Origin: a virus | Strand: one strand, 5' to 3' | IMG/VR virus record: IMGVR_UViG_3300027857_000012 | Location: 1-64,000 of that record | Length of the DNA: 64,000 nucleotides | In this document: piece by piece, positions 1-64,000 of the stretch | Numbering within the stretch: the first letter of the stretch is position 1 | How the letters are laid out: every line of letters starts with the position of its first letter | Position numbers and translations under genes: made by a program | The notes under the pieces: model-generated | What the model was told of the DNA's origin: nothing | Seen by the model: the letters and a program-made list of their open reading frames with translations, nothing else | The model's database searches: none

Positions 1-44
1 TGACTGAAGTCCTGTAACACCACTTTCAACAATAGAGGATTCTG

Positions 45-251
45 ATGCAGCATGAAGAAGAGGCTGATCTCGAAGAGACAGCATTAACATTTATTCCGAT
101 TCTCCCATCACCATATCCTGTCTGTATTCAGAAGGATCGTGATTATGATGATCCTGAACCAGGACTCACTGTGTCAAAACTGCAATTTATTACATTGTGC
201 GTTATCGGTGTCGTTCTTATTGTTTGTTTTTTACTCGCACTTCGAGCATAA
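45..251 (+). CDS. small membrane protein, hypothetical
   Basis: 68 aa ORF, GAGGA RBS upstream, C-terminal hydrophobic helix FITLCVIGVVLIVCFLLAL. Confidence 0.55.
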   Translation: MQHEEEADLEETALTFIPILPSPYPVCIQKDRDYDDPEPGLTVSKLQFITLCVIGVVLIVCFLLALRA

Positions 252-374
252 TATACTGAATGCGACATATTGTACATTTCAATGGTTGCATGATATAATA
301 CATAAGAGGCTGCTATTTTCTTTTGGCACCCACGCTCCAAAGAGAATGCATCATCAGCCTCTCTGAGAAAAAAT

Positions 375-1175
375 ATGCCACGTCGAGCAACGCTTCAACC
401 GAATATTGCACATAATGGAACAGTCACGACAGTAATGCCGATCGAAGAGAAGAAAACATATCGATCAGGCCCATTGCGTGGTGCGGCAAAAAGAAACAAG
501 GATCTGCGAGAACAAAAAGCCGAACAAAGTGATACCATTGATGCTGAAATGACTTCGGCTTTCAACGATCAAGAACCTCGGATCCTCGAAAAATATCAGC
601 CATCGTGGTATCCATGGGCCGCGATCGAAAAATTCTTTGTGCAGGGCGCACCTGATACAAGCGGCACGATCCATTACCCGACACTGAATGAAATTGCCGA
701 ACATTTCGGGATTTCGTATAGTTCTGTTCGAAGAAAGCTTGTTGAGCGAGATTGGGTGCAAAAACGAGAAGCATGGCAACTCGAATTGCACCGACAGATT
801 CAAGCGTCTGCAATGACTGATCTGATTGCGGCTGCGAATAAGTTTGACGCTGCATGTCTTGAAACAGCTCAACGCGCACTTGATGAAATTTTGAGCCATT
901 TGCTTGAAGCAAAAGCCGCTGGTGAAGCTGTCTCAAAACTTGATCTTGATCGACTCGGTCGATCTGCTGTCAATTGGCAACGCGTTGGTCGACTCTCACT
1001 TGGTTTGAGCACAGAGAACCAAGCTGCTCGACTCGAAATGCAGTCAGGTGAACAAGCTGCGTCGATCGATCTCAGCCGAATGACTGACGACGAATTAGCA
1101 CAACTCAAACTGCTCGCATCACAAGTCGAAGCTCGAACACGTCCACCAATCACAATCACAGAGGAGACACCATGA
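375..1175 (+). CDS. terS: putative terminase small subunit
   Basis: HTH (YPTLNEIAEHFGISYSSVRRK..W), helical middle ending RLSLGLSTEN, C-terminal IDLSRMTDDEL motif typical of TerS. Confidence 0.65.
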   Translation: MPRRATLQPNIAHNGTVTTVMPIEEKKTYRSGPLRGAAKRNKDLREQKAEQSDTIDAEMTSAFNDQEPRILEKYQPSWYPWAAIEKFFVQGAPDTSGTIHYPTLNEIAEHFGISYSSVRRKLVERDWVQKREAWQLELHRQIQASAMTDLIAAANKFDAACLETAQRALDEILSHLLEAKAAGEAVSKLDLDRLGRSAVNWQRVGRLSLGLSTENQAARLEMQSGEQAASIDLSRMTDDELAQLKLLASQVEARTRPPITITEETP

Positions 1176-1360
1176 TTGCATTTTTTCTTCGATGCCTCCA
1201 ACCACACGCGATTGAAATGCTCTTTATTTCAGCGATCTGTATTTGCGGTTTCGTCTACCCTGCATGGCCTGTAAAACCATCATCTATTATCGTCATGCTC
1301 CTCTTTCTTGTTATTGCTGTTCTCGCTTTTATTGCCTTCCTCTTGCTTGTCTCTGGATAG
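1172..1360 (+). CDS. small two-TM membrane protein
   Basis: ATGA overlap with upstream stop, GAGGAG RBS, two hydrophobic segments. Confidence 0.55.
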   Translation: MIAFFLRCLQPHAIEMLFISAICICGFVYPAWPVKPSSIIVMLLFLVIAVLAFIAFLLLVSG

Positions 1361-1430
1361 TTCTCACCACATCCTGAACACCTTTTTGGTGCCTCAGTTC
1401 AATTCAATGTAGATATTCTCATCTTCCTCT

Positions 1431-1470
1431 TCAGTTCACATCAGTTCATCTGAGTTCACATCAGTTCACA
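1431..1470 (+). repeat. 4 x 10 bp tandem repeat (TCAGTTCACA consensus)
   Basis: tcagttcaca tcagttcatc tgagttcaca tcagttcaca; related repeat at 13038-13055. Confidence 0.85.
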
Positions 1471-2289
1471 TGGTCGTTTCCTGATCACGTTGTCTTTCCT
1501 GCATTCTCTGGAGTTCTCTCAAATCTCTGTCGTTGTCAGACTTCAGCAGATCGCACGATCTTCATCTCATCACTTTCTCAATCGATACATTGCGCTCTGT
1601 AGTCTTCTTTCTCTCTCTTCTGCATCTTGATAGACACTAAACTCATTTCATTCTTATCAGAGAAGAAGAGAGCGTTCTTCGTAGACACTTCGATATGATC
1701 GTTTGTCTCTCTCTCAGAACTCGAATAATCGAGTATTGTTTTGACTGAGCACGCTGTTGCACACATTCACCGAGTTTCTCGAGAACTCCGGACAGAGCCG
1801 TGTATCAGAACACACCTGCGCTGCGTGACGAACACTGAAAATGCATATGCATTCGACGAATCATTCTGTGATTCGTCGACATCAGTTGCTCTGGTCGATC
1901 TGGCCCAGGACCGAGGACACACCCCGCTAGCGCGTTTTTCGACACATCCTAACACTCAAAATGTGTCTGTGCATTGCAGCATTTGAATAGTTCATATGAT
2001 GTGCATACAGCATGTACGAACAACACGATGCAAAATGCCTTCAATGGATGAGTGTGTGTGTTTTGTGAACGCTCGCGGTGCTGGAATGTGTCGTCCGGGC
2101 CGGGACCGAGGATGTGCACGCAGATATATGTTTCGAGTGAGACAAATGCAAGTATGCCTCCAAGTGCATAGAAGCACAAGCATATGCATGCCCTCTATGT
2201 GCACCCCACTAGCGTGAAAAATGCCTTAAAGCATTTTTAGAAGAGCAGTGCGAAAGGCATAGAGGATGTGGTGAAATAAAAGTGTGCAT

Positions 2290-2323
2290 AAAAAAGGCCG
2301 GTGCGTTCGATACTGCACCGGCG
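2290..2323 (-). terminator. intrinsic terminator of the leftward operon
   Basis: GCCGGTGC/GCACCGGC stem with an A-run on its left (U-tract on the minus strand), just after the stop of 2356-2643. Confidence 0.65.
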
Positions 2324-2355
2324 CTGAATGTGATGTGAGAATTAATATGCGTCTG

Positions 2356-2643
2356 TCAATGTTCTAGTGTGTCAGAATACCACGTTGGTATTTTTGGATC
2401 TGGCGTGGTGAAGAATGTCTCATTCACCAAGAGCAGATAGACAGTATCATCATCTGTTTCGACTTCGACGAATTGAACAGACGATGCACTAACAGCATCA
2501 TTGAGTTTGGCGATCGTTGTATCATCCATCGCATGCGCTTCAAACGTTTGCCATCCCACAACGCCAGGGAGTGACGTGGCATCACGGAGATCACGAAGGT
2601 GGCTTGGATCAAATGTGGCATGTGCTTGTCCTGTTGTTTCCAC
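2356..2643 (-). CDS. hypothetical protein
   Basis: 95 aa ORF, GAAAGGA RBS before GTG. Confidence 0.65.
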   Translation of the reverse strand: METTGQAHATFDPSHLRDLRDATSLPGVVGWQTFEAHAMDDTTIAKLNDAVSASSVQFVEVETDDDTVYLLLVNETFFTTPDPKIPTWYSDTLEH

Positions 2644-2670
2644 GGATCAATGTCCTTTCAGTGTGCTATT

Positions 2671-3054
2671 TTAACTATGATCAATTTCATGATCGATCGG
2701 CTCGAACATCGTCAGGCGTGTGCGCAGAATACCGACGTACTCATCGAGAAACGCTACAGATACCTCAAACTCGTACATGTCTGCAGATGGAATCAGAATG
2801 CACTGCATCGTGGCGACGCCGGATGATGATTCGTGGTCGGCAGAAACACCAATAAAGAAATCACCAGGTGTGTAGTAGAGGCCAAAAACGCATACATTTG
2901 TTGGGTGCGTTTCCTCATCCACATAATCGCCTCGACGCTCCAGTTCGCACTGGAGTGCTTTGATTTCATCGAGTGTCTGTTCGACATGAGGAAGGAGATC
3001 TGGTTGTCCAGTGTACTCATATGAGAGGATTCGTCCATCGGTAAGTATTGCCAT
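2671..3054 (-). CDS. hypothetical protein (MAILTDGR...)
   Basis: start placed at ATG after GAAAGGAACACACACT leader; downstream of repeat promoter 3094-3122. Confidence 0.75.
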   Translation of the reverse strand: MAILTDGRILSYEYTGQPDLLPHVEQTLDEIKALQCELERRGDYVDEETHPTNVCVFGLYYTPGDFFIGVSADHESSSGVATMQCILIPSADMYEFEVSVAFLDEYVGILRTRLTMFEPIDHEIDHS

Positions 3055-3093
3055 AGTGTGTGTTCCTTTCGTGTAGTTGTATTTTCTATTCTT

Positions 3094-3122
3094 ATTATAA
3101 CTTGTTTTCGTGTGAATGTATA
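3094..3122 (-). promoter_or_regulatory. repeat promoter element 1
   Basis: TATACA-17bp-TATAAT on minus strand; 15 bp hairpin at 3133-3171. Confidence 0.8.
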
Positions 3123-3178
3123 TAGTTTTATCACGAATATGCATGAAATCGAATTATTCATGCATATTCGTCGAGTCT

Positions 3179-3544
3179 TTATGGAAGTGGATTTGACATC
3201 CACGTGAACAATTCGATAAGGAATGGCCCAAACTCTTCACCACGGAGTTCGAGAACATGCTCATACTGTGCACCAGGGCCCTCATCAGATGCTTCTTCGT
3301 ATGCTAGTTCTTCTTCAGTCAAAATGTATGTTCCGCTGTAGAGAGGCATCTCAGATTCACGAATAACACGAATCGTTAGTTTTGTTTCATATGCTTGTTC
3401 ACCGACACGTTTCAGGTAATATCGCGTATTTCGAAATGTGATAAGAGGATAATATTCGGGGCACGTGCCAGAATCAGAAACTTCATCAATGACCTCGTTG
3501 ATGCTTCGAATGAGTTTTTCAGTGTCTTGTGGCGTGATAAACAT
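3179..3544 (-). CDS. hypothetical protein
   Basis: 121 aa, GAAAGGAATCACACG-ATG leader. Confidence 0.75.
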   Translation of the reverse strand: MFITPQDTEKLIRSINEVIDEVSDSGTCPEYYPLITFRNTRYYLKRVGEQAYETKLTIRVIRESEMPLYSGTYILTEEELAYEEASDEGPGAQYEHVLELRGEEFGPFLIELFTWMSNPLP

Positions 3545-3600
3545 CGTGTGATTCCTTTCGGGCCGATTTTTGAGTGAGAATCGGCAAGCTCATTTGTGTG

Positions 3601-3882
3601 CTATTGAGTGAGCTGTTGTACAATTTTTTCAATGAATGGATTTGTGCGCTCGAAATGCATGTGAAGTGTGCCTACAGGATACTCTGTGCCATCTGGCGAC
3701 ATTTCAAATTCTGTTTCACCTTGTGGGCACAAATCGATGTCGACACTTATTTCATCCTCTGCATTCCACAGTGATAATATAGTGTATCGTTTTGGCAGAC
3801 CGCATACTTGTTCAATGTCGACAAATGCTTGCTTGAATTCGAGATTCGCGTTTGCGTGTGCAATTTTGAGTGGTGAAATCAT
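3601..3882 (-). CDS. hypothetical protein
   Basis: 93 aa, GAAAGGATCACACA-ATG leader. Confidence 0.75.
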   Translation of the reverse strand: MISPLKIAHANANLEFKQAFVDIEQVCGLPKRYTILSLWNAEDEISVDIDLCPQGETEFEMSPDGTEYPVGTLHMHFERTNPFIEKIVQQLTQ

Positions 3883-3930
3883 TGTGTGATCCTTTCAAAT
3901 TTTTGAAATTACTTTTGAATTTCTATTAAT

Positions 3931-3959
3931 ATTATAACACAAAACGAGTCAAAAGTACA
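3931..3959 (-). promoter_or_regulatory. repeat promoter element 2
   Basis: TGTACT-17bp-TGtTATAAT on minus strand. Confidence 0.85.
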
Positions 3960-4186
3960 TAGTTTTTACACGAGTTTTCAAGTTCGTGAAGAAATTCGTT
4001 GTTTCTGCATCATTTAAGTGAAATACGTATACTGCACACCAGAACAGCATGCATCCACGAAATGTAAGATTATATGTCCACTTTTCCAGCGCATTCCAAT
4101 ATGTGTTCAGAGGGCACACATTTCGATGTGAAATGAACGAATTTTTATTCATTTTTATATTTTCATCAAAATTCGTGCAAAAAGTA

Positions 4187-4215
4187 TGTACTTTTCCATG
4201 AAAACAAGTTATAAT
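4187..4215 (+). promoter_or_regulatory. repeat promoter element 3 (divergent from element 2)
   Basis: TGTACT-17bp-TATAAT. Confidence 0.85.
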
Positions 4216-4284
4216 AAGTATAGAAATTGAATATACGAATTGAGAACATACTTCCTCAATTCGAAGAAAGAAAAGGAAATAAAA

Positions 4285-4995
4285 ATGACTACTCAGAACA
4301 CGACAACCACACCACGGACAAAGCTCACGACACCTGAGATGAATGCAGTACGCATTATGATGTCAGATCACTATTCAACCATTCACCAGTACGACGACTC
4401 GACGATGCAGATCTTTTATGCAAAACTCGGACATCTCACAGCGATGCTCGATGGCCAGATCCCATTCGAGGGCACTCCGTCTTACACACCACTGCCACAA
4501 CTCGAGGATGTGCCTGGGGAGCGTCTCTTCACACACAAATTTTATGCGAGACGTGATGATATGAGAGCACTCAAGATGGCTTTGCTCGACAACATGTGCC
4601 TCTTGCACATGCCACACACTATGACCACAACAGACCCTGCCATCATCTACTCGAGTGTCCGCAGTTCTGCTGCTGCCGCACTTCGCAGCTATGAAGCGAA
4701 TGCTTCGTTCATGCTGGGATTTAGCCGTCGCGAAGGCAAAGAGGAAGTTTTCCTCGTCAATCCATATCGCAGCACGACATCTGTCGAGACACAAGAGGAG
4801 GAGGCAGAAATGCCTTCCCTCGAAGAGACCATCGACGAAACATCAGACGAAATCGTTGAGCCAGAGACATTCGGAGATGTGCTTGAGAAAGATGACACAG
4901 AGGAGGAAGAGAGCGAAGACGAGTCATCTGTGCAGGAAATCGCACCACTCTACGAAGAAGAGCATGAAGACGATTCAGACCTGAGCGACGTCTAA
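4285..4995 (+). CDS. hypothetical protein with acidic C-terminal tail; paralog of 14555-15148
   Basis: AAAGGA RBS; shares IMxSDH..FYAKLG.L.AM..G.IPFEG.P.Y..LP.L with 14555-15148. Confidence 0.8.
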   Translation: MTTQNTTTTPRTKLTTPEMNAVRIMMSDHYSTIHQYDDSTMQIFYAKLGHLTAMLDGQIPFEGTPSYTPLPQLEDVPGERLFTHKFYARRDDMRALKMALLDNMCLLHMPHTMTTTDPAIIYSSVRSSAAAALRSYEANASFMLGFSRREGKEEVFLVNPYRSTTSVETQEEEAEMPSLEETIDETSDEIVEPETFGDVLEKDDTEEEESEDESSVQEIAPLYEEEHEDDSDLSDV

Positions 4996-5008
4996 GACAC
5001 ATCCAAGA

Positions 5009-5045
5009 GAATCGACCAGTCGAAAGGCTGGTCGATTCTTCTTTG
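5009..5045 (+). terminator. intrinsic terminator
   Basis: GAATCGACCAG/CTGGTCGATTC stem followed by TTCTTT. Confidence 0.75.
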
Positions 5046-5093
5046 CGGGAATCAACGAGTTTTCTTCTTTATTTCAAATTCGTGTTAAAAGTA

Positions 5094-5122
5094 TGTACGT
5101 TCGATGCAAAACAGTGTATAAT
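5094..5122 (+). promoter_or_regulatory. repeat promoter element 4
   Basis: TGTACG-17bp-TATAAT. Confidence 0.85.
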
Positions 5123-5168
5123 CTATTTAGAAGATAATTCAAATGCATCGTTGAAAGGATCACACATC

Positions 5169-5447
5169 ATGACACAAGAAAAAATCGGTCAAGCAGCCCT
5201 TATTCTCGAGCATCTCGCACTGAAGCGAAAAGCACCCCAGTTTCGCGGACTCCCAATCGTCGGGATCAAAGTGAAAGAAGGCACTCAGGATATTCCACAA
5301 GTGTTGCTCGTGTTGTACCATTTATCGTATCTCACCATGCCACCACTTGATCTTGGTGTCTGCTCAACATGGATTAAATTGCACGAAGATGGATGGTTCT
5401 GCATCACCGAATCTGAGCTTCGAAACTTGTACGATCAATTATCATAA
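5169..5447 (+). CDS. hypothetical protein; tandem paralog of 5468-5779
   Basis: GAAAGGATCACAC leader; shared motifs AALI..HL, IKV..G..DI, LDL..C..W. Confidence 0.75.
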   Translation: MTQEKIGQAALILEHLALKRKAPQFRGLPIVGIKVKEGTQDIPQVLLVLYHLSYLTMPPLDLGVCSTWIKLHEDGWFCITESELRNLYDQLS

Positions 5448-5467
5448 ACTTGAAAGGATCTCAGTAC

Positions 5468-5779
5468 ATGACACGAAACGATATTCGAAAAGCTGCTCTT
5501 ATTCAGAAACATCTTTTATCGAACACGATTCCATCACTCATCTATCGTCGTTCGTCGATTCACGAAATAAAAGTGATGCAAGGACACAGAGACATAGAAT
5601 CAGCGTTTCTCGCATGGTGTTATCAAGAAGCGCTGTTTCTCGACAAACTTGATCTAACGAAGTGTACAGTGTGGGTCAGATATCCAAATTATGAAGAAGA
5701 GAAGCATGATTGGATGCTGCTCACACAAGAAGATCTTGACTCTCTTTTCTGTCAACTGCCACATGTGTTCGCAGCATAG
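5468..5779 (+). CDS. hypothetical protein; tandem paralog of 5169-5447
   Basis: GAAAGGATC RBS; same motifs as the upstream gene. Confidence 0.75.
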   Translation: MTRNDIRKAALIQKHLLSNTIPSLIYRRSSIHEIKVMQGHRDIESAFLAWCYQEALFLDKLDLTKCTVWVRYPNYEEEKHDWMLLTQEDLDSLFCQLPHVFAA

Positions 5780-5823
5780 ACTCAACGAATATTCTTGTTC
5801 GATGCGAATTCATCATAAAACAA

Positions 5824-5852
5824 TGTACATTCGCATCGAACTGTGATATAAT
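5824..5852 (+). promoter_or_regulatory. repeat promoter element 5
   Basis: TGTACA-17bp-TGaTATAAT; spacer pairs with 5797-5809. Confidence 0.85.
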
Positions 5853-5896
5853 ATATTTAGATAAAGAAAATGACCATTCGAAAGGAATCACACACT

Positions 5897-6082
5897 ATGG
5901 CAAAACAGAAAAGTCTTTTAAAAACGAAAATGATCGCGCAGACAAAGACACACTACTTTTTGAAAACCGTCCTTATGATTTTCGTGATGCTTTTCGCAGT
6001 TGGGCACATTGTGTTTCAAACGATTGCGAAGGTTCTCGAGACACTGCATGACATCACGAAATCATACTATATGTCACTGTAG
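5897..6082 (+). CDS. small protein with one hydrophobic helix
   Basis: GAAAGGAATCACACACT-ATG leader. Confidence 0.65.
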   Translation: MAKQKSLLKTKMIAQTKTHYFLKTVLMIFVMLFAVGHIVFQTIAKVLETLHDITKSYYMSL

Positions 6083-6091
6083 GAGGATGAT

Positions 6092-6445
6092 ATGTCTGTC
6101 TCAACAACAAAAATTTCATCAATGCCATATCGGAAACTCGCCAATGATCTTTGGGATGCTCGACTTGAATCTGGCAATCCATTGATCCCACTGACCATCG
6201 GAGAGACACAATTCGCTATTGTGTCTGTGTCTCTCGTCATCGTTGGACAAGAAGTCATGCCAGACGCATACGAAACAGATTGGCAACTTTATTATCCGAA
6301 TTCACTGTGTTGGAGAGTGACGTACCTTCCACTCGATGATTGGCAAAGTGATGATGTGCCATCGTATGCGAATCTCGGAATTCTCACATTGCCACATGCA
6401 TCGAAGATTCCATCTTTGTTGCTTGCGTACGTACACGCACAGTAG
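6092..6445 (+). CDS. hypothetical protein
   Basis: 117 aa, AGGAGG RBS. Confidence 0.7.
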   Translation: MSVSTTKISSMPYRKLANDLWDARLESGNPLIPLTIGETQFAIVSVSLVIVGQEVMPDAYETDWQLYYPNSLCWRVTYLPLDDWQSDDVPSYANLGILTLPHASKIPSLLLAYVHAQ

Positions 6446-6499
6446 AGTCAACGAATATTGCTTTACTGTGCAAATAAAGCAATATTCGTGCTAAAACAA

Positions 6500-6528
6500 T
6501 GTACATCTACACGAATACGTGATATAAT
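6500..6528 (+). promoter_or_regulatory. repeat promoter element 6
   Basis: TGTACA-17bp-TGaTATAAT; 15 bp hairpin 6451-6489. Confidence 0.85.
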
Positions 6529-6566
6529 AGAACTAGAAAATACAAATTCGAATAGAGGAGCACACA

Positions 6567-6860
6567 ATGAAAACTGTCAAATCACCACAATTTGAAACCA
6601 TCGAGGATTTCAAGGCACTTGAGGGTGTCATCGCAATCGAGACACATCTCTACAGGATTGGCCCAATCTCATATCCTGCCTTTCTGAAAGCAAAAGAGCA
6701 ACTTGATACTGCTGTCAATGCGCTCAATGCTTGTTTTCTAACGAACAAGCATTTCGAAGCACTCTGCATGGAGTTTCCTTCCTACATGGTTCTCTGCGTC
6801 CGAGATACACGTAAGAATGTCTCGTACTTCGAGAAACTTGAGGAGGTGCCAAATGCCTAA
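6567..6860 (+). CDS. hypothetical protein
   Basis: GAGGAGCACACA-ATG leader. Confidence 0.7.
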   Translation: MKTVKSPQFETIEDFKALEGVIAIETHLYRIGPISYPAFLKAKEQLDTAVNALNACFLTNKHFEALCMEFPSYMVLCVRDTRKNVSYFEKLEEVPNA

Positions 6861-7371
6861 CATCCGAAAACAGCGATACGAGCAGATACTTGCAAATAAT
6901 CGCCTCACGTGGAAGACGCTCCGTGGCATTGTGAGTAGCTTGAATCATCGAACAGATGACTTCTTTGATGACGAGACAGCAAAAGAAACGTGGCGAGGTG
7001 AAGACCCATATGTGTTCATGGAGAAGCGAATCATGTGCGCGCTTCGTCGACTGCACCTGTTACGTGTTCCTCTGCACTATGATATCAATCATCGTGCCTA
7101 TGTTGTTCGTGAAGAGTGCTATCATGTGCTCTTTGACGATATGCTTGAAGATGGCATCGAGAAAGTCAATGCGTTATACGATACGTGGGTCAATATGCGC
7201 AAAAGTGTTGCAAAAGAAACTGCTGAAAGCACCTATCTGAAAGCGCTCGAGCGTCTCGTCAGCGCATATCGAGACCAGATCTTCTTTTCAGAAGTTTTGC
7301 AACAATGGCAGATCCTCGAGAACGATGACGGCACGTGGCTCTCAGAACTTGACGAGGTGTTGCATGCCTAA
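6853..7371 (+). CDS. hypothetical protein (MPNIRKQ...)
   Basis: AGGAGG RBS, overlaps upstream stop. Confidence 0.7.
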   Translation: MPNIRKQRYEQILANNRLTWKTLRGIVSSLNHRTDDFFDDETAKETWRGEDPYVFMEKRIMCALRRLHLLRVPLHYDINHRAYVVREECYHVLFDDMLEDGIEKVNALYDTWVNMRKSVAKETAESTYLKALERLVSAYRDQIFFSEVLQQWQILENDDGTWLSELDEVLHA

Positions 7372-7660
7372 TCGAGTCGTCCTTACTCGTCAACAATCCG
7401 TAATTCGGTTCGGGAATCCCTACGGGGATTCCATGAACATGTTTCTTCGAGTCCTCAATGGGCTTTGGCGTGCCAGAAAAGTGATCTGTGCAGAGCGCTA
7501 TCCAGAGGAAACACAAGAACTTGATCGGTGCATTAAAGCGGGCGTCGCATATCTCAGAGAACACGAGATCGCGAGACCATGGGAATTCAATAGTTTCACT
7601 GGATACTCGTTCAAAGATCTCAGTGAGTCAATGTGGGAGGGACACTGGTCGAACTTTTAA
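7364..7660 (+). CDS. hypothetical protein (MPNRVVL...)
   Basis: GAGGT RBS, overlaps upstream stop. Confidence 0.65.
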   Translation: MPNRVVLTRQQSVIRFGNPYGDSMNMFLRVLNGLWRARKVICAERYPEETQELDRCIKAGVAYLREHEIARPWEFNSFTGYSFKDLSESMWEGHWSNF

Positions 7661-7714
7661 AATTACCAATCAAAATGAATTTTCATAAAAGTACATATAT
7701 TCGTGCCAGAAGTA

Positions 7715-7743
7715 TGTACTTTTATACGAAAACATGATATAAT
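7715..7743 (+). promoter_or_regulatory. repeat promoter element 7
   Basis: TGTACT-17bp-TGaTATAAT; 13 bp hairpin 7685-7725. Confidence 0.85.
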
Positions 7744-7782
7744 ATATTTGTAAAGTTCAAATAAATTGAAAGGAAAATCCAA

Positions 7783-8289
7783 ATGATTCAAAACCGAAAA
7801 GAACAACTTCACAAGAAATTGCATCAAATTTACGAAAATGGCGCTGGAAGAACAGAAGGTATCATTGATAGTCTGCTGCAAGAATCATTTCTTGGCCACA
7901 TCTACTTTATTCATGGCATAGGTGAAACAATAGAATATCCACCTTGTGAAGAGTGGGATACGAATGATAAAGACTACACTCTTGTCAAATTTGGACTCTA
8001 TCAAGAAGGTAATGGTTGCATTGAAATATTCTCTGTCCCAGTCTCGACAAAAGTGCTCAATGACATTGCCACTCGTATCGACGCAGCGTACTATCACTGG
8101 ATGCAGCGAGAGCCACAAAGCGTAAAACGGGACAATCCGTTCGACTATTATCGAACACTGTTCAATGTCACGATTGAATGCACGTATGATATGAATGAGC
8201 GTGAATTCGGTCGACTCTCTCCACAATCTCAACAGGCAGTGATCGAAGACGCTGAGCGATTCGCGTTTCTGCCACCAAAAGACGTGTAG
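7783..8289 (+). CDS. hypothetical protein
   Basis: 168 aa, GAAAGGA RBS. Confidence 0.75.
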   Translation: MIQNRKEQLHKKLHQIYENGAGRTEGIIDSLLQESFLGHIYFIHGIGETIEYPPCEEWDTNDKDYTLVKFGLYQEGNGCIEIFSVPVSTKVLNDIATRIDAAYYHWMQREPQSVKRDNPFDYYRTLFNVTIECTYDMNEREFGRLSPQSQQAVIEDAERFAFLPPKDV

Positions 8290-8338
8290 TTTTTCGAAAG
8301 GCTTTGAGCATGTGCCTTAAACATGCTCAGGAGCAATC

Positions 8339-8827
8339 ATGGCGAAATTTACAAAAGAACAAATCGATTTGATTACTGCACATATTGACGAAGCACATAA
8401 AAACAATCAACGGGTTTGTCTTGGTCTCTCGATGAATAACCTGTATGGTATGGAAGAAGGCACTGAATACTGTTACATTGATAAACCGAACGAGAATGAA
8501 CCCAATTCCATCACTGTGTATCCTGTTGATTGGTACATGGAAGGGAACATCCGAGAACTGCTCTATGATGATAGTCTGTCATTCGGATTAGAACATATGA
8601 CGCAAGATGAGATCAATGTGTTTGTACGCGAGACCATCGATCCGATTCATCTTCTTGACGTACAACTTGTTGTTAAGTGTATGTATGATGGTGAAACGCC
8701 AGAAACGGCTGATTACATGCAGGTTTCTATTCGGGCAAAGAGAGAAGCACTCCCTCGTCAATATGTCGCTATTCTTGCATTCGATCAAACAAAAAATGCG
8801 TATGTTACTGTCGCTTCACATGCATAG
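8339..8827 (+). CDS. hypothetical protein
   Basis: 162 aa, AGGAG RBS immediately after hairpin TGAGCATGT/ACATGCTCA. Confidence 0.75.
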   Translation: MAKFTKEQIDLITAHIDEAHKNNQRVCLGLSMNNLYGMEEGTEYCYIDKPNENEPNSITVYPVDWYMEGNIRELLYDDSLSFGLEHMTQDEINVFVRETIDPIHLLDVQLVVKCMYDGETPETADYMQVSIRAKREALPRQYVAILAFDQTKNAYVTVASHA

Positions 8828-8872
8828 GAGTCAATGAACGTATCGAATGTACATATATTCGTGTTAAAAGTA

Positions 8873-8901
8873 TGTACATTCGATACAAAACAATATATAA
8901 T
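8873..8901 (+). promoter_or_regulatory. repeat promoter element 8
   Basis: TGTACA-17bp-TATAAT; 16 bp hairpin 8840-8886. Confidence 0.85.
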
Positions 8902-8941
8902 TTATTTAGAAGAACAAATACAAATTTGAAAGGACCATTCC

Positions 8942-9589
8942 ATGACAGATTACATTACACCAGAACGCTTTGAAGTTGCTCAAAAAGAATTGAGGCAATT
9001 GTACGAGGAGAAACGCCCACTGCCCATTGTTTACTTCAATCAGCAAAAGCTCCAGTTGCTTAGTTTTTGGCAAAACCCGAGTGAAGATGGGCGGCATGTT
9101 TGGATTTTCGCAACAGCGCCAGAGAGTCCGCTCGTGTTTCAAAGTCCATTGCACGACCGACCTATTGGATACACCGAACATGATCTCACAATGCCGCAAG
9201 ACTACTCGGTACTCGACTGGATTCTGAGTGCCATCTCATATGCGCTCCGTGGCCCAGATCTTGATCTTGTCTGGATCATCGAACAGTACGAAAACATCAA
9301 TGCCGTCTCACTCGAAGGAGAGAACTGGCTTGATCAGATTCAAGACAAGGAGAAAGTTGCAAAGGTTCGTGACATCCTCGCGCACCGAGACCTCTATTCA
9401 ATCGGCAACGTCAGTGATCGAATAATCAAATCTGCAACTGGCCGAGTCGTTCGAAAACACGGAACAATCACTGACGTGATTCGAGCACATGGCGTAACAT
9501 TTGGCTACTTCCAAAGTCATGTCGGAGCCCCAAAACGACTTGCGAAACTTGCTGATGACGATGGATGTTGGTACATCACGATCGAATAG
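8942..9589 (+). CDS. hypothetical protein
   Basis: 215 aa, GAAAGGA RBS. Confidence 0.75.
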   Translation: MTDYITPERFEVAQKELRQLYEEKRPLPIVYFNQQKLQLLSFWQNPSEDGRHVWIFATAPESPLVFQSPLHDRPIGYTEHDLTMPQDYSVLDWILSAISYALRGPDLDLVWIIEQYENINAVSLEGENWLDQIQDKEKVAKVRDILAHRDLYSIGNVSDRIIKSATGRVVRKHGTITDVIRAHGVTFGYFQSHVGAPKRLAKLADDDGCWYITIE

Positions 9590-9634
9590 AGTCAACGAAT
9601 AATCTGAAATCCATTGAATTCGTCATGAAAACTA

Positions 9635-9663
9635 TGTACATTCAATGGATTTCATGATATAAT
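9635..9663 (+). promoter_or_regulatory. repeat promoter element 9
   Basis: TGTACA-17bp-TGaTATAAT; 15 bp hairpin 9605-9654. Confidence 0.85.
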
Positions 9664-9701
9664 ATATTTAGAAAATACAAATTCGAAAGGAAATACCACA
9701 C

Positions 9702-10070
9702 ATGCATCCAACAACCGTTCTTGAAAGTCTCAATACGATTATCACTGAACTCTCCGATGGAGGCATTGAATTCGAACGATTGCCAAAATTCTTTTATCGA
9801 GGCGGTGGATCAGCATTCATTTTCCAGGTTCTTGCCATCGACGAAAAAGAAGTGACATTCATGATCGTTTCGAGTTGGGACAGATACAGATCACGTCTTG
9901 TCTCTGCACGAAAATGTCTTTATGACACGATGACAGTGCAAGAATATCAAGATATTGTATGCACCATTTCTGGCACGATGTCAATCACGATCGAAACCTG
10001 GAATACCGTCATGCTTCCACAATTCATCGCTCTTGCGGTGAATCACATGCAACGTCGAACGGAGCGATGA
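9702..10070 (+). CDS. hypothetical protein
   Basis: 122 aa, GAAAGGA..CACAC-ATG leader. Confidence 0.75.
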   Translation: MHPTTVLESLNTIITELSDGGIEFERLPKFFYRGGGSAFIFQVLAIDEKEVTFMIVSSWDRYRSRLVSARKCLYDTMTVQEYQDIVCTISGTMSITIETWNTVMLPQFIALAVNHMQRRTER

Positions 10071-10074
10071 ATTA

Positions 10075-10302
10075 ATGTCGAACATACTATCACCATTCGA
10101 GCAGGAGCTCCTCGACCAGCGAAAAGAGAAACTGCTGCACTGGGCGAATAGTCTTCTCGGAACGAGGATTCGAATGCGAGGACGCCCCGACGGCGCAAAG
10201 ATTATTCAATATGAGCTTGGAACACACCTTAATGGCATCTGGGTCGCATTCGAAAATGAAGCATATACTCGATACTTAAAATACAAAGGAGAACAAGAAT
10301 GA
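10075..10302 (+). CDS. hypothetical protein
   Basis: 75 aa, GGAG RBS. Confidence 0.6.
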   Translation: MSNILSPFEQELLDQRKEKLLHWANSLLGTRIRMRGRPDGAKIIQYELGTHLNGIWVAFENEAYTRYLKYKGEQE

Positions 10303-10400
10303 CTCGTGAACAATCAATTGCCCATTTCGGCCACCCATTCGAATACACTCGGGTATTGTTATACCAACATGGAACTCTATGGCGGTTGGAAAGACCTTGA
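10299..10400 (+). CDS. 33 aa peptide or gene remnant (MTREQSIAHFGHPF...), not in the ORF track
   Basis: AAGGAG RBS, ATGA overlap; resembles TRQQSVIRFGNPY..LWR of 7364-7660. Confidence 0.45.
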   Translation: MTREQSIAHFGHPFEYTRVLLYQHGTLWRLERP

Positions 10401-10501
10401 GTATAAGTAGAATCATCTTCATGAAATCGATAGCATGCAATGTGCTATCGATTGTTGTTTCTACGAATATTTCACAATGCGCCAAATTCACATCAAAATG
10501 A

Positions 10502-10530
10502 TGTACTTTTCCTTCTTTTTATGTTATAAT
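10502..10530 (+). promoter_or_regulatory. repeat promoter element 10
   Basis: TGTACT-17bp-TGtTATAAT; separate upstream hairpin AATCGATAGCA/TGCTATCGATT. Confidence 0.85.
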
Positions 10531-10567
10531 TATCTTAGATAATTCAAATAAAAAGAAGGAAAAGTTG

Positions 10568-10798
10568 ATGAATGCTCGAATCACAACAGCACTGCTCGAA
10601 AGTCCAGATCCGATGACCACACAGGTCGTTACCAGTATTTTAGAAGAGCCTCTCTTTGCAGAAGGATCACTCGAACGCACAGACTTCTGTCAACAAATTG
10701 AGTGCATGCTCGATTATGGCTATGACATCACCACAGATTTGATCATGCGTATCTACCAAGTCGTCGCGATTACGTGGCAACAGCCACAGGCATTCTAA
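10568..10798 (+). CDS. hypothetical protein
   Basis: GAAGGA RBS. Confidence 0.65.
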   Translation: MNARITTALLESPDPMTTQVVTSILEEPLFAEGSLERTDFCQQIECMLDYGYDITTDLIMRIYQVVAITWQQPQAF

Positions 10799-10809
10799 GG
10801 AGGAAAATA

Positions 10810-11085
10810 ATGCCAAAATACATTCGTCCATTTCCTGCATGCGCAAAAGTCGGAAAAGTTGCAAGAGGGAAACACCAAGGCAAATATGAACAATGGAGCA
10901 TGTGTGGAAGTAAGAATTCACTAAAACGATTCGCCGGCATTCCATTCTACATTATTAAACGAACTGCTGAAGATACGGCTGGCTACGCTTATACAACTCG
11001 GGAAGAAGCAGAAAATGATCTTGCATTTTGGCACTGCACAATTATCGAGGAATTGACACTCACGGCTGATCAAATCGTTCGATAA
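10810..11085 (+). CDS. hypothetical protein (MPKYIRP...)
   Basis: AAGGAGG RBS. Confidence 0.7.
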   Translation: MPKYIRPFPACAKVGKVARGKHQGKYEQWSMCGSKNSLKRFAGIPFYIIKRTAEDTAGYAYTTREEAENDLAFWHCTIIEELTLTADQIVR

Positions 11086-11132
11086 AAGAATCAACGAATA
11101 ATGATGAAAGTATAATATTCACATCAAAACTA

Positions 11133-11161
11133 TGTATTTTCATCATTATTCGTGATATAAT
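11133..11161 (+). promoter_or_regulatory. repeat promoter element 11
   Basis: TGTATT-17bp-TGaTATAAT; 16 bp hairpin 11094-11153. Confidence 0.8.
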
Positions 11162-11202
11162 CTATTTAGAAATACAAATTCAATACACAAAGGAAAACAC
11201 GT

Positions 11203-11616
11203 ATGCTACTTCAACAAACGACTGCATTTCAAAAAGTTCAAGAAATTTACATTCGTCAAGAGTCGCAACAGCCTGGTGGAAATACACTCGGAGAAAACAT
11301 TCTTCCATTCATGTATGATGGTAAGAAATATACACTCTGGAGCATTAATCTTACCACCGAGACAAATGACAATCCGCTCGCTATCGACCCCGACGAATTT
11401 GATTTCGATCCTCTCTTTAATTGTGAAGACGAAGATGAGGATTTCAACCCAGACGTGCAAGAATCAGATCTTCATCTTGTCATCTGCCCAGCAAATGCAG
11501 AGAGGGATGGAGATGCGCATAAGCGGTTCATCCTGCCAATTGACGATCCTCTACTCGATCAACTGCTCGACACTGCCAGAGTACAATGGCCGAATCTCGA
11601 CGACCTCACACAATAA
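11203..11616 (+). CDS. acidic hypothetical protein
   Basis: 137 aa, AAAGGA RBS, Asp/Glu-rich middle. Confidence 0.75.
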   Translation: MLLQQTTAFQKVQEIYIRQESQQPGGNTLGENILPFMYDGKKYTLWSINLTTETNDNPLAIDPDEFDFDPLFNCEDEDEDFNPDVQESDLHLVICPANAERDGDAHKRFILPIDDPLLDQLLDTARVQWPNLDDLTQ

Positions 11617-11661
11617 GAAATCGAGTTGCAGGATCTCGCCAAAACCTGCAAAGGAATAGAA

Positions 11662-12039
11662 ATGCTCACACATGAACTTTTGAAACAACTCGAAACAAAA
11701 CATGATGATACGTATGATCACCATACTGTGATTCCTGTCATCTACAAAAATGCGCTCTACTACATTTTCGACGCTGACCCTGTCTCGTTTGCCATCACAT
11801 CTGCTGCTGCGACTCTCTATGGTGATGATGAAGAACAACTCTACGAGGATGATGATATTCTCTCATATGAACTTGCCGATGTCTCGACAGATATCTCGCA
11901 TAAAGACGCAGAACGAATTGTCAACCAAGCGTTGTTGAGTACACCTCGCCCATGTAGAACGTTCAAACTGTTTCAGGAGCATGAGCTCAACTATTATATC
12001 GTGTCGATTATCGAGGTTGATGTCCCTGATGTTCGATGA
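11662..12039 (+). CDS. acidic hypothetical protein (MLTHELL...)
   Basis: AAAGGA RBS. Confidence 0.7.
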   Translation: MLTHELLKQLETKHDDTYDHHTVIPVIYKNALYYIFDADPVSFAITSAAATLYGDDEEQLYEDDDILSYELADVSTDISHKDAERIVNQALLSTPRPCRTFKLFQEHELNYYIVSIIEVDVPDVR

Positions 12040-12202
12040 TTCGTCCACTCCTTCAAGGCTTGATGAAGATGTTCTCAAGCCTATTTTTATGCCCTCTGAA
12101 CACATATTCGAGGACCAAATGAACATGGATGATAGAATATATGTCCATGGCCAGATGATGTCGTTCCAGTTTCAATGCATTTCTTCTTTTGTTCGAAAAT
12201 AA

Positions 12203-12231
12203 TATACTTTTATCAACAATTATGATATAAT
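12203..12231 (+). promoter_or_regulatory. repeat promoter element 12 (degenerate)
   Basis: TATACT-17bp-TGaTATAAT. Confidence 0.7.
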
Positions 12232-12283
12232 TATGTTACGAAATGCAAAATAAATTTCATGTAAATTCAGAAAGGATTATCAA

Positions 12284-12463
12284 ATGCTTCCGCATCTTGG
12301 CCAATTTCTCAATTCGACATTTGGATTTCTCCTTTTAGGAGTGATCATCGTACTTGGATGTTTGTCGTTCATCTTTAGCGTTCGTTCACGTGTTGGCGTC
12401 GGGATCGTCCTGATCCTCGTTCTCGTTGGCATCGGCGGATCGATGTGGCTCTTCGGCCGATAG
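12284..12463 (+). CDS. 59 aa two-TM membrane protein, not in the ORF track
   Basis: GAAAGGA RBS; MLPHLGQFLNSTFGFLLLGVIIVLGCLSFIFSVRSRVGVGIVLILVLVGIGGSMWLFGR. Confidence 0.7.
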   Translation: MLPHLGQFLNSTFGFLLLGVIIVLGCLSFIFSVRSRVGVGIVLILVLVGIGGSMWLFGR

Positions 12464-12471
12464 GAGACGAC

Positions 12472-12642
12472 ATGCTGCTTCTGACACCACTGCTCATCTC
12501 ACAAATGCTTATGGGTCTTGGCGCGATCATTTTTGGTGCACTTGTTGCCGCCATGATGTATGCCTTGTCGAAATCGGCGCATCTCGCGCTCGTGACAGGG
12601 ATTGTTCTTGGAGCACTCGTGCTCTTCATCGTCATCTCATAG
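12472..12642 (+). CDS. 56 aa two-TM membrane protein
   Basis: AGGAG RBS overlapping upstream stop; two hydrophobic helices. Confidence 0.7.
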   Translation: MLLLTPLLISQMLMGLGAIIFGALVAAMMYALSKSAHLALVTGIVLGALVLFIVIS

Positions 12643-12686
12643 ATTCAATGAATATCACGTTCTCACATATATTCGTGCTAAAACAA

Positions 12687-12715
12687 TGTACATTTGTGTG
12701 AGAACGTGATATAAT
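12687..12715 (+). promoter_or_regulatory. repeat promoter element 13
   Basis: TGTACA-17bp-TGaTATAAT; 16 bp hairpin 12652-12712. Confidence 0.85.
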
Positions 12716-12756
12716 ACAACTAGATCGAATAAATACAACATGAAAGAAGAAGATAA

Positions 12757-13011
12757 ATGACCACTCAACAAATCGCCGATTACAATGCATATCTCGCAAC
12801 ACTCACTCCGGGTGAATTGCAAGGACTAATCGATGAACTCACAGAATACGCAAAAGGAAATGCCGAAATGTCCGAATCTGCACGCAACAACGAATCGCAC
12901 GCATGGTATTATGCATCTGCTACCGACTACGACCATGAAGAGCAACTCGCACTTGAACGTGCAGCACTTGCTCGTGCAGAACTGATTCGACCGAAAACAG
13001 CGAACGCATAA
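12757..13011 (+). CDS. hypothetical helical protein
   Basis: 84 aa ORF directly after element 13. Confidence 0.7.
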   Translation: MTTQQIADYNAYLATLTPGELQGLIDELTEYAKGNAEMSESARNNESHAWYYASATDYDHEEQLALERAALARAELIRPKTANA

Positions 13012-13159
13012 AACCAGATCATGCTGTTGAGTCCATGTCAGTTCATGTCAGTTCACTTTATATCCGGGTCAGCATGTTCCGTACAATGTGAGCAATCACC
13101 GCATCAAGAGGGCATTTCTGCCCCGGAAGATTCAGAAAAATAGCAGAAAGGACATACCA

Positions 13160-13483
13160 ATGAAAATTCAACATCTCTCAAACGAACATCTTCTCGTTCG
13201 ATTCCTTGCTCGATATGTAAAACTCTTTGAATCAACAGACACTGGAACAATCGTCACATTTAACGTTCTCTTCGATCAACAAGAGTTGTTTTTCATCGAA
13301 ACGAAGATACGTGCATGTGCAGAAATACTTTTGGCACCACTCGCAACAGCGCAGACAATGACGCAAGAAAACATTATAACGATTTCTGAAACACATCCTG
13401 CATACGGCAATGTTCTTGCACAACTCTGCTCTGCGAAACCTCTCTTTATTCCTCGAATGATCGTACAAACGGCAACCCCGTAA
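13160..13483 (+). CDS. hypothetical protein (MKIQHLS...)
   Basis: GAAAGGA RBS. Confidence 0.65.
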   Translation: MKIQHLSNEHLLVRFLARYVKLFESTDTGTIVTFNVLFDQQELFFIETKIRACAEILLAPLATAQTMTQENIITISETHPAYGNVLAQLCSAKPLFIPRMIVQTATP

Positions 13484-13842
13484 CCAGATCTCTGGACTCC
13501 GTGAAGGACGATGCCGAGTGTGTCGTCCTTTCTTTTCGTGATTGCCAAGAAGTGTGTACGCAGCCCAGGACCGAGCACACATCACAAAACAGTTCCTTCA
13601 CTCGATGCGTCACTTCGCCGCCTGCCAGGGCCGAGGATGCACATGTAAAAGAGGCATAGACACATTGGGGTGAGCATGCATACGTTGAACACAGCACACA
13701 TGTGCGAGACTCAAGCATATGCAAAATGCACTTTCATGCTCATGCATATATGCATTTTAAACACATTTTGGACATCAAAAATGCTTTGACATATATTTCA
13801 ATGTCAAAGCAGAAGATAGACGAGAACGCATTTGAGGATGTG

Positions 13843-14058
13843 CTACGACACTTGCTGTACTCGTGCTTGGAGTGTCGCGAGAAGGACCTGAAACACATCT
13901 TCGTGGAGTTGGTAAAATTTGCTTGTGTCGAAACAGTACTCACCACCGCCGCCCTCGTAGCATCCACATCCACAATGATACTCGCCAAATTCATCAATCC
14001 AGTCGTCATAATCTCTCGACTCATAGTCTGTGTAATCGAGTGTGTATATGTTTAACAT
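13843..14058 (-). CDS. small acidic Cys-containing protein (CGCGC...C)
   Basis: GAAAGGAATCACACCG-ATG leader. Confidence 0.65.
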   Translation of the reverse strand: MLNIYTLDYTDYESRDYDDWIDEFGEYHCGCGCYEGGGGEYCFDTSKFYQLHEDVFQVLLATLQARVQQVS

Positions 14059-14074
14059 CGGTGTGATTCCTTTC

Positions 14075-14380
14075 TTACTTGTCATATCGACCCATATAAG
14101 CACTCAGTGTCATGTGGTTGAGTGCTGCCTCAACGACCTCAGATGTGTAATTTTTTCGACCGTGGTATTTCGTCCCGACCCAATATGGAACGGCTGCGTC
14201 CTGGTTTTCATCCAGGTATGCAAAGGCGATAGTGTTATATTCATCATACGTGATGACCTGGGTGAGATAGGCACGATATGCTTCGAACACGTGCTTACTA
14301 TTCGATTTAATTCGAATGCGTTTTCCGTTCACGTCGAGTGTGAAGAACGTTGGTTGTGTGACTGTGGTGAGTTTCTTCAT
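14075..14380 (-). CDS. hypothetical protein
   Basis: GAAGGAGAAACCACA-ATG leader. Confidence 0.75.
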   Translation of the reverse strand: MKKLTTVTQPTFFTLDVNGKRIRIKSNSKHVFEAYRAYLTQVITYDEYNTIAFAYLDENQDAAVPYWVGTKYHGRKNYTSEVVEAALNHMTLSAYMGRYDK

Positions 14381-14422
14381 TGTGGTTTCTCCTTCATATA
14401 TTTTTATTTAACTCTTATTTAT

Positions 14423-14451
14423 ATTATATATTGTTTTGTGTGAAATGTACA
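14423..14451 (-). promoter_or_regulatory. repeat promoter element 14
   Basis: TGTACA-17bp-TATAAT on minus strand. Confidence 0.85.
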
Positions 14452-14554
14452 TAGTTTCAACACGAATATTTATGATTTCGAAATATTCGTTGAAATTCGT
14501 GCACACATCCTCAACACACACATCGAGGAGGATTGCTCCTCCTCGATCGTTTTA

Positions 14555-15148
14555 TTATTCGATTTCTGATGTTTCTGATGTGATTTCGGGTGCTTGCTCC
14601 TCCACATCCTCGGAGGACACTTGCGTGTCCTCTTCCACTGTTCCAAAATTCACAATTTCAGGATTTTTTCCACGAGACTTCACGATGGTGAGTGCCGTGA
14701 ATATATCACGATTGTTCTCGAAACACCTCAGAGCGGCAGTTTCGGTCAAGTGATTAACGGAAAACCGAAGTGTTGTTTCGGAAAAATGCATTCCGTGTGC
14801 ATCGTGGATCAATTGCAAATTTTGCCTCAGTGCACCCTTAGCATGTCGCAGATGCTCATTTTTCGCGAAGAAAAAGCAGAGGTATTCTTTCGCGCCGACC
14901 TTCTCTTTTAACGGAGGAAGTGTCTGGTATGCAGGCTTGCCCTCAAATGGAATGTTCCCAGACATCATTGCGACGAGACGACCAAGTTTTGCATAGAATT
15001 GATCAAGTGTCTCTGGTGTGTATCCAGAAAATGTCATCCAGTGATCACTGATCATGATTTCGAGCCATCGTTTTGTTTGTGCTGTCACGACATGTTTTGG
15101 TGCTTGCTCTTCGGTAGTGACTTCTGATGTGTTTTCGATGTTTTCCAT
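14555..15148 (-). CDS. hypothetical protein with acidic termini; paralog of 4285-4995
   Basis: AATCACACA-ATG leader; shared core motifs; terminator-like hairpin GAGGAGG/CCTCCTC after the stop. Confidence 0.8.
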   Translation of the reverse strand: MENIENTSEVTTEEQAPKHVVTAQTKRWLEIMISDHWMTFSGYTPETLDQFYAKLGRLVAMMSGNIPFEGKPAYQTLPPLKEKVGAKEYLCFFFAKNEHLRHAKGALRQNLQLIHDAHGMHFSETTLRFSVNHLTETAALRCFENNRDIFTALTIVKSRGKNPEIVNFGTVEEDTQVSSEDVEEQAPEITSETSEIE

Positions 15149-15220
15149 TGTGTGATTCTTCTTTCTTTGTTTGATTTTCGTTTTTTGTTTTTGAAGTTTT
15201 GTTATTCAACTTCTAAGTAT

Positions 15221-15249
15221 ATTATAACATGTTTTATGTGGAAAGTACA
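15221..15249 (-). promoter_or_regulatory. repeat promoter element 15
   Basis: TGTACT-17bp-TGtTATAAT on minus strand. Confidence 0.85.
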
Positions 15250-15397
15250 TACTTTTTACACGAATTTCGATGAATTTGGAAATATGTGGAAAACTCGTCT
15301 TTCACACATAAAAATCATTTTTCACCACAATAAAACTTTTTCTTCACATAAAAGAAGCATCCACACGAATATGGATGCTTGTGTAGTGAAATGTGAA

Positions 15398-15565
15398 CTA
15401 GCATACAAAGTAATATGCTAATAGAAGTGATTTCCGTGTGTGCGAGAGGGTCCAGGGGTGAATGCGTCTTCCAGTTTTCAAGAAGTACAATTGTGCTAAT
15501 TGTGGTTTCGTGTACTCCAGAAGCATTTTTCGAATTTCGGAACGTGTAAACAGTTGAAAGTTCAT
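15398..15565 (-). CDS. small basic protein (MNFQLFTRSEIRKML...)
   Basis: AAGGAGAATCACACA-ATG leader. Confidence 0.65.
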   Translation of the reverse strand: MNFQLFTRSEIRKMLLEYTKPQLAQLYFLKTGRRIHPWTLSHTRKSLLLAYYFVC

Positions 15566-15612
15566 TGTGTGATTCTCCTTCGTGGAAATTTGTATTTTCA
15601 ATTTCTAAGTAT

Positions 15613-15641
15613 ATTATATATTGTTTCTCATCGAAAGTACA
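15613..15641 (-). promoter_or_regulatory. repeat promoter element 16
   Basis: TGTACT-17bp-TATAAT on minus strand. Confidence 0.85.
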
Positions 15642-15659
15642 TACTTTTTATGTGAATTT

Positions 15660-16370
15660 TAATGAATTTGAAATATTCACAGAAACTCGTCGTTCACATG
15701 TAAAAGTGATTTTTTAACATGATGAAACATTTTCTTATATGTGTGATGAACATCGTTTCCATAGTGAAAAATAAAACATATAATTTCGTGAAGAAAACAT
15801 TCTTCACCACACATATAAATAATTTTTATACACGTGTCCATTGTCACACATACATATGAAATTATTTCTTTCACATGATAAACACGTTTTTCAATGTGTT
15901 AATGAGAATGTTTTACACATATAAAATCTTCATTTCGTATATATGAAGAAAACATTCCATACATATGAATAAATCATTTTACAACATGAAATTGATGAAA
16001 CACACATATTTCACACACACATGAGAAGGCATTTCTGGCACGTGTGTGCTTTTGTGAAAAATCGATGTGAGCGTTTTCATGTCATTCTCGTGTACGAATG
16101 GTGTGCTCGATGTGAAAATGTGACCTGTGTCGCTGGAGGAAAAGATGTATAATCTATCATCTCACACATTCCACATTCGATCGTGTGTGTCGTATGTGAA
16201 GAGAATATATGTGTGTACACGTGTGTGATGAACATAAAAATCGATGTGACATCTCACATGAAATAAAATTTCATTTTCATATGTGTAAAAGATTCGTTTA
16301 TCATGTGTGTAAGTACATCATTCACACACGTATATAAAGGTATAAAAACGAATTTCTTCACATACGAAAT
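15660..16370. repeat. AT-rich non-coding region with degenerate repeats between divergent promoters
   Basis: TGTGTGATGAACAT x2, TGAAGAAAACATTC x2, AAAAATCGATGTGA x2, many CACAT/ATGTG words; no credible ORF. Confidence 0.7.
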
Positions 16371-16386
16371 ATTCGTGAAAAAACTA

Positions 16387-16415
16387 TGTACATTCCACAC
16401 GTTTCATGTTATAAT
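16387..16415 (+). promoter_or_regulatory. repeat promoter element 17
   Basis: TGTACA-17bp-TGtTATAAT. Confidence 0.85.
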
Positions 16416-16466
16416 AGATATAGAAGTTCAATACAAATGATTCACATGAAAAGGAGAATATCACAC

Positions 16467-16682
16467 ATGCAAAATCGAGATTCAAAACGTTCAAAAATCC
16501 CACAAGCATACAAAGACATATGTAACGAAATTAATCGCATTGAGCACATTCTCGATCACTCTTGTGGTGAGTTTCGTTTGTATGCTATTAACAAGCAATT
16601 GAAAGCATCTATCCCCAGTGCATACAAACTCATATTACGAGGTTCATACCATCATGGTCATTACAAACTCGAGTATGCATAA
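16467..16682 (+). CDS. small basic hypothetical protein
   Basis: AAAGGAGAATATCACAC-ATG leader. Confidence 0.7.
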   Translation: MQNRDSKRSKIPQAYKDICNEINRIEHILDHSCGEFRLYAINKQLKASIPSAYKLILRGSYHHGHYKLEYA

Positions 16683-16690
16683 GCATACAT

Positions 16691-16732
16691 CATAAAAATG
16701 CATTAGTATTTTCGTACTAATGCATTTTTATG
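16691..16732 (+). terminator. 18 bp perfect hairpin, likely terminator
   Basis: CATAAAAATGCATTAGTA-ttttcg-TACTAATGCATTTTTATG. Confidence 0.7.
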
Positions 16733-16786
16733 TAAAAACGAATTTTACGAATATTTGAGAATTAATGAAAATTCACATAAAAAGTA

Positions 16787-16815
16787 TGTACTTTCTCATC
16801 GAAACAGTATATAAT
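16787..16815 (+). promoter_or_regulatory. repeat promoter element 18
   Basis: TGTACT-17bp-TATAAT. Confidence 0.85.
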
Positions 16816-16872
16816 ATATTTAGAAATTAAAAATTAATTTCACAAAACAAAAACGAAAGTGAGAATCACACA

Positions 16873-17064
16873 ATGTCACAAACAACCATCGTTGAAACAC
16901 TCATTCAATTGAAAACAACCATTCATTATCGTAACACACACAAGAATGATATGGATGTTACACCATTCGAACAGTGCATTTTTCAAATCGTGATGGTCTT
17001 GAATGCCTGGGGAGTGTACGTGTACATCACATGTGGTGCATCCTGGAATGTGGTCGAAGCATAA
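16873..17064 (+). CDS. hypothetical protein
   Basis: GAGAATCACACA-ATG leader; hairpin GTGGAGAGG/CCTCTCCAC after the stop. Confidence 0.65.
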   Translation: MSQTTIVETLIQLKTTIHYRNTHKNDMDVTPFEQCIFQIVMVLNAWGVYVYITCGASWNVVEA

Positions 17065-17202
17065 ACGAAAATAGTGGAGAGGTTTCCCTCTCCACACACG
17101 AGAGGGCATTTGAGATGTTTCTCATTCAGCGCATAAGCAAGCATCATGCACATACGAATTTTACGAATATTTCAGAATACATGAAAATTCGTGAAGAAAC
17201 TA

Positions 17203-17231
17203 TGTACATTTGATGAAAAACATGTTATAAT
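17203..17231 (+). promoter_or_regulatory. repeat promoter element 19
   Basis: TGTACA-17bp-TGtTATAAT. Confidence 0.85.
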
Positions 17232-17283
17232 ATATTTAGAAGTTCAATAAGAAACTTCAAAAAACAAAATCACACAAGGAGAA

Positions 17284-17466
17284 ATGACAATGATTTTCAC
17301 GTACACACCCTCAGCACTGAAGAAAATGAACAAAACAGAACTATGCACCATTCTTCGAAGTCGTCTTTTCGCATCAGGGTACACACCAAAAGTACGATTG
17401 TTCAAACTCTCTGACATCACACCTGCCAACTTCACGAAAACGGAATTGCTCGATTTTCTTTCATAG
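17284..17466 (+). CDS. small basic protein, possible helix-extension-helix (Rho-N/SAP-like) nucleic-acid binder
   Basis: LKKMNKTEL..IL....FTKTELLDFL pattern; AAGGAG RBS. Confidence 0.55.
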   Translation: MTMIFTYTPSALKKMNKTELCTILRSRLFASGYTPKVRLFKLSDITPANFTKTELLDFLS

Positions 17467-17571
17467 CACCAGCACATTCTGGAATGTGGAGAATGCCATC
17501 CACATTCCAATACACGAATACACAAGTTTCAACGAATATTTTCAAATTCGTGCAAATTCACACAAAAACTA

Positions 17572-17600
17572 TGTACATTTCACACGAAACAGTGTATAAT
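17572..17600 (+). promoter_or_regulatory. repeat promoter element 20
   Basis: TGTACA-17bp-TATAAT; upstream hairpin TGGAATGTGGA/TCCACATTCCA. Confidence 0.85.
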
Positions 17601-17645
17601 AGTCTTAGAAGTTAAATATCAAATGCAAATCGAAAGGAATCACAC

Positions 17646-17990
17646 ATGAACCACAAACACGTTTTCCGCATCACCACAACCGAACTCGTACATGAATTGA
17701 ATGCACTCTTGAAAGAAGTGAAGCAAGCATCTCAACAGCGTCCAGACATCACTCTGACACACGAGGATTTGTCATTCAAACTCTATGGTCTCACATATAC
17801 CCCACGCCATTTCACACAGAGTGCACTTGACGATGATCTTGTCTGCTTTGAAGTGCAACAATCGCGGACACGCACCATTCACACATTCGACATTCTCGAG
17901 CAACATGAAGACGGTGAAACGACATCCTTCGCTCGTTCATACCTGCTCACACTGAGAATGTTCTGTCAAGAGCATGCAACAAATCAATAA
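17646..17990 (+). CDS. hypothetical protein
   Basis: GAAAGGAATCACAC-ATG leader. Confidence 0.75.
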   Translation: MNHKHVFRITTTELVHELNALLKEVKQASQQRPDITLTHEDLSFKLYGLTYTPRHFTQSALDDDLVCFEVQQSRTRTIHTFDILEQHEDGETTSFARSYLLTLRMFCQEHATNQ

Positions 17991-18098
17991 GCAAGCACAT
18001 CATTCATTCATCGAAACGAAGCATTCGTGCTTCGTTTCTTCGTGTGTATACGAGTTTTTCATATATGTGCAAATTCACATAAATTCACATCAAAACTA

Positions 18099-18127
18099 TG
18101 TACATTTGCATAAAAACGTGATATAAT
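18099..18127 (+). promoter_or_regulatory. repeat promoter element 21
   Basis: TGTACA-17bp-TGaTATAAT; upstream hairpin GAAACGAAGCA/TGCTTCGTTTC. Confidence 0.85.
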
Positions 18128-18170
18128 ATATTTAAGAAAATAAAAATTCAAACATAAAGGAAAATCCAAA

Positions 18171-18431
18171 ATGCAAGCATACATCGATCACCAAAAAATC
18201 TACACCAAAAAGCCAAGCAACAAATTATTTTCCCATCTCATCGTCCGGGGCACACTCAATGACCTTCACGCATTTGCAGCAAAAATTCATGTAGGCAAGC
18301 ATTTCTTTCATGCAACACCCTACCCACACTATGACATTAGCAGCACACATTTCCAAAATGCACTCAATGCATCTGCAACACTTATCACCACGCGCCAACT
18401 CATTCTTATTGCAAAAGCCAATGTGCAATAA
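18171..18431 (+). CDS. DUF4031-like protein
   Basis: YID...SHL...L.DLHAFAAKI...F...PHYDI...AL..A..IT.RQL pattern characteristic of DUF4031. Confidence 0.7.
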   Translation: MQAYIDHQKIYTKKPSNKLFSHLIVRGTLNDLHAFAAKIHVGKHFFHATPYPHYDISSTHFQNALNASATLITTRQLILIAKANVQ

Positions 18432-18487
18432 CACAACACTGCAGCGCACACTCAAATGCGCTGCACATATCAAAAGGAGAATCACAC

Positions 18488-18778
18488 ATGAGCACACCGA
18501 AAGCAAGCATCATCACGACACTCGTTTTTCTCGTCCTCTTATTCGCAAGCATGCTGAATTCGATACGTCAGCAAGCGTATTCAATCGATGCATGGAAACA
18601 GGTTGTACACTTTCACGGTGATGTCTGTGTCGTCGCTGTGAATGCGCATAATATGCCCTATTGCAGCAATGGTGTTCGATACACTCTTAATGCTGTTAAG
18701 GCGCAAGAAGCATACCTGATTTGGGATGCATGCGAAGAATATGACGACGCGGCCATCTGCACGTTACAATACGATTAA
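18488..18778 (+). CDS. small exported or membrane-anchored protein
   Basis: AAAGGAGAATCACAC-ATG leader; N-terminal hydrophobic segment, 4 Cys. Confidence 0.7.
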   Translation: MSTPKASIITTLVFLVLLFASMLNSIRQQAYSIDAWKQVVHFHGDVCVVAVNAHNMPYCSNGVRYTLNAVKAQEAYLIWDACEEYDDAAICTLQYD

Positions 18779-18839
18779 TGCTTACCTCAACGAATATTCA
18801 CGAATTCGTATAAACTCGTGAATATTCGTGTAAAAACAA

Positions 18840-18868
18840 TGTACTTTCACACAAAAACAGTATATAAT
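18840..18868 (+). promoter_or_regulatory. repeat promoter element 22
   Basis: TGTACT-17bp-TATAAT; 14 bp hairpin 18790-18829. Confidence 0.85.
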
Positions 18869-18909
18869 TATCTTAGAAATTGAAAATACAAATTCGAAAG
18901 GAACACACA

Positions 18910-19185
18910 ATGCTCAAACAATTGCAAAAACTCGCAACACTTGAACGCACATTCAACATCACCATGGATACGTGGAGCAAAGCACATCTTTCGCCTGATG
19001 GATTTCCTCAAACACCCACTCTTGACATTGCAGGCATCACTTATGGTTGCTCAACGCTCGTCTGCTCTTCTCGAGCGACCAATACATACACGCTTATCCT
19101 TTTCAATGAGGACACTGGAAAGTGGATCGAGGTTCCAACAACCGAGGCATATGCTATTGCATTCATGCAACAACACACACTCTAA
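18910..19185 (+). CDS. hypothetical protein
   Basis: GAAAGGAACACACA-ATG leader. Confidence 0.75.
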   Translation: MLKQLQKLATLERTFNITMDTWSKAHLSPDGFPQTPTLDIAGITYGCSTLVCSSRATNTYTLILFNEDTGKWIEVPTTEAYAIAFMQQHTL

Positions 19186-19242
19186 TACATTCTCAGGGGT
19201 GAATAGCATTATTCACCCCATATCTCGAAAGGAATCACACAC

Positions 19243-19578
19243 ATGCCAACATTCAATCTCTACTACACAACACCCTCTGGCGTCCACGTCTACAATCGTC
19301 GCTCGTTCTCGTCACTCGAGGATGCGCAGCACCTCATTCGAGCACTGTGCCGCTTAAAGAACGTCTGGTCTATTGCCCTTCTCAACCCCTTCACAGGCGA
19401 GGTCTGCCTCACATGGACACTCTACCTCACAGACGACATCGAGGAGGTGACCAACGAAATTTTGATGTCGAGTGAGCCTGCTAATATCGTCTACATGGAA
19501 CAGGCCTCTGAATGCACACCCGAAACTGGCCGATGGCAAGCACAGTGCTGTCCACACTTTGCGCCTCCACTCTTCTAA
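19243..19578 (+). CDS. hypothetical protein
   Basis: GAAAGGAATCACACAC-ATG leader after hairpin GGGGTGAATA/TATTCACCCC. Confidence 0.7.
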   Translation: MPTFNLYYTTPSGVHVYNRRSFSSLEDAQHLIRALCRLKNVWSIALLNPFTGEVCLTWTLYLTDDIEEVTNEILMSSEPANIVYMEQASECTPETGRWQAQCCPHFAPPLF

Positions 19579-19927
19579 CGAGCGTCAATGAAGCACACAC
19601 TCGGTACGTCTCGTTCGAGTGTGTGCTTCATGTGTGTGACCATTTTACCGTCGCCATCCATTTCCGGGGATGGACGTGCGCATGCTTGTCGATGACTCAA
19701 GCGAATGCACGGGATCCGGCGCGTGATTCGAGATGCGTCGTGCGGGCCCGGTCGTTGACCTGCCCTCAATCGTGTCCCCGCCAGAGCAATCTGAGACAAA
19801 GTAACACAGAAACACCTAACAACACGCGTACATCTACAGTCGACTCATTTGTTTACAGGGCAATTCGATATGAATATGCATGATCAAGTCAAATTTCTGC
19901 ACCCCAGAATTTTCCGGAGAATGATCA

Positions 19928-20257
19928 TCACAACGCAAATGTATAGATGGCTGAATCATGAAATGATCGAAATCGAGAAGTGCATTCGCACACAGGAATC
20001 AAAAATGTGTTATAGGATATGCCCCGTTCAATGACTCGAACAGAGACAAGTTCATTTGTATTCGGATATGGCCACGAAAACGAAAATGGTGGTTCACCTG
20101 GCATCTGCATGAGCCAAATCACTTCAACAATAAACACCTCAATCCATGCAGACGGATCAATTCGACGTGCGGGGTCGGTCAAAAACAAGCACACTGACTT
20201 ATTGACGCCAGCATGCACAAGATCGTTTGCTGATAAGTACGTATACTCAATATCCAT
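19928..20257 (-). CDS. hypothetical protein
   Basis: 109 aa ORF, GAAGGAG upstream. Confidence 0.55.
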   Translation of the reverse strand: MDIEYTYLSANDLVHAGVNKSVCLFLTDPARRIDPSAWIEVFIVEVIWLMQMPGEPPFSFSWPYPNTNELVSVRVIERGISYNTFLIPVCECTSRFRSFHDSAIYTFAL

Positions 20258-20280
20258 TATGGAGTCACTGCTCCTTCATC

Positions 20281-20571
20281 TTAATATGCAAACACACATT
20301 CGACAACGTGTCGAAACGATCGTTCGACAGCAATATTTGAAAGCACAAGCACGTATTCGATGTCAGGTGAAACCGTGCTGCATCGAACAATGACTTCTTG
20401 AAAATGCAACAATGGCCCAAACGAAGATGGTGCAACATCATGAATACGAACATGCACCCATGATGTTGCACAGGTAGGGTCATTCAAATTACAGCAAAAC
20501 AAACACACTGAGCCATTTTGAGATGCGGTGAGAAGATCAGTGAGTGTCATGGTGTCATAGCGAACATCCAT
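20281..20571 (-). CDS. hypothetical protein (MDVRYDT...)
   Basis: AGGAG RBS after the stop of 20582-21097. Confidence 0.5.
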   Translation of the reverse strand: MDVRYDTMTLTDLLTASQNGSVCLFCCNLNDPTCATSWVHVRIHDVAPSSFGPLLHFQEVIVRCSTVSPDIEYVLVLSNIAVERSFRHVVECVFAY

Positions 20572-20581
20572 AGAGTGTCTC

Positions 20582-21097
20582 CTAACAGACAACTCGACGA
20601 CCAACGGCGCGAAGTGTCGCGACACAGATCGCATGCATCACTGTAATATGCCATCCACTCTGCGCAACGAGTGTCGTTGCATCATAACACTCAACACACC
20701 ATGCATTCGATGTATTCGACAGCACTGTCACACGAAGACCACATGTTTGTAAAAACAGGACGAGGCGCCACGCGTCGATGATACTTTCGAGCGGATAAAA
20801 CACACGAAACACGTATCGTGACCCATTCACACGATACACAGAGCCGTGCCCTTGAACCCAATCAACCGTATCAAACACATCTGGCTCATGAGAAACAAAC
20901 ACCCAATGGATACCGCTCCAATAGGCAAGTGGATGTGTTTTTGCGCGCTGCGAAAGTGCAATCGTATCAAGTGTGCGTGATAGACGAAGAATGCGCACAT
21001 TGAGCACGTCACGGAGCAGTGCATGCACTTTTTGTTGTGCGTCTGCTGTTGTCCATGAAAACACTTTCTTTCGTGCATTTCGATCAATATACATCAT
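20582..21097 (-). CDS. phage ABA-sandwich-domain-like protein
   Basis: FYPLESIIDAWRLV..L...W.V....T..HAICVATLRAVG resembles the phage ABA sandwich motif. Confidence 0.55.
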   Translation of the reverse strand: MMYIDRNARKKVFSWTTADAQQKVHALLRDVLNVRILRLSRTLDTIALSQRAKTHPLAYWSGIHWVFVSHEPDVFDTVDWVQGHGSVYRVNGSRYVFRVFYPLESIIDAWRLVLFLQTCGLRVTVLSNTSNAWCVECYDATTLVAQSGWHITVMHAICVATLRAVGRRVVC

Positions 21098-21480
21098 GCT
21101 GTCTGCCGTTCAGCGGCAAGAGAAACACGCCTTGCATATCGAGGTTCTGGTGGCCATGCTGCATTTGTTGTTCGAAGTGACAGTGCACATGTCAAACGAG
21201 GTACAGAAGGTGGTGGGCCAAGCAGCAATTCCTTCGGCCCACCTCGCCACGGAAGGAGTGGCGAGTTCCGACGTGACAACGGTTGTTTTCGCATCCATTG
21301 TGTTGGGTGTACAGCCGGCGACACTCGACTCACAGAATGTGTTCGTGTTCGGATTGGACGTAAAGAACTGTGCATGAGCGCCAAGCCTCGTGCAAGAAAA
21401 TGTGCTCCAATCCATGCACGGAATCGAAACAGATGCGTCCGTTCCCATGGATACAATGATGAAGATGTGTGATAGGACAT
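21094..21480 (-). CDS. basic Pro/Arg-rich hypothetical protein
   Basis: GGAGGAG RBS; stop overlaps next start (ATGA). Confidence 0.55.
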   Translation of the reverse strand: MSYHTSSSLYPWERTHLFRFRAWIGAHFLARGLALMHSSLRPIRTRTHSVSRVSPAVHPTQWMRKQPLSRRNSPLLPWRGGPKELLLGPPPSVPRLTCALSLRTTNAAWPPEPRYARRVSLAAERQTA

Positions 21481-21769
21481 ATGCTCCTCCAAACAAGAAC
21501 GAAACAAACACTCGTTTGTTTCGATGCATTGAAATCGAATAACAACATTATATACCAAAAATGCACACATGAAATTGTGCAGAAAAAGTAAGAAAACACG
21601 TTCGTATATCATAAAAAGAAGAAACTCTATCGAACCGTGTCGACCGAAACGGAAAAAGAAAGAGAAAAGCACAAACTTTTGGCCTTCTTTTCCGTATCTT
21701 TTTCTTCCATTTTTAGTAATGCTTCATGCATGTGTTCCTTTCAAATACATGTGCACGTCGATGAATCAA

Positions 21770-21798
21770 TGTACTTTACTGGATGCTTGTGTTACAAT
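21770..21798 (+). promoter_or_regulatory. promoter upstream of terL, variant of the repeat promoter
   Basis: TGTACT-17bp-TGtTACAAT. Confidence 0.6.
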
Positions 21799-21833
21799 AC
21801 GATAGACAACCAAGCATTCGTAAAAGAAAAAAG

Positions 21834-23468
21834 ATGGCAAATCGAACTCGTGCTCTCCAAAAAACAGCATCAGCAGTAGATGCGTCAGGGGCAACACTTC
21901 TGCAATCACTGACGCATCCCGAAGCATTGTTGGCACAAATCGATGCGGAAACATGCCGTCGATCACTGAAAGCATTTGCAAAAGCAGTTTGGCCCATCAT
22001 TGAACCAACGCCATTCATTGATGGCATTCCCATTGACGCAATGGTTGAACACCTTGAAGCCGTTGCTCGAGGTGATATTCGAAAACTCCTCATTAATATC
22101 CCACCTCGACATACGAAAAGTACCCTCATTTCTGTCATTTGGCCAGTCTGGATTTGGCTCCAAGCACCCGTTGAGCGATTTCTCTGTGCATCCTATAGTC
22201 TTGAACTGTCAACACGCGATAATCTTCGGAAACGACGCATTATTGAAGATCCATGGTTTCAAACACGATTCAAAATGCTGTTTCAATTGTCTGGTGATCA
22301 GAACGCAAAACGATATTTTGAAAACAGTCGACAAGGATACCAAATGTCGATTTCCGTTGATGGTGGGACGACAGGGCAAGGCGGTTCATATCTCATCCTC
22401 GATGATGCGCATAATGTGAGTGAAGCACACTCAGACATTGAACGAAAAGCAGCAATTATTTGGTTTCGAGAAGTCTGGACAAATCGACTGAATGACCAAC
22501 GAAAAGATAAAATGGTCGTCGTTGGTCAGCGCATTCATGATGAAGATGTCTGCGGGTATATTCTTCGTGAACGACCTGATTGGGTACATCTGAATCTTCC
22601 TGCCCTCTTTGAACCAGAGCGTCGATGTCGAACACCGATTTGGTCTGATCCTCGCACAACTGAGGGTCAACTCCTATGGCCTGAACGATTTAATATGACA
22701 GCACTCAATGGGTTGAAACGAGACTTGGGGAGTATGGGGTTTGCTGCACAATATCAACAGCGACCAGTCCCTGCAGGCGGAGGACAATTTAAGCAAAAAT
22801 GGTTTCGCTATCATACACAAGATGAGGCGGCATTCACACTCCTCGTTCCTGAAGGGCAAAAACGCATTCTTCGATCAGTGTGCTCAATCATCATCACAGT
22901 CGACCTCGCGATTAGTCAAAAACAACAAGCTGACTTTACCGTGTTTGCAATCTGGGCAATTACACCTGACCGAGAATTGTTACTCATCGACCGAGTTCGT
23001 GAACACTTTGATAACCCAACACAACAACAACAATTGCAATTGTTGTATCAGCAATATAAGCCAAAATTTATTCATATTGAGCAAGTGGCATATCAACTTG
23101 CACTCATTCAACAATTACTCAAACTCGGTATTCCAGCACAAGGGTATAAACCAGTCAAGGATAAAGTCTCTCGTGCAAGCACCGCTGCTGTGTTTTATGA
23201 AGCCGGAAAAATTTATCATCCACTCAGTGCACTCTGGCTCCGTGAATGGGAAGACGAACTCCTTGTCTTTCCGATGGGTGCACATGATGACCAAGTTGAT
23301 GCACTGAGCATTGCATGTGATTCGCTCAGTAGTCCAGCAATGACAGCAGATGAACACATTGCTGCGATGCAGAAACGCCTCGCACTTGCAACACATCGTG
23401 GCCTTGCTCTTGTTCCGAACCAACCAGTTGATGATCACCCAATTGAAATGAGAGAAGAAAGCGCATGA
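21834..23468 (+). CDS. terL: terminase large subunit
   Basis: LLINIPPRHTKS Walker A, YLILDD Walker B, YQQRP motif, nuclease motifs TVDLA and HDDQVDA. Confidence 0.95.
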   Translation: MANRTRALQKTASAVDASGATLLQSLTHPEALLAQIDAETCRRSLKAFAKAVWPIIEPTPFIDGIPIDAMVEHLEAVARGDIRKLLINIPPRHTKSTLISVIWPVWIWLQAPVERFLCASYSLELSTRDNLRKRRIIEDPWFQTRFKMLFQLSGDQNAKRYFENSRQGYQMSISVDGGTTGQGGSYLILDDAHNVSEAHSDIERKAAIIWFREVWTNRLNDQRKDKMVVVGQRIHDEDVCGYILRERPDWVHLNLPALFEPERRCRTPIWSDPRTTEGQLLWPERFNMTALNGLKRDLGSMGFAAQYQQRPVPAGGGQFKQKWFRYHTQDEAAFTLLVPEGQKRILRSVCSIIITVDLAISQKQQADFTVFAIWAITPDRELLLIDRVREHFDNPTQQQQLQLLYQQYKPKFIHIEQVAYQLALIQQLLKLGIPAQGYKPVKDKVSRASTAAVFYEAGKIYHPLSALWLREWEDELLVFPMGAHDDQVDALSIACDSLSSPAMTADEHIAAMQKRLALATHRGLALVPNQPVDDHPIEMREESA

Positions 23469-24007
23469 CAGAACAAGAATCATTTGTACAAAACGTCATT
23501 TATTGGCACCCACATCATCCACACCAACCAACAGATGTGAATGCACTCCATCGTGCAACACTGAAAGGTATCAACGAGCAAGTTGCTGTGTTTCTGACAC
23601 GAACAGTCGGATCAATGTGGATGGCGTACGCATTTGTGCTCATTGCGATTATTGGTCTCTTTTCAATTCTCGGCGTGTTATCACCCACCATTGCGCTTCT
23701 TGTCGCATGGGCGTCTCAGACATTCATTCAACTCGTCCTCTTGCCAGTGATTATGGTTGGGCAGAATGTTCTTTCAAGACATGCAGAACTGCAATCAGAT
23801 GAAACATTTGCCACAACGCAAAAAAGCTTCGCCGATATCGAGCACATTATCGAACATCTCTCTGCGCAAGACACAGAACTCTTAAAACAAACACAAATGT
23901 TGCAAACAGCACTTGATCAAATTGCGCAACGGTGCGACGCGCAAGACCAAACACTGTCTGAAATTCTTACACGCCTGCCAGGGACACGTCGAGGAAATAG
24001 AGCATGA
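23465..24007 (+). CDS. DUF1003-like membrane protein
   Basis: TRTVGSMW..Y.F, W.SQTFIQLVLLPVIMVGQN, C-terminal coiled coil. Confidence 0.7.
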   Translation: MTEQESFVQNVIYWHPHHPHQPTDVNALHRATLKGINEQVAVFLTRTVGSMWMAYAFVLIAIIGLFSILGVLSPTIALLVAWASQTFIQLVLLPVIMVGQNVLSRHAELQSDETFATTQKSFADIEHIIEHLSAQDTELLKQTQMLQTALDQIAQRCDAQDQTLSEILTRLPGTRRGNRA

Positions 24008-27000
24008 CACGACGAAAGAAACAATCAACACGACAACTGCATCGAGCAACGCCTGGTGGAGGAACACTCTATATTCCACCTGGGTATGCGCAATCAGCAT
24101 ATGGATCGACGTTCTATGGAGGAAAATCGACTCTTCCGACAGGGACCACAGCACTCTTTTCACCTGGACTTCCACTTCCAACACAGCCAAATGTGAATGT
24201 TGGCGGGTACCCTGTCCAATGGAAATTCCCCATCGCATGGAATACATTTCCACCTGATCGAACAATGGGGAATGCTGATACACCATCATTTCAACAACTC
24301 CGAAGTCTTGCAAAACTCTATTCAGGCGTGACAATATGTGAACGCGCGTGGATGGATATGGTTCCTCGAATGAAACTGAAAATTTCATTGAAACCAGAGT
24401 ATATTGCTGCCGGTGCGAATGAAAAAGATTATCAAGCAGATATTGCGTATTTTCTGACATGGTTTGAATCACCTGATAAAATTCGTGATCAACATTCATG
24501 GATTCGAATGGCACTTCGAGAACAAACACAGGTCGATGAATTATACATTTATAAACGTCGAAAGCGCAATGGCGACCTCTACTCAATTGAGATTCATGCA
24601 GGTGATCAATTCAAACCACTTCTTGATGATTGGGGACGGACGCCACAACCACCTGCATTTGCGTATCAACAATATCCTTGGGGTGTTCCTGGTGCACAAT
24701 TTCGTTCAGATGAATTGATTCATTATCAAGAAAGCCCAGCTGCCGATAGTCCATATGGGCAAAGTCGTATTGAACGCATTATTTTGCTTGTGAACCAAGC
24801 ACTTCGAAAACAAAAGAAAGATCTGAGTCACTTCACTGAGGGTAATATTCCACAAGGCATGATGCGCGTTCCTGAAAATTCAACATGGACACCGGATCAA
24901 ATTGATGCCTTCGAACAGGCATGGAATGCACTCCTTGCTGGCAATGCGCCACAGCAAGTTCGAATGCGATTCACACAACCAGGCATGGAGTATCAACCAT
25001 TCGAACAATATGCGTTGGACCCGGCATTTGACAAATTTATCCTAAATATTGCTGTATCTGCGTACGGCATGTCAATGCAAGACCTTGCATTCACTGAAGA
25101 TATTCATAAATCGAATAGTGACAGTCAACAGAATGTCACCTATCGACGAACCATTGATCCTCTAGCAACAATCTATGCTGGTTTCTTCACGTACATTATG
25201 AATACTGATTTCCCAGAAGAACTGCATGGTGATCTCTTTCAAGCAACATTTACTGGGTATGATGAAGAAGAAGATATTGCATCAATGGCGACAGCATACA
25301 GCGCATTGACAAGTGCTGGCATTCTCGGCATTACTGCTGCTGGTCGACTCCTCAAACTGCCTGATGATCCAAATGCACCGTACATAGGGCGTGTCCTTGT
25401 GACAAAAGATGGTCCCGTGTTTCTTGATGATATTGCATCTGATAAAATGCGTGCTGCGTCACTTCAAGCACAACTCAAAGGATTCGAGATGGTGAGTATG
25501 CAGCAGTCAGCACAAGATGCATCGAATGCACAACAAACACCAGCACCTCCAAAAGCGGCGGGCATGCCACCACCTCTAATGCAGCAACGACACCAAGTTG
25601 CTCCACTTGAACAACCTCCAATACCAACAGGGCATGCTGCGATTGAGACGACACCAGAATCAGATGCAGAAACTGCACCAGAAGACGACGATGAAGAGTT
25701 GGATGATCTTCTCGATGACGAAGAAGACGATGCGTGGAAAGAAGGCGAAGATACAGACATTGCGCCAGAACTCTATGACGCACCACATGTTTTGCAGACA
25801 CCAGAAGACATTCAAAAAGAGCATGAAATTTCTGGTTTGTTAGATGAAGACCAATCACATCCTTTCACAGAATTAGAACGACATCGTCCTGGCGGATATG
25901 GACATGATCAAAAAACACATGGTGATTGGGATCACCCTGCCTATGGTGCAGCAAACAATAAAAACCCCGATGCACGACAAGATATGGCGTCAAAAGCGAA
26001 GATCCAAGCAGCGACGATCAAAGTGAAGGAAGCGCAAATTGATGTCAAAACTGGCGTCGCTGGTGCACGTGCAAAACTTGCTGCAGCACAACAGACACTG
26101 AAACAAGTCAAGGGTGCTGCCGAAAAAGCACAAATTCAAGTAAACACAGAACCACTCCCTGGACAACATGGAGGTGAGCACTCAGCAGTGCCGCAAAAAC
26201 AGACAACGGATACAACAGAAGATCAACAAGAACAGCGTCCATCACGACAACCAAAAGAACAAAAACCTACTGATGAAGACGAGCAGCAAGCGCCTCCTCC
26301 GTTAACACCAGAAGAAAAGGCAGAAGCGAAACGACAAACATCTGAATCAAAAGCACAAATGAAATTAGATGCGCAATCAACTCGACTTCGACTTCGAGCT
26401 GAGAAGCATAAAGCGCATTTGCACAAACTTGCTGGAGCCGCAAAGGCAAAATCAGGTCGAATGGTGTTACATGCACAACACCATTCACAACGAACAGCAA
26501 CGACTGCTGCAAAAGCCGCTGCTCAACAAACACGAACATCTGCAAAAGCACAATTACGAGCAGCAAAGCAACAACAACATGCTGCAGTAACACTTCATTC
26601 ACTTGTCAAAATCATAGGAACAAAAAGTGCCCTCTATAATGCGCTTGCTGGTCGAAAGTTGTCAAAAACGTGGAATGCACAAGACGCAGAAGATGCACAC
26701 ATGATTGCACTCGACCTAAAACAATTACTCGAACTCGTGATTCGACACGGCAACGAACATGATGCGACAACGTTGCTCAATGATCTTCGATTATCCATGT
26801 CGGCACTCCAAGGACGACACGGTATTTCTGCAGCAAGAATGTCGACACTTGAGCATCTTGCTGCGCATATTGAACAAGAACTTGCACTCAATCGAGCACT
26901 TGATGGTGATAACGTATCTGAACAAGATGTATTTCAGCAAGAAACATTCGAAACGCACTACGATATTGAGAAACTACTTGCATTTTTGCAAGAACAACTG

Positions 27001-27357
27001 CAAATGAAAACAAATTCTTCAGAGATTCAACACGCTTCTGAAGAACAATCAGTCATTCGGAACACATCATCAAATGATCCATCAAAAGAATATCGTCGAT
27101 GGCGAGAACGAGCACTTGAAGATGTGAAAAGTGGACGAACGCAGCGAGCATTTACAACACCATTCATTCCAGATCCGATCCATTTCTGGATTTCGACACA
27201 GTTGACAGAATGCACAACATCTGATGCTGTCAAGCAAGTGTTTATTGACGCGAAACAACTAGAAATCTTCCGTGACTGGGAAAAGTACGATCTCAAAACA
27301 GGACGAGCATTAGCGACAATTCGTATTCAGCAATTACAAGAAGAAGGAGTTGAGTAA
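24004..27357 (+). CDS. portal protein with long C-terminal extension
   Basis: follows terL; portal motifs (FQQLRSLA, SPYGQSRIE, FTEGNIPQG, W.PDQI..FE..W) in the first ~480 aa, then ~630 aa of extra sequence. Confidence 0.85.
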   Translation: MTRRKKQSTRQLHRATPGGGTLYIPPGYAQSAYGSTFYGGKSTLPTGTTALFSPGLPLPTQPNVNVGGYPVQWKFPIAWNTFPPDRTMGNADTPSFQQLRSLAKLYSGVTICERAWMDMVPRMKLKISLKPEYIAAGANEKDYQADIAYFLTWFESPDKIRDQHSWIRMALREQTQVDELYIYKRRKRNGDLYSIEIHAGDQFKPLLDDWGRTPQPPAFAYQQYPWGVPGAQFRSDELIHYQESPAADSPYGQSRIERIILLVNQALRKQKKDLSHFTEGNIPQGMMRVPENSTWTPDQIDAFEQAWNALLAGNAPQQVRMRFTQPGMEYQPFEQYALDPAFDKFILNIAVSAYGMSMQDLAFTEDIHKSNSDSQQNVTYRRTIDPLATIYAGFFTYIMNTDFPEELHGDLFQATFTGYDEEEDIASMATAYSALTSAGILGITAAGRLLKLPDDPNAPYIGRVLVTKDGPVFLDDIASDKMRAASLQAQLKGFEMVSMQQSAQDASNAQQTPAPPKAAGMPPPLMQQRHQVAPLEQPPIPTGHAAIETTPESDAETAPEDDDEELDDLLDDEEDDAWKEGEDTDIAPELYDAPHVLQTPEDIQKEHEISGLLDEDQSHPFTELERHRPGGYGHDQKTHGDWDHPAYGAANNKNPDARQDMASKAKIQAATIKVKEAQIDVKTGVAGARAKLAAAQQTLKQVKGAAEKAQIQVNTEPLPGQHGGEHSAVPQKQTTDTTEDQQEQRPSRQPKEQKPTDEDEQQAPPPLTPEEKAEAKRQTSESKAQMKLDAQSTRLRLRAEKHKAHLHKLAGAAKAKSGRMVLHAQHHSQRTATTAAKAAAQQTRTSAKAQLRAAKQQQHAAVTLHSLVKIIGTKSALYNALAGRKLSKTWNAQDAEDAHMIALDLKQLLELVIRHGNEHDATTLLNDLRLSMSALQGRHGISAARMSTLEHLAAHIEQELALNRALDGDNVSEQDVFQQETFETHYDIEKLLAFLQEQLQMKTNSSEIQHASEEQSVIRNTSSNDPSKEYRRWRERALEDVKSGRTQRAFTTPFIPDPIHFWISTQLTECTTSDAVKQVFIDAKQLEIFRDWEKYDLKTGRALATIRIQQLQEEGVE

Positions 27358-27360
27358 TCA

Positions 27361-27570
27361 ATGACCGTGCAGAATCATATTCAGACTCCGTCAACACAAA
27401 CTGCTATTCGGTGTAAATCAACAGGTCGATTATCATTTCGAGCCGATGCACAGGGCATTTGGGTATTTTGTCGACAACATAATACGCAACACCTGATGAC
27501 ATGGGGAGAACTGGAAGTGTTAAAATTACAAATTCAAGCGGACACTGTTTCAGGTGTTGTGTATATATGA
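27361..27570 (+). CDS. small protein, possibly Com-like zinc-ribbon regulator
   Basis: IRCKSTGRL..RAD..GIWVFCRQH pattern; AAGGAG RBS. Confidence 0.45.
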   Translation: MTVQNHIQTPSTQTAIRCKSTGRLSFRADAQGIWVFCRQHNTQHLMTWGELEVLKLQIQADTVSGVVYI

Positions 27571-27730
27571 ACACCCCAGATGTGCCTTGTGACATTGCAT
27601 TTTTCAGACATAAGTATTATCATCTTTTAAGTTTGAGGGCCTCTACGGGCCTTGGGAATGATCCTGGTTTTCCTTAAAGGTGTCGTGTAAATACAATTGT
27701 ACACTTGAAACATGACAACTGCCAAGAAAG

Positions 27731-28105
27731 ATGCATAACATGGCAACACTCCCACCGCAAGATATCACAATGCTCTCATATCGAATAGAAGGCATAGAAA
27801 AAGAAGTACAACGCTTGAGCACACAACTCGGAAACTACGTGCCACAACGAGAAAACGATCTCAAGTTGCAAAGCATCCAGGATACGACAAAACGAATTGA
27901 AGGTGAAGTTGCAGATGCGAAAAAACAATTGATTGAAATGAATGCAAAGTTGATTGCACAAGCAACAGATGTTCAAAAACGAGATGCTGAGCAAAAAGAA
28001 AGTCAATCACAACTACAAATTAAAGTACTTGTGGCAATTGTGTCATCTGTGCTCATTGTCGTCACTGGAGTGTTGATTGGGTATATCACCCATTTTTTTC
28101 ATTGA
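27731..28105 (+). CDS. coiled-coil protein with C-terminal TM helix (XhlA/holin-accessory-like)
   Basis: heptad-rich N-terminus, single C-terminal hydrophobic helix. Confidence 0.6.
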   Translation: MHNMATLPPQDITMLSYRIEGIEKEVQRLSTQLGNYVPQRENDLKLQSIQDTTKRIEGEVADAKKQLIEMNAKLIAQATDVQKRDAEQKESQSQLQIKVLVAIVSSVLIVVTGVLIGYITHFFH

Positions 28106-28118
28106 AAGAGAGAGCACA

Positions 28119-28787
28119 ATGAAAGCGAAAACACAACGAGCCATTGTGTCAATGGTTGTTGCTTCGATCACATTTCTGTTGTTAACGCTGATTGGATTTG
28201 ATATTTATCCATTAACAACAGGGAATGATGCACTTATTGTGGAGCAACAAGCATGGCTTCAAGTTGTTCGTGATGAATATCTTGCAAAGAGTGTTCTCAT
28301 ACTCGCATATAGACCGGTGTCTTCACACTCACAAGCAATTAGCAATTTGCAAGTGATTCTTCCAGGATTTCAGCAAACACAAAGCGGACTTCTGAATGGT
28401 GATACACTCCTCGGATTGCCGAGCAATCCGAGTGATGATGTGAAACGAATACTACAACAGGCGCAAAGTGATTATGTGCCACTTGTTGCAGCGCTCAAGG
28501 TCATTCTTGCACATCCTGATGGGCCAGTTGATCCAACAGAAGTTGACATTGTGTTGTTGCATGATTATCCATACAGTATTACGATGGCTGGATTGGCAAC
28601 ACTCCTTCAACAACAAGCAGAAGCAGTCAATCTTCATTTAATCATCATCAAGTTGATACTCAAAACGAGTTTGATTGCCATCATTGTAGGGTATCACTTT
28701 TTGTCAGGGAGACGCATGTTTGACAAACTCGTTGAAATAGAAATGACAGAGGAACAAGCAGAAAGACATCAAAAAACTATATCTTAA
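28119..28787 (+). CDS. two-TM protein with PilJ/NarX-like extracytoplasmic helical sensor domain
   Basis: TM-domain-TM; LAKSVL, F.Q.Q.GL.NGD..LGLP.N.S, M..L...L.Q.AE pattern. Confidence 0.55.
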   Translation: MKAKTQRAIVSMVVASITFLLLTLIGFDIYPLTTGNDALIVEQQAWLQVVRDEYLAKSVLILAYRPVSSHSQAISNLQVILPGFQQTQSGLLNGDTLLGLPSNPSDDVKRILQQAQSDYVPLVAALKVILAHPDGPVDPTEVDIVLLHDYPYSITMAGLATLLQQQAEAVNLHLIIIKLILKTSLIAIIVGYHFLSGRRMFDKLVEIEMTEEQAERHQKTIS

Positions 28788-28891
28788 GAAAGCAAACTGT
28801 GTTATAATAGAAATAATAACCCAGCGTACCAACATTCGAGCCATAGAGGAACACTAACATAGGCCATTCTCAAAAAGGATGGCCTCTTTTT

Positions 28892-30697
28892 ATGGCTGAA
28901 GATACACTGACTTCGCCTCCGAGCACAACGACACATAATGTGAGCGCAACAATTACAAACCTCACAGTCACACCAGCATCAGAAGTCAGTGTGACTGTTG
29001 GAGGCATGACAACGAGCACTGAAGTGCTTGATCGACGAGATTTCCCTCAAGCTGAACGAGACGCCATGGATTCTGAAGATTTTGGCGGTCCACACGAATC
29101 ATTCCCCATTAAATCACAAGAAGATGTACATAATGCCGCAAAACTCATTGGACATGCTGATGATCCAGACGCTGTCAAAGCGAAAATCAAACGAATTGCA
29201 AAACGAAAGGGGTTTTCGTTGCCAAAAAGTTGGGAAGATGATACAGCATCTGAAGGTAAAGATCGAGCAGCACAACCTGGCGATCATCCTCCATTCAGTG
29301 GAGCGCATACACACAAACATCTTACATTTAGTGCAGGTGATGATGGAGATATGCACGCACATGATCATGAGCACGATGACGATTCGAATCACAAACATTC
29401 ACATGCAAACATGTCGAAACAAGAAACACCCCCAGAAAAAGAACGAGCAGTTGCGTATACACCTGATCGATTCTCTGTCTATCTCCCTATTACACGCGTT
29501 GACGGAACATCTCGAATGGTCACTGGACAGGCCACGGTGGAGAAACCAGATGCCTATGGCACCATTTTCGGGTATTATCCAGAGGCATGGCTCAAGTGGC
29601 GAGGCAACATGCGAGAACAGCATGACCCGAAGAAAGCGGTTGGGAAAGCGATTGAGGTTGTGCCAGATGAACAAGAGCGAGCCATTTATGTAACATCAAA
29701 AGTCAGTCGAGGCGCTCAGGATACGTGGCTCAAAATTGAAGATGGTGTGTTAACTGGGTATAGTGCATCAATCATTCCAGACCCTGAATTCGGAAATGAT
29801 CCTCGCAAGTGGCCCAAAAAAGAATACAACGGGAAAGACTATCCATATCTCCCTCGTTACACTGTTGCTGAAACCTCCTATGTCGATAATCCTGCCACGC
29901 CAGGATGCAACATTTCACTCATTCGAGCAGATGGATTCCTCACTGAAATCGTTGATGTGTCTGAACCAGATCAACCAGTATCGCAAGAACGTGCTGGTGC
30001 GCGTGTGTCTGGATCAACGAAAAGTAAAATGCACGAATCAATCGGGCATACGCTTCACGCTGCTGTTTCTCAAATGAAAAACTGCAATTGCCCTGCGTGC
30101 GAAGAAACGATGCGGGTCATTGATCCTGACGGAGATGGAGACATCGACCTCGGAGGCTATGACGACCCAGATCATTCATCTGATGCACCAAAACCATCTG
30201 CGACTGAAGATATGGAACGAGTCGTTACTGGGCTGATTGAACGATCATTACAACCCGTCTATCTTCGATTGCAGAGTATTGCAGGAACACTCGCGAAAAC
30301 GCCATCATCAGTGCCACAAACACATCAAGATATTGATGCACTGTTTTCTGGTGCACTCACTCGAGCACTTGAAACGCTCGATGCAAAATTCGCGCTGCTC
30401 GCAACACAAGCAAGCTTCGACGAAGTACGCGCTGAATTGTCAGCGGTAAAAGGTCAAGTTGACAAAATTGCTGAACAGCCACTTCCTGGTGGTCCTGTTG
30501 CAAATGCTGGGTCTCTGCCGCACCCCGCAGAGAAAACGCTTCCAACAGATGCACCTGTTGCATATGGTCGACAGAGTTATGGCTCTGTCTACGACGCCAT
30601 TGCACACTTGTCGAAACACGGACAACTCGATACACAAGATAAACAAGTAGACGCTATGACCGCTGGTCTAATTGCACAGCGGCAAGCGAGGAGATAA
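28892..30697 (+). CDS. prohead protease/scaffold fusion
   Basis: directly upstream of capsid gene; RMVTGQAT.E.PD, MREQH, GVLTGYS, ETSYVDNPA motifs of HK97-type proteases; helical C-terminus. Confidence 0.8.
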   Translation: MAEDTLTSPPSTTTHNVSATITNLTVTPASEVSVTVGGMTTSTEVLDRRDFPQAERDAMDSEDFGGPHESFPIKSQEDVHNAAKLIGHADDPDAVKAKIKRIAKRKGFSLPKSWEDDTASEGKDRAAQPGDHPPFSGAHTHKHLTFSAGDDGDMHAHDHEHDDDSNHKHSHANMSKQETPPEKERAVAYTPDRFSVYLPITRVDGTSRMVTGQATVEKPDAYGTIFGYYPEAWLKWRGNMREQHDPKKAVGKAIEVVPDEQERAIYVTSKVSRGAQDTWLKIEDGVLTGYSASIIPDPEFGNDPRKWPKKEYNGKDYPYLPRYTVAETSYVDNPATPGCNISLIRADGFLTEIVDVSEPDQPVSQERAGARVSGSTKSKMHESIGHTLHAAVSQMKNCNCPACEETMRVIDPDGDGDIDLGGYDDPDHSSDAPKPSATEDMERVVTGLIERSLQPVYLRLQSIAGTLAKTPSSVPQTHQDIDALFSGALTRALETLDAKFALLATQASFDEVRAELSAVKGQVDKIAEQPLPGGPVANAGSLPHPAEKTLPTDAPVAYGRQSYGSVYDAIAHLSKHGQLDTQDKQVDAMTAGLIAQRQARR

Positions 30698-30698
30698 A

Positions 30699-32453
30699 AT
30701 GACAAGTTTTGATGCACTCGTAAAAGAACAACTGCCACCAGGTGCGCAGAAGAGTGGCGATGCAAAACCGACTGGCGTCATTGACGAAAGTCTCTATACA
30801 GAAACAGACGTCCTCGCCAATCAGGCTCGGGCAATGGCTCGTGCTCGAAATGGTGTTGTCTATGAAAATGGTGATCAATTTGGTGATCGATTCATTCAGC
30901 AAATTCGAGCACTGAATGTGCCGAAGCAGTATGTCCATCAACGCCTGAGCGAAGAAACACTGAATAGCATCATGGAAGGTGCTCAGCAACGTGACCAACA
31001 ATACATTGGTAACAATGCTGATTGGACGGGGTATTATCTCGAACCGCTTGCGAAATTCGTCGTACCATTCGACACACCATTCCGCAATATGCTCCCTCGA
31101 ACACCCTCTGTCGGTATCGATGTTGAAAACTGGCGTGCGATCACTGATGTTTTTGGTGGTTCTGGTCCATCTGTCGGATCATTTATTCTTGCACAACAAA
31201 CGGCGCCGCAAAAAGCGTCATACACGTGGGTCAATAAATCGAATATTCTTCGACAAATTGCCTTCAGTGATGTTGTGACAATCGAATCAGAACTCTACGG
31301 TCGAATGTTCGAACCAGATGTTCGAGCAAAGGTCGCCAGCAAACTCGCGCCATCGTTGATGCTTGGACAAGAAGTCTGGTATCTGAACGGTGCACAAAAT
31401 CTCTGGGCTCCACCTCCTCCAAATACACCAACAACGGCGACATCTGGTGGAACGATTGCAGCCGCAACAAACTGGATCATTGTGACAGCAGTGAATGCGC
31501 AAGGAGAAACACTCGCATTTGGTGGTTCAACACCTACTGCACTCTCACAGGTTACGTCCGGATCAACAAGCACCGTCTCATTCAATATCATGCGTGTGCC
31601 AAATGCCGTCTCATACAATGTCTATGTCGGAACTGGATCAACACAACCTGCGAATTCAGCCATGTGGAAGCAATCTGCAACAACACAATTTGGTGGTGCA
31701 TCAGCGTTGAATGATCCGGGCGGTCTCGCTTCTGGATACTTCAATGTGACTGCCACTGCTGCATGGGCAACATCAGGAACAGCCTACAGCACGACAGTCA
31801 GTGCTGGAAACACTGCCGTCGCATTCACATCTGGTGGTGGTGGGACGCCCGCAAACCAACCACTTGTTTTCGACGGTATCCAAAGTTTGATCTACAACAA
31901 CGCAGGTACACTCTCGACTGTTGGTGTTGGTGGCGAAACAGCGGCAGTTCGTCGTGTTGCCGATACTGGCGGGGCACTTGCAAAATCAGACATCGACGGA
32001 TGGCTCGAATCGATGTATCTGAACGCTCGTGCGAACCCAGAAGCGCTCCTTGTCAGTGTCAAAGACCATAAAGCATTCACAAATATTATCACAACGAGCA
32101 CAAACTTCCGTGTGAATGTGCAACCAACACAAGCAACATTGTCTGATATGGTTGGTGGAGGACGAGCGACAAAATGGTTGAATCAAACAACTGGTCGCCT
32201 GATCGATATTATCATGGTTCCGTACCTGATGCAAGGAACAGTCATTGCTGCGTCGCTCACACTGCCATTCCAAGTTGCTGAAATTGACAAACCACCGCTA
32301 CGCGTTAGCACAAACAGAGAAATGTGGGCGCTCGAATACCCACCTGATCAAAGTCACCCAACACAGTGGATGTATGGGGCGTATTCGAGTGAAACAGTCG
32401 TGTGTCAATACCTTGGCGGGCAAGGCATTCTCACGGGTATTGTCACAGCATAA
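30699..32453 (+). CDS. major capsid protein with inserted Ig/FN3-like domain
   Basis: position; YYLEPLAK.VVP.DTPFRNMLPR; insert with VTAVNAQGET..VPNAVSYNVYVGT; terminator follows. Confidence 0.8.
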   Translation: MTSFDALVKEQLPPGAQKSGDAKPTGVIDESLYTETDVLANQARAMARARNGVVYENGDQFGDRFIQQIRALNVPKQYVHQRLSEETLNSIMEGAQQRDQQYIGNNADWTGYYLEPLAKFVVPFDTPFRNMLPRTPSVGIDVENWRAITDVFGGSGPSVGSFILAQQTAPQKASYTWVNKSNILRQIAFSDVVTIESELYGRMFEPDVRAKVASKLAPSLMLGQEVWYLNGAQNLWAPPPPNTPTTATSGGTIAAATNWIIVTAVNAQGETLAFGGSTPTALSQVTSGSTSTVSFNIMRVPNAVSYNVYVGTGSTQPANSAMWKQSATTQFGGASALNDPGGLASGYFNVTATAAWATSGTAYSTTVSAGNTAVAFTSGGGGTPANQPLVFDGIQSLIYNNAGTLSTVGVGGETAAVRRVADTGGALAKSDIDGWLESMYLNARANPEALLVSVKDHKAFTNIITTSTNFRVNVQPTQATLSDMVGGGRATKWLNQTTGRLIDIIMVPYLMQGTVIAASLTLPFQVAEIDKPPLRVSTNREMWALEYPPDQSHPTQWMYGAYSSETVVCQYLGGQGILTGIVTA

Positions 32454-32496
32454 GCGAAGTCACGCATTTCATCCTTGGTCGACTCAGAGGTCACTG

Positions 32497-32539
32497 AACC
32501 CTAGAGCAGATGCATCGTCATTCTAGGGTTTTTCTTTTA
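32497..32539 (+). terminator. intrinsic terminator after capsid gene
   Basis: AACCCTAGA/TCTAGGGTT stem followed by TTTCTTTT. Confidence 0.7.
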
Positions 32540-32559
32540 TTCAAAAGAAGGAGACCTGT

Positions 32560-32868
32560 GTGGATAATCCAAATATTGCATCCGGATCGAGTTCAACGCC
32601 AAACGCGCTTGATCGTGTTGGATCGAAGGCAACATTCCCTGTAGGACCGTCGATTGATGCACCACAATCAAAAGCTGTTGGCACATCATACCAACTCTCA
32701 AATGCGAACACTGTTAGTAGATCACCAACACAGGTAAGTGGGACTGGTACAAATGTTGCAGGACAAGCATCAATGTCAGTCCCTTCTACGAAAATGTCAT
32801 TTGACAAAGTACAACCAAAAATGATGCCAACAACACCAGGCCCTATGGGCACTGATCACAAACCATAG
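32560..32868 (+). CDS. low-complexity Ser/Thr/Pro-rich hypothetical protein
   Basis: GAAGGAG RBS, GTG start. Confidence 0.6.
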   Translation: MDNPNIASGSSSTPNALDRVGSKATFPVGPSIDAPQSKAVGTSYQLSNANTVSRSPTQVSGTGTNVAGQASMSVPSTKMSFDKVQPKMMPTTPGPMGTDHKP

Positions 32869-32877
32869 GAGAAATAC

Positions 32878-33477
32878 ATGCCAAATCCAGCGACAGACGG
32901 ATCAGTGCCACAAGATACGCGTGGCGTCCCTGCAAATAGCGTATATGTACCAGGTACTGGAACAATTGCGCAGCAAGGTGGAACACTATCTGTCGACAGT
33001 ACTGGCACACCGTCAGCACCAAGTAGTGATAACATAGCGCAGGTGGCAGGGGCAGTTGTGCCTGTCGCCACTGATAATCTTGCATTTGCAGGGCAATTTC
33101 CTGCCATTCAAATGGGACAAACTGGTACAGGCGTTGTTTCTGTTGAACGTGTGCCAAATAAAATTTTGAATGTGCCTGGCACAGCGGTCACGGCTGGAAC
33201 AGCGGTCTCCATCTGGACACCAACGTCAGGAAAGAAATTTCGCTTAATGGGGTATCACCTTTCGAGCACTGTTGCGTCTTCACTCATTTTCAAAGATGGA
33301 ACAAGTAGCGGCAGTGCTGTCGAATTTTTACGAACGCCAATTCAAGCAGTGAATACTGGCACACCGAGTCCTCCTTTAGGCAATGGGTTTCTTTCAGCAG
33401 CGGCAAACAATCAATTGTGGCTTGATGTCACAGCAAGTGGAACTGTACATGGATTCGCAATCGGCATCGAAGAATAG
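32878..33477 (+). CDS. putative virion decoration/fibre protein
   Basis: AGGAG RBS; N-terminal YVPGT..QGG..S.D..G..SAP motif shared with 35220-35666. Confidence 0.6.
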   Translation: MPNPATDGSVPQDTRGVPANSVYVPGTGTIAQQGGTLSVDSTGTPSAPSSDNIAQVAGAVVPVATDNLAFAGQFPAIQMGQTGTGVVSVERVPNKILNVPGTAVTAGTAVSIWTPTSGKKFRLMGYHLSSTVASSLIFKDGTSSGSAVEFLRTPIQAVNTGTPSPPLGNGFLSAAANNQLWLDVTASGTVHGFAIGIEE

Positions 33478-33485
33478 AGGTACAC

Positions 33486-33701
33486 ATGCAGACACCAGGT
33501 GATCCACTCAATGTTCAGAATTTACCTTGTGCACAGGGCATCGTGCCAAATGTTCTCTATGTACCAACGTATCACACAGTAGCCAGCGGTGCATACGTTG
33601 GGGGGTACCAATGGATTGTCCCAACAACGGTCCCAGTCACAACACTGACATATCAAACAATTTCAATGTTGCCACTCACACCTGAACAAAAATCATCATA
33701 A
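33486..33701 (+). CDS. hypothetical protein
   Basis: GAGGT RBS, tight operon spacing. Confidence 0.55.
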   Translation: MQTPGDPLNVQNLPCAQGIVPNVLYVPTYHTVASGAYVGGYQWIVPTTVPVTTLTYQTISMLPLTPEQKSS

Positions 33702-33705
33702 TGGA

Positions 33706-34602
33706 GTGCAAGTGGATACGTACATCAGTTGGTTTGATTGGAGTCAAGAGACAACAGGTCTCGAATGGGCATCACTCGTCGGAAATACTGGGCGCCTTGG
33801 AACAATCACAATGGGTGCAACGACGCTCCCAATTGTTCCAGCACTGACTGCAACACAAATCAACCAATATGATGTTATTACGATTTTTGATGGATCGTCA
33901 TCTGAAACAGTCACAGCAACTGCGCCAATTTCGATTGGTGCAACAGCACTCACGACAACGGCAACGACATTCGCACATGCTGCCGGAACGTGTTATTGCA
34001 CTGATGGAGCACTAGGGAGTCTTGCAAAACAGATCATCAAAGCGAGTCAATGGCTCGAAACAATTTGTCGTCAATCGCTTTTTGCGACAACATACACAAA
34101 CGAAGAATTAGGCATGCCGACAATGCGTGCATCGATTGACAATCACTCAACATTGCATTTTCGACCAAGACATTGGCCGATTAATTCGTTGACAGCACTT
34201 TCAATCGTGACAATTGTCGGCAGTTCGATTACACTTGACCCGACACAGGTCATCATTGATTCAGATAAACAAATTTGTAGTTTACCTAATTTTCAAACAC
34301 TTTCGATTGGAGGAGGCACAGTTGCTTATCCTCCGTGGAATATTGTCAGTCGGTACCAAGAAGCACAACTTATTTTGACATATACAGCTGGGTACGCGAC
34401 ACTTCCAGCAGATATCACCGAAGCAGTTGTTCTTTTAACAAGTGATATTCTTGCGAAACGGCAAAATCCTGTCGGAGCAACAGAAATTGATAGTGGTGTT
34501 CGACGAAACATTGCTGTACTGCGAGGTGATAACACAGGTGAAAGTTTGCTTTTTAAACGGGCAAAACGAATTCTTGACAATTACACAATGCAGTCATTCT
34601 AG
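33706..34602 (+). CDS. head-tail adaptor (gp6/gp15-like) with insertion
   Basis: I.KASQWLE.IC, YTAGYATLPADITEAV.LL, AKRILDNY motifs. Confidence 0.7.
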   Translation: MQVDTYISWFDWSQETTGLEWASLVGNTGRLGTITMGATTLPIVPALTATQINQYDVITIFDGSSSETVTATAPISIGATALTTTATTFAHAAGTCYCTDGALGSLAKQIIKASQWLETICRQSLFATTYTNEELGMPTMRASIDNHSTLHFRPRHWPINSLTALSIVTIVGSSITLDPTQVIIDSDKQICSLPNFQTLSIGGGTVAYPPWNIVSRYQEAQLILTYTAGYATLPADITEAVVLLTSDILAKRQNPVGATEIDSGVRRNIAVLRGDNTGESLLFKRAKRILDNYTMQSF

Positions 34603-34610
34603 GAGTCCAC

Positions 34611-34931
34611 ATGTCAGAAGATGTTCGAGGGAACATTGTGCGAGGAACACAATCCGTCATTTCGAACATTGTTGTGCAATTAGACAAATTGAACCCATTG
34701 GAAGCATCTGCGTATCAGGGCGCTGACCCGCATTTTACATATCGAGCAATTACGATCATGGTTCCGCTCGCTGATACACAATTCATTCGATTTCGTGACC
34801 ATCTTATTGATCAAAATGTCATCGATACAGTTACGAATGTACAACGAATTTATTTGATTGTGAGCGATCCTGAAATGCACACCATCGATGGACATTGGCA
34901 GTGGGTGTGCACGAGAATGAGAGGAAAATAG
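34611..34931 (+). CDS. putative head closure protein
   Basis: 106 aa beta-rich protein following the adaptor. Confidence 0.5.
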   Translation: MSEDVRGNIVRGTQSVISNIVVQLDKLNPLEASAYQGADPHFTYRAITIMVPLADTQFIRFRDHLIDQNVIDTVTNVQRIYLIVSDPEMHTIDGHWQWVCTRMRGK

Positions 34932-34933
34932 CA

Positions 34934-35200
34934 ATGCGAACACGACAAGCAAAAAGTGCACATATCAGCGAAGTGCCCGATCCAGTCGGGCTTCCGTCCA
35001 TAGCGCCACTCACAATGCCAGAACCATCACTTGAAGAACGTTTTCTCGCGCTCGAACAACGTCTTGAGAGTCTCGAGCGGCAGGCGCACACAGAACATAC
35101 GATTGGGCAGGAAACGCTTGATTCAATTGCAGCGCACGTTGTTCGTCGTTTAAACGAGCACCTCCGACAAATGTCAGGAGGCGTCCCACAAGAACCGTAG
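34934..35200 (+). CDS. hypothetical coiled-coil protein
   Basis: GAGGA RBS; LEERFLALEQRLESLE. Confidence 0.6.
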   Translation: MRTRQAKSAHISEVPDPVGLPSIAPLTMPEPSLEERFLALEQRLESLERQAHTEHTIGQETLDSIAAHVVRRLNEHLRQMSGGVPQEP

Positions 35201-35219
35201 GGAGCCACGAGGCAGATGC

Positions 35220-35666
35220 ATGGTCAACTTTGGATCGACGCCGACAAGTACGACGCCACTTGGAACGAATCAGTTTCCTGTCAGCGCAACATATGTTCCA
35301 GGAACAGCTGGAGGCAATCTCACAGCACTTCAAGGTGGACCAATCTCAACCGACGGATTGGGCAACGTATCAGCACCTGTCGTTGTTGTTTTCGGAGGCA
35401 CTGCAACATTTCCAGTGCCAGGTAATTCTGGTGTAACCGTCGTTCGAAATAGTCCCGGTCGTTTAGCAAGCGTGATCGTAACAACGAGCGGATCAGCACA
35501 ACTCAATATTTATGATAATGCAACGCAAGCATCTGGAACGATTATTGGTGCAGTTCCAGCCAATGCAGCAGTTGGTTCTGTGTATGCATTCAATAGCCCT
35601 GCTGCACTTGGAATTGTTGTGAATTCAGTTGCATTTAGTTGTTCTGTGACAATTTGCTATTATTAG
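35220..35666 (+). CDS. putative decoration/fibre protein
   Basis: C-terminal domain homologous to that of 35678-36928. Confidence 0.65.
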   Translation: MVNFGSTPTSTTPLGTNQFPVSATYVPGTAGGNLTALQGGPISTDGLGNVSAPVVVVFGGTATFPVPGNSGVTVVRNSPGRLASVIVTTSGSAQLNIYDNATQASGTIIGAVPANAAVGSVYAFNSPAALGIVVNSVAFSCSVTICYY

Positions 35667-35677
35667 CGGAGTAAGCT

Positions 35678-36928
35678 ATGTCAACAGTCAATGTAGGGAA
35701 CTCAACGAGTAATCCCGTTCCAGTGAACGTGAATGCGGCACTCCCAGCTGGCGGTAACACCATTGGCAATGTCAACATTCAAGCAAGTGGTTCTGCTGTC
35801 TCGCTTGGACAAGCGGTCATGGCTTCCTCGCTTCCAGTCGTTATCGCGAGCAACCAAAGTAATCTACCCACGAACTTTGTTCAAGTCGCTGGATCCGCGA
35901 TTGCAACAGCTGCCACCGGCATCATCAAAGTTGGATTAACTGATGGCACAGGCAATGCCATTACAAGTACCTCTAGCGCGATTGATGTCAACATCAAAAG
36001 TGGAGGAGGCTCTGGTTTCAGTGTTGTCGATGAAGTGGCATGGACAGCAGGCACGTCTGCACTCGTACCAACAGGCGGCGTCTTCAATGATTCTGCTGCG
36101 GCACTCACATCTGGGCAAGAAGGCACGATTCGACTCACGAACAATCGTGCTATTCACGTCAACCTTCGTGACGCAAGTGCGAATCAATTGCTAGGATCAA
36201 AGACAAGTGCCAACTCTTTGCCAGTTGTCATTGCGTCTGATCAAGCCGGGCCACTTCCTGTTGCGGGCATGGTTGCATCTGGATCAGCGAATGCCAATAA
36301 TCCTGTGAAGATTGGTGGTGCCTTTAACACAACGCAACCGACTGTCACGAATGGGCAGGCAGTTGATGCGCAGTATTCTGCTCGTGGTGCAGCCATCGTC
36401 ACGACGGGTGTCGATACATTCAATGTCACGATCAATGCAGCTATTCCAGCAGGCGGCAATACGATTGGTGCCGTCACACAAGCATCTGGTCCATGGACAT
36501 CGAATATTACACAAGTCGGCGGATCATCACTTGCGCTCGGACAGACCACAATGTCTGCAAGTGTCCCTGTTGCCTTTGCAAGTAACCAAAGCTCGTTAGG
36601 TGTCACACTTCCTGCAAATAACACGACGATGATTGGTGTTGTCAGTCCAGGAGGTATTTCGACATCAGCAATTGCAGCGGCAGCCACGAACACTGTTGTC
36701 AAGAGTGGTGCAGGTCGACTCTGTCGCGTTATGATCACGACATCTGGCACTGCTGCGCTAACATTTTACGACAATGCAACGGGCGGATCAACGACTGGCA
36801 ACATTCTTGGAGTCATCCCTGCAAATGCTGCTGCCGGGTCTGTCTACGATTTCCAATTTATCGCATCAACAGGTATTCAGGCACCGGGAGGTGCAAGTAC
36901 ACCTGCAGTAACTGTTGGGTATATCTAA
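35678..36928 (+). CDS. putative fibre protein with internal repeats
   Basis: repeated SLPVVIAS(N/D)Q and PAGGNTIG motifs. Confidence 0.7.
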   Translation: MSTVNVGNSTSNPVPVNVNAALPAGGNTIGNVNIQASGSAVSLGQAVMASSLPVVIASNQSNLPTNFVQVAGSAIATAATGIIKVGLTDGTGNAITSTSSAIDVNIKSGGGSGFSVVDEVAWTAGTSALVPTGGVFNDSAAALTSGQEGTIRLTNNRAIHVNLRDASANQLLGSKTSANSLPVVIASDQAGPLPVAGMVASGSANANNPVKIGGAFNTTQPTVTNGQAVDAQYSARGAAIVTTGVDTFNVTINAAIPAGGNTIGAVTQASGPWTSNITQVGGSSLALGQTTMSASVPVAFASNQSSLGVTLPANNTTMIGVVSPGGISTSAIAAAATNTVVKSGAGRLCRVMITTSGTAALTFYDNATGGSTTGNILGVIPANAAAGSVYDFQFIASTGIQAPGGASTPAVTVGYI

Positions 36929-36937
36929 AGGCATACA

Positions 36938-39253
36938 ATGTCAACTGTCAATATCGGATCGTCACTCCCAGCTGGGAGCAACATCCTTGGACAAGTGAAA
37001 CTCGTCGATACTGGTGGCGTCAATCAACTTGCGATTGACGCGAATAACAACGCGCACGTGACGCTGTACAATGCCGCAAATGCGATGGCAATTGATAGTT
37101 CGAATAACGCACATGTGGGCGTGTGGAACGGTGCAAATCAACTTGCTGTGAATGCATCTGGAAATGCTGCTATAAATCTACTTCAAGTGGGTTCCGCAAC
37201 AGTCACTCTTGGCTCAAAAACGAGTGCAAATAGTTTCCCAGTCGTTATCGCTTCAGATCAGGGATCTGTAAAAATCAACATAGACCAAACGACCATTGGC
37301 ACGACAAATGGTATGGTCATTGTCAACAACAATACGGGTAGCACGATTTCAGCGGAAATCGCAGCGACGAAACGCCTGCGTGTCCAAATGGACAGCACAC
37401 AGGTATTTTATGAAGCGTGGGATTCTGGCACTGTAGAAACGACCTATAACTGGAATGCTGCCATCACTGGTGGAAATGGTTCTTCAACACCTTCTGCAGG
37501 TCAGGAAATACTAAGCAGTGGAACAACAGCAAATGGGTACGCCTATCTAACAAGTAAAAACAAATTTCAGCCAGTATCACCTGGATATCTCCAGTTTGAT
37601 CATCAAATACAATTTACATTTGCACTTCCAGCACATACTTATGCCTATTGGGGCGCAGGAACAGTGCCTGCGACACCTACTTCTGCTGCACCACTGACAG
37701 ATGCAGTCGCATTTGAACTTGCCACAAACGGAAAAATGTCGGCAGTTTGTTACGCGGGTGGTACGCGCAATTCAATTCAAGATTTATCATCATCGACTGG
37801 AAATAGTACGCAACCAGCTGACGCAAACGTGCACAAGTATGAAATTTATATACGCGGCGACAATATGTACTGGCTTATTGATAATCAATCTGTCGCTTCT
37901 ATTTCGACTGGTGCTCTTGGACCAAATACAAATCTCTTGCCAATAATGTTGCTTTCTGGTGTCGATGCAACAGGCGCGTCAAGTGCACAACAATTAACAA
38001 GTGCCGCTGTGTATGTCGGAGATACATCAAAAGCATTTTTCCATATTTCTGATCCGACACATCCGCAATATGCTGTTACTGTCAAACCGGGGTCAACTGC
38101 TATCGCTGCTACTGATCCATCACTTGCCATAGGATTTTCGCCAAACTCGCCACTTCCTACAGGCAGTAATACAATCGGAGCTGTCACACAGGCTTCCGGT
38201 CCTTGGTCTGAAAATCTTACTCAAATAGCAGGATCTAGTATCGCGACAGCAGCGACTGGTGTACAAAAAATAGGTATTGTTGGTAGTGGTGGAGCGACGA
38301 TTGATAGCACGATAGGAGCTGGCACTGCTCCAACAAATGCTATCATTGCTGGATCTACATATAATTCTTCTGCGCCCGCACCCACCACAGGACAGGCAAT
38401 GGCTTTGCAGGCAGATCAAGCTGGAAATCTGCGTGTATTTCCTGGAATCGCACTTACTACACTTGCTGCATGGACAACGAGCACAACAGTCAATACAACA
38501 CAGACTATTTTCACCAACAGTGGCGCACCTGCAGTACTCATTCAATTAAACCAAACAACAACAATCACTGTTGGCGCTATCACGTTTGAAGTCACATTTG
38601 ATGGAACAAACTGGGTAACAGCAACGGCTAATTGTATCATTGACCCAACATCAGCAACATATGCACAAATAGCGCTTCCGTACACATTACAAGCGAGCAC
38701 GAATAAAGCATTTATTATCGATAACAATGGTTGGCAAGGACTACGAATTAAACTTTCAACTGCTATCACTGGAACTGGAAGCGTGACACCATTCTATGCG
38801 CTGCTTCCTTATGATCCAGTGGATTCAGCAGTTGTCTATTCTCCTACAGCGGCAAACTTCAATGTTACTGCTGTGCAATCTGGCACATGGCTTGTCCAAT
38901 CACAAGCTGGCACAACTGGCGGTTCAACAGCTTCACACACTATTAGCGCTGCCTCGACGAATGCAACATCGACGAAAGCATCAGCAGGCCTCCTCTATGG
39001 GTTTTGTGTCTCGAACACAAATGCCGCTGCACGGTTCGTCAAGTTTTACAATAAAGCCTCTGCACCGACAGTTGGTACCGATACACCTGTTCTCACAGTA
39101 CAAGTGCCTCCTAACAGTACGGTCATTCGAGCATACCCAGAAGGATTAACATTTAGCACTGGTATTGCGTGGGCAGCGACAGGCGCTATTACTGATGCAG
39201 ATACAACAGCTATTGGATTAAGTGATTTATCAGTTGATTTGAACTACAAATAG
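36938..39253 (+). CDS. putative fibre protein with lectin-like inserted domains
   Basis: shares SKTSANSxPVVIASDQ and NTIGAVTQASGPW modules with the upstream gene. Confidence 0.7.
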   Translation: MSTVNIGSSLPAGSNILGQVKLVDTGGVNQLAIDANNNAHVTLYNAANAMAIDSSNNAHVGVWNGANQLAVNASGNAAINLLQVGSATVTLGSKTSANSFPVVIASDQGSVKINIDQTTIGTTNGMVIVNNNTGSTISAEIAATKRLRVQMDSTQVFYEAWDSGTVETTYNWNAAITGGNGSSTPSAGQEILSSGTTANGYAYLTSKNKFQPVSPGYLQFDHQIQFTFALPAHTYAYWGAGTVPATPTSAAPLTDAVAFELATNGKMSAVCYAGGTRNSIQDLSSSTGNSTQPADANVHKYEIYIRGDNMYWLIDNQSVASISTGALGPNTNLLPIMLLSGVDATGASSAQQLTSAAVYVGDTSKAFFHISDPTHPQYAVTVKPGSTAIAATDPSLAIGFSPNSPLPTGSNTIGAVTQASGPWSENLTQIAGSSIATAATGVQKIGIVGSGGATIDSTIGAGTAPTNAIIAGSTYNSSAPAPTTGQAMALQADQAGNLRVFPGIALTTLAAWTTSTTVNTTQTIFTNSGAPAVLIQLNQTTTITVGAITFEVTFDGTNWVTATANCIIDPTSATYAQIALPYTLQASTNKAFIIDNNGWQGLRIKLSTAITGTGSVTPFYALLPYDPVDSAVVYSPTAANFNVTAVQSGTWLVQSQAGTTGGSTASHTISAASTNATSTKASAGLLYGFCVSNTNAAARFVKFYNKASAPTVGTDTPVLTVQVPPNSTVIRAYPEGLTFSTGIAWAATGAITDADTTAIGLSDLSVDLNYK

Positions 39254-39268
39254 AAAGGAGGCGACACT

Positions 39269-39931
39269 GTGGCATTTCCAACGTTTGACTCAGTTTTTAA
39301 CATTACACCGAATACGACAGCAACATGGTCACATACTGTCACCTCCTCACAGAGTAACAGGATCATTCTCGTTGCAGTCAATTGTGTGACAACAACAGGT
39401 GCTACAACGACAGCAGTATCCTACAATAGTTTGGCGCTCACAAAAATTATCGCAAAAGTGTATAACGGAACTAGCTCAAACGAGATTACATTGTGGTATC
39501 GTGTTGCACCATCGACAGGCTCCAATACAGTTTCTGTGACCATCACTGGAACAGGATCACTTACTGGTGATTCAGTGTCCTATTATAACGTTTCTCAAAC
39601 CAGTCCTATCGCGACATCTGCGAGTTTTAGTGGAACGACACTCAATCCAAGCAATTCACTTTCTAGCACAGATACAACAATGCTCGTCGTAGATGCACTC
39701 GCCAATCGAGGGAATGCGTCGTTCGGAGCAGCAGGATCAGGACAAACATCCCGGTATGCAGGAGCACCATCGTCTGGCCTTGCCGGTTCTGAAAAAACAG
39801 GGACATCAAGCAGCACCACAATGTCGAGAACGATGGCTGCTGATAATTGGGGGCAAATTATCGCAGCGCTCAACTCGTTTACTGCATCACACCGTATTGT
39901 GAGTGATGGATTTGGAGGAACGTTCTCATGA
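39269..39931 (+). CDS. Ser/Thr-rich beta-sandwich virion protein
   Basis: AAAGGAGG RBS, GTG start; TWSHTV..SNRIILVAV, LWYRVAPSTGSNTVSVT. Confidence 0.65.
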   Translation: MAFPTFDSVFNITPNTTATWSHTVTSSQSNRIILVAVNCVTTTGATTTAVSYNSLALTKIIAKVYNGTSSNEITLWYRVAPSTGSNTVSVTITGTGSLTGDSVSYYNVSQTSPIATSASFSGTTLNPSNSLSSTDTTMLVVDALANRGNASFGAAGSGQTSRYAGAPSSGLAGSEKTGTSSSTTMSRTMAADNWGQIIAALNSFTASHRIVSDGFGGTFS

Positions 39932-40170
39932 CAGTGATTACGATTCCTCGAACCTTTGGAGGAACGCTTTTTCTTAATTTGACCGTTGCGACGTCTCCAG
40001 TCCCAGGGCTCTCTGTCACAGCGCTTTTTCGAGATGGTGATGTACTTGCAACAGCACGTGATGGCGCCACAGGAGCCCATTTTCGAGATGGTTTGCTGCA
40101 CACACTATCACGAGATGGTGATATAACAACGCACTCTCGAGATGGTATTCTCCAGATGGGAGGGCGATAA
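39928..40170 (+). CDS. small protein with 5 x 9 aa RDG repeats
   Basis: RDG recurs every 9 residues; ATGA overlap. Confidence 0.6.
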   Translation: MTVITIPRTFGGTLFLNLTVATSPVPGLSVTALFRDGDVLATARDGATGAHFRDGLLHTLSRDGDITTHSRDGILQMGGR

Positions 40171-40171
40171 G

Positions 40172-40492
40172 ATGCCAATTAGTCCATGGACACTTGGTCA
40201 ACTTTCTCCGATTTGGACAATTGTTCTTGCTCGAGACAGTAAACCAATGGATCTGACTGGTGTCACGGTCAATCAATTAAGTTTGTTACTCTACAACGGT
40301 AATCATGCCCAAACAGGGACAGGTGCAGGGACATTTACCATCATTGATACAAATCCAGGCGTTATTACATACCAACTTGTTACTGCTGACGTCCCTGTGG
40401 TCACCGGCACTTATTATGTACGAGTCAAAATTAATTTCAATAATGTCGCACCTGATATGTCAGATTATGTGACGTGGACAATTCAAGCATGA
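40172..40492 (+). CDS. BppU-like Ig-fold virion protein
   Basis: PMDLTG.T, G..TY....DV...GTY..VKI pattern. Confidence 0.55.
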   Translation: MPISPWTLGQLSPIWTIVLARDSKPMDLTGVTVNQLSLLLYNGNHAQTGTGAGTFTIIDTNPGVITYQLVTADVPVVTGTYYVRVKINFNNVAPDMSDYVTWTIQA

Positions 40493-40504
40493 AGTGAGAA
40501 ACAT

Positions 40505-40930
40505 ATGGCAGAACCACTCTTTAATGTCACATGGGATTCAGCATCACTCGGTGCGATTGCCAATTTGAATAATTTTAGTAGTTTTTTGGACCCAGAAATG
40601 GTTGTTGCGCTGACTGAAATTGGTGATTTGATTGTACAAGCAGCCATTTCGAATACATGGTCTGTATTTTCGAGTCCAAGCGGGCAACTTGCAAGTGCGA
40701 TTACTTCGTCACTCACTGGCCCACTCGAGGTGATTGTTGAAGTCGGTGTTCCATATGCATGGAGAATGGAAGAGGGTTTTTTTGGAACAGATAGTCTCGG
40801 TCGAACATACAACCAGGAACCAAAACCCTATATTTTGCCAGCAATACAAGATAATGAAGATCAAATTATGGTCTTAATGAATCTCGCAGCAGCAAATGCT
40901 ATTGCAAAAATTGCACCAGGAGGCATTTAA
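40505..40930 (+). CDS. neck/tail-completion protein (HK97 gp10-like)
   Basis: SGQLASAI, V.VPYAWRMEEG, PKPYILPA motifs. Confidence 0.7.
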   Translation: MAEPLFNVTWDSASLGAIANLNNFSSFLDPEMVVALTEIGDLIVQAAISNTWSVFSSPSGQLASAITSSLTGPLEVIVEVGVPYAWRMEEGFFGTDSLGRTYNQEPKPYILPAIQDNEDQIMVLMNLAAANAIAKIAPGGI

Positions 40931-41425
40931 ATGCCAAGTACAACTACACCGGATACGCTCTCTGTTGCACAAGCCATTGTCTCGTATGGGCAAGGCCTTG
41001 TCGATAACAATAATATTCAAATTTATGCACAAGTGCAAATGGGCGAAATCCGAGATGTCACGAACGTTCTCCTTGCTGGGAATGCATGCTTAGAAATCTA
41101 TGCGAATCAGGACGATAGTCAACATTTCGCATTTGGGGGTAAAATTCGAGATGAGCAAACGTGGTTTCTCCTTTCACTCGTGAGTCTCGATGATGCACAA
41201 GCAGCAGAAATACATATTTATCAAATTCGTGATGCATTAGTTCGACCATTCCAAATTCATGCAACACTTGGTGCAATCGGGAGTGTTTATCATGCCCAGA
41301 TTAAAGCAAATTCTGGTAAGTTCATTAAGATTTTTCGAAATGGGCAATGGTTTCGAGCACATTTGATTGAAGTGATGACTCGACAAGAGTGGTATGTCCC
41401 AACACCTCCAGGTGTCATTGCATAA
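40931..41425 (+). CDS. putative tail terminator
   Basis: size and position between neck and major tail genes. Confidence 0.55.
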   Translation: MPSTTTPDTLSVAQAIVSYGQGLVDNNNIQIYAQVQMGEIRDVTNVLLAGNACLEIYANQDDSQHFAFGGKIRDEQTWFLLSLVSLDDAQAAEIHIYQIRDALVRPFQIHATLGAIGSVYHAQIKANSGKFIKIFRNGQWFRAHLIEVMTRQEWYVPTPPGVIA

Positions 41426-41437
41426 AGGAGAAATAGT

Positions 41438-41740
41438 ATGGCAACACAAACATATGCAGCGTATGGATCCAGTTGTGTGATTCCTGGAGTGCCTGGTATT
41501 GTCCTGAACGCTGGACAATGGATCACGATTGATACGACAACATTTCAAATCACTGCACAAGGATTTCTCCCTCCTGTTGTGCCAATTGTCAACAGTGACA
41601 TTGTTGATATTACTGTCGAATACGGAGAAGCTGGTGTCATTCCAGACGCAGCAGGCCAAACGATTGATGCTGGACACGTTGAAACAGTTGATGTGACGAC
41701 AGATACTGTCACGCATGACGGATTTCTGCCATCATCCTAA
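41438..41740 (+). CDS. small acidic protein with two internal repeats
   Basis: VIP....G..L/I.AG....(I/V)D.TT...T..GFLP twice; AAGGAG RBS. Confidence 0.65.
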   Translation: MATQTYAAYGSSCVIPGVPGIVLNAGQWITIDTTTFQITAQGFLPPVVPIVNSDIVDITVEYGEAGVIPDAAGQTIDAGHVETVDVTTDTVTHDGFLPSS

Positions 41741-41767
41741 GAAATTTCCATATGAAGGGATACAGCT

Positions 41768-43369
41768 ATGCCAATCACTGCGACAGCGGCCAAGGGTGTT
41801 GTTGATATCATGCTCGAAGCAGCGAATGGTGAGCAGCTGCTTCTCGCAACAACACCAGTTATTGCAACACTGACCGGAATCACTGCTCCAACAGGCAGCA
41901 CCGGTATGCGATTGCATATTAAAATCACCAACTGGACAACAAGTGGAACAGTAACGATTACTGGCACAGGTATTCCTGGAAATACAGAAACATATAACAT
42001 CGCGAGCCCAACACCACAACAGACACAAAGCGCTCAGCTCGCTAGCAATGAATATGTTTCTGTGAATGGCTACTCAGCTATTACCAATATTACGACCACA
42101 GGACTAGCAAACGCATTGATCACCGTGTGGGGCATTTATGCTGGCAAATTCACAGCACCATCAATCATGACATCGAACCGCGTCATGAAAGTCTATAGTC
42201 CAAATGAACATAACGCATTCATTGAACGAGACAAAAAAATCCTTCACCTTGTCAACAATACGAGTGTTGACCTAAAACAAGATGTGTATGCAGACCTTAG
42301 TCTTTGGTGGCCATACATGATGATGGGTGCACCAACAATTACGACATACCCATCTTCACCAACATCACTCTTAGCAGTGACGCCTCTTACATCAACCATG
42401 TCGCTGACAACACAACCAACAGCACCTGGAATGAAACTTATCATTGTTGTCACGTCGTTTACAGTTGCTGGAACGTTATCAATTGCTGGAACATCATATG
42501 GTGTTGCGACAACAGAATCCATTTCAATTACTGGCGCTGGAACGTATTATTCAAGCAATGTCTACTCAGCAGTGAATGCATCTGGCATTACGAATGTAAC
42601 AACAGCGGCGTCAATTGCTATCACCGGCGTCTTTGGATGGGCGCTAACGTTTTTGTCCGGTGGCAACCTTTATTCTGCAGCAATCGAGTGGTTTGATGGT
42701 ACTGGATCATGGACACACCCGTTCAGTTTTGCCACTGAAGGTGATTTTGATATCAAAGTACTGACCGAAGCGACACTCACGCTCAAAGGGAAGGCACAAG
42801 ATAAGCTGCCGATTGGTGATCGCACAACGACACCACTTACTGGCGTGAATCGTATTGCAAGCATTGGAGCTAATCTCAACGATGAACCAATTGTCGGGTG
42901 GCAGAGCGTTGTTTACATTGATGCAATTACCGGCACCCCACTCACAACAGCATATACAAACTGTCAAGAATTGAAAGTTGCACTTAAAACACCGCAAGAA
43001 GATCATTGGACCTTCACGAACACGCAGAATTACAATCGTGCGTACGCAGTGAAACGAGAATGCACATGTGAAGCGATGATTGATTTTACTGATATGCTTC
43101 AGTGGGAACAATTTCGCCAGAACTTGAAACAGTACTTGGCATTTCAATTCATTGGACAGTATATCGGCACGACTGGCGGTTCAGCAATTTACAAAAGTTG
43201 GACCTGGACACTCCCAATTCGCAGTGATGGCCAATTTGATGTTACATCAGATCCATCAAAAGGACAAGTAAGTGGAAAAGTTGTTTGGCGCACAGAATAT
43301 GATTCTGGTATTGGTGGATCATATAAACTGGTCGTCGTGACACAAATTCCACCAACATATCCTGCCTAG
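41768..43369 (+). CDS. major tail (tube) protein with two inserted domains
   Basis: upstream of chaperone and TMP; duplicated insert (T.PT..GM.L.I.....T..GT..I.GT). Confidence 0.65.
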   Translation: MPITATAAKGVVDIMLEAANGEQLLLATTPVIATLTGITAPTGSTGMRLHIKITNWTTSGTVTITGTGIPGNTETYNIASPTPQQTQSAQLASNEYVSVNGYSAITNITTTGLANALITVWGIYAGKFTAPSIMTSNRVMKVYSPNEHNAFIERDKKILHLVNNTSVDLKQDVYADLSLWWPYMMMGAPTITTYPSSPTSLLAVTPLTSTMSLTTQPTAPGMKLIIVVTSFTVAGTLSIAGTSYGVATTESISITGAGTYYSSNVYSAVNASGITNVTTAASIAITGVFGWALTFLSGGNLYSAAIEWFDGTGSWTHPFSFATEGDFDIKVLTEATLTLKGKAQDKLPIGDRTTTPLTGVNRIASIGANLNDEPIVGWQSVVYIDAITGTPLTTAYTNCQELKVALKTPQEDHWTFTNTQNYNRAYAVKRECTCEAMIDFTDMLQWEQFRQNLKQYLAFQFIGQYIGTTGGSAIYKSWTWTLPIRSDGQFDVTSDPSKGQVSGKVVWRTEYDSGIGGSYKLVVVTQIPPTYPA

Positions 43370-43402
43370 TTGAAACGTATTCAATACAGAAAGAAACATA
43401 TC

Positions 43403-43855
43403 ATGGGTGCATTTGATGATGTCGCAAATATCCTTCTTCCAGATCCATCTGATCCTGATGCAGCAGTTGCATTTCGGAAAAAATGGGGATGGGATGCGCA
43501 TGAACAGGTTATTATCCGAGGAGCATTTACAGCTGGTGACCAAGAGGTTGTCACTAACGCATCGGTAAATACGACAAAAAAGGGCGAAACGATCTTTCAA
43601 GCTGGCACAGCGCGACTGAAACTCATGGATCGAATGATTCTTGATTGGACATTTGCTCGAAACGGAGTGAAGATTCCAAAAACGCTTGATGCAATTAAAC
43701 GATTGCCAGCGTCATACTCAACACCAATTTTGGAAATTTGTGATCAACTCTCAAGTTCAATGACAGAAACAGAGCAAGAAGATTTTTTCGACTCTGCGAA
43801 CGGGCATTCCTCGGATCCCTCAAAGGAGATGAGTCTGTTCCAGACGCAGTCTTAA
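43403..43855 (+). CDS. tail assembly chaperone (G)
   Basis: between major tail and TMP; RMILDWTF motif. Confidence 0.75.
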   Translation: MGAFDDVANILLPDPSDPDAAVAFRKKWGWDAHEQVIIRGAFTAGDQEVVTNASVNTTKKGETIFQAGTARLKLMDRMILDWTFARNGVKIPKTLDAIKRLPASYSTPILEICDQLSSSMTETEQEDFFDSANGHSSDPSKEMSLFQTQS

Positions 43856-43998
43856 AAGCAGAACTCTACCCTCTTTTTGGAGGGTATTGGGAGTATCACT
43901 CTGCACCGATGCGTGAAATCGTTGAACAACGACTCGTGCTCGCTGCTCGAAAGTCAGCAGAAACGATTCTGAATGATCGAGCACGGAAAGAACTGTAA
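43783..43998 (+). other. -1 programmed frameshift site and GT extension
   Basis: T TTT TTC heptamer at 43783-43789; -1 frame open to TAA 43996-43998, which overlaps the TMP ATG. Confidence 0.75.
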
Positions 43999-46900
43999 TG
44001 GCAGGTGGAGTTGCAGGATCTATTGCGCTTGATTTGATTATCTCAGCGCAGAATAATACGCAAGCTGTATTCATGGAAGTGGGAACAGCCATTGCGCAAT
44101 TAGCCAGCGGAAATGTTCTTGGAGCATTAACTGCTGGTCTTGCTGCTGTATCCACCGCATTTGTTGGCGCCGCCAAAGATGCTGGCGATTTTCAACAACA
44201 AATGGAACTCACAGTGACAGGCGCTGGTGCTGATCAACGACAACTTGCAGCAATGAGTGCAGCCGTCCTTCAGATGTCCGTCGATACAGGCACATCAGCG
44301 AAACAACTCGCTGAAGGCCTGTATATGATCAACGCTGCGGGGTATCAAGGCGCAGCAGGATTACAAGTACTCAAAGCGTCAGCTGAAGGAGCAAAAGCTG
44401 AAAATGCTGACCTTGGCATTGTCGCAAAAGATGTCACTGGTATTTTGCATGACTATCATCTCCCTGCCGAAGATGCAGTGGCAGCAACAAATGGACTTGT
44501 TGCTGCCGTGAGTGTTGGCAAGATGCACATGCAAGATTTTGCTCTCTCGATTGGAACTGTGCTTCCGAAAGCCGCAGAACTTGGTGTCAAATTCCCAGAA
44601 GTCGCTGCCGCTGTTGCGATGATGACCAATTCAAACACAACAGCTCGACAGGCAGCACAGAATCTTGCATTTGCGCTCAAATCGCTCGGTGCGCCGAGTG
44701 GCATTGCAATTAAAGCGATGGAGTCAATTGGTTTATCAGCGCAGCAAGTCAAAGATATGTTAGGAACACAAGGACTTGCTGCGACACTCCAAATGATTGA
44801 ACAACATATCGGCAAAACATTTCCAGCGAACAGTTATCAAGCAACAGAAGCATTGAAAGAAATTACAGGTGGCGCAGCGGGGTGGAATGTCGCGCTTGAA
44901 CTCGGTGGCTCGAACATGAAAGATTTTGAAAAACAAATAAAATTTGTCACTGATGCTATGATGAAGGGCGGAAATGCAGTCGAGAATTGGGATATCATTC
45001 AGGGCGAGTTTAATTTCAAAGTGTCACAAGCCCAAGATGCCCTTCAAGCCATGATGATCACTGTTGGAAATCAGTTGCTTCCTATACTTGGAAAAATGGT
45101 CGATTGGGTGACACAGGCTGTGATTCATTTTACAGCATGGGAAGCGCAAACGCACTTTGTCGAAAATGGCCTCAACGCCATCGTCACTGCAATTACGTGG
45201 CTTACAAATGGTATCGGCACAGTCATTGATGTCATTACACAACTCTGGACGTTGATTCAACCAGCATTTGACGGTATGACCAAATCGGCCTGGACGTGGG
45301 GCCATAACATGATGGTTGGGTTTGGCAATGGCATTGTTTCAGTGATCAATGATATCATCGCTATCGTTCAAAATGTTGCACAAGAAATTGCGAATTATCT
45401 CGGATTTGCATCGCCTGCAAAGAAAGGTCCAGGCGCAGAACTTGCCAGTTGGGGCCCAGGTCTCGTTGGAGGATTTGTTGAGGGCGTTGCGAATAGTCTT
45501 CCACTTGTTGCAAATGCTGTCGCGCAAATTGCAGGACAGTTTAGCGCACTTGGATCAATCTCAACACTCCCAACTGGGACACCACAAGTCTCAACAATGA
45601 TCGATCAACTCACTGGTGACACTCGAAAAACGACCGTCACACCCAATATGACAAGATTGTCAACAGTTATGTCATCAACAGCCGCCGCTGGATCAACAAT
45701 GACGAGCAGTATTTCAAATGGTGTTGCTGGAGGTGCTGGAAAAGTAGCGACAGCAACAACAGCACTTAGCAAATCATTGACTGATATTTGTCCAAAAGCA
45801 ACATCGGCGAGTAAATGTGCAGCTGATGCAATGACGAGTGGCCTTGCTTCAAAAATCAAATCACAATCACCAGCAGCGCAAGCGGCAGCAGCGGCGCACG
45901 CAACTGCAGTTGCAGCAGCGGCAGCAAAATCACAAGATAGTGCCAATGCACGTGCTGCGCAATTAAATGCTGATTGGCAAAAAGCGATTTCAGAATCATC
46001 AACACAAGCCGTACAAGACCTCGTCAACAAAAGTCGTGCTGAATTTGCCAAAGGCAACATTGCCATGGCACAATTCTATGCTCGACAAGCACTCCAACTT
46101 GCAGCAGCACAACACGCTGAAGCGGTTAAAGCGGCTGCGGCGGCTGCAAAAGCTGGACCAGCACCCGTTGCCGGAGTAATGGGTGCGCCTGGACAGTATC
46201 CAGGCGCTGACGCACTTGCGCAAAATCCAGCACTTGCCGCTATTAATGATGCAAAAAAAGCTGTGACACAACTCAATCCAATCACGAGCCAAATTAAAAA
46301 TATTTGGGGTGATGTCCTAAAATTTTTCCAGCAAGTTGGCGTAGGAATGAGCAAAGTTGGAGCACAGATTCAAGCCGCATTTAAAGCAATGCTCCCTGGA
46401 CTCCAAGATATTTGGCGTGTCGTTCAAACACAACTTGTCCCGGCATTGAAAGAATTATGGACAGCAATTCAACCTGGTGTTGCACTTATAGGACAAATTG
46501 CAGGAGGGCTTGTCGTAGGGGGTGTCGCATTTGCGAAATGGGCAACATCGGCCAGTACACTCAAACCAATTTGGGATTTTTTGGTCGTCACAACCAAAAT
46601 CATTATTTCAATTCTTGCAACTTTGATTAGCACTATTGCTGACGCGCTTGCACCCGTGTTCAAACAGCTCTCAGATACGTTTAAAACACAATTGAAACCG
46701 GCGTGGGATGACATGATCAAGTCAATTCAACCCACGATCCCATTCTGGACAATGTTAGCACATGCTATTGGTGGATTGCTTGTGATCGCGATTGGCGTAC
46801 TCATAGCACTCATAGGTGGTCTCATTAAAGGACTCGGTGGTCTCCTTGCAGGCATTATTCAAGCCATTGGTGGAATTGTGCAAATTGTGAGCGGATTCAT

Positions 46901-48665
46901 TCAAATCATTAGCGGCATCATTGCGATGATTTATGACATTTTTACGGGCAATTGGAAACAACTTCAAAAAGATAATGACACAGTGTGGAATGGCATCATG
47001 ACCGTCATTAAAGGCATCTGGAATGTCATTGTTGGTATTCTCAAAGGAGCATGGGATCTCGTCATCGGAACAGCGTGGGGTTTCATTCAAACTATTATTA
47101 AGTTTTTCCAAAATCTGTCCGATACACTTGTTGGCCATTCAATTGTGCCAGAAATGATTTCAAAACTGATTGCTGTATTCAAAAATCTGTGGGATTCTAT
47201 CGTCTATATTATTGGACAAATTGTGAAATGGGTTGTCGATCAATTCATGTCATTCAGAGATAAAACGATTGCATATTGGAACGCTGTTCAAGCAGGCATT
47301 ACGCTTGTTCTCAAAATGATTCAAAGTATCATTCAAACAGATATTAATTTCATCCTCTCATGGCTTCAAAAACAGTGGACAGCGTTTCAAGCAGGTGTTC
47401 AAACGGCCTGGAATGCTGTCCAAACAATTATTCAAAAAGCTGGAGCTGCTATTTCCTCATGGTTGGGTACATGGATTGCTGGTATGATTGCAAGTGCGAT
47501 TCAATGGGGCACGAATCTCATGAAATCATTTGCGGATGCAATCACAAAAGGAATTGCCAATGTCACAACTGCTGTCACCGGTGTCGCAAACAAAATTAAA
47601 TCCTTCTTGGGTATAGCATCTCCAGCGCAAACAGGACCACTCTCCACATCTGATCAGTGGATGCCGAATTTTATGACAATGCTCGCAAATGGCATCAAGA
47701 TCAATACACCAAAAGTCACATTTGCAATCAATGGTGTCGCCAATCAATTCACACTCCTTACAACAAATGTCAATACATCTGTGAATAACATCAACGCAAA
47801 GATAGGAACGCTTGGCAATAATTTTGGAACAGTCAGTAACACGATTACATCACATATGACACTTCTTGATTCACAGGTCAATCTCTCTGCGAACAATATC
47901 AATCAATCAATGAACGGGATCGGCACGAATGTCATTCGTCTCGGAAAAACTGTTGGTGATGGATATGGATATATTGGGTGGATCGCAACTGTCACAAGTA
48001 CATCCGTCGGACAAACAAATATTGGATTTGCAAAACAACTCAAACACACTACAGATGATGTGATCACGACACAACAAGACTTAGTGACACAAATGCAAGA
48101 TGGATGGAACCAAATGAACGATGGCGGGAAAGCGTGGAATGATCAAATGAATCAATGGTGGGCTGGCGTGGAGAAAACACTCAACGAAAAAACAAAAGGG
48201 ATTCATGACGCGCTGTTCAAATTGGGGGATGATATTAAAACCATGTGGGGCAATCTTGGAACATGGTTGACAGATGCAGGAAGAAATTTCACAAACTGGA
48301 TGCAGGGCATGGTCCAGCAAGCGCAAACAGCGAGTCAACAGGTTGCAATGGCTGTGTCATCTGTGCTCGGCCATAGTAAGCCAAAAATTGGTCCATTGAA
48401 AGATGATGATCTTTGGGGCAAACACATGATGGATAACATTATCTCTGGTATGAAATCACGAATTCCGGAGTTGACATCTGTTGCGAATCAGGCTGCTGGC
48501 ATCGTCTCTGATCGATTTTCTCCATCATTTGCACTCTCAACGGGCTCAACACCAACGAGGCCGATGACGATTTATATGACCATTGATGGTAAAACAGTCG
48601 GAAAAGTCGTCACGAAATATCAAGAAGGTGAACTTCGAGTTCAGGGTGTCATTCGAAGTACCTAG
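43998..48665 (+). CDS. tape measure protein
   Basis: 1555 aa Ala/Gly-rich helical protein, TP901-type N-terminal region, Trp-periodic repeats. Confidence 0.92.
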   Translation: MAGGVAGSIALDLIISAQNNTQAVFMEVGTAIAQLASGNVLGALTAGLAAVSTAFVGAAKDAGDFQQQMELTVTGAGADQRQLAAMSAAVLQMSVDTGTSAKQLAEGLYMINAAGYQGAAGLQVLKASAEGAKAENADLGIVAKDVTGILHDYHLPAEDAVAATNGLVAAVSVGKMHMQDFALSIGTVLPKAAELGVKFPEVAAAVAMMTNSNTTARQAAQNLAFALKSLGAPSGIAIKAMESIGLSAQQVKDMLGTQGLAATLQMIEQHIGKTFPANSYQATEALKEITGGAAGWNVALELGGSNMKDFEKQIKFVTDAMMKGGNAVENWDIIQGEFNFKVSQAQDALQAMMITVGNQLLPILGKMVDWVTQAVIHFTAWEAQTHFVENGLNAIVTAITWLTNGIGTVIDVITQLWTLIQPAFDGMTKSAWTWGHNMMVGFGNGIVSVINDIIAIVQNVAQEIANYLGFASPAKKGPGAELASWGPGLVGGFVEGVANSLPLVANAVAQIAGQFSALGSISTLPTGTPQVSTMIDQLTGDTRKTTVTPNMTRLSTVMSSTAAAGSTMTSSISNGVAGGAGKVATATTALSKSLTDICPKATSASKCAADAMTSGLASKIKSQSPAAQAAAAAHATAVAAAAAKSQDSANARAAQLNADWQKAISESSTQAVQDLVNKSRAEFAKGNIAMAQFYARQALQLAAAQHAEAVKAAAAAAKAGPAPVAGVMGAPGQYPGADALAQNPALAAINDAKKAVTQLNPITSQIKNIWGDVLKFFQQVGVGMSKVGAQIQAAFKAMLPGLQDIWRVVQTQLVPALKELWTAIQPGVALIGQIAGGLVVGGVAFAKWATSASTLKPIWDFLVVTTKIIISILATLISTIADALAPVFKQLSDTFKTQLKPAWDDMIKSIQPTIPFWTMLAHAIGGLLVIAIGVLIALIGGLIKGLGGLLAGIIQAIGGIVQIVSGFIQIISGIIAMIYDIFTGNWKQLQKDNDTVWNGIMTVIKGIWNVIVGILKGAWDLVIGTAWGFIQTIIKFFQNLSDTLVGHSIVPEMISKLIAVFKNLWDSIVYIIGQIVKWVVDQFMSFRDKTIAYWNAVQAGITLVLKMIQSIIQTDINFILSWLQKQWTAFQAGVQTAWNAVQTIIQKAGAAISSWLGTWIAGMIASAIQWGTNLMKSFADAITKGIANVTTAVTGVANKIKSFLGIASPAQTGPLSTSDQWMPNFMTMLANGIKINTPKVTFAINGVANQFTLLTTNVNTSVNNINAKIGTLGNNFGTVSNTITSHMTLLDSQVNLSANNINQSMNGIGTNVIRLGKTVGDGYGYIGWIATVTSTSVGQTNIGFAKQLKHTTDDVITTQQDLVTQMQDGWNQMNDGGKAWNDQMNQWWAGVEKTLNEKTKGIHDALFKLGDDIKTMWGNLGTWLTDAGRNFTNWMQGMVQQAQTASQQVAMAVSSVLGHSKPKIGPLKDDDLWGKHMMDNIISGMKSRIPELTSVANQAAGIVSDRFSPSFALSTGSTPTRPMTIYMTIDGKTVGKVVTKYQEGELRVQGVIRST

Positions 48666-48677
48666 AAAGGAGGAACA

Positions 48678-51600
48678 ATGTCAGCGATTTGCACCATTGG
48701 TGGTGTCGTGTACACGATGATCGAGGATCAACATGATCTCACAAACTCTGTCAATGAACGACAGAGATTTAAGTGTGACATTATTGATTATACAGGCCTT
48801 GCGCATTTTGTCAAAGGTGAACAGATTACGATTACTGATCCTGGCCTTGGTATGGTGTTCAATGGCTTCATTAACTCTGATAAAGAAACGCCACAATATC
48901 CGAGCGGCGCGATTTTGCATGAAATCGATTGTATTGATCAACATTATTTAGCAGACAAACGCACCTATACGCAAACATACGAAACGCCGACACTTGCTGG
49001 AAAAATTGCCGTCGATATGCTCAGCAATGTCTTGCTTGCAGAAGGCATCACACAAAACTTTGCTGTGCAAGATGCTACGACGATGACTGATTGGAATACT
49101 GGGACAAATACTGGCACGATGGGGGCACTCAATGTTGGTGATGGCAATCTTGAACTGCTCACTGCTGGATCGACTGTCACGATCGTTGAAGGAACAACAG
49201 CCCAATTTGCGACAGGCACATTGACCAATATGCAAGCAACAGCAAATCTGCTTGTGCCAACAACAACAAATGCACTTCGACTACAATCAACACTTTCATT
49301 TGCGTATGGCATTGAGTTTGCACAAAGTCTTATTGGTGTCACCGGAACAGCCTCTGGAAATGTGAGTGGGACAGCTTCTGGCACTGTGAGTGGTAATCCT
49401 TCAGGTACAGCCAGCGGATCAATTAGTGTCAGTGGAGGATTGACTCCGTCTGGGACTGTGAGTATTTCCGGAGGTGCACCTGGCGAGTCTGCGTCATTTA
49501 GTGGCTTCTTCGCTGGCATTACATCGACAGGATCAGCATTTCTCTCGACAAGTGAATCATTCAGCACATCGGCAAATTTGGGATTTTCAACATCAGCAAC
49601 ATTTCCAATGACGACAAGTGTCACTGGGCAACCATACCAACCAAAAACAAAAAGTAAAGCAAAAATTGTTGATACCCATTATCATGTTGTCACTGTCGAT
49701 AAAGCTGTTGCTGATAACCGAACCGATGCTATTATTTGGACAGGCAGTCAAGTCATTGGGAGTAACGACACGTTATTTTATGATATTTGGATTGCGTCCA
49801 CCTCGCCGTCAGAAGAAGGCGGTGTCGATCTCTATTTTAGTGATGGAACTACGCTCACTCAATACCTTGGCACACTCCAAAACAATTTTGATGTAGGCGT
49901 GTGGGATCAAAATCTCCTCTCTGTATCACCAATCCAAGATCTCTCAAATGATGCAAAAGATGCATGGTATACACGCCAAATTAATTTGAGCGCTTTATCT
50001 GGCAAAACAGTCACAAGTGTTTCGGTCTTCAATGCAGCCAATATTGCTGGCACATTTGATATTTATGTAAAAAATTGCTACTTAGGAAGTCATTCCGGAT
50101 CACCATTTTTTGGTCCGTCACAAACAGCACCAACACTCAATCCGCCAGTCACAACATCCATTGGAGCCTATATCGTTGCTGCGACGATTGTCACTGTTGT
50201 CGCTGTCTATAATCCGACAATCAGCTCTCGCGTCTCACCCGCGTACAACATCGATCCTGTGAAATTGGTTAAAAATTCGAATATCACGTGGATTTCGTCA
50301 TTGCCAGCAGCTGGGCCTGCATTCGTAACGGGATCTCAAGGATTTCCAACAGTACCTGGCATCTCAAATGTTTTTGTGAGTTACGATGCCACCACATGGC
50401 TTCCTTGTGTCAATAATCAAGCACTTCCTGGCCTCCCCACAGGTGCAAATGTTGCTGGCATGTCACTCTATTTACTTGAAACATTTTCTGGCGGACAAGA
50501 TCCGAGCGCACTTCCAGCGCTCGTCAATGTGACTATTACCATTAATTCAGCGCCAAAAGCGACAACAACAGATATCACAAGCGTGTATGGAACAACATCA
50601 GCATGGAATACGGGTGTTGAATTTGGTGCAGCGCCCAATAGTAATGGTGATCTTGCGCTTGGTATGACATCCTATAATTGGCCGAACTTGACAGGTATGT
50701 CCTTCACACCAGGTAGTGATGTTTCTGGGCACAATCCGACACAAGGAACATCTGGTGGTGTCTATACTGTGTCATCTCCTGGGTATTCTGGTGGTGCATC
50801 GTGGTCCACGTCAAGGTTCAACTTTATTGCGGCAGTACAAGATTTTACCGCTGAAGCTGATTTCGCACTCAATTCTTCAAGTGAAATTCAAAATGAAGTT
50901 GGCTTTCTCTATCGACAAACATACTGGGGATCTCCCAATAACAGTTTCGCATATTACATTCGTGTGATGCGAAACCCAGGAGGAGGTGCAGGTGGTACTG
51001 GCGTCACATTTGGCTATGGCACAAATAACCCTCCATCAAATCCTGGTGGCGGCCCTTCATCTGGCCCATTTACACCTGTAGTTGTGACAAATCAAACAAT
51101 TAACAATGGCACAACATATCACATTAAACTTGTCGTAGGGCAAAATAGACACACTGTGTACTGGAATCATGGATCTTCACCTATTATCGACGTACTCGAT
51201 AACACGTATACAGCACCTGGAAATATTGGTCTCAGGACGTATCACTACAGTACTAATTCTGGTTCTGGGAAAATCTCGAATTTCACTGTGACAAATACAT
51301 TTGCTGGCGTGTGGACATCACCATCCATTAATCTTAATAGCCTCGGGACATGCGGTGCAACCCAGGTTTCATGGTCAGAAGTGAACCTCGTTGGGACACA
51401 GCAAGCTACAGCGATTGCGATGGCGTCACTCGACGGTGGATCAACATGGCAACAGTGTACAAATGGATCTGTCGTTCCAGCAGCGATTATTCCTGGTCTT
51501 CAAGTTGGCACAAACGTTGTCGGCAAATCACTCAAAATTCAATTGATTCTTGCGGCGACATCGCTGTTGACAAGTCCGATCATTCAAGGCCTCTATGTTC

Positions 51601-52157
51601 GTGTCTGTGGTGCGTATCCTGGTGCATCAGGTAATCGAAGCACAGCGCCGCTCGGGAATGATCTCATGATTCGAGCAAATCAATCAGGATGGGGCACTGC
51701 CTTCGATGGACAAACATGGGTCAAGGTGGGCACTGGTACTGATGCGATCGTAAGTAATGAAGGCTCGATCGCTAATACAACAGGTGATGTGCATGAAGTG
51801 CTTGGTAGTCGCACATGGACTGATCTTGATGGCACGGTTCGTTTTCAACTTTCAGCGGCAACGATCTCAGCTGGCATCGAGTTGCGCTACACTGATGCGA
51901 ACAACTTTTATCGATTACAGGTTTCAACGACAACTGTAACCATTCTCAAGAAAGAAGTCGGTGTCACAACAACACTCGCCACTGTTCCAATCACTGTCAC
52001 AACGGGTGTGTGGTGGCGTATGCGGTTTCGCGTTTTTGGAACAGCGCAACCAATTTTACAAGGCAATGTGTGGCTTGATGGCACACTTGAACCAACAATT
52101 CATCCGACAACTGGGTTTTGGGATAACACACTCTGGACAATTGTCACGGCTGACTAA
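48678..52157 (+). CDS. tail tip protein A: N-terminal part of hub/Tal-like protein plus carbohydrate-binding-like domains
   Basis: directly after TMP; VFNGFI...EIDCID.HYLADKR..LL.EGI then beta-rich inserts. Confidence 0.7.
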   Translation: MSAICTIGGVVYTMIEDQHDLTNSVNERQRFKCDIIDYTGLAHFVKGEQITITDPGLGMVFNGFINSDKETPQYPSGAILHEIDCIDQHYLADKRTYTQTYETPTLAGKIAVDMLSNVLLAEGITQNFAVQDATTMTDWNTGTNTGTMGALNVGDGNLELLTAGSTVTIVEGTTAQFATGTLTNMQATANLLVPTTTNALRLQSTLSFAYGIEFAQSLIGVTGTASGNVSGTASGTVSGNPSGTASGSISVSGGLTPSGTVSISGGAPGESASFSGFFAGITSTGSAFLSTSESFSTSANLGFSTSATFPMTTSVTGQPYQPKTKSKAKIVDTHYHVVTVDKAVADNRTDAIIWTGSQVIGSNDTLFYDIWIASTSPSEEGGVDLYFSDGTTLTQYLGTLQNNFDVGVWDQNLLSVSPIQDLSNDAKDAWYTRQINLSALSGKTVTSVSVFNAANIAGTFDIYVKNCYLGSHSGSPFFGPSQTAPTLNPPVTTSIGAYIVAATIVTVVAVYNPTISSRVSPAYNIDPVKLVKNSNITWISSLPAAGPAFVTGSQGFPTVPGISNVFVSYDATTWLPCVNNQALPGLPTGANVAGMSLYLLETFSGGQDPSALPALVNVTITINSAPKATTTDITSVYGTTSAWNTGVEFGAAPNSNGDLALGMTSYNWPNLTGMSFTPGSDVSGHNPTQGTSGGVYTVSSPGYSGGASWSTSRFNFIAAVQDFTAEADFALNSSSEIQNEVGFLYRQTYWGSPNNSFAYYIRVMRNPGGGAGGTGVTFGYGTNNPPSNPGGGPSSGPFTPVVVTNQTINNGTTYHIKLVVGQNRHTVYWNHGSSPIIDVLDNTYTAPGNIGLRTYHYSTNSGSGKISNFTVTNTFAGVWTSPSINLNSLGTCGATQVSWSEVNLVGTQQATAIAMASLDGGSTWQQCTNGSVVPAAIIPGLQVGTNVVGKSLKIQLILAATSLLTSPIIQGLYVRVCGAYPGASGNRSTAPLGNDLMIRANQSGWGTAFDGQTWVKVGTGTDAIVSNEGSIANTTGDVHEVLGSRTWTDLDGTVRFQLSAATISAGIELRYTDANNFYRLQVSTTTVTILKKEVGVTTTLATVPITVTTGVWWRMRFRVFGTAQPILQGNVWLDGTLEPTIHPTTGFWDNTLWTIVTAD

Positions 52158-52267
52158 CAAAAACAAACAATGTGTTGTTAAGAATTAGCAACTTTTTCAG
52201 TAATAATTGACAAAATTTTCTGCAAGATTTGCTAATCATCAACAATGATTTTAACAAGGAGATAGAA

Positions 52268-53026
52268 ATGGCTGACTACACGACTATTAATATGCAATAC
52301 AATACCGGAACAGATGCCTCGCCAACATGGACTGGAACTGCGATTGCACTTAGTGGTAGCGCAGGCGCAAACGAACTCCGTATGGCGATTACAGGTGGAG
52401 GAACATCCATTGCATCTGCGTCATGGCCGTTTATGGCCAAACCAGTATCAGGCACGACCGCGGTCACATCACTCTATGCATATACAGCAGACACAACGGG
52501 GTCGCAGGTTGCAACCTATACTGGCGACAATACGAAAGCGAGAGTGCTCCGCTGGAACTTCGACAATACTGGAAACCCAGTGACAGTCATGCAGGTCGGG
52601 TTTTTCGCGAATAACACACACACCGCGCCAAGCGCAGGGACACAACCTCCTGGCACAAACAATGATGCATTTACGAATGGTCAGTCGAGTGACACATCAA
52701 GTACGAGTTATATCAAATTCAATTTGTATGGTTCTGGACTGACTGCTGGTGGGTCACAAGAAACGCCTGCAGCTGGCACTGTTGGGACCGCTCCAACAGC
52801 CACAACAGGCACAGCTGGAAGCGTCACAACAACAGCTGGCAACTGGTTAAACGCTAATGCTGCATGGCAATCAGGGCAGGGGTTCACACAATATATCACA
52901 GGAGTTGCGATTCCACAAACGGCCACGGCATTCAACTGGTATATGACATGGGTCATTTTTATTGGTGCGAATATCACGGCTGGGACATGGACACCCGTAT
53001 GCACACTCCAATATTCATATTCATAG
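52268..53026 (+). CDS. Thr/Gly-rich virion protein
   Basis: AAGGAG RBS; ends TLQYSYS, as many tail-associated proteins do. Confidence 0.65.
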   Translation: MADYTTINMQYNTGTDASPTWTGTAIALSGSAGANELRMAITGGGTSIASASWPFMAKPVSGTTAVTSLYAYTADTTGSQVATYTGDNTKARVLRWNFDNTGNPVTVMQVGFFANNTHTAPSAGTQPPGTNNDAFTNGQSSDTSSTSYIKFNLYGSGLTAGGSQETPAAGTVGTAPTATTGTAGSVTTTAGNWLNANAAWQSGQGFTQYITGVAIPQTATAFNWYMTWVIFIGANITAGTWTPVCTLQYSYS

Positions 53027-53037
53027 AATGAGGCACT

Positions 53038-53622
53038 ATGGGACTTATTGAAGACTTACTTGGGTGTCCGCTTTATGATATTACTCGCCCATATTGGGCT
53101 GTCAAACTATCAACAGGAGAATGGATTTGTGAAGCAAGGTTAAAAACAGATGTGTATCGAGGCACAGAACGGCCGTTTGATTGGTCAAATGACCTTGTCG
53201 CAAATGATGATGTGCTCAAAATCATACAACTATGGTTACTCTGCCCAGCAAGTCCTCGATCACCATTTGGAAATACAGCACGATTAACCATCGAAGAACC
53301 AGGTACAGCATTCCAATTCAAAGTCGGATCAGTTGAAAGCGCTATCGTGACATCAACGAAAACATTTCAGGCACAAATTATCGGAAAAGTAACAAACAAA
53401 GAGACTGGTGATTGTGATGTGTTCATTTGGGATGAAATACAACGAGGACTCATTACGCCAACAACATACATATATGATTCAAAAACTCGAAGTGCAAAAC
53501 GTGATGCGAATGGAACATTAATTCGAGCTGGACAGACAAACGTGTATAACTTTCACTCATGGAGAGAAGGTATTGCACCTCTTGGTCAACTCGAATTAAA
53601 AACAGTCGGAATTCACATTTAG
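53038..53622 (+). CDS. hypothetical protein (possible fibre chaperone)
   Basis: GAGG RBS, 194 aa. Confidence 0.65.
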   Translation: MGLIEDLLGCPLYDITRPYWAVKLSTGEWICEARLKTDVYRGTERPFDWSNDLVANDDVLKIIQLWLLCPASPRSPFGNTARLTIEEPGTAFQFKVGSVESAIVTSTKTFQAQIIGKVTNKETGDCDVFIWDEIQRGLITPTTYIYDSKTRSAKRDANGTLIRAGQTNVYNFHSWREGIAPLGQLELKTVGIHI

Positions 53623-53635
53623 AAAGGCGTAACAT

Positions 53636-53980
53636 ATGACAACAACATGCAGTACAGTGCTCAGTCAAACGTTTAACAATTCTTCAACATGGTCATCAGG
53701 GCATCTCACTGTTGGTACATTTTTCGAATTAACACTTGATATCACATTTTCCAGTTTCACGCAAAATGTATTTATTACAGTCAGTCGTGTTGATATAGCC
53801 GGCAATTTGATTCAAATTTGGGGGACAGAAGAAGTACCACCTGGCCCTATTCAAGAATCACCTGATTTTGGACCAAGTTTTGCCTATGCATGTACAAGAA
53901 CGTGGGGCAATACACTCCAAATTGATATCACGACAACTGGCACATTTACTGGATCCTTAAGCCTTCAAGGCAAAGGATAA
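53636..53980 (+). CDS. small beta-rich virion protein
   Basis: GAAAGG RBS, 114 aa. Confidence 0.6.
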   Translation: MTTTCSTVLSQTFNNSSTWSSGHLTVGTFFELTLDITFSSFTQNVFITVSRVDIAGNLIQIWGTEEVPPGPIQESPDFGPSFAYACTRTWGNTLQIDITTTGTFTGSLSLQGKG

Positions 53981-54000
53981 ATCATCAAAGGTAATATCTT

Positions 54001-57000
54001 ATGAGTACAGCACTTACAGTCTACATGCAGGAAGTCAATGCTTCCTCGACACTCAGTACTGCAAATGCGCTCATCGAAAATGGAACAACTGGCGCCTCAA
54101 ATACCAATAAAAACTCGACTATTGCAAGTGGCACGACTGGGTGGGGAGAAATCTTTGCTCAAGGCACGTCAAACGCGTGGGGCGCTGGTGGTTCTGCTCC
54201 AAGTCCTAGCGGTAATGGGTGGCTCGATGATGGGACCACTCTTGTTGGAAATCATTTTGACACTGGCACGTGGACCGCGACCGTCAAAATGAATATGGGG
54301 TCTGGCTCAGTCACTGCCGACATTCATGTAAGAGCATATCAACGAAGCAGTGGCGGTGTCTACACACTCATTGCTGATATGCTTGCAAGCGCACAATCAA
54401 TCACTACATCATCGAGTGTTTTTACATGCACTGCATCGAGTGTTGCTGCATCAAACGCATTTGTCACAGGTGATAAACTCTATGTTGACGTTCTCCTCAA
54501 TATCACAGCTTCATCATCCGGCACAACAATTAAAATACAAGAATCAAGTAGTGGAACACAAGGATATACGAATGCGCAGGTCGTATCACCTGGTTATTTA
54601 GCGAGTACACAGATTGACAAAGATGTTGTTCTTCGTGCTCGAATTCAAGCGCTCGTTAACAAAGATGTTCGACTCCGCGGACGACTCCAACAACTTGTCA
54701 CCAAAGACATTCAACTCCGCGGAAATGTTGGATTTGCTGCAAAAAAAGATGTTACACTTCGTGGCCGCATTCAACAACTGACCACCAAAGATATTCAACT
54801 TCGTGGTCGTCTGCAACAACTGACCACCAAAGATATTCAACTTCGTGGTCGTATTGATATTCTCAGCACAAGAGACATTCGTACTCGAGGTATCGTTGCT
54901 GCCTCAAGTGTCAGAGATGTTCAAATGCGCGGACGTATTCGAGTCCTTGTCAATAAAGATCTTGGACTTCGAGGCCGCCCAGTCACCACTGTTCCAAAAG
55001 ATATCGCACTTCGAGCGAACGTGACATCACAACCACTTGCAAGTGGCGGATTTACTATTTTTGCGAATGGCACTGGCACAGCGCTTTATGATAGTGTTCG
55101 CATTACACAATATCCTGATCCATCATTGAGTCTCTCGCCCATTGTGCCTCGTCTTGGCACAACCAATGTCACGTGGAATGAAACAATTTCACTCAATACC
55201 ACATTTGGAATTGACGTTTCACTTGATGGTGTCAACTGGACAGATGTAACAGCCACGAATGGTGCAAGCATTCCAGGACTCTATTCTCAAACTGATCCAG
55301 TCATTGATGGATTCGATATTGATTCAAGTGCGAACTACTTGGCAACATCTGGATTCATTGGACAAGATAGCTTTGTTGGACGTACTGTCTCGAATGGATT
55401 TGGCACGAGCATTGATGGAAATACGTGGACCATTCTCGGCGGCACGGCATCTGGACTGTCTGTGAGTGGAGGAAATGCGATTGTCGCACAAGGTGCTGGG
55501 AATAGTACGCTGAAATTCGGCACACTCACAGCAAGTGACACACAAACAACACTTTTCTGCACATTTGGGTCTTCAACAGACATTGTGGGTCTTGATATTC
55601 GAGCAACAAACTATGGAGCCAATACACTATACCGACTCAAAGTTACACCAACAACATTCACAATTGAACGACATAACGCTGGTGTCGTCACAACACTAAC
55701 AACAATTTCAGTGAGTCTCTCTACAAGTGTTGAATATGGGCTTCGTTTTCAAGTGCTTGGAAGCCTCCTCTCAGCTCGATATTGGCTTGAAAATACTCCA
55801 GAGCCAACAACATGGCAAATTAATGTAACAGATCCATCTCCACTTGTTGGTGCTGGAAACGTGGGTGTCTTTGCACTTGCAAATTCTGCGACGAGTATTC
55901 TCCTTGATACGTATGGCGTCATTGATTTGTCACGCAACGCAACATGGACATATGACACTGCAAACAGTCGTCTTATTGCGACAGGAGGTACAGAAGGCCT
56001 CTATATCTATACACTCATCTCACGCCCAGATGTCGATTTTTTCATTGATCTTGACCGAGCAGATGCTGGTGGAGCAGTATGGAGATATGCTGATCAAGGA
56101 AATTATTATTATCTTTTGATCACTGATAGTCTTTCAAGCACAGGATTCCGAAACACAGTAACAATTTATCGTGTTGCTAATAATGTTCAGACACAACTTG
56201 CAACTGCAGCAATCACATACACTGTTGGTTCTGCAAGTAGTTCGTATACAGCAACATTCACTCGAGGGACATTCCACCGTTTCCGAGTGACAATGCTCCT
56301 CAATGTCATCACTGTTTATATTGATGGAAATATACTCATCACATATACTGACACAACACCACTTAGCACTGGCATGATGGGTCTTTACACAAATGGTGGC
56401 TTGATTGGAAGCCGTTTCTACATGCTTTGGATGCAACCAGATGGAGATCTTGTCACTGGTACACCCAATTACGATATTGTGACTGGAAAATTCGTCTATA
56501 CACGTGTCCGTCTCACAACAACAGATCCTGGTCAAACACCACAAACACAAGATCTTACAGTGTTAGCGACGACAGCAAGTATTCAAGCAGGAGCACTTAT
56601 TCCAAGTGTCACATACACAGCAACATCTGTCGCGAAAAATTTTGATGATCTTGCGAAACAGAGTAACTATTCATGGTTCATCGATCAAAATAAAGTCTTT
56701 AATTTTCGATCACGCGCAGCATTTGCGTCACCATGGATTTTGCAATCGTCACCATACGGACTTGTGCCAGTGAATGACATTGAAGTCACGTCGAATTTCG
56801 AACTCGATGTTGGTAATGATCTCTATCGAAATCGACAAACGATTCTAGGAGCGCTTGACACACAACTTTTCACTGAAACAAATGTCGGTGATGGAAGTAC
56901 ACGAACATTCCCACTTGGATACGAAGTTGGGGCGCAACCTACTGTCTTTGTAAATGGTGTTCCGCAAACGGTAGGTGTAAAAGGATCAGCAGGATTCAAT

Positions 57001-57501
57001 TTTTATTATGCAATTGGCGATCCTCATCTTGTGCAAGATGTAAGTGGACAACTTCTCCAGAGTTCAGATCAAATTCAAGTGACATACCTTGGTCTGTTCC
57101 CTGTCACTGTCGTTGTCGATGATCTGACACAGCAAGCACTTCAACAAGCAATTGAAGGAGGATCTGGTATTGTTGAAAGTGTCCAAGATGTGACTGGGCA
57201 AGGTATCAATAAAGCATCAGCCATTGCACTTGCCAATCAATTATTATCACGATATGGCATTGCTGGACGAACACTCATCTTTGATACAACACGAAATGGA
57301 TTGCAAATTGGCCAAATGCTGACCATTTTCTTGCCAGAACATGGCATTCTTGAGGGGCAATTTTTCATCACACAAGCAGAAATTTCACTCATGAAAGGTA
57401 ACGCCGATACACAAGTATGGTGGTACAAAGTAACAGCATCAGAATTGCCTAAAAAAGCAAGTTGGGCAAAGTTGCTTGCTAGTGGTCTAGGGTTACAATA
57501 A
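54001..57501 (+). CDS. tail tip protein B: repeat region, lectin-like domains and C-terminal part of hub/Tal-like protein
   Basis: C-terminal FDDLAKQSNYSWFIDQNKVFNF, YRNRQTILG, EGGSGIVE, GLQIGQMLTI motifs. Confidence 0.7.
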   Translation: MSTALTVYMQEVNASSTLSTANALIENGTTGASNTNKNSTIASGTTGWGEIFAQGTSNAWGAGGSAPSPSGNGWLDDGTTLVGNHFDTGTWTATVKMNMGSGSVTADIHVRAYQRSSGGVYTLIADMLASAQSITTSSSVFTCTASSVAASNAFVTGDKLYVDVLLNITASSSGTTIKIQESSSGTQGYTNAQVVSPGYLASTQIDKDVVLRARIQALVNKDVRLRGRLQQLVTKDIQLRGNVGFAAKKDVTLRGRIQQLTTKDIQLRGRLQQLTTKDIQLRGRIDILSTRDIRTRGIVAASSVRDVQMRGRIRVLVNKDLGLRGRPVTTVPKDIALRANVTSQPLASGGFTIFANGTGTALYDSVRITQYPDPSLSLSPIVPRLGTTNVTWNETISLNTTFGIDVSLDGVNWTDVTATNGASIPGLYSQTDPVIDGFDIDSSANYLATSGFIGQDSFVGRTVSNGFGTSIDGNTWTILGGTASGLSVSGGNAIVAQGAGNSTLKFGTLTASDTQTTLFCTFGSSTDIVGLDIRATNYGANTLYRLKVTPTTFTIERHNAGVVTTLTTISVSLSTSVEYGLRFQVLGSLLSARYWLENTPEPTTWQINVTDPSPLVGAGNVGVFALANSATSILLDTYGVIDLSRNATWTYDTANSRLIATGGTEGLYIYTLISRPDVDFFIDLDRADAGGAVWRYADQGNYYYLLITDSLSSTGFRNTVTIYRVANNVQTQLATAAITYTVGSASSSYTATFTRGTFHRFRVTMLLNVITVYIDGNILITYTDTTPLSTGMMGLYTNGGLIGSRFYMLWMQPDGDLVTGTPNYDIVTGKFVYTRVRLTTTDPGQTPQTQDLTVLATTASIQAGALIPSVTYTATSVAKNFDDLAKQSNYSWFIDQNKVFNFRSRAAFASPWILQSSPYGLVPVNDIEVTSNFELDVGNDLYRNRQTILGALDTQLFTETNVGDGSTRTFPLGYEVGAQPTVFVNGVPQTVGVKGSAGFNFYYAIGDPHLVQDVSGQLLQSSDQIQVTYLGLFPVTVVVDDLTQQALQQAIEGGSGIVESVQDVTGQGINKASAIALANQLLSRYGIAGRTLIFDTTRNGLQIGQMLTIFLPEHGILEGQFFITQAEISLMKGNADTQVWWYKVTASELPKKASWAKLLASGLGLQ
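54619..55023 (+). repeat. 10 x 14 aa (42 bp) coding repeat KDIQLRGRxQQLxT
   Basis: visible in translation; near-identical DNA units at ~54760-54850. Confidence 0.9.
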
Positions 57502-57559
57502 TAGTCACCTAAATGGACTTTTGAGAGAGGGTTTTGATGTATCCTCAATGCATCCAGGA

Positions 57560-58230
57560 TACATCAGAAAGTTCATGAAAAGCAAAAGACAATGGAATAT
57601 ATATCTCACGAGAAAAATGTATCCTGGGCATACCTATTCATATGTGGATGCTTACAATAATACACTATTCCTTATATATGTGTATAAACTATGTGATTGA
57701 TGTATCTTACGCATAAAATCATAATAACATTGGTTGACTTCTCTTTATAACACTGCCTTGATGCTAAATTTTCGCATTGAAATGTATGATTTTTTGAACA
57801 TTTAAAATCAATATCAGTGAGAATGAAATCATCCCGATACGCGCGATAGATACTATATACTAGTCTATAGTAATATGCTTCTTTCTTCTTTTTCTTAAAT
57901 GAAAATAAAGAAATCTCTTTGTTCGAATACAAAATTTTATTAATAAGATATTTGAATGAAAAGAAAAGCTTCTTTGTATTTAAATGAAGAAAATGCTTCT
58001 TTAGATGAAAGAAGAAAGAACTCTTTGTTTAGATATAAAATCTTATAGATAATATATTTGAATGAAAAACTTCTATTAAATGGTGGAAAAAGAAAAAATT
58101 TTTCTTTTAAATATGTATTGTTATGCTAGTCAAGTTGCGCTTGTATAATAGTCAATTGCTACTTGTATCTATGGTGAATTTTCGAAAAATGCTTGCTTTT
58201 TGACCAGAATTGGTGATTTTTTCGCAAAGT
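57560..58230. other. AT-rich intergenic region with imperfect ~55 bp direct repeat; candidate origin
   Basis: AAAGAA.CTCTTTGTT....ATATTTGAATGAAAA at ~57907-57962 and ~58013-58068; no credible ORF. Confidence 0.5.
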
Positions 58231-58253
58231 TTTGCAAATTCACTCAAAAAGTA

Positions 58254-58282
58254 TTTACTTTTTAGCACAAATATGTTATAAT
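58254..58282 (+). promoter_or_regulatory. promoter of replication operon, variant of the repeat promoter
   Basis: AAATTCACTCAAAAAGTA-TTTACT-17bp-TGtTATAAT. Confidence 0.7.
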
Positions 58283-58333
58283 AAAAATGTGATCAAGAAA
58301 AGAATGAAAAACCGTCACGCAACGGAGGCAATT

Positions 58334-58570
58334 ATGAGGGATTTGCAGAAGGTCACGAGCCAGTCGACGCAAACGTTGAGGAAGTTCATCAGTCGAGCAT
58401 TTGCAACTGGAGGGATTACACGCACTTCACAGGAGGAATTGCTCGATCTAGTCGATTCACTTGAACAAAAGATTGATAGCGCGATTCAACCAGAATCTTC
58501 TGTTCCTGTTCAAGTGAATCGACAACCTCGTCACAGTCGTCGAACAAAGACAGAAGCACTTGCAAGCTAA
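58334..58570 (+). CDS. hypothetical protein (MRDLQKV...)
   Basis: GGAGG RBS; followed by hairpin ATCGGGGG/CCCCCGAT. Confidence 0.65.
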   Translation: MRDLQKVTSQSTQTLRKFISRAFATGGITRTSQEELLDLVDSLEQKIDSAIQPESSVPVQVNRQPRHSRRTKTEALAS

Positions 58571-58660
58571 CAGTAATCGGGGGATGTGAGGCTCAATCAC
58601 TAGGGGACCCCCGATACTTCCCTTTTACATCTGAATAGTGTGTCTTCGAGGGGATCTTAA

Positions 58661-59584
58661 ATGTTTTTAGAAACGCTGGCTTGCTATGGCCTCTTTACAC
58701 CATCATCAGGGCACTTAGATGAGAATGTGCTTATTCAATGCCCTTTTCATCAAGATGATCGACCGTCATGTTCTATTAACATTCGTGCAGATGTCTTTTT
58801 CTGTCATGGGTGCCATGAACATGGTACTCTTCTTCGGTTTGTGTCACTCTTAGAGGCCAAGCGACTCCATCTTGACGAGCTCAATGAATGGCTTGGCCTC
58901 GTTGCGCTTGCGAAAATTAAACGACAAGCCCCCGTTGATCCATTACCCGAGTTTCTGGTTCCTCAGATTCGCCTCCAAAGGAAGGAAACAGAGCGCGCTG
59001 CTCGTATCAGAGCATATGATTTTTATACATCACTTCCTATTCCTCAATGGAATATGATTAAGTATCACTATTTGCAAGATCGAGGATTTTCAGATTCGAC
59101 GCTTAGGTTGTTTGGTATTCGATTGAATCCATCAAGTCATTATCAAATTGTCATTCCAGTATCACAGCAAAATCGATTTCGTGGGTACATTGCACGTCGA
59201 AATTGTGATGTTGAGAATAGTATTAAGTATGTCAATAATCCTGGATTTTCGAAATCAACAACAGTTGGTGGATCACTTCGAAAAGGACCCGTTCTCATTG
59301 TCGAGGGATGGTTCGATATGATGATGGCTCGTCAGAATGGCTTTCGAAATACAGCGTGCCTTTTCGGGTGGCACTGTAGTGATACACAAGCCGAGTTTCT
59401 TCGACTGTATGCAACAGAAATTATCTCTGGCCTTGATAATGATGCTCGAGGTCATGAAGGAACACGGCGATTACAAACATTATTTCCTCATCTTCCATTT
59501 CGGAGACTTCCATTTCCACACGATGTCAAAGATGTGTGTGAAATGGATCCAGCGCAATTTACCGCAAGCATTTATTTCACATAA
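58661..59584 (+). CDS. DnaG-type DNA primase (CHC2 zinc finger + TOPRIM)
   Basis: CPFH..D.PS..F.CHGC; IVEGWFD; LDND..G; KDV.E. Confidence 0.92.
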   Translation: MFLETLACYGLFTPSSGHLDENVLIQCPFHQDDRPSCSINIRADVFFCHGCHEHGTLLRFVSLLEAKRLHLDELNEWLGLVALAKIKRQAPVDPLPEFLVPQIRLQRKETERAARIRAYDFYTSLPIPQWNMIKYHYLQDRGFSDSTLRLFGIRLNPSSHYQIVIPVSQQNRFRGYIARRNCDVENSIKYVNNPGFSKSTTVGGSLRKGPVLIVEGWFDMMMARQNGFRNTACLFGWHCSDTQAEFLRLYATEIISGLDNDARGHEGTRRLQTLFPHLPFRRLPFPHDVKDVCEMDPAQFTASIYFT

Positions 59585-59611
59585 ATGCTACACAGAAAGA
59601 GAAAAACAAAA

Positions 59612-60283
59612 ATGTCATCAATCATGGACGAAATTCTGCAGGGTGCGGCAGAGAGATCAAAAGATTTTAGTGGCGTTCTTAAAATCAAGTCAGGTGAAAA
59701 AATTGTCATTCGATTTTTGATGGAGGGGTCGAATGGTCTCAAAATTATGGTACATGGTCGGTTTCTCCAGACAGATCAAAATGCTGGGTATACCGTCCCG
59801 TGTGCAAAACAATATGGCAAAGAATGTCCATATTGTGATCTTGTGTTCGAAACTGATGATGGTCGAAGCAATTTGAATCATTTCTGTTGGCTCGTGTGGA
59901 ATCATTCAATTGGAAAGTTGCAGGTGTTTTTCTTCAAAAATAATAAAGCAAGTCCTCTGCAACAATTAGCTGAATCATTCTCTGACAATGAAACTATCGT
60001 TTCACATGATTTTTCGCTCAAGCGTGAAGGTGAAGGTATGACAACAAAATACACACTATCACTCTTGACTCGAGCACCGCAACCACTTCCTGCAGAGGCA
60101 AAGGTACCAACAAAGGTGGAGCTGCAGCACAAAATGATCCGTGAGATGCTCGCAAAAGCATTTTGCCCCGATCTCTTAACGGATAAACCTATTACTGTGA
60201 AACAGCAAGTAAAGAGTGTTGATACAATGCTTGATCCATCATACGAAGATCCTGATGACGATTTACTTCCGGGAGGAAAATAA
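59612..60283 (+). CDS. single-stranded DNA-binding protein (gp32-like)
   Basis: IRFL, H..C...CPYC zinc site, HDFSLKREGEGMTTKYTL, acidic C-tail. Confidence 0.7.
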   Translation: MSSIMDEILQGAAERSKDFSGVLKIKSGEKIVIRFLMEGSNGLKIMVHGRFLQTDQNAGYTVPCAKQYGKECPYCDLVFETDDGRSNLNHFCWLVWNHSIGKLQVFFFKNNKASPLQQLAESFSDNETIVSHDFSLKREGEGMTTKYTLSLLTRAPQPLPAEAKVPTKVELQHKMIREMLAKAFCPDLLTDKPITVKQQVKSVDTMLDPSYEDPDDDLLPGGK

Positions 60284-60652
60284 ATGCTCGAACATATTGA
60301 ATCACCCGAGTGTCTCGATGATCGATTGGCTGCAATTTACGCAGCAATTCATTCGCTGCAACGTCGCGTGTTTGGAGAAACGTGGCCTCGAGACATTGAC
60401 GAAATGATTTCAAAATACGTCAAATACATCCAGGTCGAGTGCGTTGAAGCACTCCAATGTACGAACTTTAAAGATCATAAGCGAAAGCAACAAATTGATC
60501 TTGAAAATCTTCGTGATGAAACAGTTGATATATTCATCTATGCCATTGCAATGGCAGGGTGTTCGTTCACATCTCTTGATGATTTCATGTCAACTGTCGA
60601 GCGAAAAGTCCAAAAAAACAATACTCGACAAGATTGGGATATTAATCGATGA
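60284..60652 (+). CDS. all-alpha (MazG/dimeric dUTPase-like) dNTP pyrophosphatase
   Basis: E..E and L.DE.VDIFIY acidic motifs, K..KN..RQ. Confidence 0.75.
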   Translation: MLEHIESPECLDDRLAAIYAAIHSLQRRVFGETWPRDIDEMISKYVKYIQVECVEALQCTNFKDHKRKQQIDLENLRDETVDIFIYAIAMAGCSFTSLDDFMSTVERKVQKNNTRQDWDINR

Positions 60653-61161
60653 TTGTCATTGTTGAAGGTCCGGACAATTCAGGCAAAACGACGCTCGCAC
60701 GAGCATTGTCTGCTCGAATTAATGTTCCATACTATAAATATCCGAAACGACCGTTTTCGGATATACAAGCATTCGATACAAAACTTGTCACTCGATATGT
60801 TGATCGATGGTTGGTCGATTTTCTTGCACATGTACCCCAATCACTCATTCTCGATCGGTCGTATCCTACAGAGTGGGTATATGGTCAAGTGTTTCAACGT
60901 GAAATTGATCTTGATGATTTGGTGTATGTTGACCAAGGATTTGCGCTCCTTGATGCGCATATCGTTCTTTGTACAAAACAATCGTATGTGTCGTATACAG
61001 ATGATCTTATTGCGTCAGAAGCACTCCCTGCACTTGTTGAGCAATACCACCAATTTCAAACATGGACGCGAGTTCAGCGCATTTTAGCACTCGATACAAC
61101 AAATGAAAATCTCGAAGAACAACTCGAAGCCATTTGTGCTTTCATAAAGGAGTATGCATGA
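60649..61161 (+). CDS. dNMP (thymidylate-kinase-like) kinase
   Basis: IVEGPDNSGKTT P-loop; ILDRSYPTEWVYG. Confidence 0.85.
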   Translation: MIVIVEGPDNSGKTTLARALSARINVPYYKYPKRPFSDIQAFDTKLVTRYVDRWLVDFLAHVPQSLILDRSYPTEWVYGQVFQREIDLDDLVYVDQGFALLDAHIVLCTKQSYVSYTDDLIASEALPALVEQYHQFQTWTRVQRILALDTTNENLEEQLEAICAFIKEYA

Positions 61162-61889
61162 ACAAAAAAGTCATCGGCCTCATCCCAGCAGCCGGGAAAG
61201 GGACTCGATTAGGATGGGCGACTGCGAAAGAATTGTGGCCGATTGAAATATGTGATGGACTCATTATGCCTGTGCTCCAAAGCACGATTGACAACATGGT
61301 CATGGCAGATGTCCAAGAGGCTGTCATTGTGACAACACCAGAAAAACCGGAGATTATGCGGTATCTGTCGACGATGCATACAATGAGAATTGCCTATGTG
61401 TGTCAAGCACATAATTATGGAAAAGGTAAATCATCTGGCCTCATTGAAGCGATTGAGAGTGCATATCATTTGACAAAAGAAACCATTGTGGTCTTCGGGA
61501 TGCCTGATACGTATGTTCGTCCAAATACATGCTATGACGGACTCATCGAAAAGGTACGTGATGATGGGTATGATGTTGCGTTCGGATTATTCCCAACAGA
61601 GACACCACATAAATTTGGCATAGTTGACTTTGATGGGAATATGGATGTCCGTTATGTGTTCGAAAAGCCACGCACGACAATGCTCCAGTACATGTGGGGT
61701 ATCCTTGTTTGGTCACCAACATTTACTGAATACATTCATACATCTGTGCAACAAGGCATTGTTGAATATGATATTATTCTCAATAATGCACTTCAACTTG
61801 GCATGCCCATGTGTGCGAAGATCGTGCAAGATGGACAGTATGCTGATCTTGGAACGCAAGCTGATATTCTTCGAGTGTGGCGTGAATGA
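61158..61889 (+). CDS. sugar-1-phosphate nucleotidyltransferase (RmlA-like)
   Basis: GLIPAAGKGTRLG...KEL, GMPDT, FGIV, EKP, Y.DLGT. Confidence 0.85.
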   Translation: MNKKVIGLIPAAGKGTRLGWATAKELWPIEICDGLIMPVLQSTIDNMVMADVQEAVIVTTPEKPEIMRYLSTMHTMRIAYVCQAHNYGKGKSSGLIEAIESAYHLTKETIVVFGMPDTYVRPNTCYDGLIEKVRDDGYDVAFGLFPTETPHKFGIVDFDGNMDVRYVFEKPRTTMLQYMWGILVWSPTFTEYIHTSVQQGIVEYDIILNNALQLGMPMCAKIVQDGQYADLGTQADILRVWRE

Positions 61890-62036
61890 TGCACCACTCT
61901 TTTCGCCAAAGCGAATATGGAGAGCGATTCGTTTATGGATATGGTTCGTCGCTGTGTGTGATAAAGATGATTTAAGTTTCTGGGATTTTATTCGATATGA
62001 CGGACGGCCTCATGCAAGTGAAAAGGCAGGCAAATA

Positions 62037-62771
62037 TTGAATCTAAATGATCAACAAGAATTGATTGAACTTGCACGAGAATGCACGTGGAAGACGCAAG
62101 ATCGTCTTCGACAAGAGGAACATGCGTTCATCGATAATGCATGCGTGTTCGTGCAATCAACATATACTGACGACTTCAAACGGTATCTTGCACTTGGATC
62201 CATTCCACATATTGTTGATATGGATCTTGATCTCGCTGAGCAAGAAGGTCGTGAAAAACTGCAAATTCTCTGGAAGCAGAGTGGCATGTTCGAATTATTG
62301 TATGATCGGTCACCATTGTTTGCAGGTCGACCAACACTTCCGATAGGAAATCTCCGGGCATCATTTTTGATTATCGGTGATGCACCAGGGCAAGGGAAAC
62401 TTGTTCCCATTCATAATGAGTTTGATCGAACGTTGGCCTACGGGCCGAGTAGTCATATGCTTCGAAAAGCGCTTCTCTCGAATGGGTTGTATTACGATTG
62501 TTGGTTTACAAATCTCTGTAAGTTGTCAATTCGAGAGAATGCTCCATCGAATGCAGAACAACGCGCATTGCATAAATCGATTCTTGATCAAGAATTAGCG
62601 CTGTTAGTACCTGAACGGATTATTACACTCGGAACCCATGTGCATGAGGCATTCATAGCAATGTATGATGCACGATATGTGTTTAAAGTACCGCACCCTG
62701 CATGGGCACATCGGACAAACATGACACCTCAAGCATATGGACAAATGATCAAGGAGCGATTGCATGCCTAA
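62037..62771 (+). CDS. uracil-DNA-glycosylase-superfamily protein (family 4-like)
   Basis: IIGDAPG, WFTNLCK, IITLG, VPHPA motifs. Confidence 0.75.
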   Translation: MNLNDQQELIELARECTWKTQDRLRQEEHAFIDNACVFVQSTYTDDFKRYLALGSIPHIVDMDLDLAEQEGREKLQILWKQSGMFELLYDRSPLFAGRPTLPIGNLRASFLIIGDAPGQGKLVPIHNEFDRTLAYGPSSHMLRKALLSNGLYYDCWFTNLCKLSIRENAPSNAEQRALHKSILDQELALLVPERIITLGTHVHEAFIAMYDARYVFKVPHPAWAHRTNMTPQAYGQMIKERLHA

Positions 62772-63852
62772 GCGACGGATAGGGTACGCGTTTTGGGGAT
62801 TCATGGCAGATGTTCGAATGCAATATGGACGCCCATTTTCAGCACCAGATGGGAACTATTTGCATTCATGGGCAATTCTGCATGGGTTTCAAGATGCAGG
62901 GTGGGAAACAATTCGATTGTTTCCTGATCGAGACGCAGAGTATGTTCAATTGAATGGTGCAAATGCATTCAAAGCATTCTCACGAAATGACCGATGGCGA
63001 GCCTATGCTCGATCGATGCAAGCACATCATATCATCACGCCTAAAATGATACGCTGCGATTGGCCAGAGATTGATGTTGTACTACTCGAATGGCGTATGC
63101 CGACACCCAAAAATACACTACCACTTGAACATCCTGATTTTAATCCAGATCTTGTATTGCAACAACGACTTATTGAGCACTATACATCAAAAGGTGTGCC
63201 TATTCTCTGTCTCGATATGGACTGTTTGATGAATCCGGCGATCGATGATGCACTATTCCATCACGTATTTGAATTAGGATGGCGACGAGGTGCAGAGCAT
63301 CATATAGAAACACCATTTTATATGGATTCAATGAAACAATTTGCAATGGGAGCACATGCAAAAGAAATCGTCTATGTTGGTAATCGATATGATCGAGATC
63401 CATCATTTGAACAATTTTTTGGACATGGTGGACATGGATTTCAATATCATGTCTATGGTAACTGGCTCGAAGGTGGGAAAGATAGTCAAACTCGATGGCC
63501 ACATATTCAGTTTCATCCTCGAGCGCAACCATACGAGATTCGTGATGCGTATAAAATGGCTGCAGCTGTTCCATTGCTGATGAAGGATACATATGCACAA
63601 TATGGATTCATGACAGGTCGGTTACTCGAAGTGCTTTTATTTGGATCGATTCCATTTTTACCGATCACATTTCGTTCACCTCTGACATATGTGCCAGATG
63701 CATTTCGTATTTATGATGAAGCAGATATGTGCGCTCTTGCAGATTTCTTAGCATCTGAAACTGTTCGAGCATACATTCGAAATGAAATGATTGATGCACT
63801 TGAGTTTTGTGATATTGCACATTTTATTCGCAAGATCATGCACGTGTTATAA
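62764..63852 (+). CDS. GT-B glycosyltransferase, likely DNA base-modifying (T4 beta-glucosyltransferase-like)
   Basis: RIGYAFWGF, LLEWRMP, VYVGNRYDR, GFMTGRLLE motifs; gene context. Confidence 0.7.
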   Translation: MPKRRIGYAFWGFMADVRMQYGRPFSAPDGNYLHSWAILHGFQDAGWETIRLFPDRDAEYVQLNGANAFKAFSRNDRWRAYARSMQAHHIITPKMIRCDWPEIDVVLLEWRMPTPKNTLPLEHPDFNPDLVLQQRLIEHYTSKGVPILCLDMDCLMNPAIDDALFHHVFELGWRRGAEHHIETPFYMDSMKQFAMGAHAKEIVYVGNRYDRDPSFEQFFGHGGHGFQYHVYGNWLEGGKDSQTRWPHIQFHPRAQPYEIRDAYKMAAAVPLLMKDTYAQYGFMTGRLLEVLLFGSIPFLPITFRSPLTYVPDAFRIYDEADMCALADFLASETVRAYIRNEMIDALEFCDIAHFIRKIMHVL

Positions 63853-63867
63853 TGGAGTGATAAAATA

Positions 63868-64000
63868 ATGGAAATTCATGTTGATACATTTGCTGAAGCA
63901 TATGAATGTTTACGACACCAACTATTGATGAATGGAAAAAATGAAACGCCTCGTGGACTCTTGACAAAAGAGCTACTTCATGTCACATTTGAATTGAGAA
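63868..64000 (+). CDS. thymidylate-synthase-family protein (dNMP hydroxymethylase-like), truncated by the window end
   Basis: GGAG RBS; MEIHVDTFAEAYECLRHQLLMNGKNETPRGLLTKELLHVTFEL has the G...PRG..T.EL N-terminal motif. Confidence 0.65.
   Translation, partial: MEIHVDTFAEAYECLRHQLLMNGKNETPRGLLTKELLHVTFELR

What the first reader, a model, noticed from the sequence alone, without database searches (positions are those of the whole stretch)
2356..19578. Cassette array: 22 copies of a ~120 bp promoter-RBS element, each heading 1-3 small genes of unknown function
Seen in sequence: 22 elements share the layout TCAACGAATA-variable-ATTCGTG/ATTCACA-nnAAAA[CG][AT]A-TGTACW-exactly 17 bp-TATAAT-nnnTTAGAA-...-AAAGGA-n-CACACA-ATG (a few have TATACW or TGTATT at -35). 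In at least 7 copies the left end sits within a few nt of the previous gene's stop codon (5777, 6443, 8825, 9587, 11083, 12640, and 3179 on minus), giving sharp cassette boundaries. Established: T4-type phages such as RB49 have PeSL promoter-stem-loop cassettes that shuffle early genes, and integron attC sites also abut cassette stops. Inference: this is a modular host-takeover/anti-defence gene library in which the repeat both expresses and recombines cassettes. No recombinase is visible in this window.
Basis: partly seen in the sequence, partly recalled or inferred. Interest (0 to 1): 0.9.

Follow-up and report, generated by a model that had tools for sequence, protein, structure and literature searches.

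The report
Phage early-gene promoter-hairpin cassette array
A 17-kb stretch of an uncultured soil phage is built from 22 copies of one ~120-base control unit (upstream motif array, promoter, leader, ribosome site), each driving one to three small genes of unknown function; this design is already known from T4-type and SPO1-type phages, but here it has an unusual promoter and hairpins woven into the promoter itself.

Summary
22 composite elements lie at 2356-19578: TGTACW-N17-TATAAT gives 26 window matches against 0.43 expected, and feature counts are. They head 38-39 small ORFs, of which 1 of 38 has a Pfam family, 2 have a PHROG match at E<=0.01 and none has a PADLOC match.

The window is the first 64 kb of a 134-kb phage record. 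The core promoter is used genome-wide. Array copies add four motif sites locked to a 10-bp phase upstream, a TAGA start region, an unstructured A-rich leader and a strong ribosome site.

Copy-specific perfect hairpins sit exactly where a co-directional gene ends at the element: 9 of 9 tight junctions against 0 of 13 others. This repeats in relatives, 10 of 21 against 1 of 29. They look like transcript-end hairpins interleaved with the next promoter.

A profile of the 22 copies finds 40 more near-full-length copies in six related sequences. Yet only 4 of 52 ORFs of one relative's array match this genome. Elements are mosaic, with breaks at the left arm and at the ATG.

Verdict: a PeSL-like, SPO1-like hyperplastic early module, a new variant of a known kind. 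The scan noted similar arrays before in coliphages. Transcription, recombination and gene function are all untested.

The parts
2356..19578 (.). Whole array: 22 transcription units and 38-39 small ORFs. Blocks by direction: 2 units on minus (3122-, 3959-), 11 on plus (4187+ to 12687+), 3 on minus (14451- to 15641-), 6 on plus (16387+ to 18840+).
3055..3177 (-). Element e3122 (TATACA -35), heading ORFs 2671-3054 and 2356-2643. Tight junction with the stop of 3179-3544. 15-nt perfect upstream hairpin at -49..-35 / -25..-11.
   Evidence: (64.3 bits)
3883..3999 (-). Element e3959, heading ORFs 3601-3882 and 3179-3544. Divergent from e4187. No long inverted repeat.
   Evidence: (61.0 bits)
4137..4284 (+). 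Element e4187 with a 69-nt leader, heading ORF 4285-4995 (236 aa, acidic tail; paralogue of 14555-15148).
   Evidence: 62.9 bits
5008..5039 (+). Separate short-loop hairpin (12-nt perfect arms, dG -22) followed by TTCTTTG, between the stop of 4285-4995 and e5094. Terminator-like.
5049..5168 (+). Element e5094 (TGTACG -35), heading the tandem paralogues 5169-5447 and 5468-5779.
   Evidence: 62.8 bits
5779..5896 (+). Element e5824, heading 5897-6082 and 6092-6445. The stop TAG overlaps GACTC. 13-nt perfect arms flank the -35 (-27..-15 / +5..+17).
6445..6566 (+). Element e6500, heading 6567-6860, 6853-7371 and 7364-7660. 15-nt perfect upstream hairpin.
7675..7782 (+). Element e7715, heading 7783-8289 and 8339-8827. 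13-nt inverted repeat that includes the -35 (-30..-18 / -2..+10).
8828..8941 (+). Element e8873, heading 8942-9589. 16-nt inverted repeat that includes the -35.
9589..9701 (+). Element e9635, heading 9702-10070, 10075-10302 and (doubtful, 33 aa) 10299-10400. 15-nt arms flank the -35.
10425..10453 (+). Separate terminator-like hairpin upstream of e10502 (13 pairs, then GTTGTTTCT).
10463..10567 (+). Element e10502, heading 10568-10798 and 10810-11085. The latter has a homologue in L134.
11088..11202 (+). Element e11133 (TGTATT -35), heading 11203-11616, 11662-12039 (homologue in L134) and 12020-12202. The 16-nt left arm pairs with the spacer.
12195..12283 (+). Degenerate element e12203 (TATACT -35, no arms; the upstream ORF ends at the -35), heading two small hydrophobic ORFs 12284-12463 and 12472-12642.
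   Evidence: (36.5 bits)
12642..12756 (+). Element e12687, heading 12757-13011. 16-nt arms flank the -35 and reach into the -10.
14381..14500 (-). Element e14451, heading 14075-14380 and 13843-14058.
   Evidence: 67.6 bits
14522..14547 (.). Two-way terminator-like hairpin (11 pairs, 6 G-C) between the end of 14555-15148 and e14451.
15149..15298 (-). Element e15249 with a 72-nt leader, heading 14555-15148 (197 aa). This gene family is shared with L132 and G001.
15355..15380 (-). Terminator-like hairpin after ORF 15398-15565 and before e15249.
15566..15690 (-). Element e15641, heading 15398-15565. Divergent from e16387 across about 700 bp of non-coding DNA.
16348..16466 (+). Element e16387, heading 16467-16682 (homologue in G001, 44% identity).
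16691..16732 (+). Separate 18-nt perfect hairpin (dG -21.6) between the stop of 16467-16682 and e16787.
16738..16872 (+). Element e16787, heading 16873-17064.
17154..17283 (+). Element e17203 (best profile score, 76.2 bits), heading 17284-17466.
17480..17509 (+). Separate 11-nt perfect hairpin upstream of e17572.
17529..17645 (+). Element e17572, heading 17646-17990.
18013..18038 (+). Separate 11-nt perfect hairpin upstream of e18099.
18050..18170 (+). Element e18099, heading 18171-18431 (DUF4031, the only Pfam family in the array) and 18488-18778.
18787..18909 (+). Element e18840, heading 18910-19185 and 19243-19578. 14-nt perfect upstream hairpin.

Best explanation
The region is the hyperplastic early-gene module of an uncultured ~134-kb soil phage. 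It consists of 22 self-contained expression cassettes.

Each cassette starts with a ~105-130-nt composite element, made of six parts:
1. A left boundary that often takes in the previous gene's stop codon (TA-GANTC-AAYGAAT).
2. An upstream module of up to four short motifs: two forward YGARTWT at -49 and -39, and two inverted AWAYTCR at -28 and -18 from the -35 box. They are 10 bp apart, so all lie on one face of the double helix, and an A-tract follows. This most likely docks RNA polymerase alpha subunits or a regulator, or bends the DNA.
3. The phage's general promoter, TGTACW-N17-TATAAT, often with a TGn extended -10. It is presumably read by host RNA polymerase, since no phage sigma factor was found.
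4. A conserved TAGA start region.
5. An unstructured A-rich leader.
6. A strong Shine-Dalgarno site and the ATG.

Wherever a co-directional gene ends at an element there is also a hairpin of copy-specific sequence. Where the junction is tight it is built from the free positions of the element itself (the variable upstream core and the 17-bp spacer), so that it encloses or abuts the next promoter's -35. Where there is room it is a separate short-loop hairpin. These hairpins most likely act in the RNA of the upstream unit, as terminator, insulator or 3'-end stabiliser.

The 20-60-bp identical patches shared by elements are likely substrates for homologous recombination by the phage's own RecA and RuvC. 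That would explain why relatives keep the element but carry almost entirely different genes.

Shown: the anatomy, the statistics, the conservation and the mosaicism. Inferred: early timing, promoter activity, hairpin function, the recombination mechanism and what the genes do.
For: Promoter reading. There are 26 matches against 0.43 expected. 37 of the 97 TATAAT hexamers in the genome have TGTAC[AT] exactly 17 bp upstream, and the only four TTGACA-type matches lie on the minus strand where the called genes are on plus. Apart from one 1-mismatch site at 21770, just upstream of the terminase gene, no TGTACW promoter lies between 21.8 and 58 kb, the block with terminase and tail genes. No sigma-70 domain scores above its cut-off.

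Upstream module acts on double-stranded DNA. Across 113 promoter sites in 7 sequences, left-type motifs start at -49/-48 (29 times) and -39/-38 (40 times), and right-type motifs at -28 (12) and -19/-18 (51), with few elsewhere (11 left-type and 17 right-type). The A/G variant on the left does not covary with the T/C variant on the right (Fisher p = 1.0).

Hairpins.
- Own-upstream to own-spacer perfect pairing of 11 nt or more occurs in 14 of 113 sites, against 1 of 2802 permuted partners.
- 9 of 9 tight junctions carry an in-element inverted repeat of 13 nt or more, against 0 of 13 others (p = 2e-6). 6 of 8 loose co-directional junctions carry a separate short-loop repeat of 10 nt or more. The 4 elements with a divergent neighbour have none of 10 nt or more.
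- An annotation-free repeat of the test on relatives gives 10 of 21 against 1 of 29 (p = 2.8e-4).
- Mismatches in the stems favour sense-strand G-T (17) over A-C (6).

Leaders are unstructured: 3 of 22 have dG of -3 or lower in the first 30 nt.

Family and turnover.
- Profile R1 finds near-full-length hits of 40 bits or more in G001 (18), L132 (10), L140 (5), L133 (3), L134 (2) and L157 (2).
- Structural proteins of G000 and G001 are 33-80% identical. Only 4 of 52 G001 array ORFs hit the complete G000, and one of those is an ORF overlapping an element. 3 of 39 G000 array ORFs hit G001.
- The homologues of G000 10810 and 11662 are in the opposite order in L134, with different neighbours.
- In G001, 23416+ and 35273- share 62 identical nt that start at the left arm. 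L140 2478+ matches G001 36210- up to the ATG, with unrelated ORFs beyond, while its upstream half matches 35273-.

Recombination genes elsewhere in the genome: RecA at 67552-68574, RuvC, and a Xer-like recombinase at 100032-101024.
Against: - No transcript data exist: no RNA run holds this DNA. Promoter activity, early timing and termination are therefore unproven.
- TGTACW is not a canonical -35 box, the host is unknown, and a literature search for this promoter found nothing relevant.
- Most in-element hairpins have 9-29-nt loops and are not followed by a clean T-run. The upstream type is followed by an A-tract, so they are not textbook intrinsic terminators.
- The generic terminator scan is only modestly above chance: 21 found against 13.6 +/- 4.2 expected.
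- An energy-based hairpin scan barely separates junctions from coding controls: mean -12.8 against -11.1 kcal/mol.
- A first replication on relatives with crude gene calls was not significant: 3 of 7 against 4 of 23, p = 0.31.
- Within this genome the longest exact stretch shared by two elements is only 28 nt.
- No deletion or circle joints were seen, but only contigs of one probable source run were available.
- G000 and G001 are distant enough that some small proteins may have diverged beyond BLAST detection rather than been replaced. The two genes detectably shared with G001 keep their order relative to the terminase gene.
Confidence: 0.65

Rival explanations
1. The repeats are nothing more than strong promoters kept alike by selection for expression. 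Cassette turnover among relatives comes from ordinary illegitimate recombination, horizontal acquisition and fast divergence of small genes. The elements play no part as recombination sites.
For: The same core promoter heads non-array genes throughout the genome. Exact identity between elements within this genome is short, at most 28 nt. No joints were seen. The two genes detectably shared with G001 keep their order relative to the terminase gene. Small early proteins can diverge beyond BLAST detection at this distance.
Against: Unrelated ORFs are joined to nearly identical leaders, with identity ending exactly at the ATG. Elements are patchworks of other elements, with up to 62 identical nt in G001. 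Selection on function alone does not predict segment-wise best matches to different copies.
Confidence: 0.2
2. The conserved upstream arms are mainly an operator or enhancer for a sequence-specific DNA-binding protein, of the host or of the phage. That protein switches the whole early class on or off together. This is compatible with the main explanation and differs only in emphasis.
For: Four sites sit in strict 10-bp register relative to the promoter, in a forward-forward-reverse-reverse layout, with no pairing covariation. The arms distinguish array promoters from the other promoter class, which shares the same -35 and -10 boxes but has T-rich spacers. The motifs are conserved in every relative.
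Against: No known operator fits. By recall, the LexA, Spo0A, CodY, DnaA and CRP consensus sites differ in half-site or spacing. The Rex site TTGTGAA-W4-TTCACAA (abstract of PMC2883068) shares the TGTGAA/TTCACA variant half-site but not the spacing. No candidate regulator was identified. ORF 375-1175 has only a weak helix-turn-helix hit of 15.5 bits, below the cut-off.
Confidence: 0.3
3. The hairpins act in DNA rather than in RNA, as cruciforms or folded single strands. They would serve replication or recombination, for example as folded recombination sites.
For: The arms are perfect, and in the upstream type a conserved base (ACGAAT/ATTCGT) carries a variable core. The genome encodes a tyrosine recombinase, RecA and RuvC.
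Against: The hairpins occur only at co-directional gene ends and not at divergent junctions, which points to transcripts. Loops of 19-29 nt are unfavourable for cruciform extrusion (general knowledge). Mismatches favour sense-strand G-T over A-C, 17 to 6.
Confidence: 0.1
4. The array is an integron-like system. The arms are attC-like sites, and the phage's tyrosine recombinase inserts and excises cassettes.
For: Conserved arms around a variable palindromic core abut cassette stop codons. A tyrosine recombinase gene lies at 100032-101024, and a weak copy of the element (22.7 bits) with the same TAA-GAGTCAATGAAT junction follows its stop codon.
Against: The recombinase is Xer-like and far below every curated cut-off. 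The integron-integrase model gives 54.8 bits against 265 and matches only the last ~50 profile positions. Every cassette has its own promoter. The arm positions are tied to the promoter's helical phase. 13 of the 22 elements have no long in-element palindrome.
Confidence: 0.04

Closest known systems
PeSL (promoter-early stem-loop) cassettes of T4-type phages RB49/phi1, PST/T4 and nt-1/KVP40 (Arbiol et al. 2010, PMC2839356, passages read; Comeau et al. 2014, PMC4122927, abstract and outline read)
   Same: [quoted passage not shown] Both combine a sigma-70-like early promoter, an AT-rich stretch before the -35 and a stem-loop. Both are packed into hyperplastic regions full of ORFans, and relatives differ in cassette content.
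   Different: There is no sequence relation. The -35 box here is TGTACW, not a sigma-70-like -35 such as TTGACA. The stems are copy-specific and AT-rich rather than the GGGG...CCCC type. In tight junctions the stem-loop is interleaved with the promoter, its arms flanking or including the -35. There is an extra phase-locked four-site motif array. The phage is not close to any cultured phage: the best terminase match is 38.5% identical. Terminator activity, recombination breakpoints and mini-circles, all shown for PeSLs, are untested here.
Host-takeover module of Bacillus phage SPO1 (26 genes in a 12.4-kb terminal region; passages of PMC6873191; Stewart et al. 1998 cited there, not read)
   Same: Both are a 12-17-kb block of some 25-40 small early genes in many short operons, each with promoters and ribosome sites typical of highly expressed genes, in a phage of ~130-kb size. 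Most products have unknown function.
   Different: No homology to characterised phage proteins was detected: only 2 of 38 ORFs match any PHROG family, neither annotated. No terminal redundancy is evident: the record has no end repeats, and a contig of run X1 reads through the window's start. The promoters are non-canonical. Host shut-off activity is untested.
PeSL-like promoter-hairpin arrays noted earlier by this scan in phAPEC8-like and phi92-like coliphages (AI notes, not checked here)
   Same: Each has about 15-26 near-identical promoter / hairpin / ribosome-site modules driving tiny unknown genes, with relatives differing by swaps at the modules.
   Different: There the hairpin is a GC stem at the predicted 5' end of the mRNA. 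Here 19 of 22 leaders are unstructured and the hairpins lie upstream, at the end of the previous unit. The host, promoter type and element sequence are all different.
Integron attC sites with the IntI integrase (features recalled from general knowledge)
   Same: Imperfect palindromes with conserved outer boxes and a variable core, abutting cassette ends.
   Different: There is no IntI-type integrase. The cassettes are self-promoted. The arms are locked to the promoter phase without pairing covariation.

Membership tests
PeSL-type composite promoter/stem-loop cassettes | Repeated intergenic motif containing a sigma-70-like early promoter | tested here: met
   22 copies with TATAAT in 22 of 22 and TGTAC[AT] 17 bp upstream in 18 of 22. 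The -35 box is non-canonical. Activity was not assayed.
PeSL-type composite promoter/stem-loop cassettes | [quoted passage not shown] | tested here: met
   An A-tract lies directly before the -35 in 21 of 22, along with phased A/T-rich motifs.
PeSL-type composite promoter/stem-loop cassettes | Adjacent stem-loop placed to stop transcription coming from upstream | tested here: met
   Sequence level only. 9 of 9 tight junctions have in-element repeats of 13 nt or more, 6 of 8 loose co-directional junctions have separate hairpins, and the 4 divergent junctions have none. Relatives give 10 of 21 against 1 of 29.
PeSL-type composite promoter/stem-loop cassettes | The stem-loop is an effective transcription terminator | not testable with these tools
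   No RNA data. Most in-element hairpins lack a T-run.
PeSL-type composite promoter/stem-loop cassettes | Lies in a hyperplastic region rich in ORFans | tested here: met
   1 of 38 ORFs has a Pfam family, 2 of 38 match a PHROG, and 4 of 52 ORFs of the relative's array hit this genome.
PeSL-type composite promoter/stem-loop cassettes | Indels or replacements between close relatives have breakpoints in the motif | tested here: inconclusive
   The only close pair, G001 and G003, is identical over the overlap. Distant relatives show mosaic elements and identity that ends at the ATG or the left arm.
PeSL-type composite promoter/stem-loop cassettes | Cassette mini-circles form by recombination between flanking motifs | not testable with these tools
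   Only contigs of one run could be laid, and they show no joints.
PeSL-type composite promoter/stem-loop cassettes | T4-type phage with a GGGG...CCCC-type conserved stem | tested here: not met
   The stems are copy-specific and AT-rich. No megablast match to any deposited phage. Best terminase identity is 38.5%.
SPO1-type host-takeover module | Cluster of small genes in many short operons with strong promoters and ribosome sites | tested here: met
   22 units with 38-39 ORFs, 22 of 22 with a Shine-Dalgarno-like motif.
SPO1-type host-takeover module | Located in the terminal redundancy | tested here: inconclusive
   The record has no end repeats. The X1 contig runs through window position 6 from about 60 kb upstream. 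A collapsed repeat cannot be excluded.
SPO1-type host-takeover module | Products shut off host processes | not testable with these tools
   The one protein family tested (14555-15148) gave no informative family, fold or Atlas match.
Integron | IntI-type integrase | tested here: not met
   TIGR02249 scores 54.8 bits against a cut-off of 265, and only its last ~50 profile positions match. The best model is XerC at 98 bits against 335.
Integron | Promoterless cassettes expressed from one common promoter | tested here: not met
   Each cassette has its own promoter-like element.

The most novel reading that the evidence does not exclude
The conserved arms with copy-specific palindromic cores are folded-DNA recombination sites, attC-like, used by the phage's Xer-like tyrosine recombinase. 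Its own stop codon is followed by a weak copy of the element with the same left-boundary junction. On this reading the array is a phage 'integron' whose cassettes each bring their own promoter.
Probability: 0.04. Interest if true: 0.9.

Novelty: new variant of a known kind. Interest (0 to 1): 0.5.

Why it matters
It extends the promoter-plus-hairpin cassette design, known from T4-type phages and seen by this scan in large coliphages, to an uncultured soil phage lineage with no close cultured relative. That suggests the layout is a recurrent, convergent solution for keeping a fast-changing library of early genes expressible.

Three features are unusual and testable:
- a highly conserved non-canonical -35 box, TGTACW, shared by several unrelated metagenomic phages;
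- a four-site motif array locked to the helical phase of the promoter;
- transcript-end hairpins built out of the free positions of the next promoter, a very compact way to insulate neighbouring units.

The 38-39 orphan genes, and the more than 50 different ones in the relative's array, are a natural pool in which to screen for host-takeover or counter-defence functions once a host is known.

Tried and rejected
Searches that gave nothing useful
- Megablast of 2000-20000 against deposited phages: no match.
- First element pattern in viral contigs: 0 hits.
- Genome-contig scan: 16 single matches, none with the arms and several inside coding sequence, so no host was identified.
- Terminase tblastn: best 38.5% identity, to phages of assorted hosts.
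- The search for related loci with the terminase: one 5.6-kb contig with too little flank.
- The phage NOS against solved structures is about equally distant from bacterial and mammalian enzymes, so it gives no host clue.

Sequencing runs
- No RNA holder is listed. One DNA run, probably the source, was laid as contigs and showed no joints.

Cassette proteins
- The Atlas gave no usable hit for the 14555 family.
- The AlphaFold model (pLDDT 70) has no PDB match at E <= 0.001.
- PADLOC: 0 of 38. Rfam: 0 matches in 1-22000.
- The search for homologous proteins for 14555-15148 found only itself and one protein 81% identical on a 1.9-kb contig, whose context could not be fetched.

Readings considered and dropped
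- The arms as a base-paired hairpin: no covariation. Only 3 of 22 fold strongly, at z of about -4 or lower, as an upstream hairpin.
- GANTC as a methylation or restriction signal: 8 of 22 elements have GANTC 5' of the left arm, but GANTC is not enriched genome-wide, 528 against 502 expected.
- 5' leader hairpins as a general feature: 3 of 22.
- Known operators (LexA, Spo0A, CodY, DnaA, CRP by recall; Rex from the abstract of PMC2883068): half-site or spacing does not fit.
- A phage sigma factor: none above the cut-off.
- A canonical TTGACA promoter set: none.

Weak or negative controls
- Energy-based hairpin scan against coding windows: -12.8 against -11.1.
- Replication with crude gene calls: p = 0.31. 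That script kept only the 30 sites that passed its left- and right-motif filter and so dropped several elements. The annotation-free version replaced it.
- One search examined 21 of the 22 array elements, because one failed its ribosome-site filter.

Supplementary files of papers were not requested.

Full report
What the window is. The window is bases 1-64000 of a 134,001-bp virus record (G000) that CheckV rates as complete and that has no end repeats. It encodes a terminase at 21783-23468, a tail tape-measure-type protein and a DnaG-type primase. Beyond the window it encodes DNA polymerase III alpha, RecA, RuvC, a tyrosine recombinase and a nitric-oxide synthase. It has no megablast match among 50,697 deposited phage records, and its terminase is at most 38.5% identical to any of them. 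One public DNA run holds it, a soil metagenome that is probably its source. A contig of that run reads straight through the window's first bases from about 60 kb upstream, so the record's start is arbitrary.

The observation. TGTACW-N17-TATAAT with up to one mismatch occurs 26 times in the window against 0.43 expected, and 22 of these lie in 2356-19578. Anchored on the -35 box, the 22 copies share much more than a promoter:
- a left arm A[CT]GA[AG][TC] at -39/-40 (16 copies) and/or -49/-50 (10 copies);
- a right arm ATTC[GA][TC]N at -17..-11 (20 copies);
- an A-tract directly before the -35 (21 copies);
- TATAAT (22 copies), with a TGn extended -10 in 13;
- TAGA four to five bases after the -10 (18 copies);
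- an A-rich leader of 37-72 nt, a Shine-Dalgarno-like motif (22 copies) and often CACA before the ATG (13 copies).
In eight copies the boundary reads GANTC-[AG]A[CT]GA[AG][TC], and in four of them (5824, 6500, 9635, 12687) its first G is the last base of the previous gene's TAG stop codon. One copy, 12203, is degenerate: the upstream ORF runs up to its -35 and it has no arms. The elements head 38-39 small ORFs in units of one to three.

The promoter is the phage's general one. The exact core pattern occurs 37 times in the genome and never in the reversed control. 37 of the 97 TATAAT hexamers have TGTAC[AT] exactly 17 bp upstream. The only four TTGACA-type matches lie on the minus strand where the called genes are on plus. 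Apart from one 1-mismatch site at 21770, just upstream of the terminase gene, no such promoter lies between 21.8 and 58 kb, the block with terminase and tail genes. No sigma-70 domain scores above its cut-off. I therefore infer that host RNA polymerase reads these sites and that they are early or middle promoters. This is inference, because no RNA data exist.
A second promoter class elsewhere in the genome shares both hexamers but has T-rich spacers and lacks the arms and the TAGA. Other metagenomic phages (L030, G005) also use TGTACA-N17-TATAAT without the arms, which suggests a host-type signal. A full-text search for this promoter found nothing relevant. The TGn extended -10 and the AAAGGAG-type ribosome sites recall Gram-positive hosts, but that is recall, not a test. 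The genome-contig scan gave only chance-like single hits.

Two separate upstream features. First, the conserved arms are not a base-paired stem. Over 113 promoter sites in seven sequences, forward motifs (YGARTHT) start almost only at -49/-48 (29) and -39/-38 (40), and inverted motifs (ADAYTCR) at -28 (12) and -19/-18 (51). That makes four positions one helical turn apart. The A/G variant on the left shows no covariation with the T/C variant on the right (Fisher p = 1.0). A fixed helical register relative to the promoter points to a function on double-stranded DNA: alpha-subunit docking, bending, or a regulator. No known operator fits (and recall).
Second, many copies carry long perfect inverted repeats of copy-specific sequence. 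They come in three layouts: an upstream hairpin (3122, 6500, 18840); arms that flank the -35, one in the variable upstream core and one in the 17-bp spacer (5824, 9635, 11133, 12687); and arms that include the -35 (7715, 8873). Pairing of a copy's own upstream region with its own spacer over 11 nt or more occurs in 14 of 113 sites, against 1 of 2802 when partners are permuted.

What the hairpins track. All nine junctions where a co-directional ORF stops within 15 nt of the left arm have an in-element repeat of 13 nt or more. None of the other 13 does (p = 2e-6). Six of the eight co-directional junctions with 54-99 nt of room instead have a separate short-loop repeat of 10 nt or more, and several are followed by T-rich runs. 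The four elements whose upstream neighbour is divergent have no repeat of 10 nt or more.
A first replication on relatives with crude gene calls was not significant (p = 0.31). An annotation-free version counted open frames of 50 codons or more that end within -68..-5 of the -35. It gave 10 of 21 against 1 of 29 in the relatives (p = 2.8e-4) and 9 of 13 against 0 of 8 in this array. Stem mismatches favour sense-strand G-T (17) over A-C (6).
Taken together, the hairpins belong to the end of the upstream transcript. Where space is short they are assembled from the unconstrained positions of the next promoter. Whether they terminate, insulate or protect a 3' end is open. Most lack a T-run, their loops are 9-29 nt, and an energy scan hardly separates them from coding controls. 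Unlike the coliphage arrays noted earlier by this scan, the leaders here are unstructured in 19 of 22 copies.

Relatives. Pattern scans found a 40.9-kb viral contig (G001, CheckV 31% complete) with 30 exact core promoters. A second contig (G003) is the same phage, 99.992% identical over 26,615 nt without gaps. Several metagenome contigs followed (L132, L133/L134, L140, L157). A sequence profile built from the 22 window copies finds near-full-length hits of 40 bits or more in G001 (18), L132 (10), L140 (5), L133 (3), L134 (2) and L157 (2). These scores match those of the training copies.
G000 and G001 share structural proteins at 33-80% identity and have the array on the same side of the terminase gene. 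Even so, only 4 of 52 ORFs called in the G001 array hit the complete G000 in six frames, one of them an ORF overlapping an element. Only 3 of 39 G000 array ORFs hit G001. A few cassette genes recur: the 14555/4285 family in L132 and G001, 16467 in G001, and 10810 and 11662 in L134. The last two are in swapped order and have different operon partners.
Elements are mosaics. In G001, 23416+ and 35273- are identical for 62 nt starting at the left arm and unrelated before it. L140 2478+ matches G001 36210- from the -35 to the ATG, with unrelated ORFs after it, while its upstream half matches 35273-. Within G000 the longest shared exact stretch is 28 nt. This is what recombination between elements would leave. 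It is not proof, and part of the gene difference may be divergence beyond detection.

The genes. 1 of 38 ORFs has a Pfam family (DUF4031, 18171-18431), 2 match unannotated PHROGs and none matches PADLOC. Paralogues are few: 5169/5468 and 4285/14555. A model of the 14555 family (pLDDT 70) has no convincing structural match, and the Atlas gave nothing usable. 'Host takeover or anti-defence' therefore rests only on analogy with SPO1, where a 26-gene, 12.4-kb early module of small, highly expressed genes shuts down host processes (PMC6873191, passages), and with the T4-type hyperplastic regions.

Comparison with known systems. The closest concept is the PeSL of T4-type phages. That is a composite of a strong sigma-70-like early promoter, an AT-rich upstream stretch and a stem-loop terminator. 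It is repeated between ORFans in hyperplastic regions and was shown to mediate indels and mini-circles (PMC2839356, passages; PMC4122927, abstract). The present array works like that design at the sequence level, but it is unrelated in sequence and sits in an unrelated phage. It also has a different -35 box, an added phase-locked motif array, and hairpins interleaved with the promoter. The integron reading fails its membership tests. The scan has already noted PeSL-like arrays in several coliphages, so the kind is known. I class this one as a new variant.

Limits. No transcript data, no host and no close relative with indels were available. The gene calls are my own heuristics. Statements about UP elements, extended -10 boxes, cruciform energetics and named operators are recalled knowledge, not tool results.

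Noticed in passing
window 15680-16340: About 700 bp of AT-rich non-coding DNA lies between the divergent elements e15641 and e16387. It is dense in TTCACA/TGTGAA- and CACACA/TGTGTG-type short repeats and long imperfect inverted repeats. It could be an origin, a packaging region or a protein-binding region.
   Followed up: partly
window 13000-13850: This is the convergence zone between the plus-strand block and the minus-strand block. It has no convincing ORFs (only Cys-rich, odd translations) and terminator-like hairpins at 13503-13531 (+) and 13782-13811 (-).
   Followed up: no
window 12284-12642: Two adjacent very hydrophobic small ORFs (59 and 56 aa) sit behind the degenerate element e12203. 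They may be membrane peptides.
   Followed up: no
window 375-1175: A 266-aa ORF behind promoter 271+ is conserved in G001 at 44% identity. It has a weak helix-turn-helix-like hit (Sigma70_r4, 15.5 bits, below the cut-off). It is a possible DNA-binding protein next to the array.
   Followed up: partly
G000 120901-122091 (outside the window): A complete nitric-oxide synthase oxygenase domain is encoded by the phage (PF02898, E = 1.7e-162). It is about equally distant from bacterial and mammalian enzymes in the PDB.
   Followed up: partly
G000 100032-101024, 67552-68574 (outside the window): A Xer-like tyrosine recombinase and a RecA homologue are encoded here, and a RuvC domain is also present somewhere in the genome. 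The recombinase's stop codon is followed by the same TAA-GAGTCAATGAAT junction as the array elements.
   Followed up: partly
G000 82-107 kb (outside the window): A second promoter class shares TGTACT-N17-TATAAT but has T-rich spacers ending in TTTGTGA. It lacks the arms and the TAGA. It may be a different temporal class read by the same polymerase.
   Followed up: partly
L030; G005 (other viral contigs): Unrelated metagenomic phages also use TGTACA-N17-TATAAT promoters without the arms. This suggests a host group whose main promoter has this -35 box.
   Followed up: no
window 8-element subset (5049, 5779, 6445, 8828, 9589, 11088, 12642, 3177-): GANTC with a variable middle base lies directly 5' of the left arm at -45/-46 or -55. 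In four copies it overlaps the last base of the previous gene's TAG stop codon. GANTC is not enriched genome-wide.
   Followed up: partly
window 1-6 and G000 end: A contig of the only run holding this DNA continues for about 60 kb upstream of window position 6. The record's start is therefore arbitrary, and the array is contiguous with the 114-134 kb region, which also has element-like promoters.
   Followed up: partly

Follow-up and report, generated by a model that had tools for sequence, protein, structure and literature searches.

Early promoters accompanied by stem-loops have been described in T4-type phages (RB49/phi1, T4/PST and KVP40/nt-1) as promoter-early stem-loops, or PeSLs (Arbiol et al. 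2010, PMC2839356; Comeau et al. 2014, PMC4122927). In these accounts, a strong sigma-70-type early promoter is combined with a stem-loop lying upstream of, inside or overlapping it, and the units cluster in regions rich in small, functionally uncharacterised genes. The stems are described as short, following a family consensus (GN-loop-CN and similar) and tolerating G-T pairs, and the stem-loops as overlapping the -35, spacer or -10 (PMC2839356). Termination or attenuation of upstream transcription has been proposed as their role and shown in one case, that of a stem-loop whose termination in a lacZ assay equalled that of rrnB T1 (PMC2839356).

Intrinsic (Rho-independent) terminators are likewise stable stem-loops, with loops of 3-8 nt, found a few nucleotides past a stop codon, and the RNase III hairpins in the early mRNAs of the lytic phages T7/T3 and SP82 lie between early units transcribed by host RNA polymerase and lack T tracts. 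Classical RNase III sites span roughly two helical turns and contain internal loops or shared sequence. Hairpins can also be created and perfected by template-switch (quasipalindrome) mutagenesis, as studied in bacterial chromosomes and RNA genes (PMC5941160, PMC8794818); in these reports perfect repeats outnumber imperfect ones, and one arm is a reverse-complement copy of pre-existing neighbouring sequence.

The hairpins considered here belong to an uncultured soil phage with a genome of 134,001 bp, the window being its first 64,000 nucleotides (IMG/VR record IMGVR_UViG_3300027857_000012). Unlike the PeSL carriers, it falls outside the T4-like group: no phage record exceeds 38% identity to its large terminase, and the matches to its head protease are to Streptomyces and Rhodococcus phages only (37%). 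Its predicted early promoter units share with PeSLs the type of promoter, the placement of the stem-loop and the neighbourhood of small genes. The PeSL cassettes are the closest known system, and the phage units resemble them closely in a compact form, a resemblance that the first-pass annotation had missed. By contrast with PeSLs, the phage stems are 13-16 bp long, perfect and different in each copy, their arms straddle conserved parts of the promoter to give loops of 15-29 nt, and the -35-like box is ATGTAC rather than TTGACA. This anatomy is read directly from the sequence, as are the statistics, the dependence on the upstream stop and the recurrence in relatives described below, whereas promoter activity, folding of the RNA in vivo, termination or processing and the mutational route are predictions.

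Promoter cassettes and copy-specific stems

Each unit of the early array, as predicted from a promoter consensus and crude ORF calls, carries two fixed upstream motifs, one of CAACGAAT type about 40 nt and one of ATTCGTG type about 15 nt before ATGTAC, followed in order by an A-rich tract, the ATGTACWTT -35-like box, a 17-nt spacer and TGnTATAAT. Between one and three small genes without a family match lie behind each promoter copy. Only two stretches of the cassette vary, each of approximately 16-17 nt: one between the CAACGAAT-type and ATTCGTG-type motifs, and the spacer from the -35-like box to the extended -10. The stems of the embedded hairpins occupy these two free segments.

Six such hairpins had been reported in the first-pass annotation, and in all six (6/6) the arms are exact reverse complements at the coordinates in Table 1; the three hairpins reported there as pairing ACGAATA with TATTCGT are also perfect. 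The list was nevertheless incomplete, as the same embedded architecture is found at genome positions 71794-71841 and 116824-116862. The genome contains 50 perfect inverted repeats with stems of at least 11 bp and loops of 3-45 nt, 21 of them within positions 1-21,000; this is far above chance, given means of 2.9 (maximum 7) in 30 order-2 Markov shuffles and 1.1 (maximum 3) in 30 block shuffles. When folded as DNA, the six gave energies of -9.2 to -15.3 kcal/mol (z -5.0 to -5.8), with 0/200 shuffles as good for each, and as RNA -16.1 to -29.7 kcal/mol (z -4.1 to -7.7). The stems of hairpins 5 and 6 lengthen to 17-20 pairs if one or two mismatches are allowed.

The arms are also specific to their own copy, as had been claimed. 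When the upstream segments of 40 promoters were compared with their own promoter cores and with those of other copies, complementarity of at least 13 bp was present in 8/40 own pairs and 8/1560 swapped pairs (4/8 of the latter arising from two overlapping divergent promoter pairs), and complementarity of at least 11 bp in 12/40 and 45/1560, respectively. The assertion that register is not kept did not hold, however, register being mostly conserved: among 21 embedded hairpins from this genome and its relatives, the 3' arm begins 6-10 nt past the A of ATGTAC, with its end just before the extended -10, in 13, and begins at -2 to +1, thereby including the -35-like box, in a further six.

Table 1. 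Early array and hairpins within positions 1-21,000, with predicted promoters
Feature	Position	Strand	Stem (bp)	Loop (nt)	Relation to upstream stop	Arms, promoter and other details
Early cassette array	2356..19631	.				~20 promoter-unit copies
Upstream-type hairpin	3133..3171	-	15	9	8 nt past stop (3179) of ORF 3179-3544(-)	Minus-strand cassette; 5' of minus-strand promoter 3122-3094
Stand-alone operon-end hairpin	5008..5039	+	12	8	Begins 13 nt past stop at 4995	Precedes promoter 5093-5122; RNA -25.6 kcal/mol
Embedded hairpin 1	5797..5841	+	13	19	5' arm begins 18 nt past stop of ORF 5468-5779	Arms 5797-5809 / 5829-5841; 3' arm is spacer of promoter 5823-5852
Upstream-type hairpin	6451..6489	+	15	9	Begins 6 nt past stop at 6445	Extension of conserved ACGAAT/ATTCGT motif pair; just 5' of promoter 6499-6528
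Embedded hairpin 2	7685..7725	+	13	15	Begins 25 nt past stop at 7660	Arms 7685-7697 / 7713-7725; -35-like box of promoter 7714-7743 inside 3' arm
Embedded hairpin 3	8840..8886	+	16	15	Begins 13 nt past stop at 8827	Arms 8840-8855 / 8871-8886; -35-like box of promoter 8872-8901 inside 3' arm
Embedded hairpin 4	9605..9654	+	15	20	Begins 16 nt past stop at 9589	Arms 9605-9619 / 9640-9654; 3' arm is entire spacer of promoter 9634-9663
Stand-alone hairpin	10425..10453	+	11 (perfect)	7		T-rich tail; precedes promoter 10501-10530
Embedded hairpin 5	11094..11153	+	16	28	Begins 9 nt past stop at 11085	Arms 11094-11109 / 11138-11153; 3' arm is spacer of promoter 11132-11161
Embedded hairpin 6	12652..12712	+	16	29	Begins 10 nt past stop at 12642	Arms 12652-12667 / 12697-12712; 3' arm extends into -10 of promoter 12686-12715
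Stand-alone hairpin	14522..14547	-	11	4	8 nt past stop (14555) of ORF 14555-15148(-)	Precedes minus-strand promoter 14452
Stand-alone operon-end hairpin	16691..16732	+	18	6	Begins 9 nt past stop at 16682	No T tract
Stand-alone operon-end hairpin	17480..17509	+	11	8	14 nt past stop at 17466	
Stand-alone operon-end hairpin	18013..18038	+	11	4	23 nt past stop at 17990	
Upstream-type hairpin	18790..18829	+	14	12	Begins 12 nt past stop at 18778	5' of promoter 18839-18868
Operon-end hairpin	19588..19631	+	16	12	10 nt past stop at 19578	End of plus-strand early array, no promoter behind

Hairpins track the ends of upstream gene units

Where a hairpin occurs depends on where the upstream gene unit finishes and not simply on the presence of a promoter. 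Within positions 1-21,000, 15/21 perfect inverted repeats begin 6-25 nt past an ORF stop, and along the plus strand from 5.0 to 12.7 kb, nine of ten successive junctions contain one. Across the promoters of the 134-kb genome and its distant relatives, scored for a co-directional upstream ORF of at least 60 aa and a hairpin of at least 11 bp, an embedded hairpin was found in 15/23 cases where the upstream stop lies at most 46 nt before ATGTAC, in 2/36 where it lies 47-140 nt away and in 2/36 promoters without such an ORF, divergent promoters lacking an upstream gene almost never having one. The contrast between tight junctions and all others (15/23 against 4/72; Fisher p = 1.2e-8) could partly reflect the free upstream segment existing only in short-form promoters.

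At most junctions where the stop is 47-140 nt away, the stop codon is followed by a separate stem-loop, and many of those in the relatives consist of a GC-rich stem and a T tract (contigs L114 at 6693, 6233 and 5099; L121 at 8661 and 7771; L082 at 8425). The array itself ends, with no promoter behind, in a long perfect hairpin of the same sort as those inside it (19588-19631). The embedded hairpin is one placement variant of a rule, not recognised in the first-pass annotation, of one stem-loop per operon end.

Origin of the arms

Repeated origin of the arms, which had been suggested in the first-pass annotation, is supported within the genome and beyond it. The spacers come from shared families, 11-15 of 18 positions being identical to the nearest other spacer, usually one from a copy without a hairpin, and the upstream segment matches its own spacer only. 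The same architecture is found with unrelated arm sequences in at least three distantly related metagenomic phages, the contigs of which are only 30-47% protein-identical to this phage.

Template switching, the route that had been proposed, fits the excess of perfect over imperfect stems: of those reaching 12 pairs, 33 are perfect, 18 have one mismatch and 33 have two, against means of 0.5, 2.3 and 11.7 in six shuffles. The upstream arm would have been copied from the pre-existing spacer by a template switch during replication, which could yield a perfect stem in a single event and later re-perfect it. The published template-switch studies deal with RNA genes and bacterial chromosomes; in this phage, a regulatory hairpin would have been built repeatedly from a promoter's own spacer.

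Candidate roles

We lean towards the view that the repeats serve as RNA hairpins stopping or trimming read-through transcripts, and that template switching made them and keeps them perfect. Each would be the end-of-operon hairpin of the upstream early unit, overlaid on the start of the next promoter. At tight junctions, the upstream gene reaches as far as the edge of the cassette and a separate stem-loop would not fit; the upstream free segment would instead take the reverse complement of the spacer. Once polymerase had copied the spacer, the read-through transcript could form a stem of 13-16 bp that leaves the conserved parts of the promoter in the loop, and, by analogy with the proposals for PeSLs, this may attenuate or terminate read-through, or provide a 3' barrier or processing point, with the result that every unit would be expressed from its own promoter. 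Of the three functions offered in the first-pass annotation, an RNA 3'-end signal fits best because the presence of a hairpin depends on the position of the upstream stop. Consistent with an operon-end role, 18 hairpins gave RNA folds of -15.2 to -30.6 kcal/mol (z -4.1 to -11.8), and, as with intrinsic terminators, the stem-loops lie a few nucleotides past stop codons, with canonical terminators at the equivalent position in relatives. Against it, a search for RNA sequencing runs containing this DNA gave none, 8/23 tight junctions have no embedded hairpin of at least 11 bp, and the six differ from intrinsic terminators in their 15-29 nt loops and in lacking a T tract: their tails are the A/T-rich -10 regions of the next promoters, with T at 0-4 of the first nine bases, and a simple terminator scan flagged 0/6. 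Canonical T-tract terminators do occur elsewhere in the genome, ahead of the promoters at 82193, 104005 and 106765, so a T tract is probably required if termination in the host is to be efficient. Mismatches at stem edges showed no strand bias, with 16 G:U-compatible in the sense and 11 in the antisense direction (p = 0.44). The entirely Watson-Crick stems also exceed what RNA function requires.

Alternatively, long read-through early transcripts might be cut within the perfect duplex into unit-length messages by an RNase III-type activity, leaving each 3' end shielded by half of the stem, as happens in the early mRNAs of T7 and SP82, and termination would play no part. The perfect stems without T tracts, reaching 17-20 pairs in hairpins 5 and 6 with mismatches, and their placement between gene units are compatible with this, as is the cleavage of phage SP82 RNA by host RNase III (cited in PMC4838370). 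We nonetheless consider it unlikely: a search of the phage for its own RNase III gave 0 matches to PF14622, and canonical terminators at the same position in relatives point to termination rather than cutting. Most of the stems, at 13-16 bp, are also shorter than the roughly two helical turns of classical substrates, as well as being perfect and copy-specific. A role for the DNA itself, by cruciform extrusion or by single-strand folding in replication or recombination, might switch the promoter off through a looped-out -35-like box, or create a PeSL-type or attC-like hot spot for cassette exchange. Strict Watson-Crick perfection would suit a need for a DNA structure, as would the DNA folds (z about -5 to -6), an Xer-like tyrosine recombinase is encoded at genome positions 100032-101024, and recombination in RB49 has been mapped within a PeSL stem-loop (PMC2839356). 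That recombinase is the only one of its type, however, and generic, falling far under every equivalog cut-off (54.8 bits against 265 for the integron-integrase model, the best stretch covering only about the last 50 residues), and the perfect stems have neither the extrahelical bases nor a conserved box at the stem base as in attC, so that the attC-like proposal finds no support. Nor does the proposed cruciform switch, since loops as large as 15-29 nt would be expected to hinder extrusion from duplex DNA strongly. Dependence on an upstream stop codon is not predicted either, and searches for relatives turned up no close one in which exchange at these sites might be seen; a DNA-level role is quite improbable. 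The fixed inverted motif pair of the cassette (ACGAAT and ATTCGT types), approximately two helical turns apart, might suggest that the repeats are palindromic operators bound by a dimeric protein regulating early transcription, but this pair, complementary over at least 6 bp in 62% of own and 59% of swapped pairs, is a feature separate from the long arms. These differ in every copy, such that no single protein could read them; operators are a very improbable explanation overall, and for the long arms one close to excluded.

The hairpins could also be functionless, a neutral by-product of switching-prone replication writing reverse-complement copies into unconstrained DNA. Outside the early region, perfect repeats occur at 0.257 per kb, compared with 0.127 per kb in 156 unrelated contigs, and at least eight lie within long ORFs (44480, 44740, 58451, 62473, 82447, 104776, 109217 and 118132); the greater number of perfect than imperfect stems and the unbiased strand test would be expected as well. 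Neutrality is still unlikely given the concentration of hairpins at tight junctions and their near absence from divergent promoters lacking an upstream gene. Furthermore, the upstream segment pairs with the spacer 21 times, whereas pairing of the spacer with the leader, which is just as free to vary, occurs once only (10505-10565). The stems stay perfect while the promoter copies differ by approximately 30%, and the pattern is shared with the distant relatives.

Early gene array and its promoter cassettes

The phage genome, a single contig of 134,001 bp (an IMG/VR virus record) of which the window is the first 64 kb, is rated as complete by CheckV, and near and distant DNA searches of the phage collection revealed no relative of it. 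The recognisable genes encode the large terminase, head protease, adaptor and primase, with best matches that are 27-38% identical; for the large terminase and head protease, no T4-type phage is found among the best records listed (best identity ≤38%). A terminase search also returned one 5.6 kb contig, 67% identical, which does not carry the early region. This region, at 2.3-19.6 kb, is an array of small genes in which a unit of approximately 100 nt heads every group of one to three genes. None of ten early proteins tested matched Pfam or PHROG, no relative of an early protein was present in the viral_contigs collection, and just eight ORFs within 1-21 kb matched related contigs, two of these over 38 residues or fewer. 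No RNA run was found to contain this DNA, and one DNA run, possibly of the source sample, does contain it. Rfam returned no match at gathering score across positions 1-21,500, and neither a phage-encoded RNase III nor a gene with sigma-70 region 2 was found in the genome. The phage is otherwise lytic-looking and encodes a 330 aa Xer-like tyrosine recombinase, the best match of which is the XerC model (98 bits, where the cut-off is 335); 3' of this gene lies a cassette promoter, with a 10 bp repeat of its -35-like box.

A regular-expression scan for ATGTA[CT]-N17-19-TATAAT-like sequences identified 40 units genome-wide, characterized by an invariant ATGTAC(A/T)TT box, a 17 nt spacer and TGnTATAAT; a promoter scan found TGTACA-17-TATAAT, often with the TG present. 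All predicted promoters of the early array are oriented toward the downstream gene and, based on consensus, orientation and distance to ribosome sites, the units are likely to be promoters. Their anatomy was taken from 110 promoters of this phage and its relatives. Relative to ATGTAC, the fixed elements are a CAACGAAT-type motif that begins 39-40 nt (or 49-50 nt) upstream and an ATTCGTG-type motif 15-16 nt upstream, followed by an A-rich stretch, ATGTAC itself and the extended -10. Two windows of the cassette, each of around 16-17 nt, are free to vary: one separates the upstream motifs, and the other is the spacer from -35 to -10.

The -35-like box has a palindromic TGTACA core instead of TTGACA in approximately 110 promoters of the phage family, being found at the 40 genome sites and at seven loci on related contigs (L021, L074, L077, L078, L114, L121 and L165); candidate readers are a host sigma factor with an unusual taste, or an injected factor. 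The two upstream motifs of each cassette are in inverted orientation, about two helical turns apart, and look like regulator binding sites or an UP-like element. Longer cassettes have extra ACGAAT/ACGAGT repeats at 49-50 nt, and the gene upstream has its stop codon, often TAG, directly against the first cassette motif.

A pattern scan of metagenome contigs found cassette arrays on WNGM01000261.1, Ga0137397_10000182, Ga0137397_10000480, Ga0310811_10000777 and other soil contigs. Their proteins are 30-47% identical and their replication genes collinear, and they are true, albeit distant, relatives. A first scan of viral_contigs had returned 64 loci, mostly single chance matches, with one true relative (L021), and that of genome_contigs gave 44 single matches and no arrays. 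Mosaic comparison among the related contigs produced one 150 nt alignment only, itself a promoter stretch.

Coordinates of hairpins, repeats and associated features (G000:C1, whole genome)
Feature	Sequence	Coordinates	Stem	Loop	Remark
Embedded hairpin	window	5797-5841
Embedded hairpin	window	7685-7725
Embedded hairpin	window	8840-8886
Embedded hairpin	window	9605-9654
Embedded hairpin	window	11094-11153
Embedded hairpin	window	12652-12712
Array-end hairpin	window	19588-19631			no promoter behind
Example of upstream motif pair	window	9591-9633
Early cassette array	window	2356-19631
Repeat reaching a start region	window	10505-10565	18 bp, perfect	25 nt	promoter 10501-10530; gene 10568-10798
GC-rich stem-loop	window	17074-17095	9 bp	4 nt	after gene 16873-17064
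In-ORF perfect repeat	window	44480-44507
In-ORF perfect repeat	window	44740-44783
In-ORF perfect repeat	window	58451-58523
In-ORF perfect repeat	window	62473-62539
In-ORF perfect repeat	G000:C1	82447-82511
In-ORF perfect repeat	G000:C1	104776-104839
In-ORF perfect repeat	G000:C1	109217-109254
In-ORF perfect repeat	G000:C1	118132-118178
Longest perfect repeat	G000:C1	113916-113974	25 bp	9 nt	intergenic; 5 nt from minus-strand ORF end
Divergent promoter pair	G000:C1	114739/114779
Divergent promoter pair	G000:C1	123023/123040
Xer-like recombinase gene	G000:C1	100032-101024			L218:1075-2067

Hairpins embedded in the promoters

The first-pass annotation had described six hairpins in which the 3' arm is the spacer/-35 region of a promoter and the 5' arm lies upstream of it. 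All six arm pairs are exact reverse complements, with stems of 13-16 bp and loops of 15-29 nt, and the three ACGAATA...TATTCGT hairpins reported alongside them are likewise perfect. The genome harbours 50 perfect inverted repeats (stem of at least 11 bp, loop of 3-45 nt), against 1.1-2.9 in shuffles, with 21 of them in the first 21 kb. When upstream segments and promoter cores were swapped between copies, pairing of at least 13 bp was found in 8 of 1560 swapped pairs, four of which come from two overlapping divergent promoter pairs, compared to 8 of 40 own pairs. DNA folding placed the six at z scores of -5.0 to -5.8 (0 of 200 shuffles as good), and RNA folding of 18 hairpins of this kind gave -15 to -31 kcal/mol (z of -4 to -12). 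Copy-specific perfect hairpins are therefore confirmed as exceeding chance expectation. By contrast, the basic ACGAAT/ATTCGT upstream repeat reaches at least 6 bp in 62% of own pairs and 59% of swapped pairs; it is mostly a palindrome of conserved motifs, and copy-specific only in its long versions.

The suggestion that register is not kept proved incorrect. Of the 21 embedded hairpins, 13 have a 3' arm that begins 6-10 nt past the A of ATGTAC and ends just before the -10; in six it begins at -2 to +1, thereby including the box, and in two it runs into the -10. Register is thus largely conserved. In an alignment of ten in-register copies, the rows were selected for perfect pairing and one is off by a base. 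Three related contigs contain 13 more embedded hairpins, of 11-16 bp, that use the same set of registers, with arms unrelated in sequence. These structures pair exactly the two free windows of the cassette, meaning that stem length is capped at around 16 bp and that the conserved middle of the cassette is necessarily in the loop: an extreme form of packing, in which a hairpin is made from the only two free windows of a promoter.

Two pairs of cassette promoters are divergent and overlapping, and their back-to-back boxes make 11-12 bp inverted repeats that are not operon-end hairpins and were excluded from counts. The genome's longest perfect inverted repeat is intergenic, close to the end of a minus-strand ORF.

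Upstream gene ends and the origin of the arms

Whether a copy carries an embedded hairpin is decided by the position of the upstream stop codon. Where a co-directional upstream ORF stops within 46 nt of ATGTAC, an embedded hairpin of at least 11 bp is found in 15 of 23 promoters, as against 2 of 36 where the stop is 47-140 nt away and 2 of 36 where such an ORF is absent (Fisher p = 1.2e-8; present genome and related contigs, leaving out both overlapping divergent pairs, four promoters in all, and any promoter <150 nt from a locus end). Most promoters in the 47-140 nt class have a stand-alone stem-loop after the stop codon, many of which, in the relatives, have the GC-rich stem and T tract of canonical terminators. 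Similarly, 15 of the 21 perfect repeats within 1-21 kb begin 6-25 nt past an ORF stop, nine of ten successive plus-strand junctions from 5.0 to 12.7 kb have a hairpin, and one of the same kind closes the array. The dependence on the upstream stop, together with this array-end hairpin lacking a promoter, indicates that the hairpin belongs to the end of the upstream unit; operon-end hairpins therefore overlie a promoter only where there is no room elsewhere.

Stems reaching 12 pairs number 33 when perfect, 18 with one mismatch and 33 with two, compared to 0.5, 2.3 and 11.7 in shuffles, many of the imperfect entries being mere extensions of perfect stems. Spacers fall into shared families, with 11-15 of 18 positions identical to the nearest other spacer, often that of a hairpin-less copy, and the upstream window of a hairpin copy matches its own spacer only. 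This suggests that the upstream arm was copied from the spacer in repeated, independent events. In published work, template switching during replication is shown to be able to create a perfect hairpin in one event and to correct imperfect ones (PMC8794818, PMC5941160). The independent template-switch origin proposed in the first-pass annotation is favoured by the own-spacer-only windows and the excess of perfect stems, with the mechanism itself inferred. An alternative source of the box-containing arms, the relic of a divergent promoter, was rejected by eye, as the other strand has no -10 at the right distance.

Outside the early region, perfect repeats are somewhat enriched as well, with 0.257 per kb where 156 unrelated contigs have 0.127 per kb. 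Some of these repeats, of 11-17 bp, are found inside long ORFs, the genome-wide number exceeding the shuffle prediction; these may reflect a general template-switching tendency, or internal RNA structures.

Possible functions and comparison with PeSL cassettes

Considered as a whole, an RNA-level role at operon ends, acting on read-through transcripts, is judged to have slightly better than even chances, based on the position just after stop codons, the terminators at the equivalent place in relatives and the pattern of one hairpin to one promoter. Such a hairpin would either attenuate or terminate read-through, or serve as a 3' barrier or processing point, these being about equally likely. 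Among the options originally raised, stop-codon position and terminator equivalence thus favour an RNA 3'-end signal as the putative function, and a cruciform promoter switch is disfavoured. In an intrinsic terminator the loop is short (about 3-8 nt) and the stem runs straight into a T/U tract. Against simple termination of this type, the six have loops of 15-29 nt and 0-4 T in the first nine tail bases, a terminator scan flagged none of them, and canonical terminators with T tracts are present elsewhere in the genome. RNase III, of host or phage, cleaves duplexes of about two helical turns; the stems here measure 13-16 bp, and two copies reach 17-20 bp if mismatches are allowed. Wobble-compatible mismatches, as a test of the transcribed strand, numbered 16 versus 11 (p = 0.44). 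Sites of the attC type combine an imperfect stem, bearing extrahelical bases, with conserved boxes at its base and a nearby integron-type integrase. The proposal of an attC-like substrate fails, as the hairpins have perfect stems without extrahelical bases and with variable ends, and the sole tyrosine recombinase is generic Xer-like, 87 kb away at 100-101 kb, scoring 54.8 bits with the integron-integrase model against a cut-off of 265 bits.

An unlikely, more specific alternative is that these are promoter-templated terminators, release from which depends on occupancy of the embedded promoter. Template switching would copy the promoter's own spacer, reverse-complemented, into the free window just upstream, making an insulator in one mutational step. 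As the second arm emerged, a read-through polymerase would be halted by the RNA polymerase parked at the same strong promoter, and would then rest on the weak, A/U-rich hybrid that the -10 and discriminator provide, such that no U tract would be needed for release and termination would scale with promoter occupancy. If true, this would give self-insulating gene cassettes.

The closest known system is the promoter-early stem-loop (PeSL) cassette of T4-type phages, the architectural features of which recur here: a repeated sigma-70-type predicted promoter (-35, approximately 17 nt, -10) before a Shine-Dalgarno sequence and start codon, a stem-loop within or beside it, located between genes and past the upstream stop codon, and concentration in a region of small genes without known functions. 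The PeSL reports distinguish five classes of stem-loop placement, among them positions between the boxes and others that overlap the -35 or -10, and propose a role in cassette shuffling (PMC2839356, PMC4122927); one stem-loop terminated equally to rrnB T1 in a reporter assay (PMC2839356). Recombination between PeSL cassettes would explain indels among close relatives, or mini-circles. However, PeSL stems share a family consensus, with the forms GN-loop-CN, A3-4G3-loop-C3T3-4 and AGNA-loop-TCNT (PMC4122927), whereas the present arms are long, perfect and copy-specific, have no consensus and straddle conserved promoter parts; PeSL are hosted by T4-type myoviruses, and the present phage is not T4-like. 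The literature searched revealed no case of a promoter spacer forming a copy-specific hairpin with DNA upstream of it, which is not proof of absence; the embedded form, with an arm complementary to the promoter's own spacer, is new relative to PeSL.

Composite promoter/stem-loop cassettes, known from coliphages and vibriophages of the T4 type, are thereby extended to uncultured soil phages of an unrelated family. With approximately 20 independent, perfect, copy-specific stems, four phages offer natural material for testing template switching as a source of regulatory RNA hairpins in a single step, and whether hairpins with long loops and no U tract can stop or trim transcription beside an occupied promoter. 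The practical lesson for annotation is that hairpins of this kind indicate where operons end, although terminator finders do not detect them.

Two further structures lie within the array. The GC-rich stem-loop is under the 11 bp threshold and has no plus-strand T tract, the scan calling a terminator for the minus strand only. The 18 bp repeat pairs the spacer of one promoter with the ribosome-site and start region of the following gene; as its 5' arm precedes the point at which that promoter starts transcription, only read-through transcripts would have their ribosome site masked, the same logic as in T4 lysozyme.
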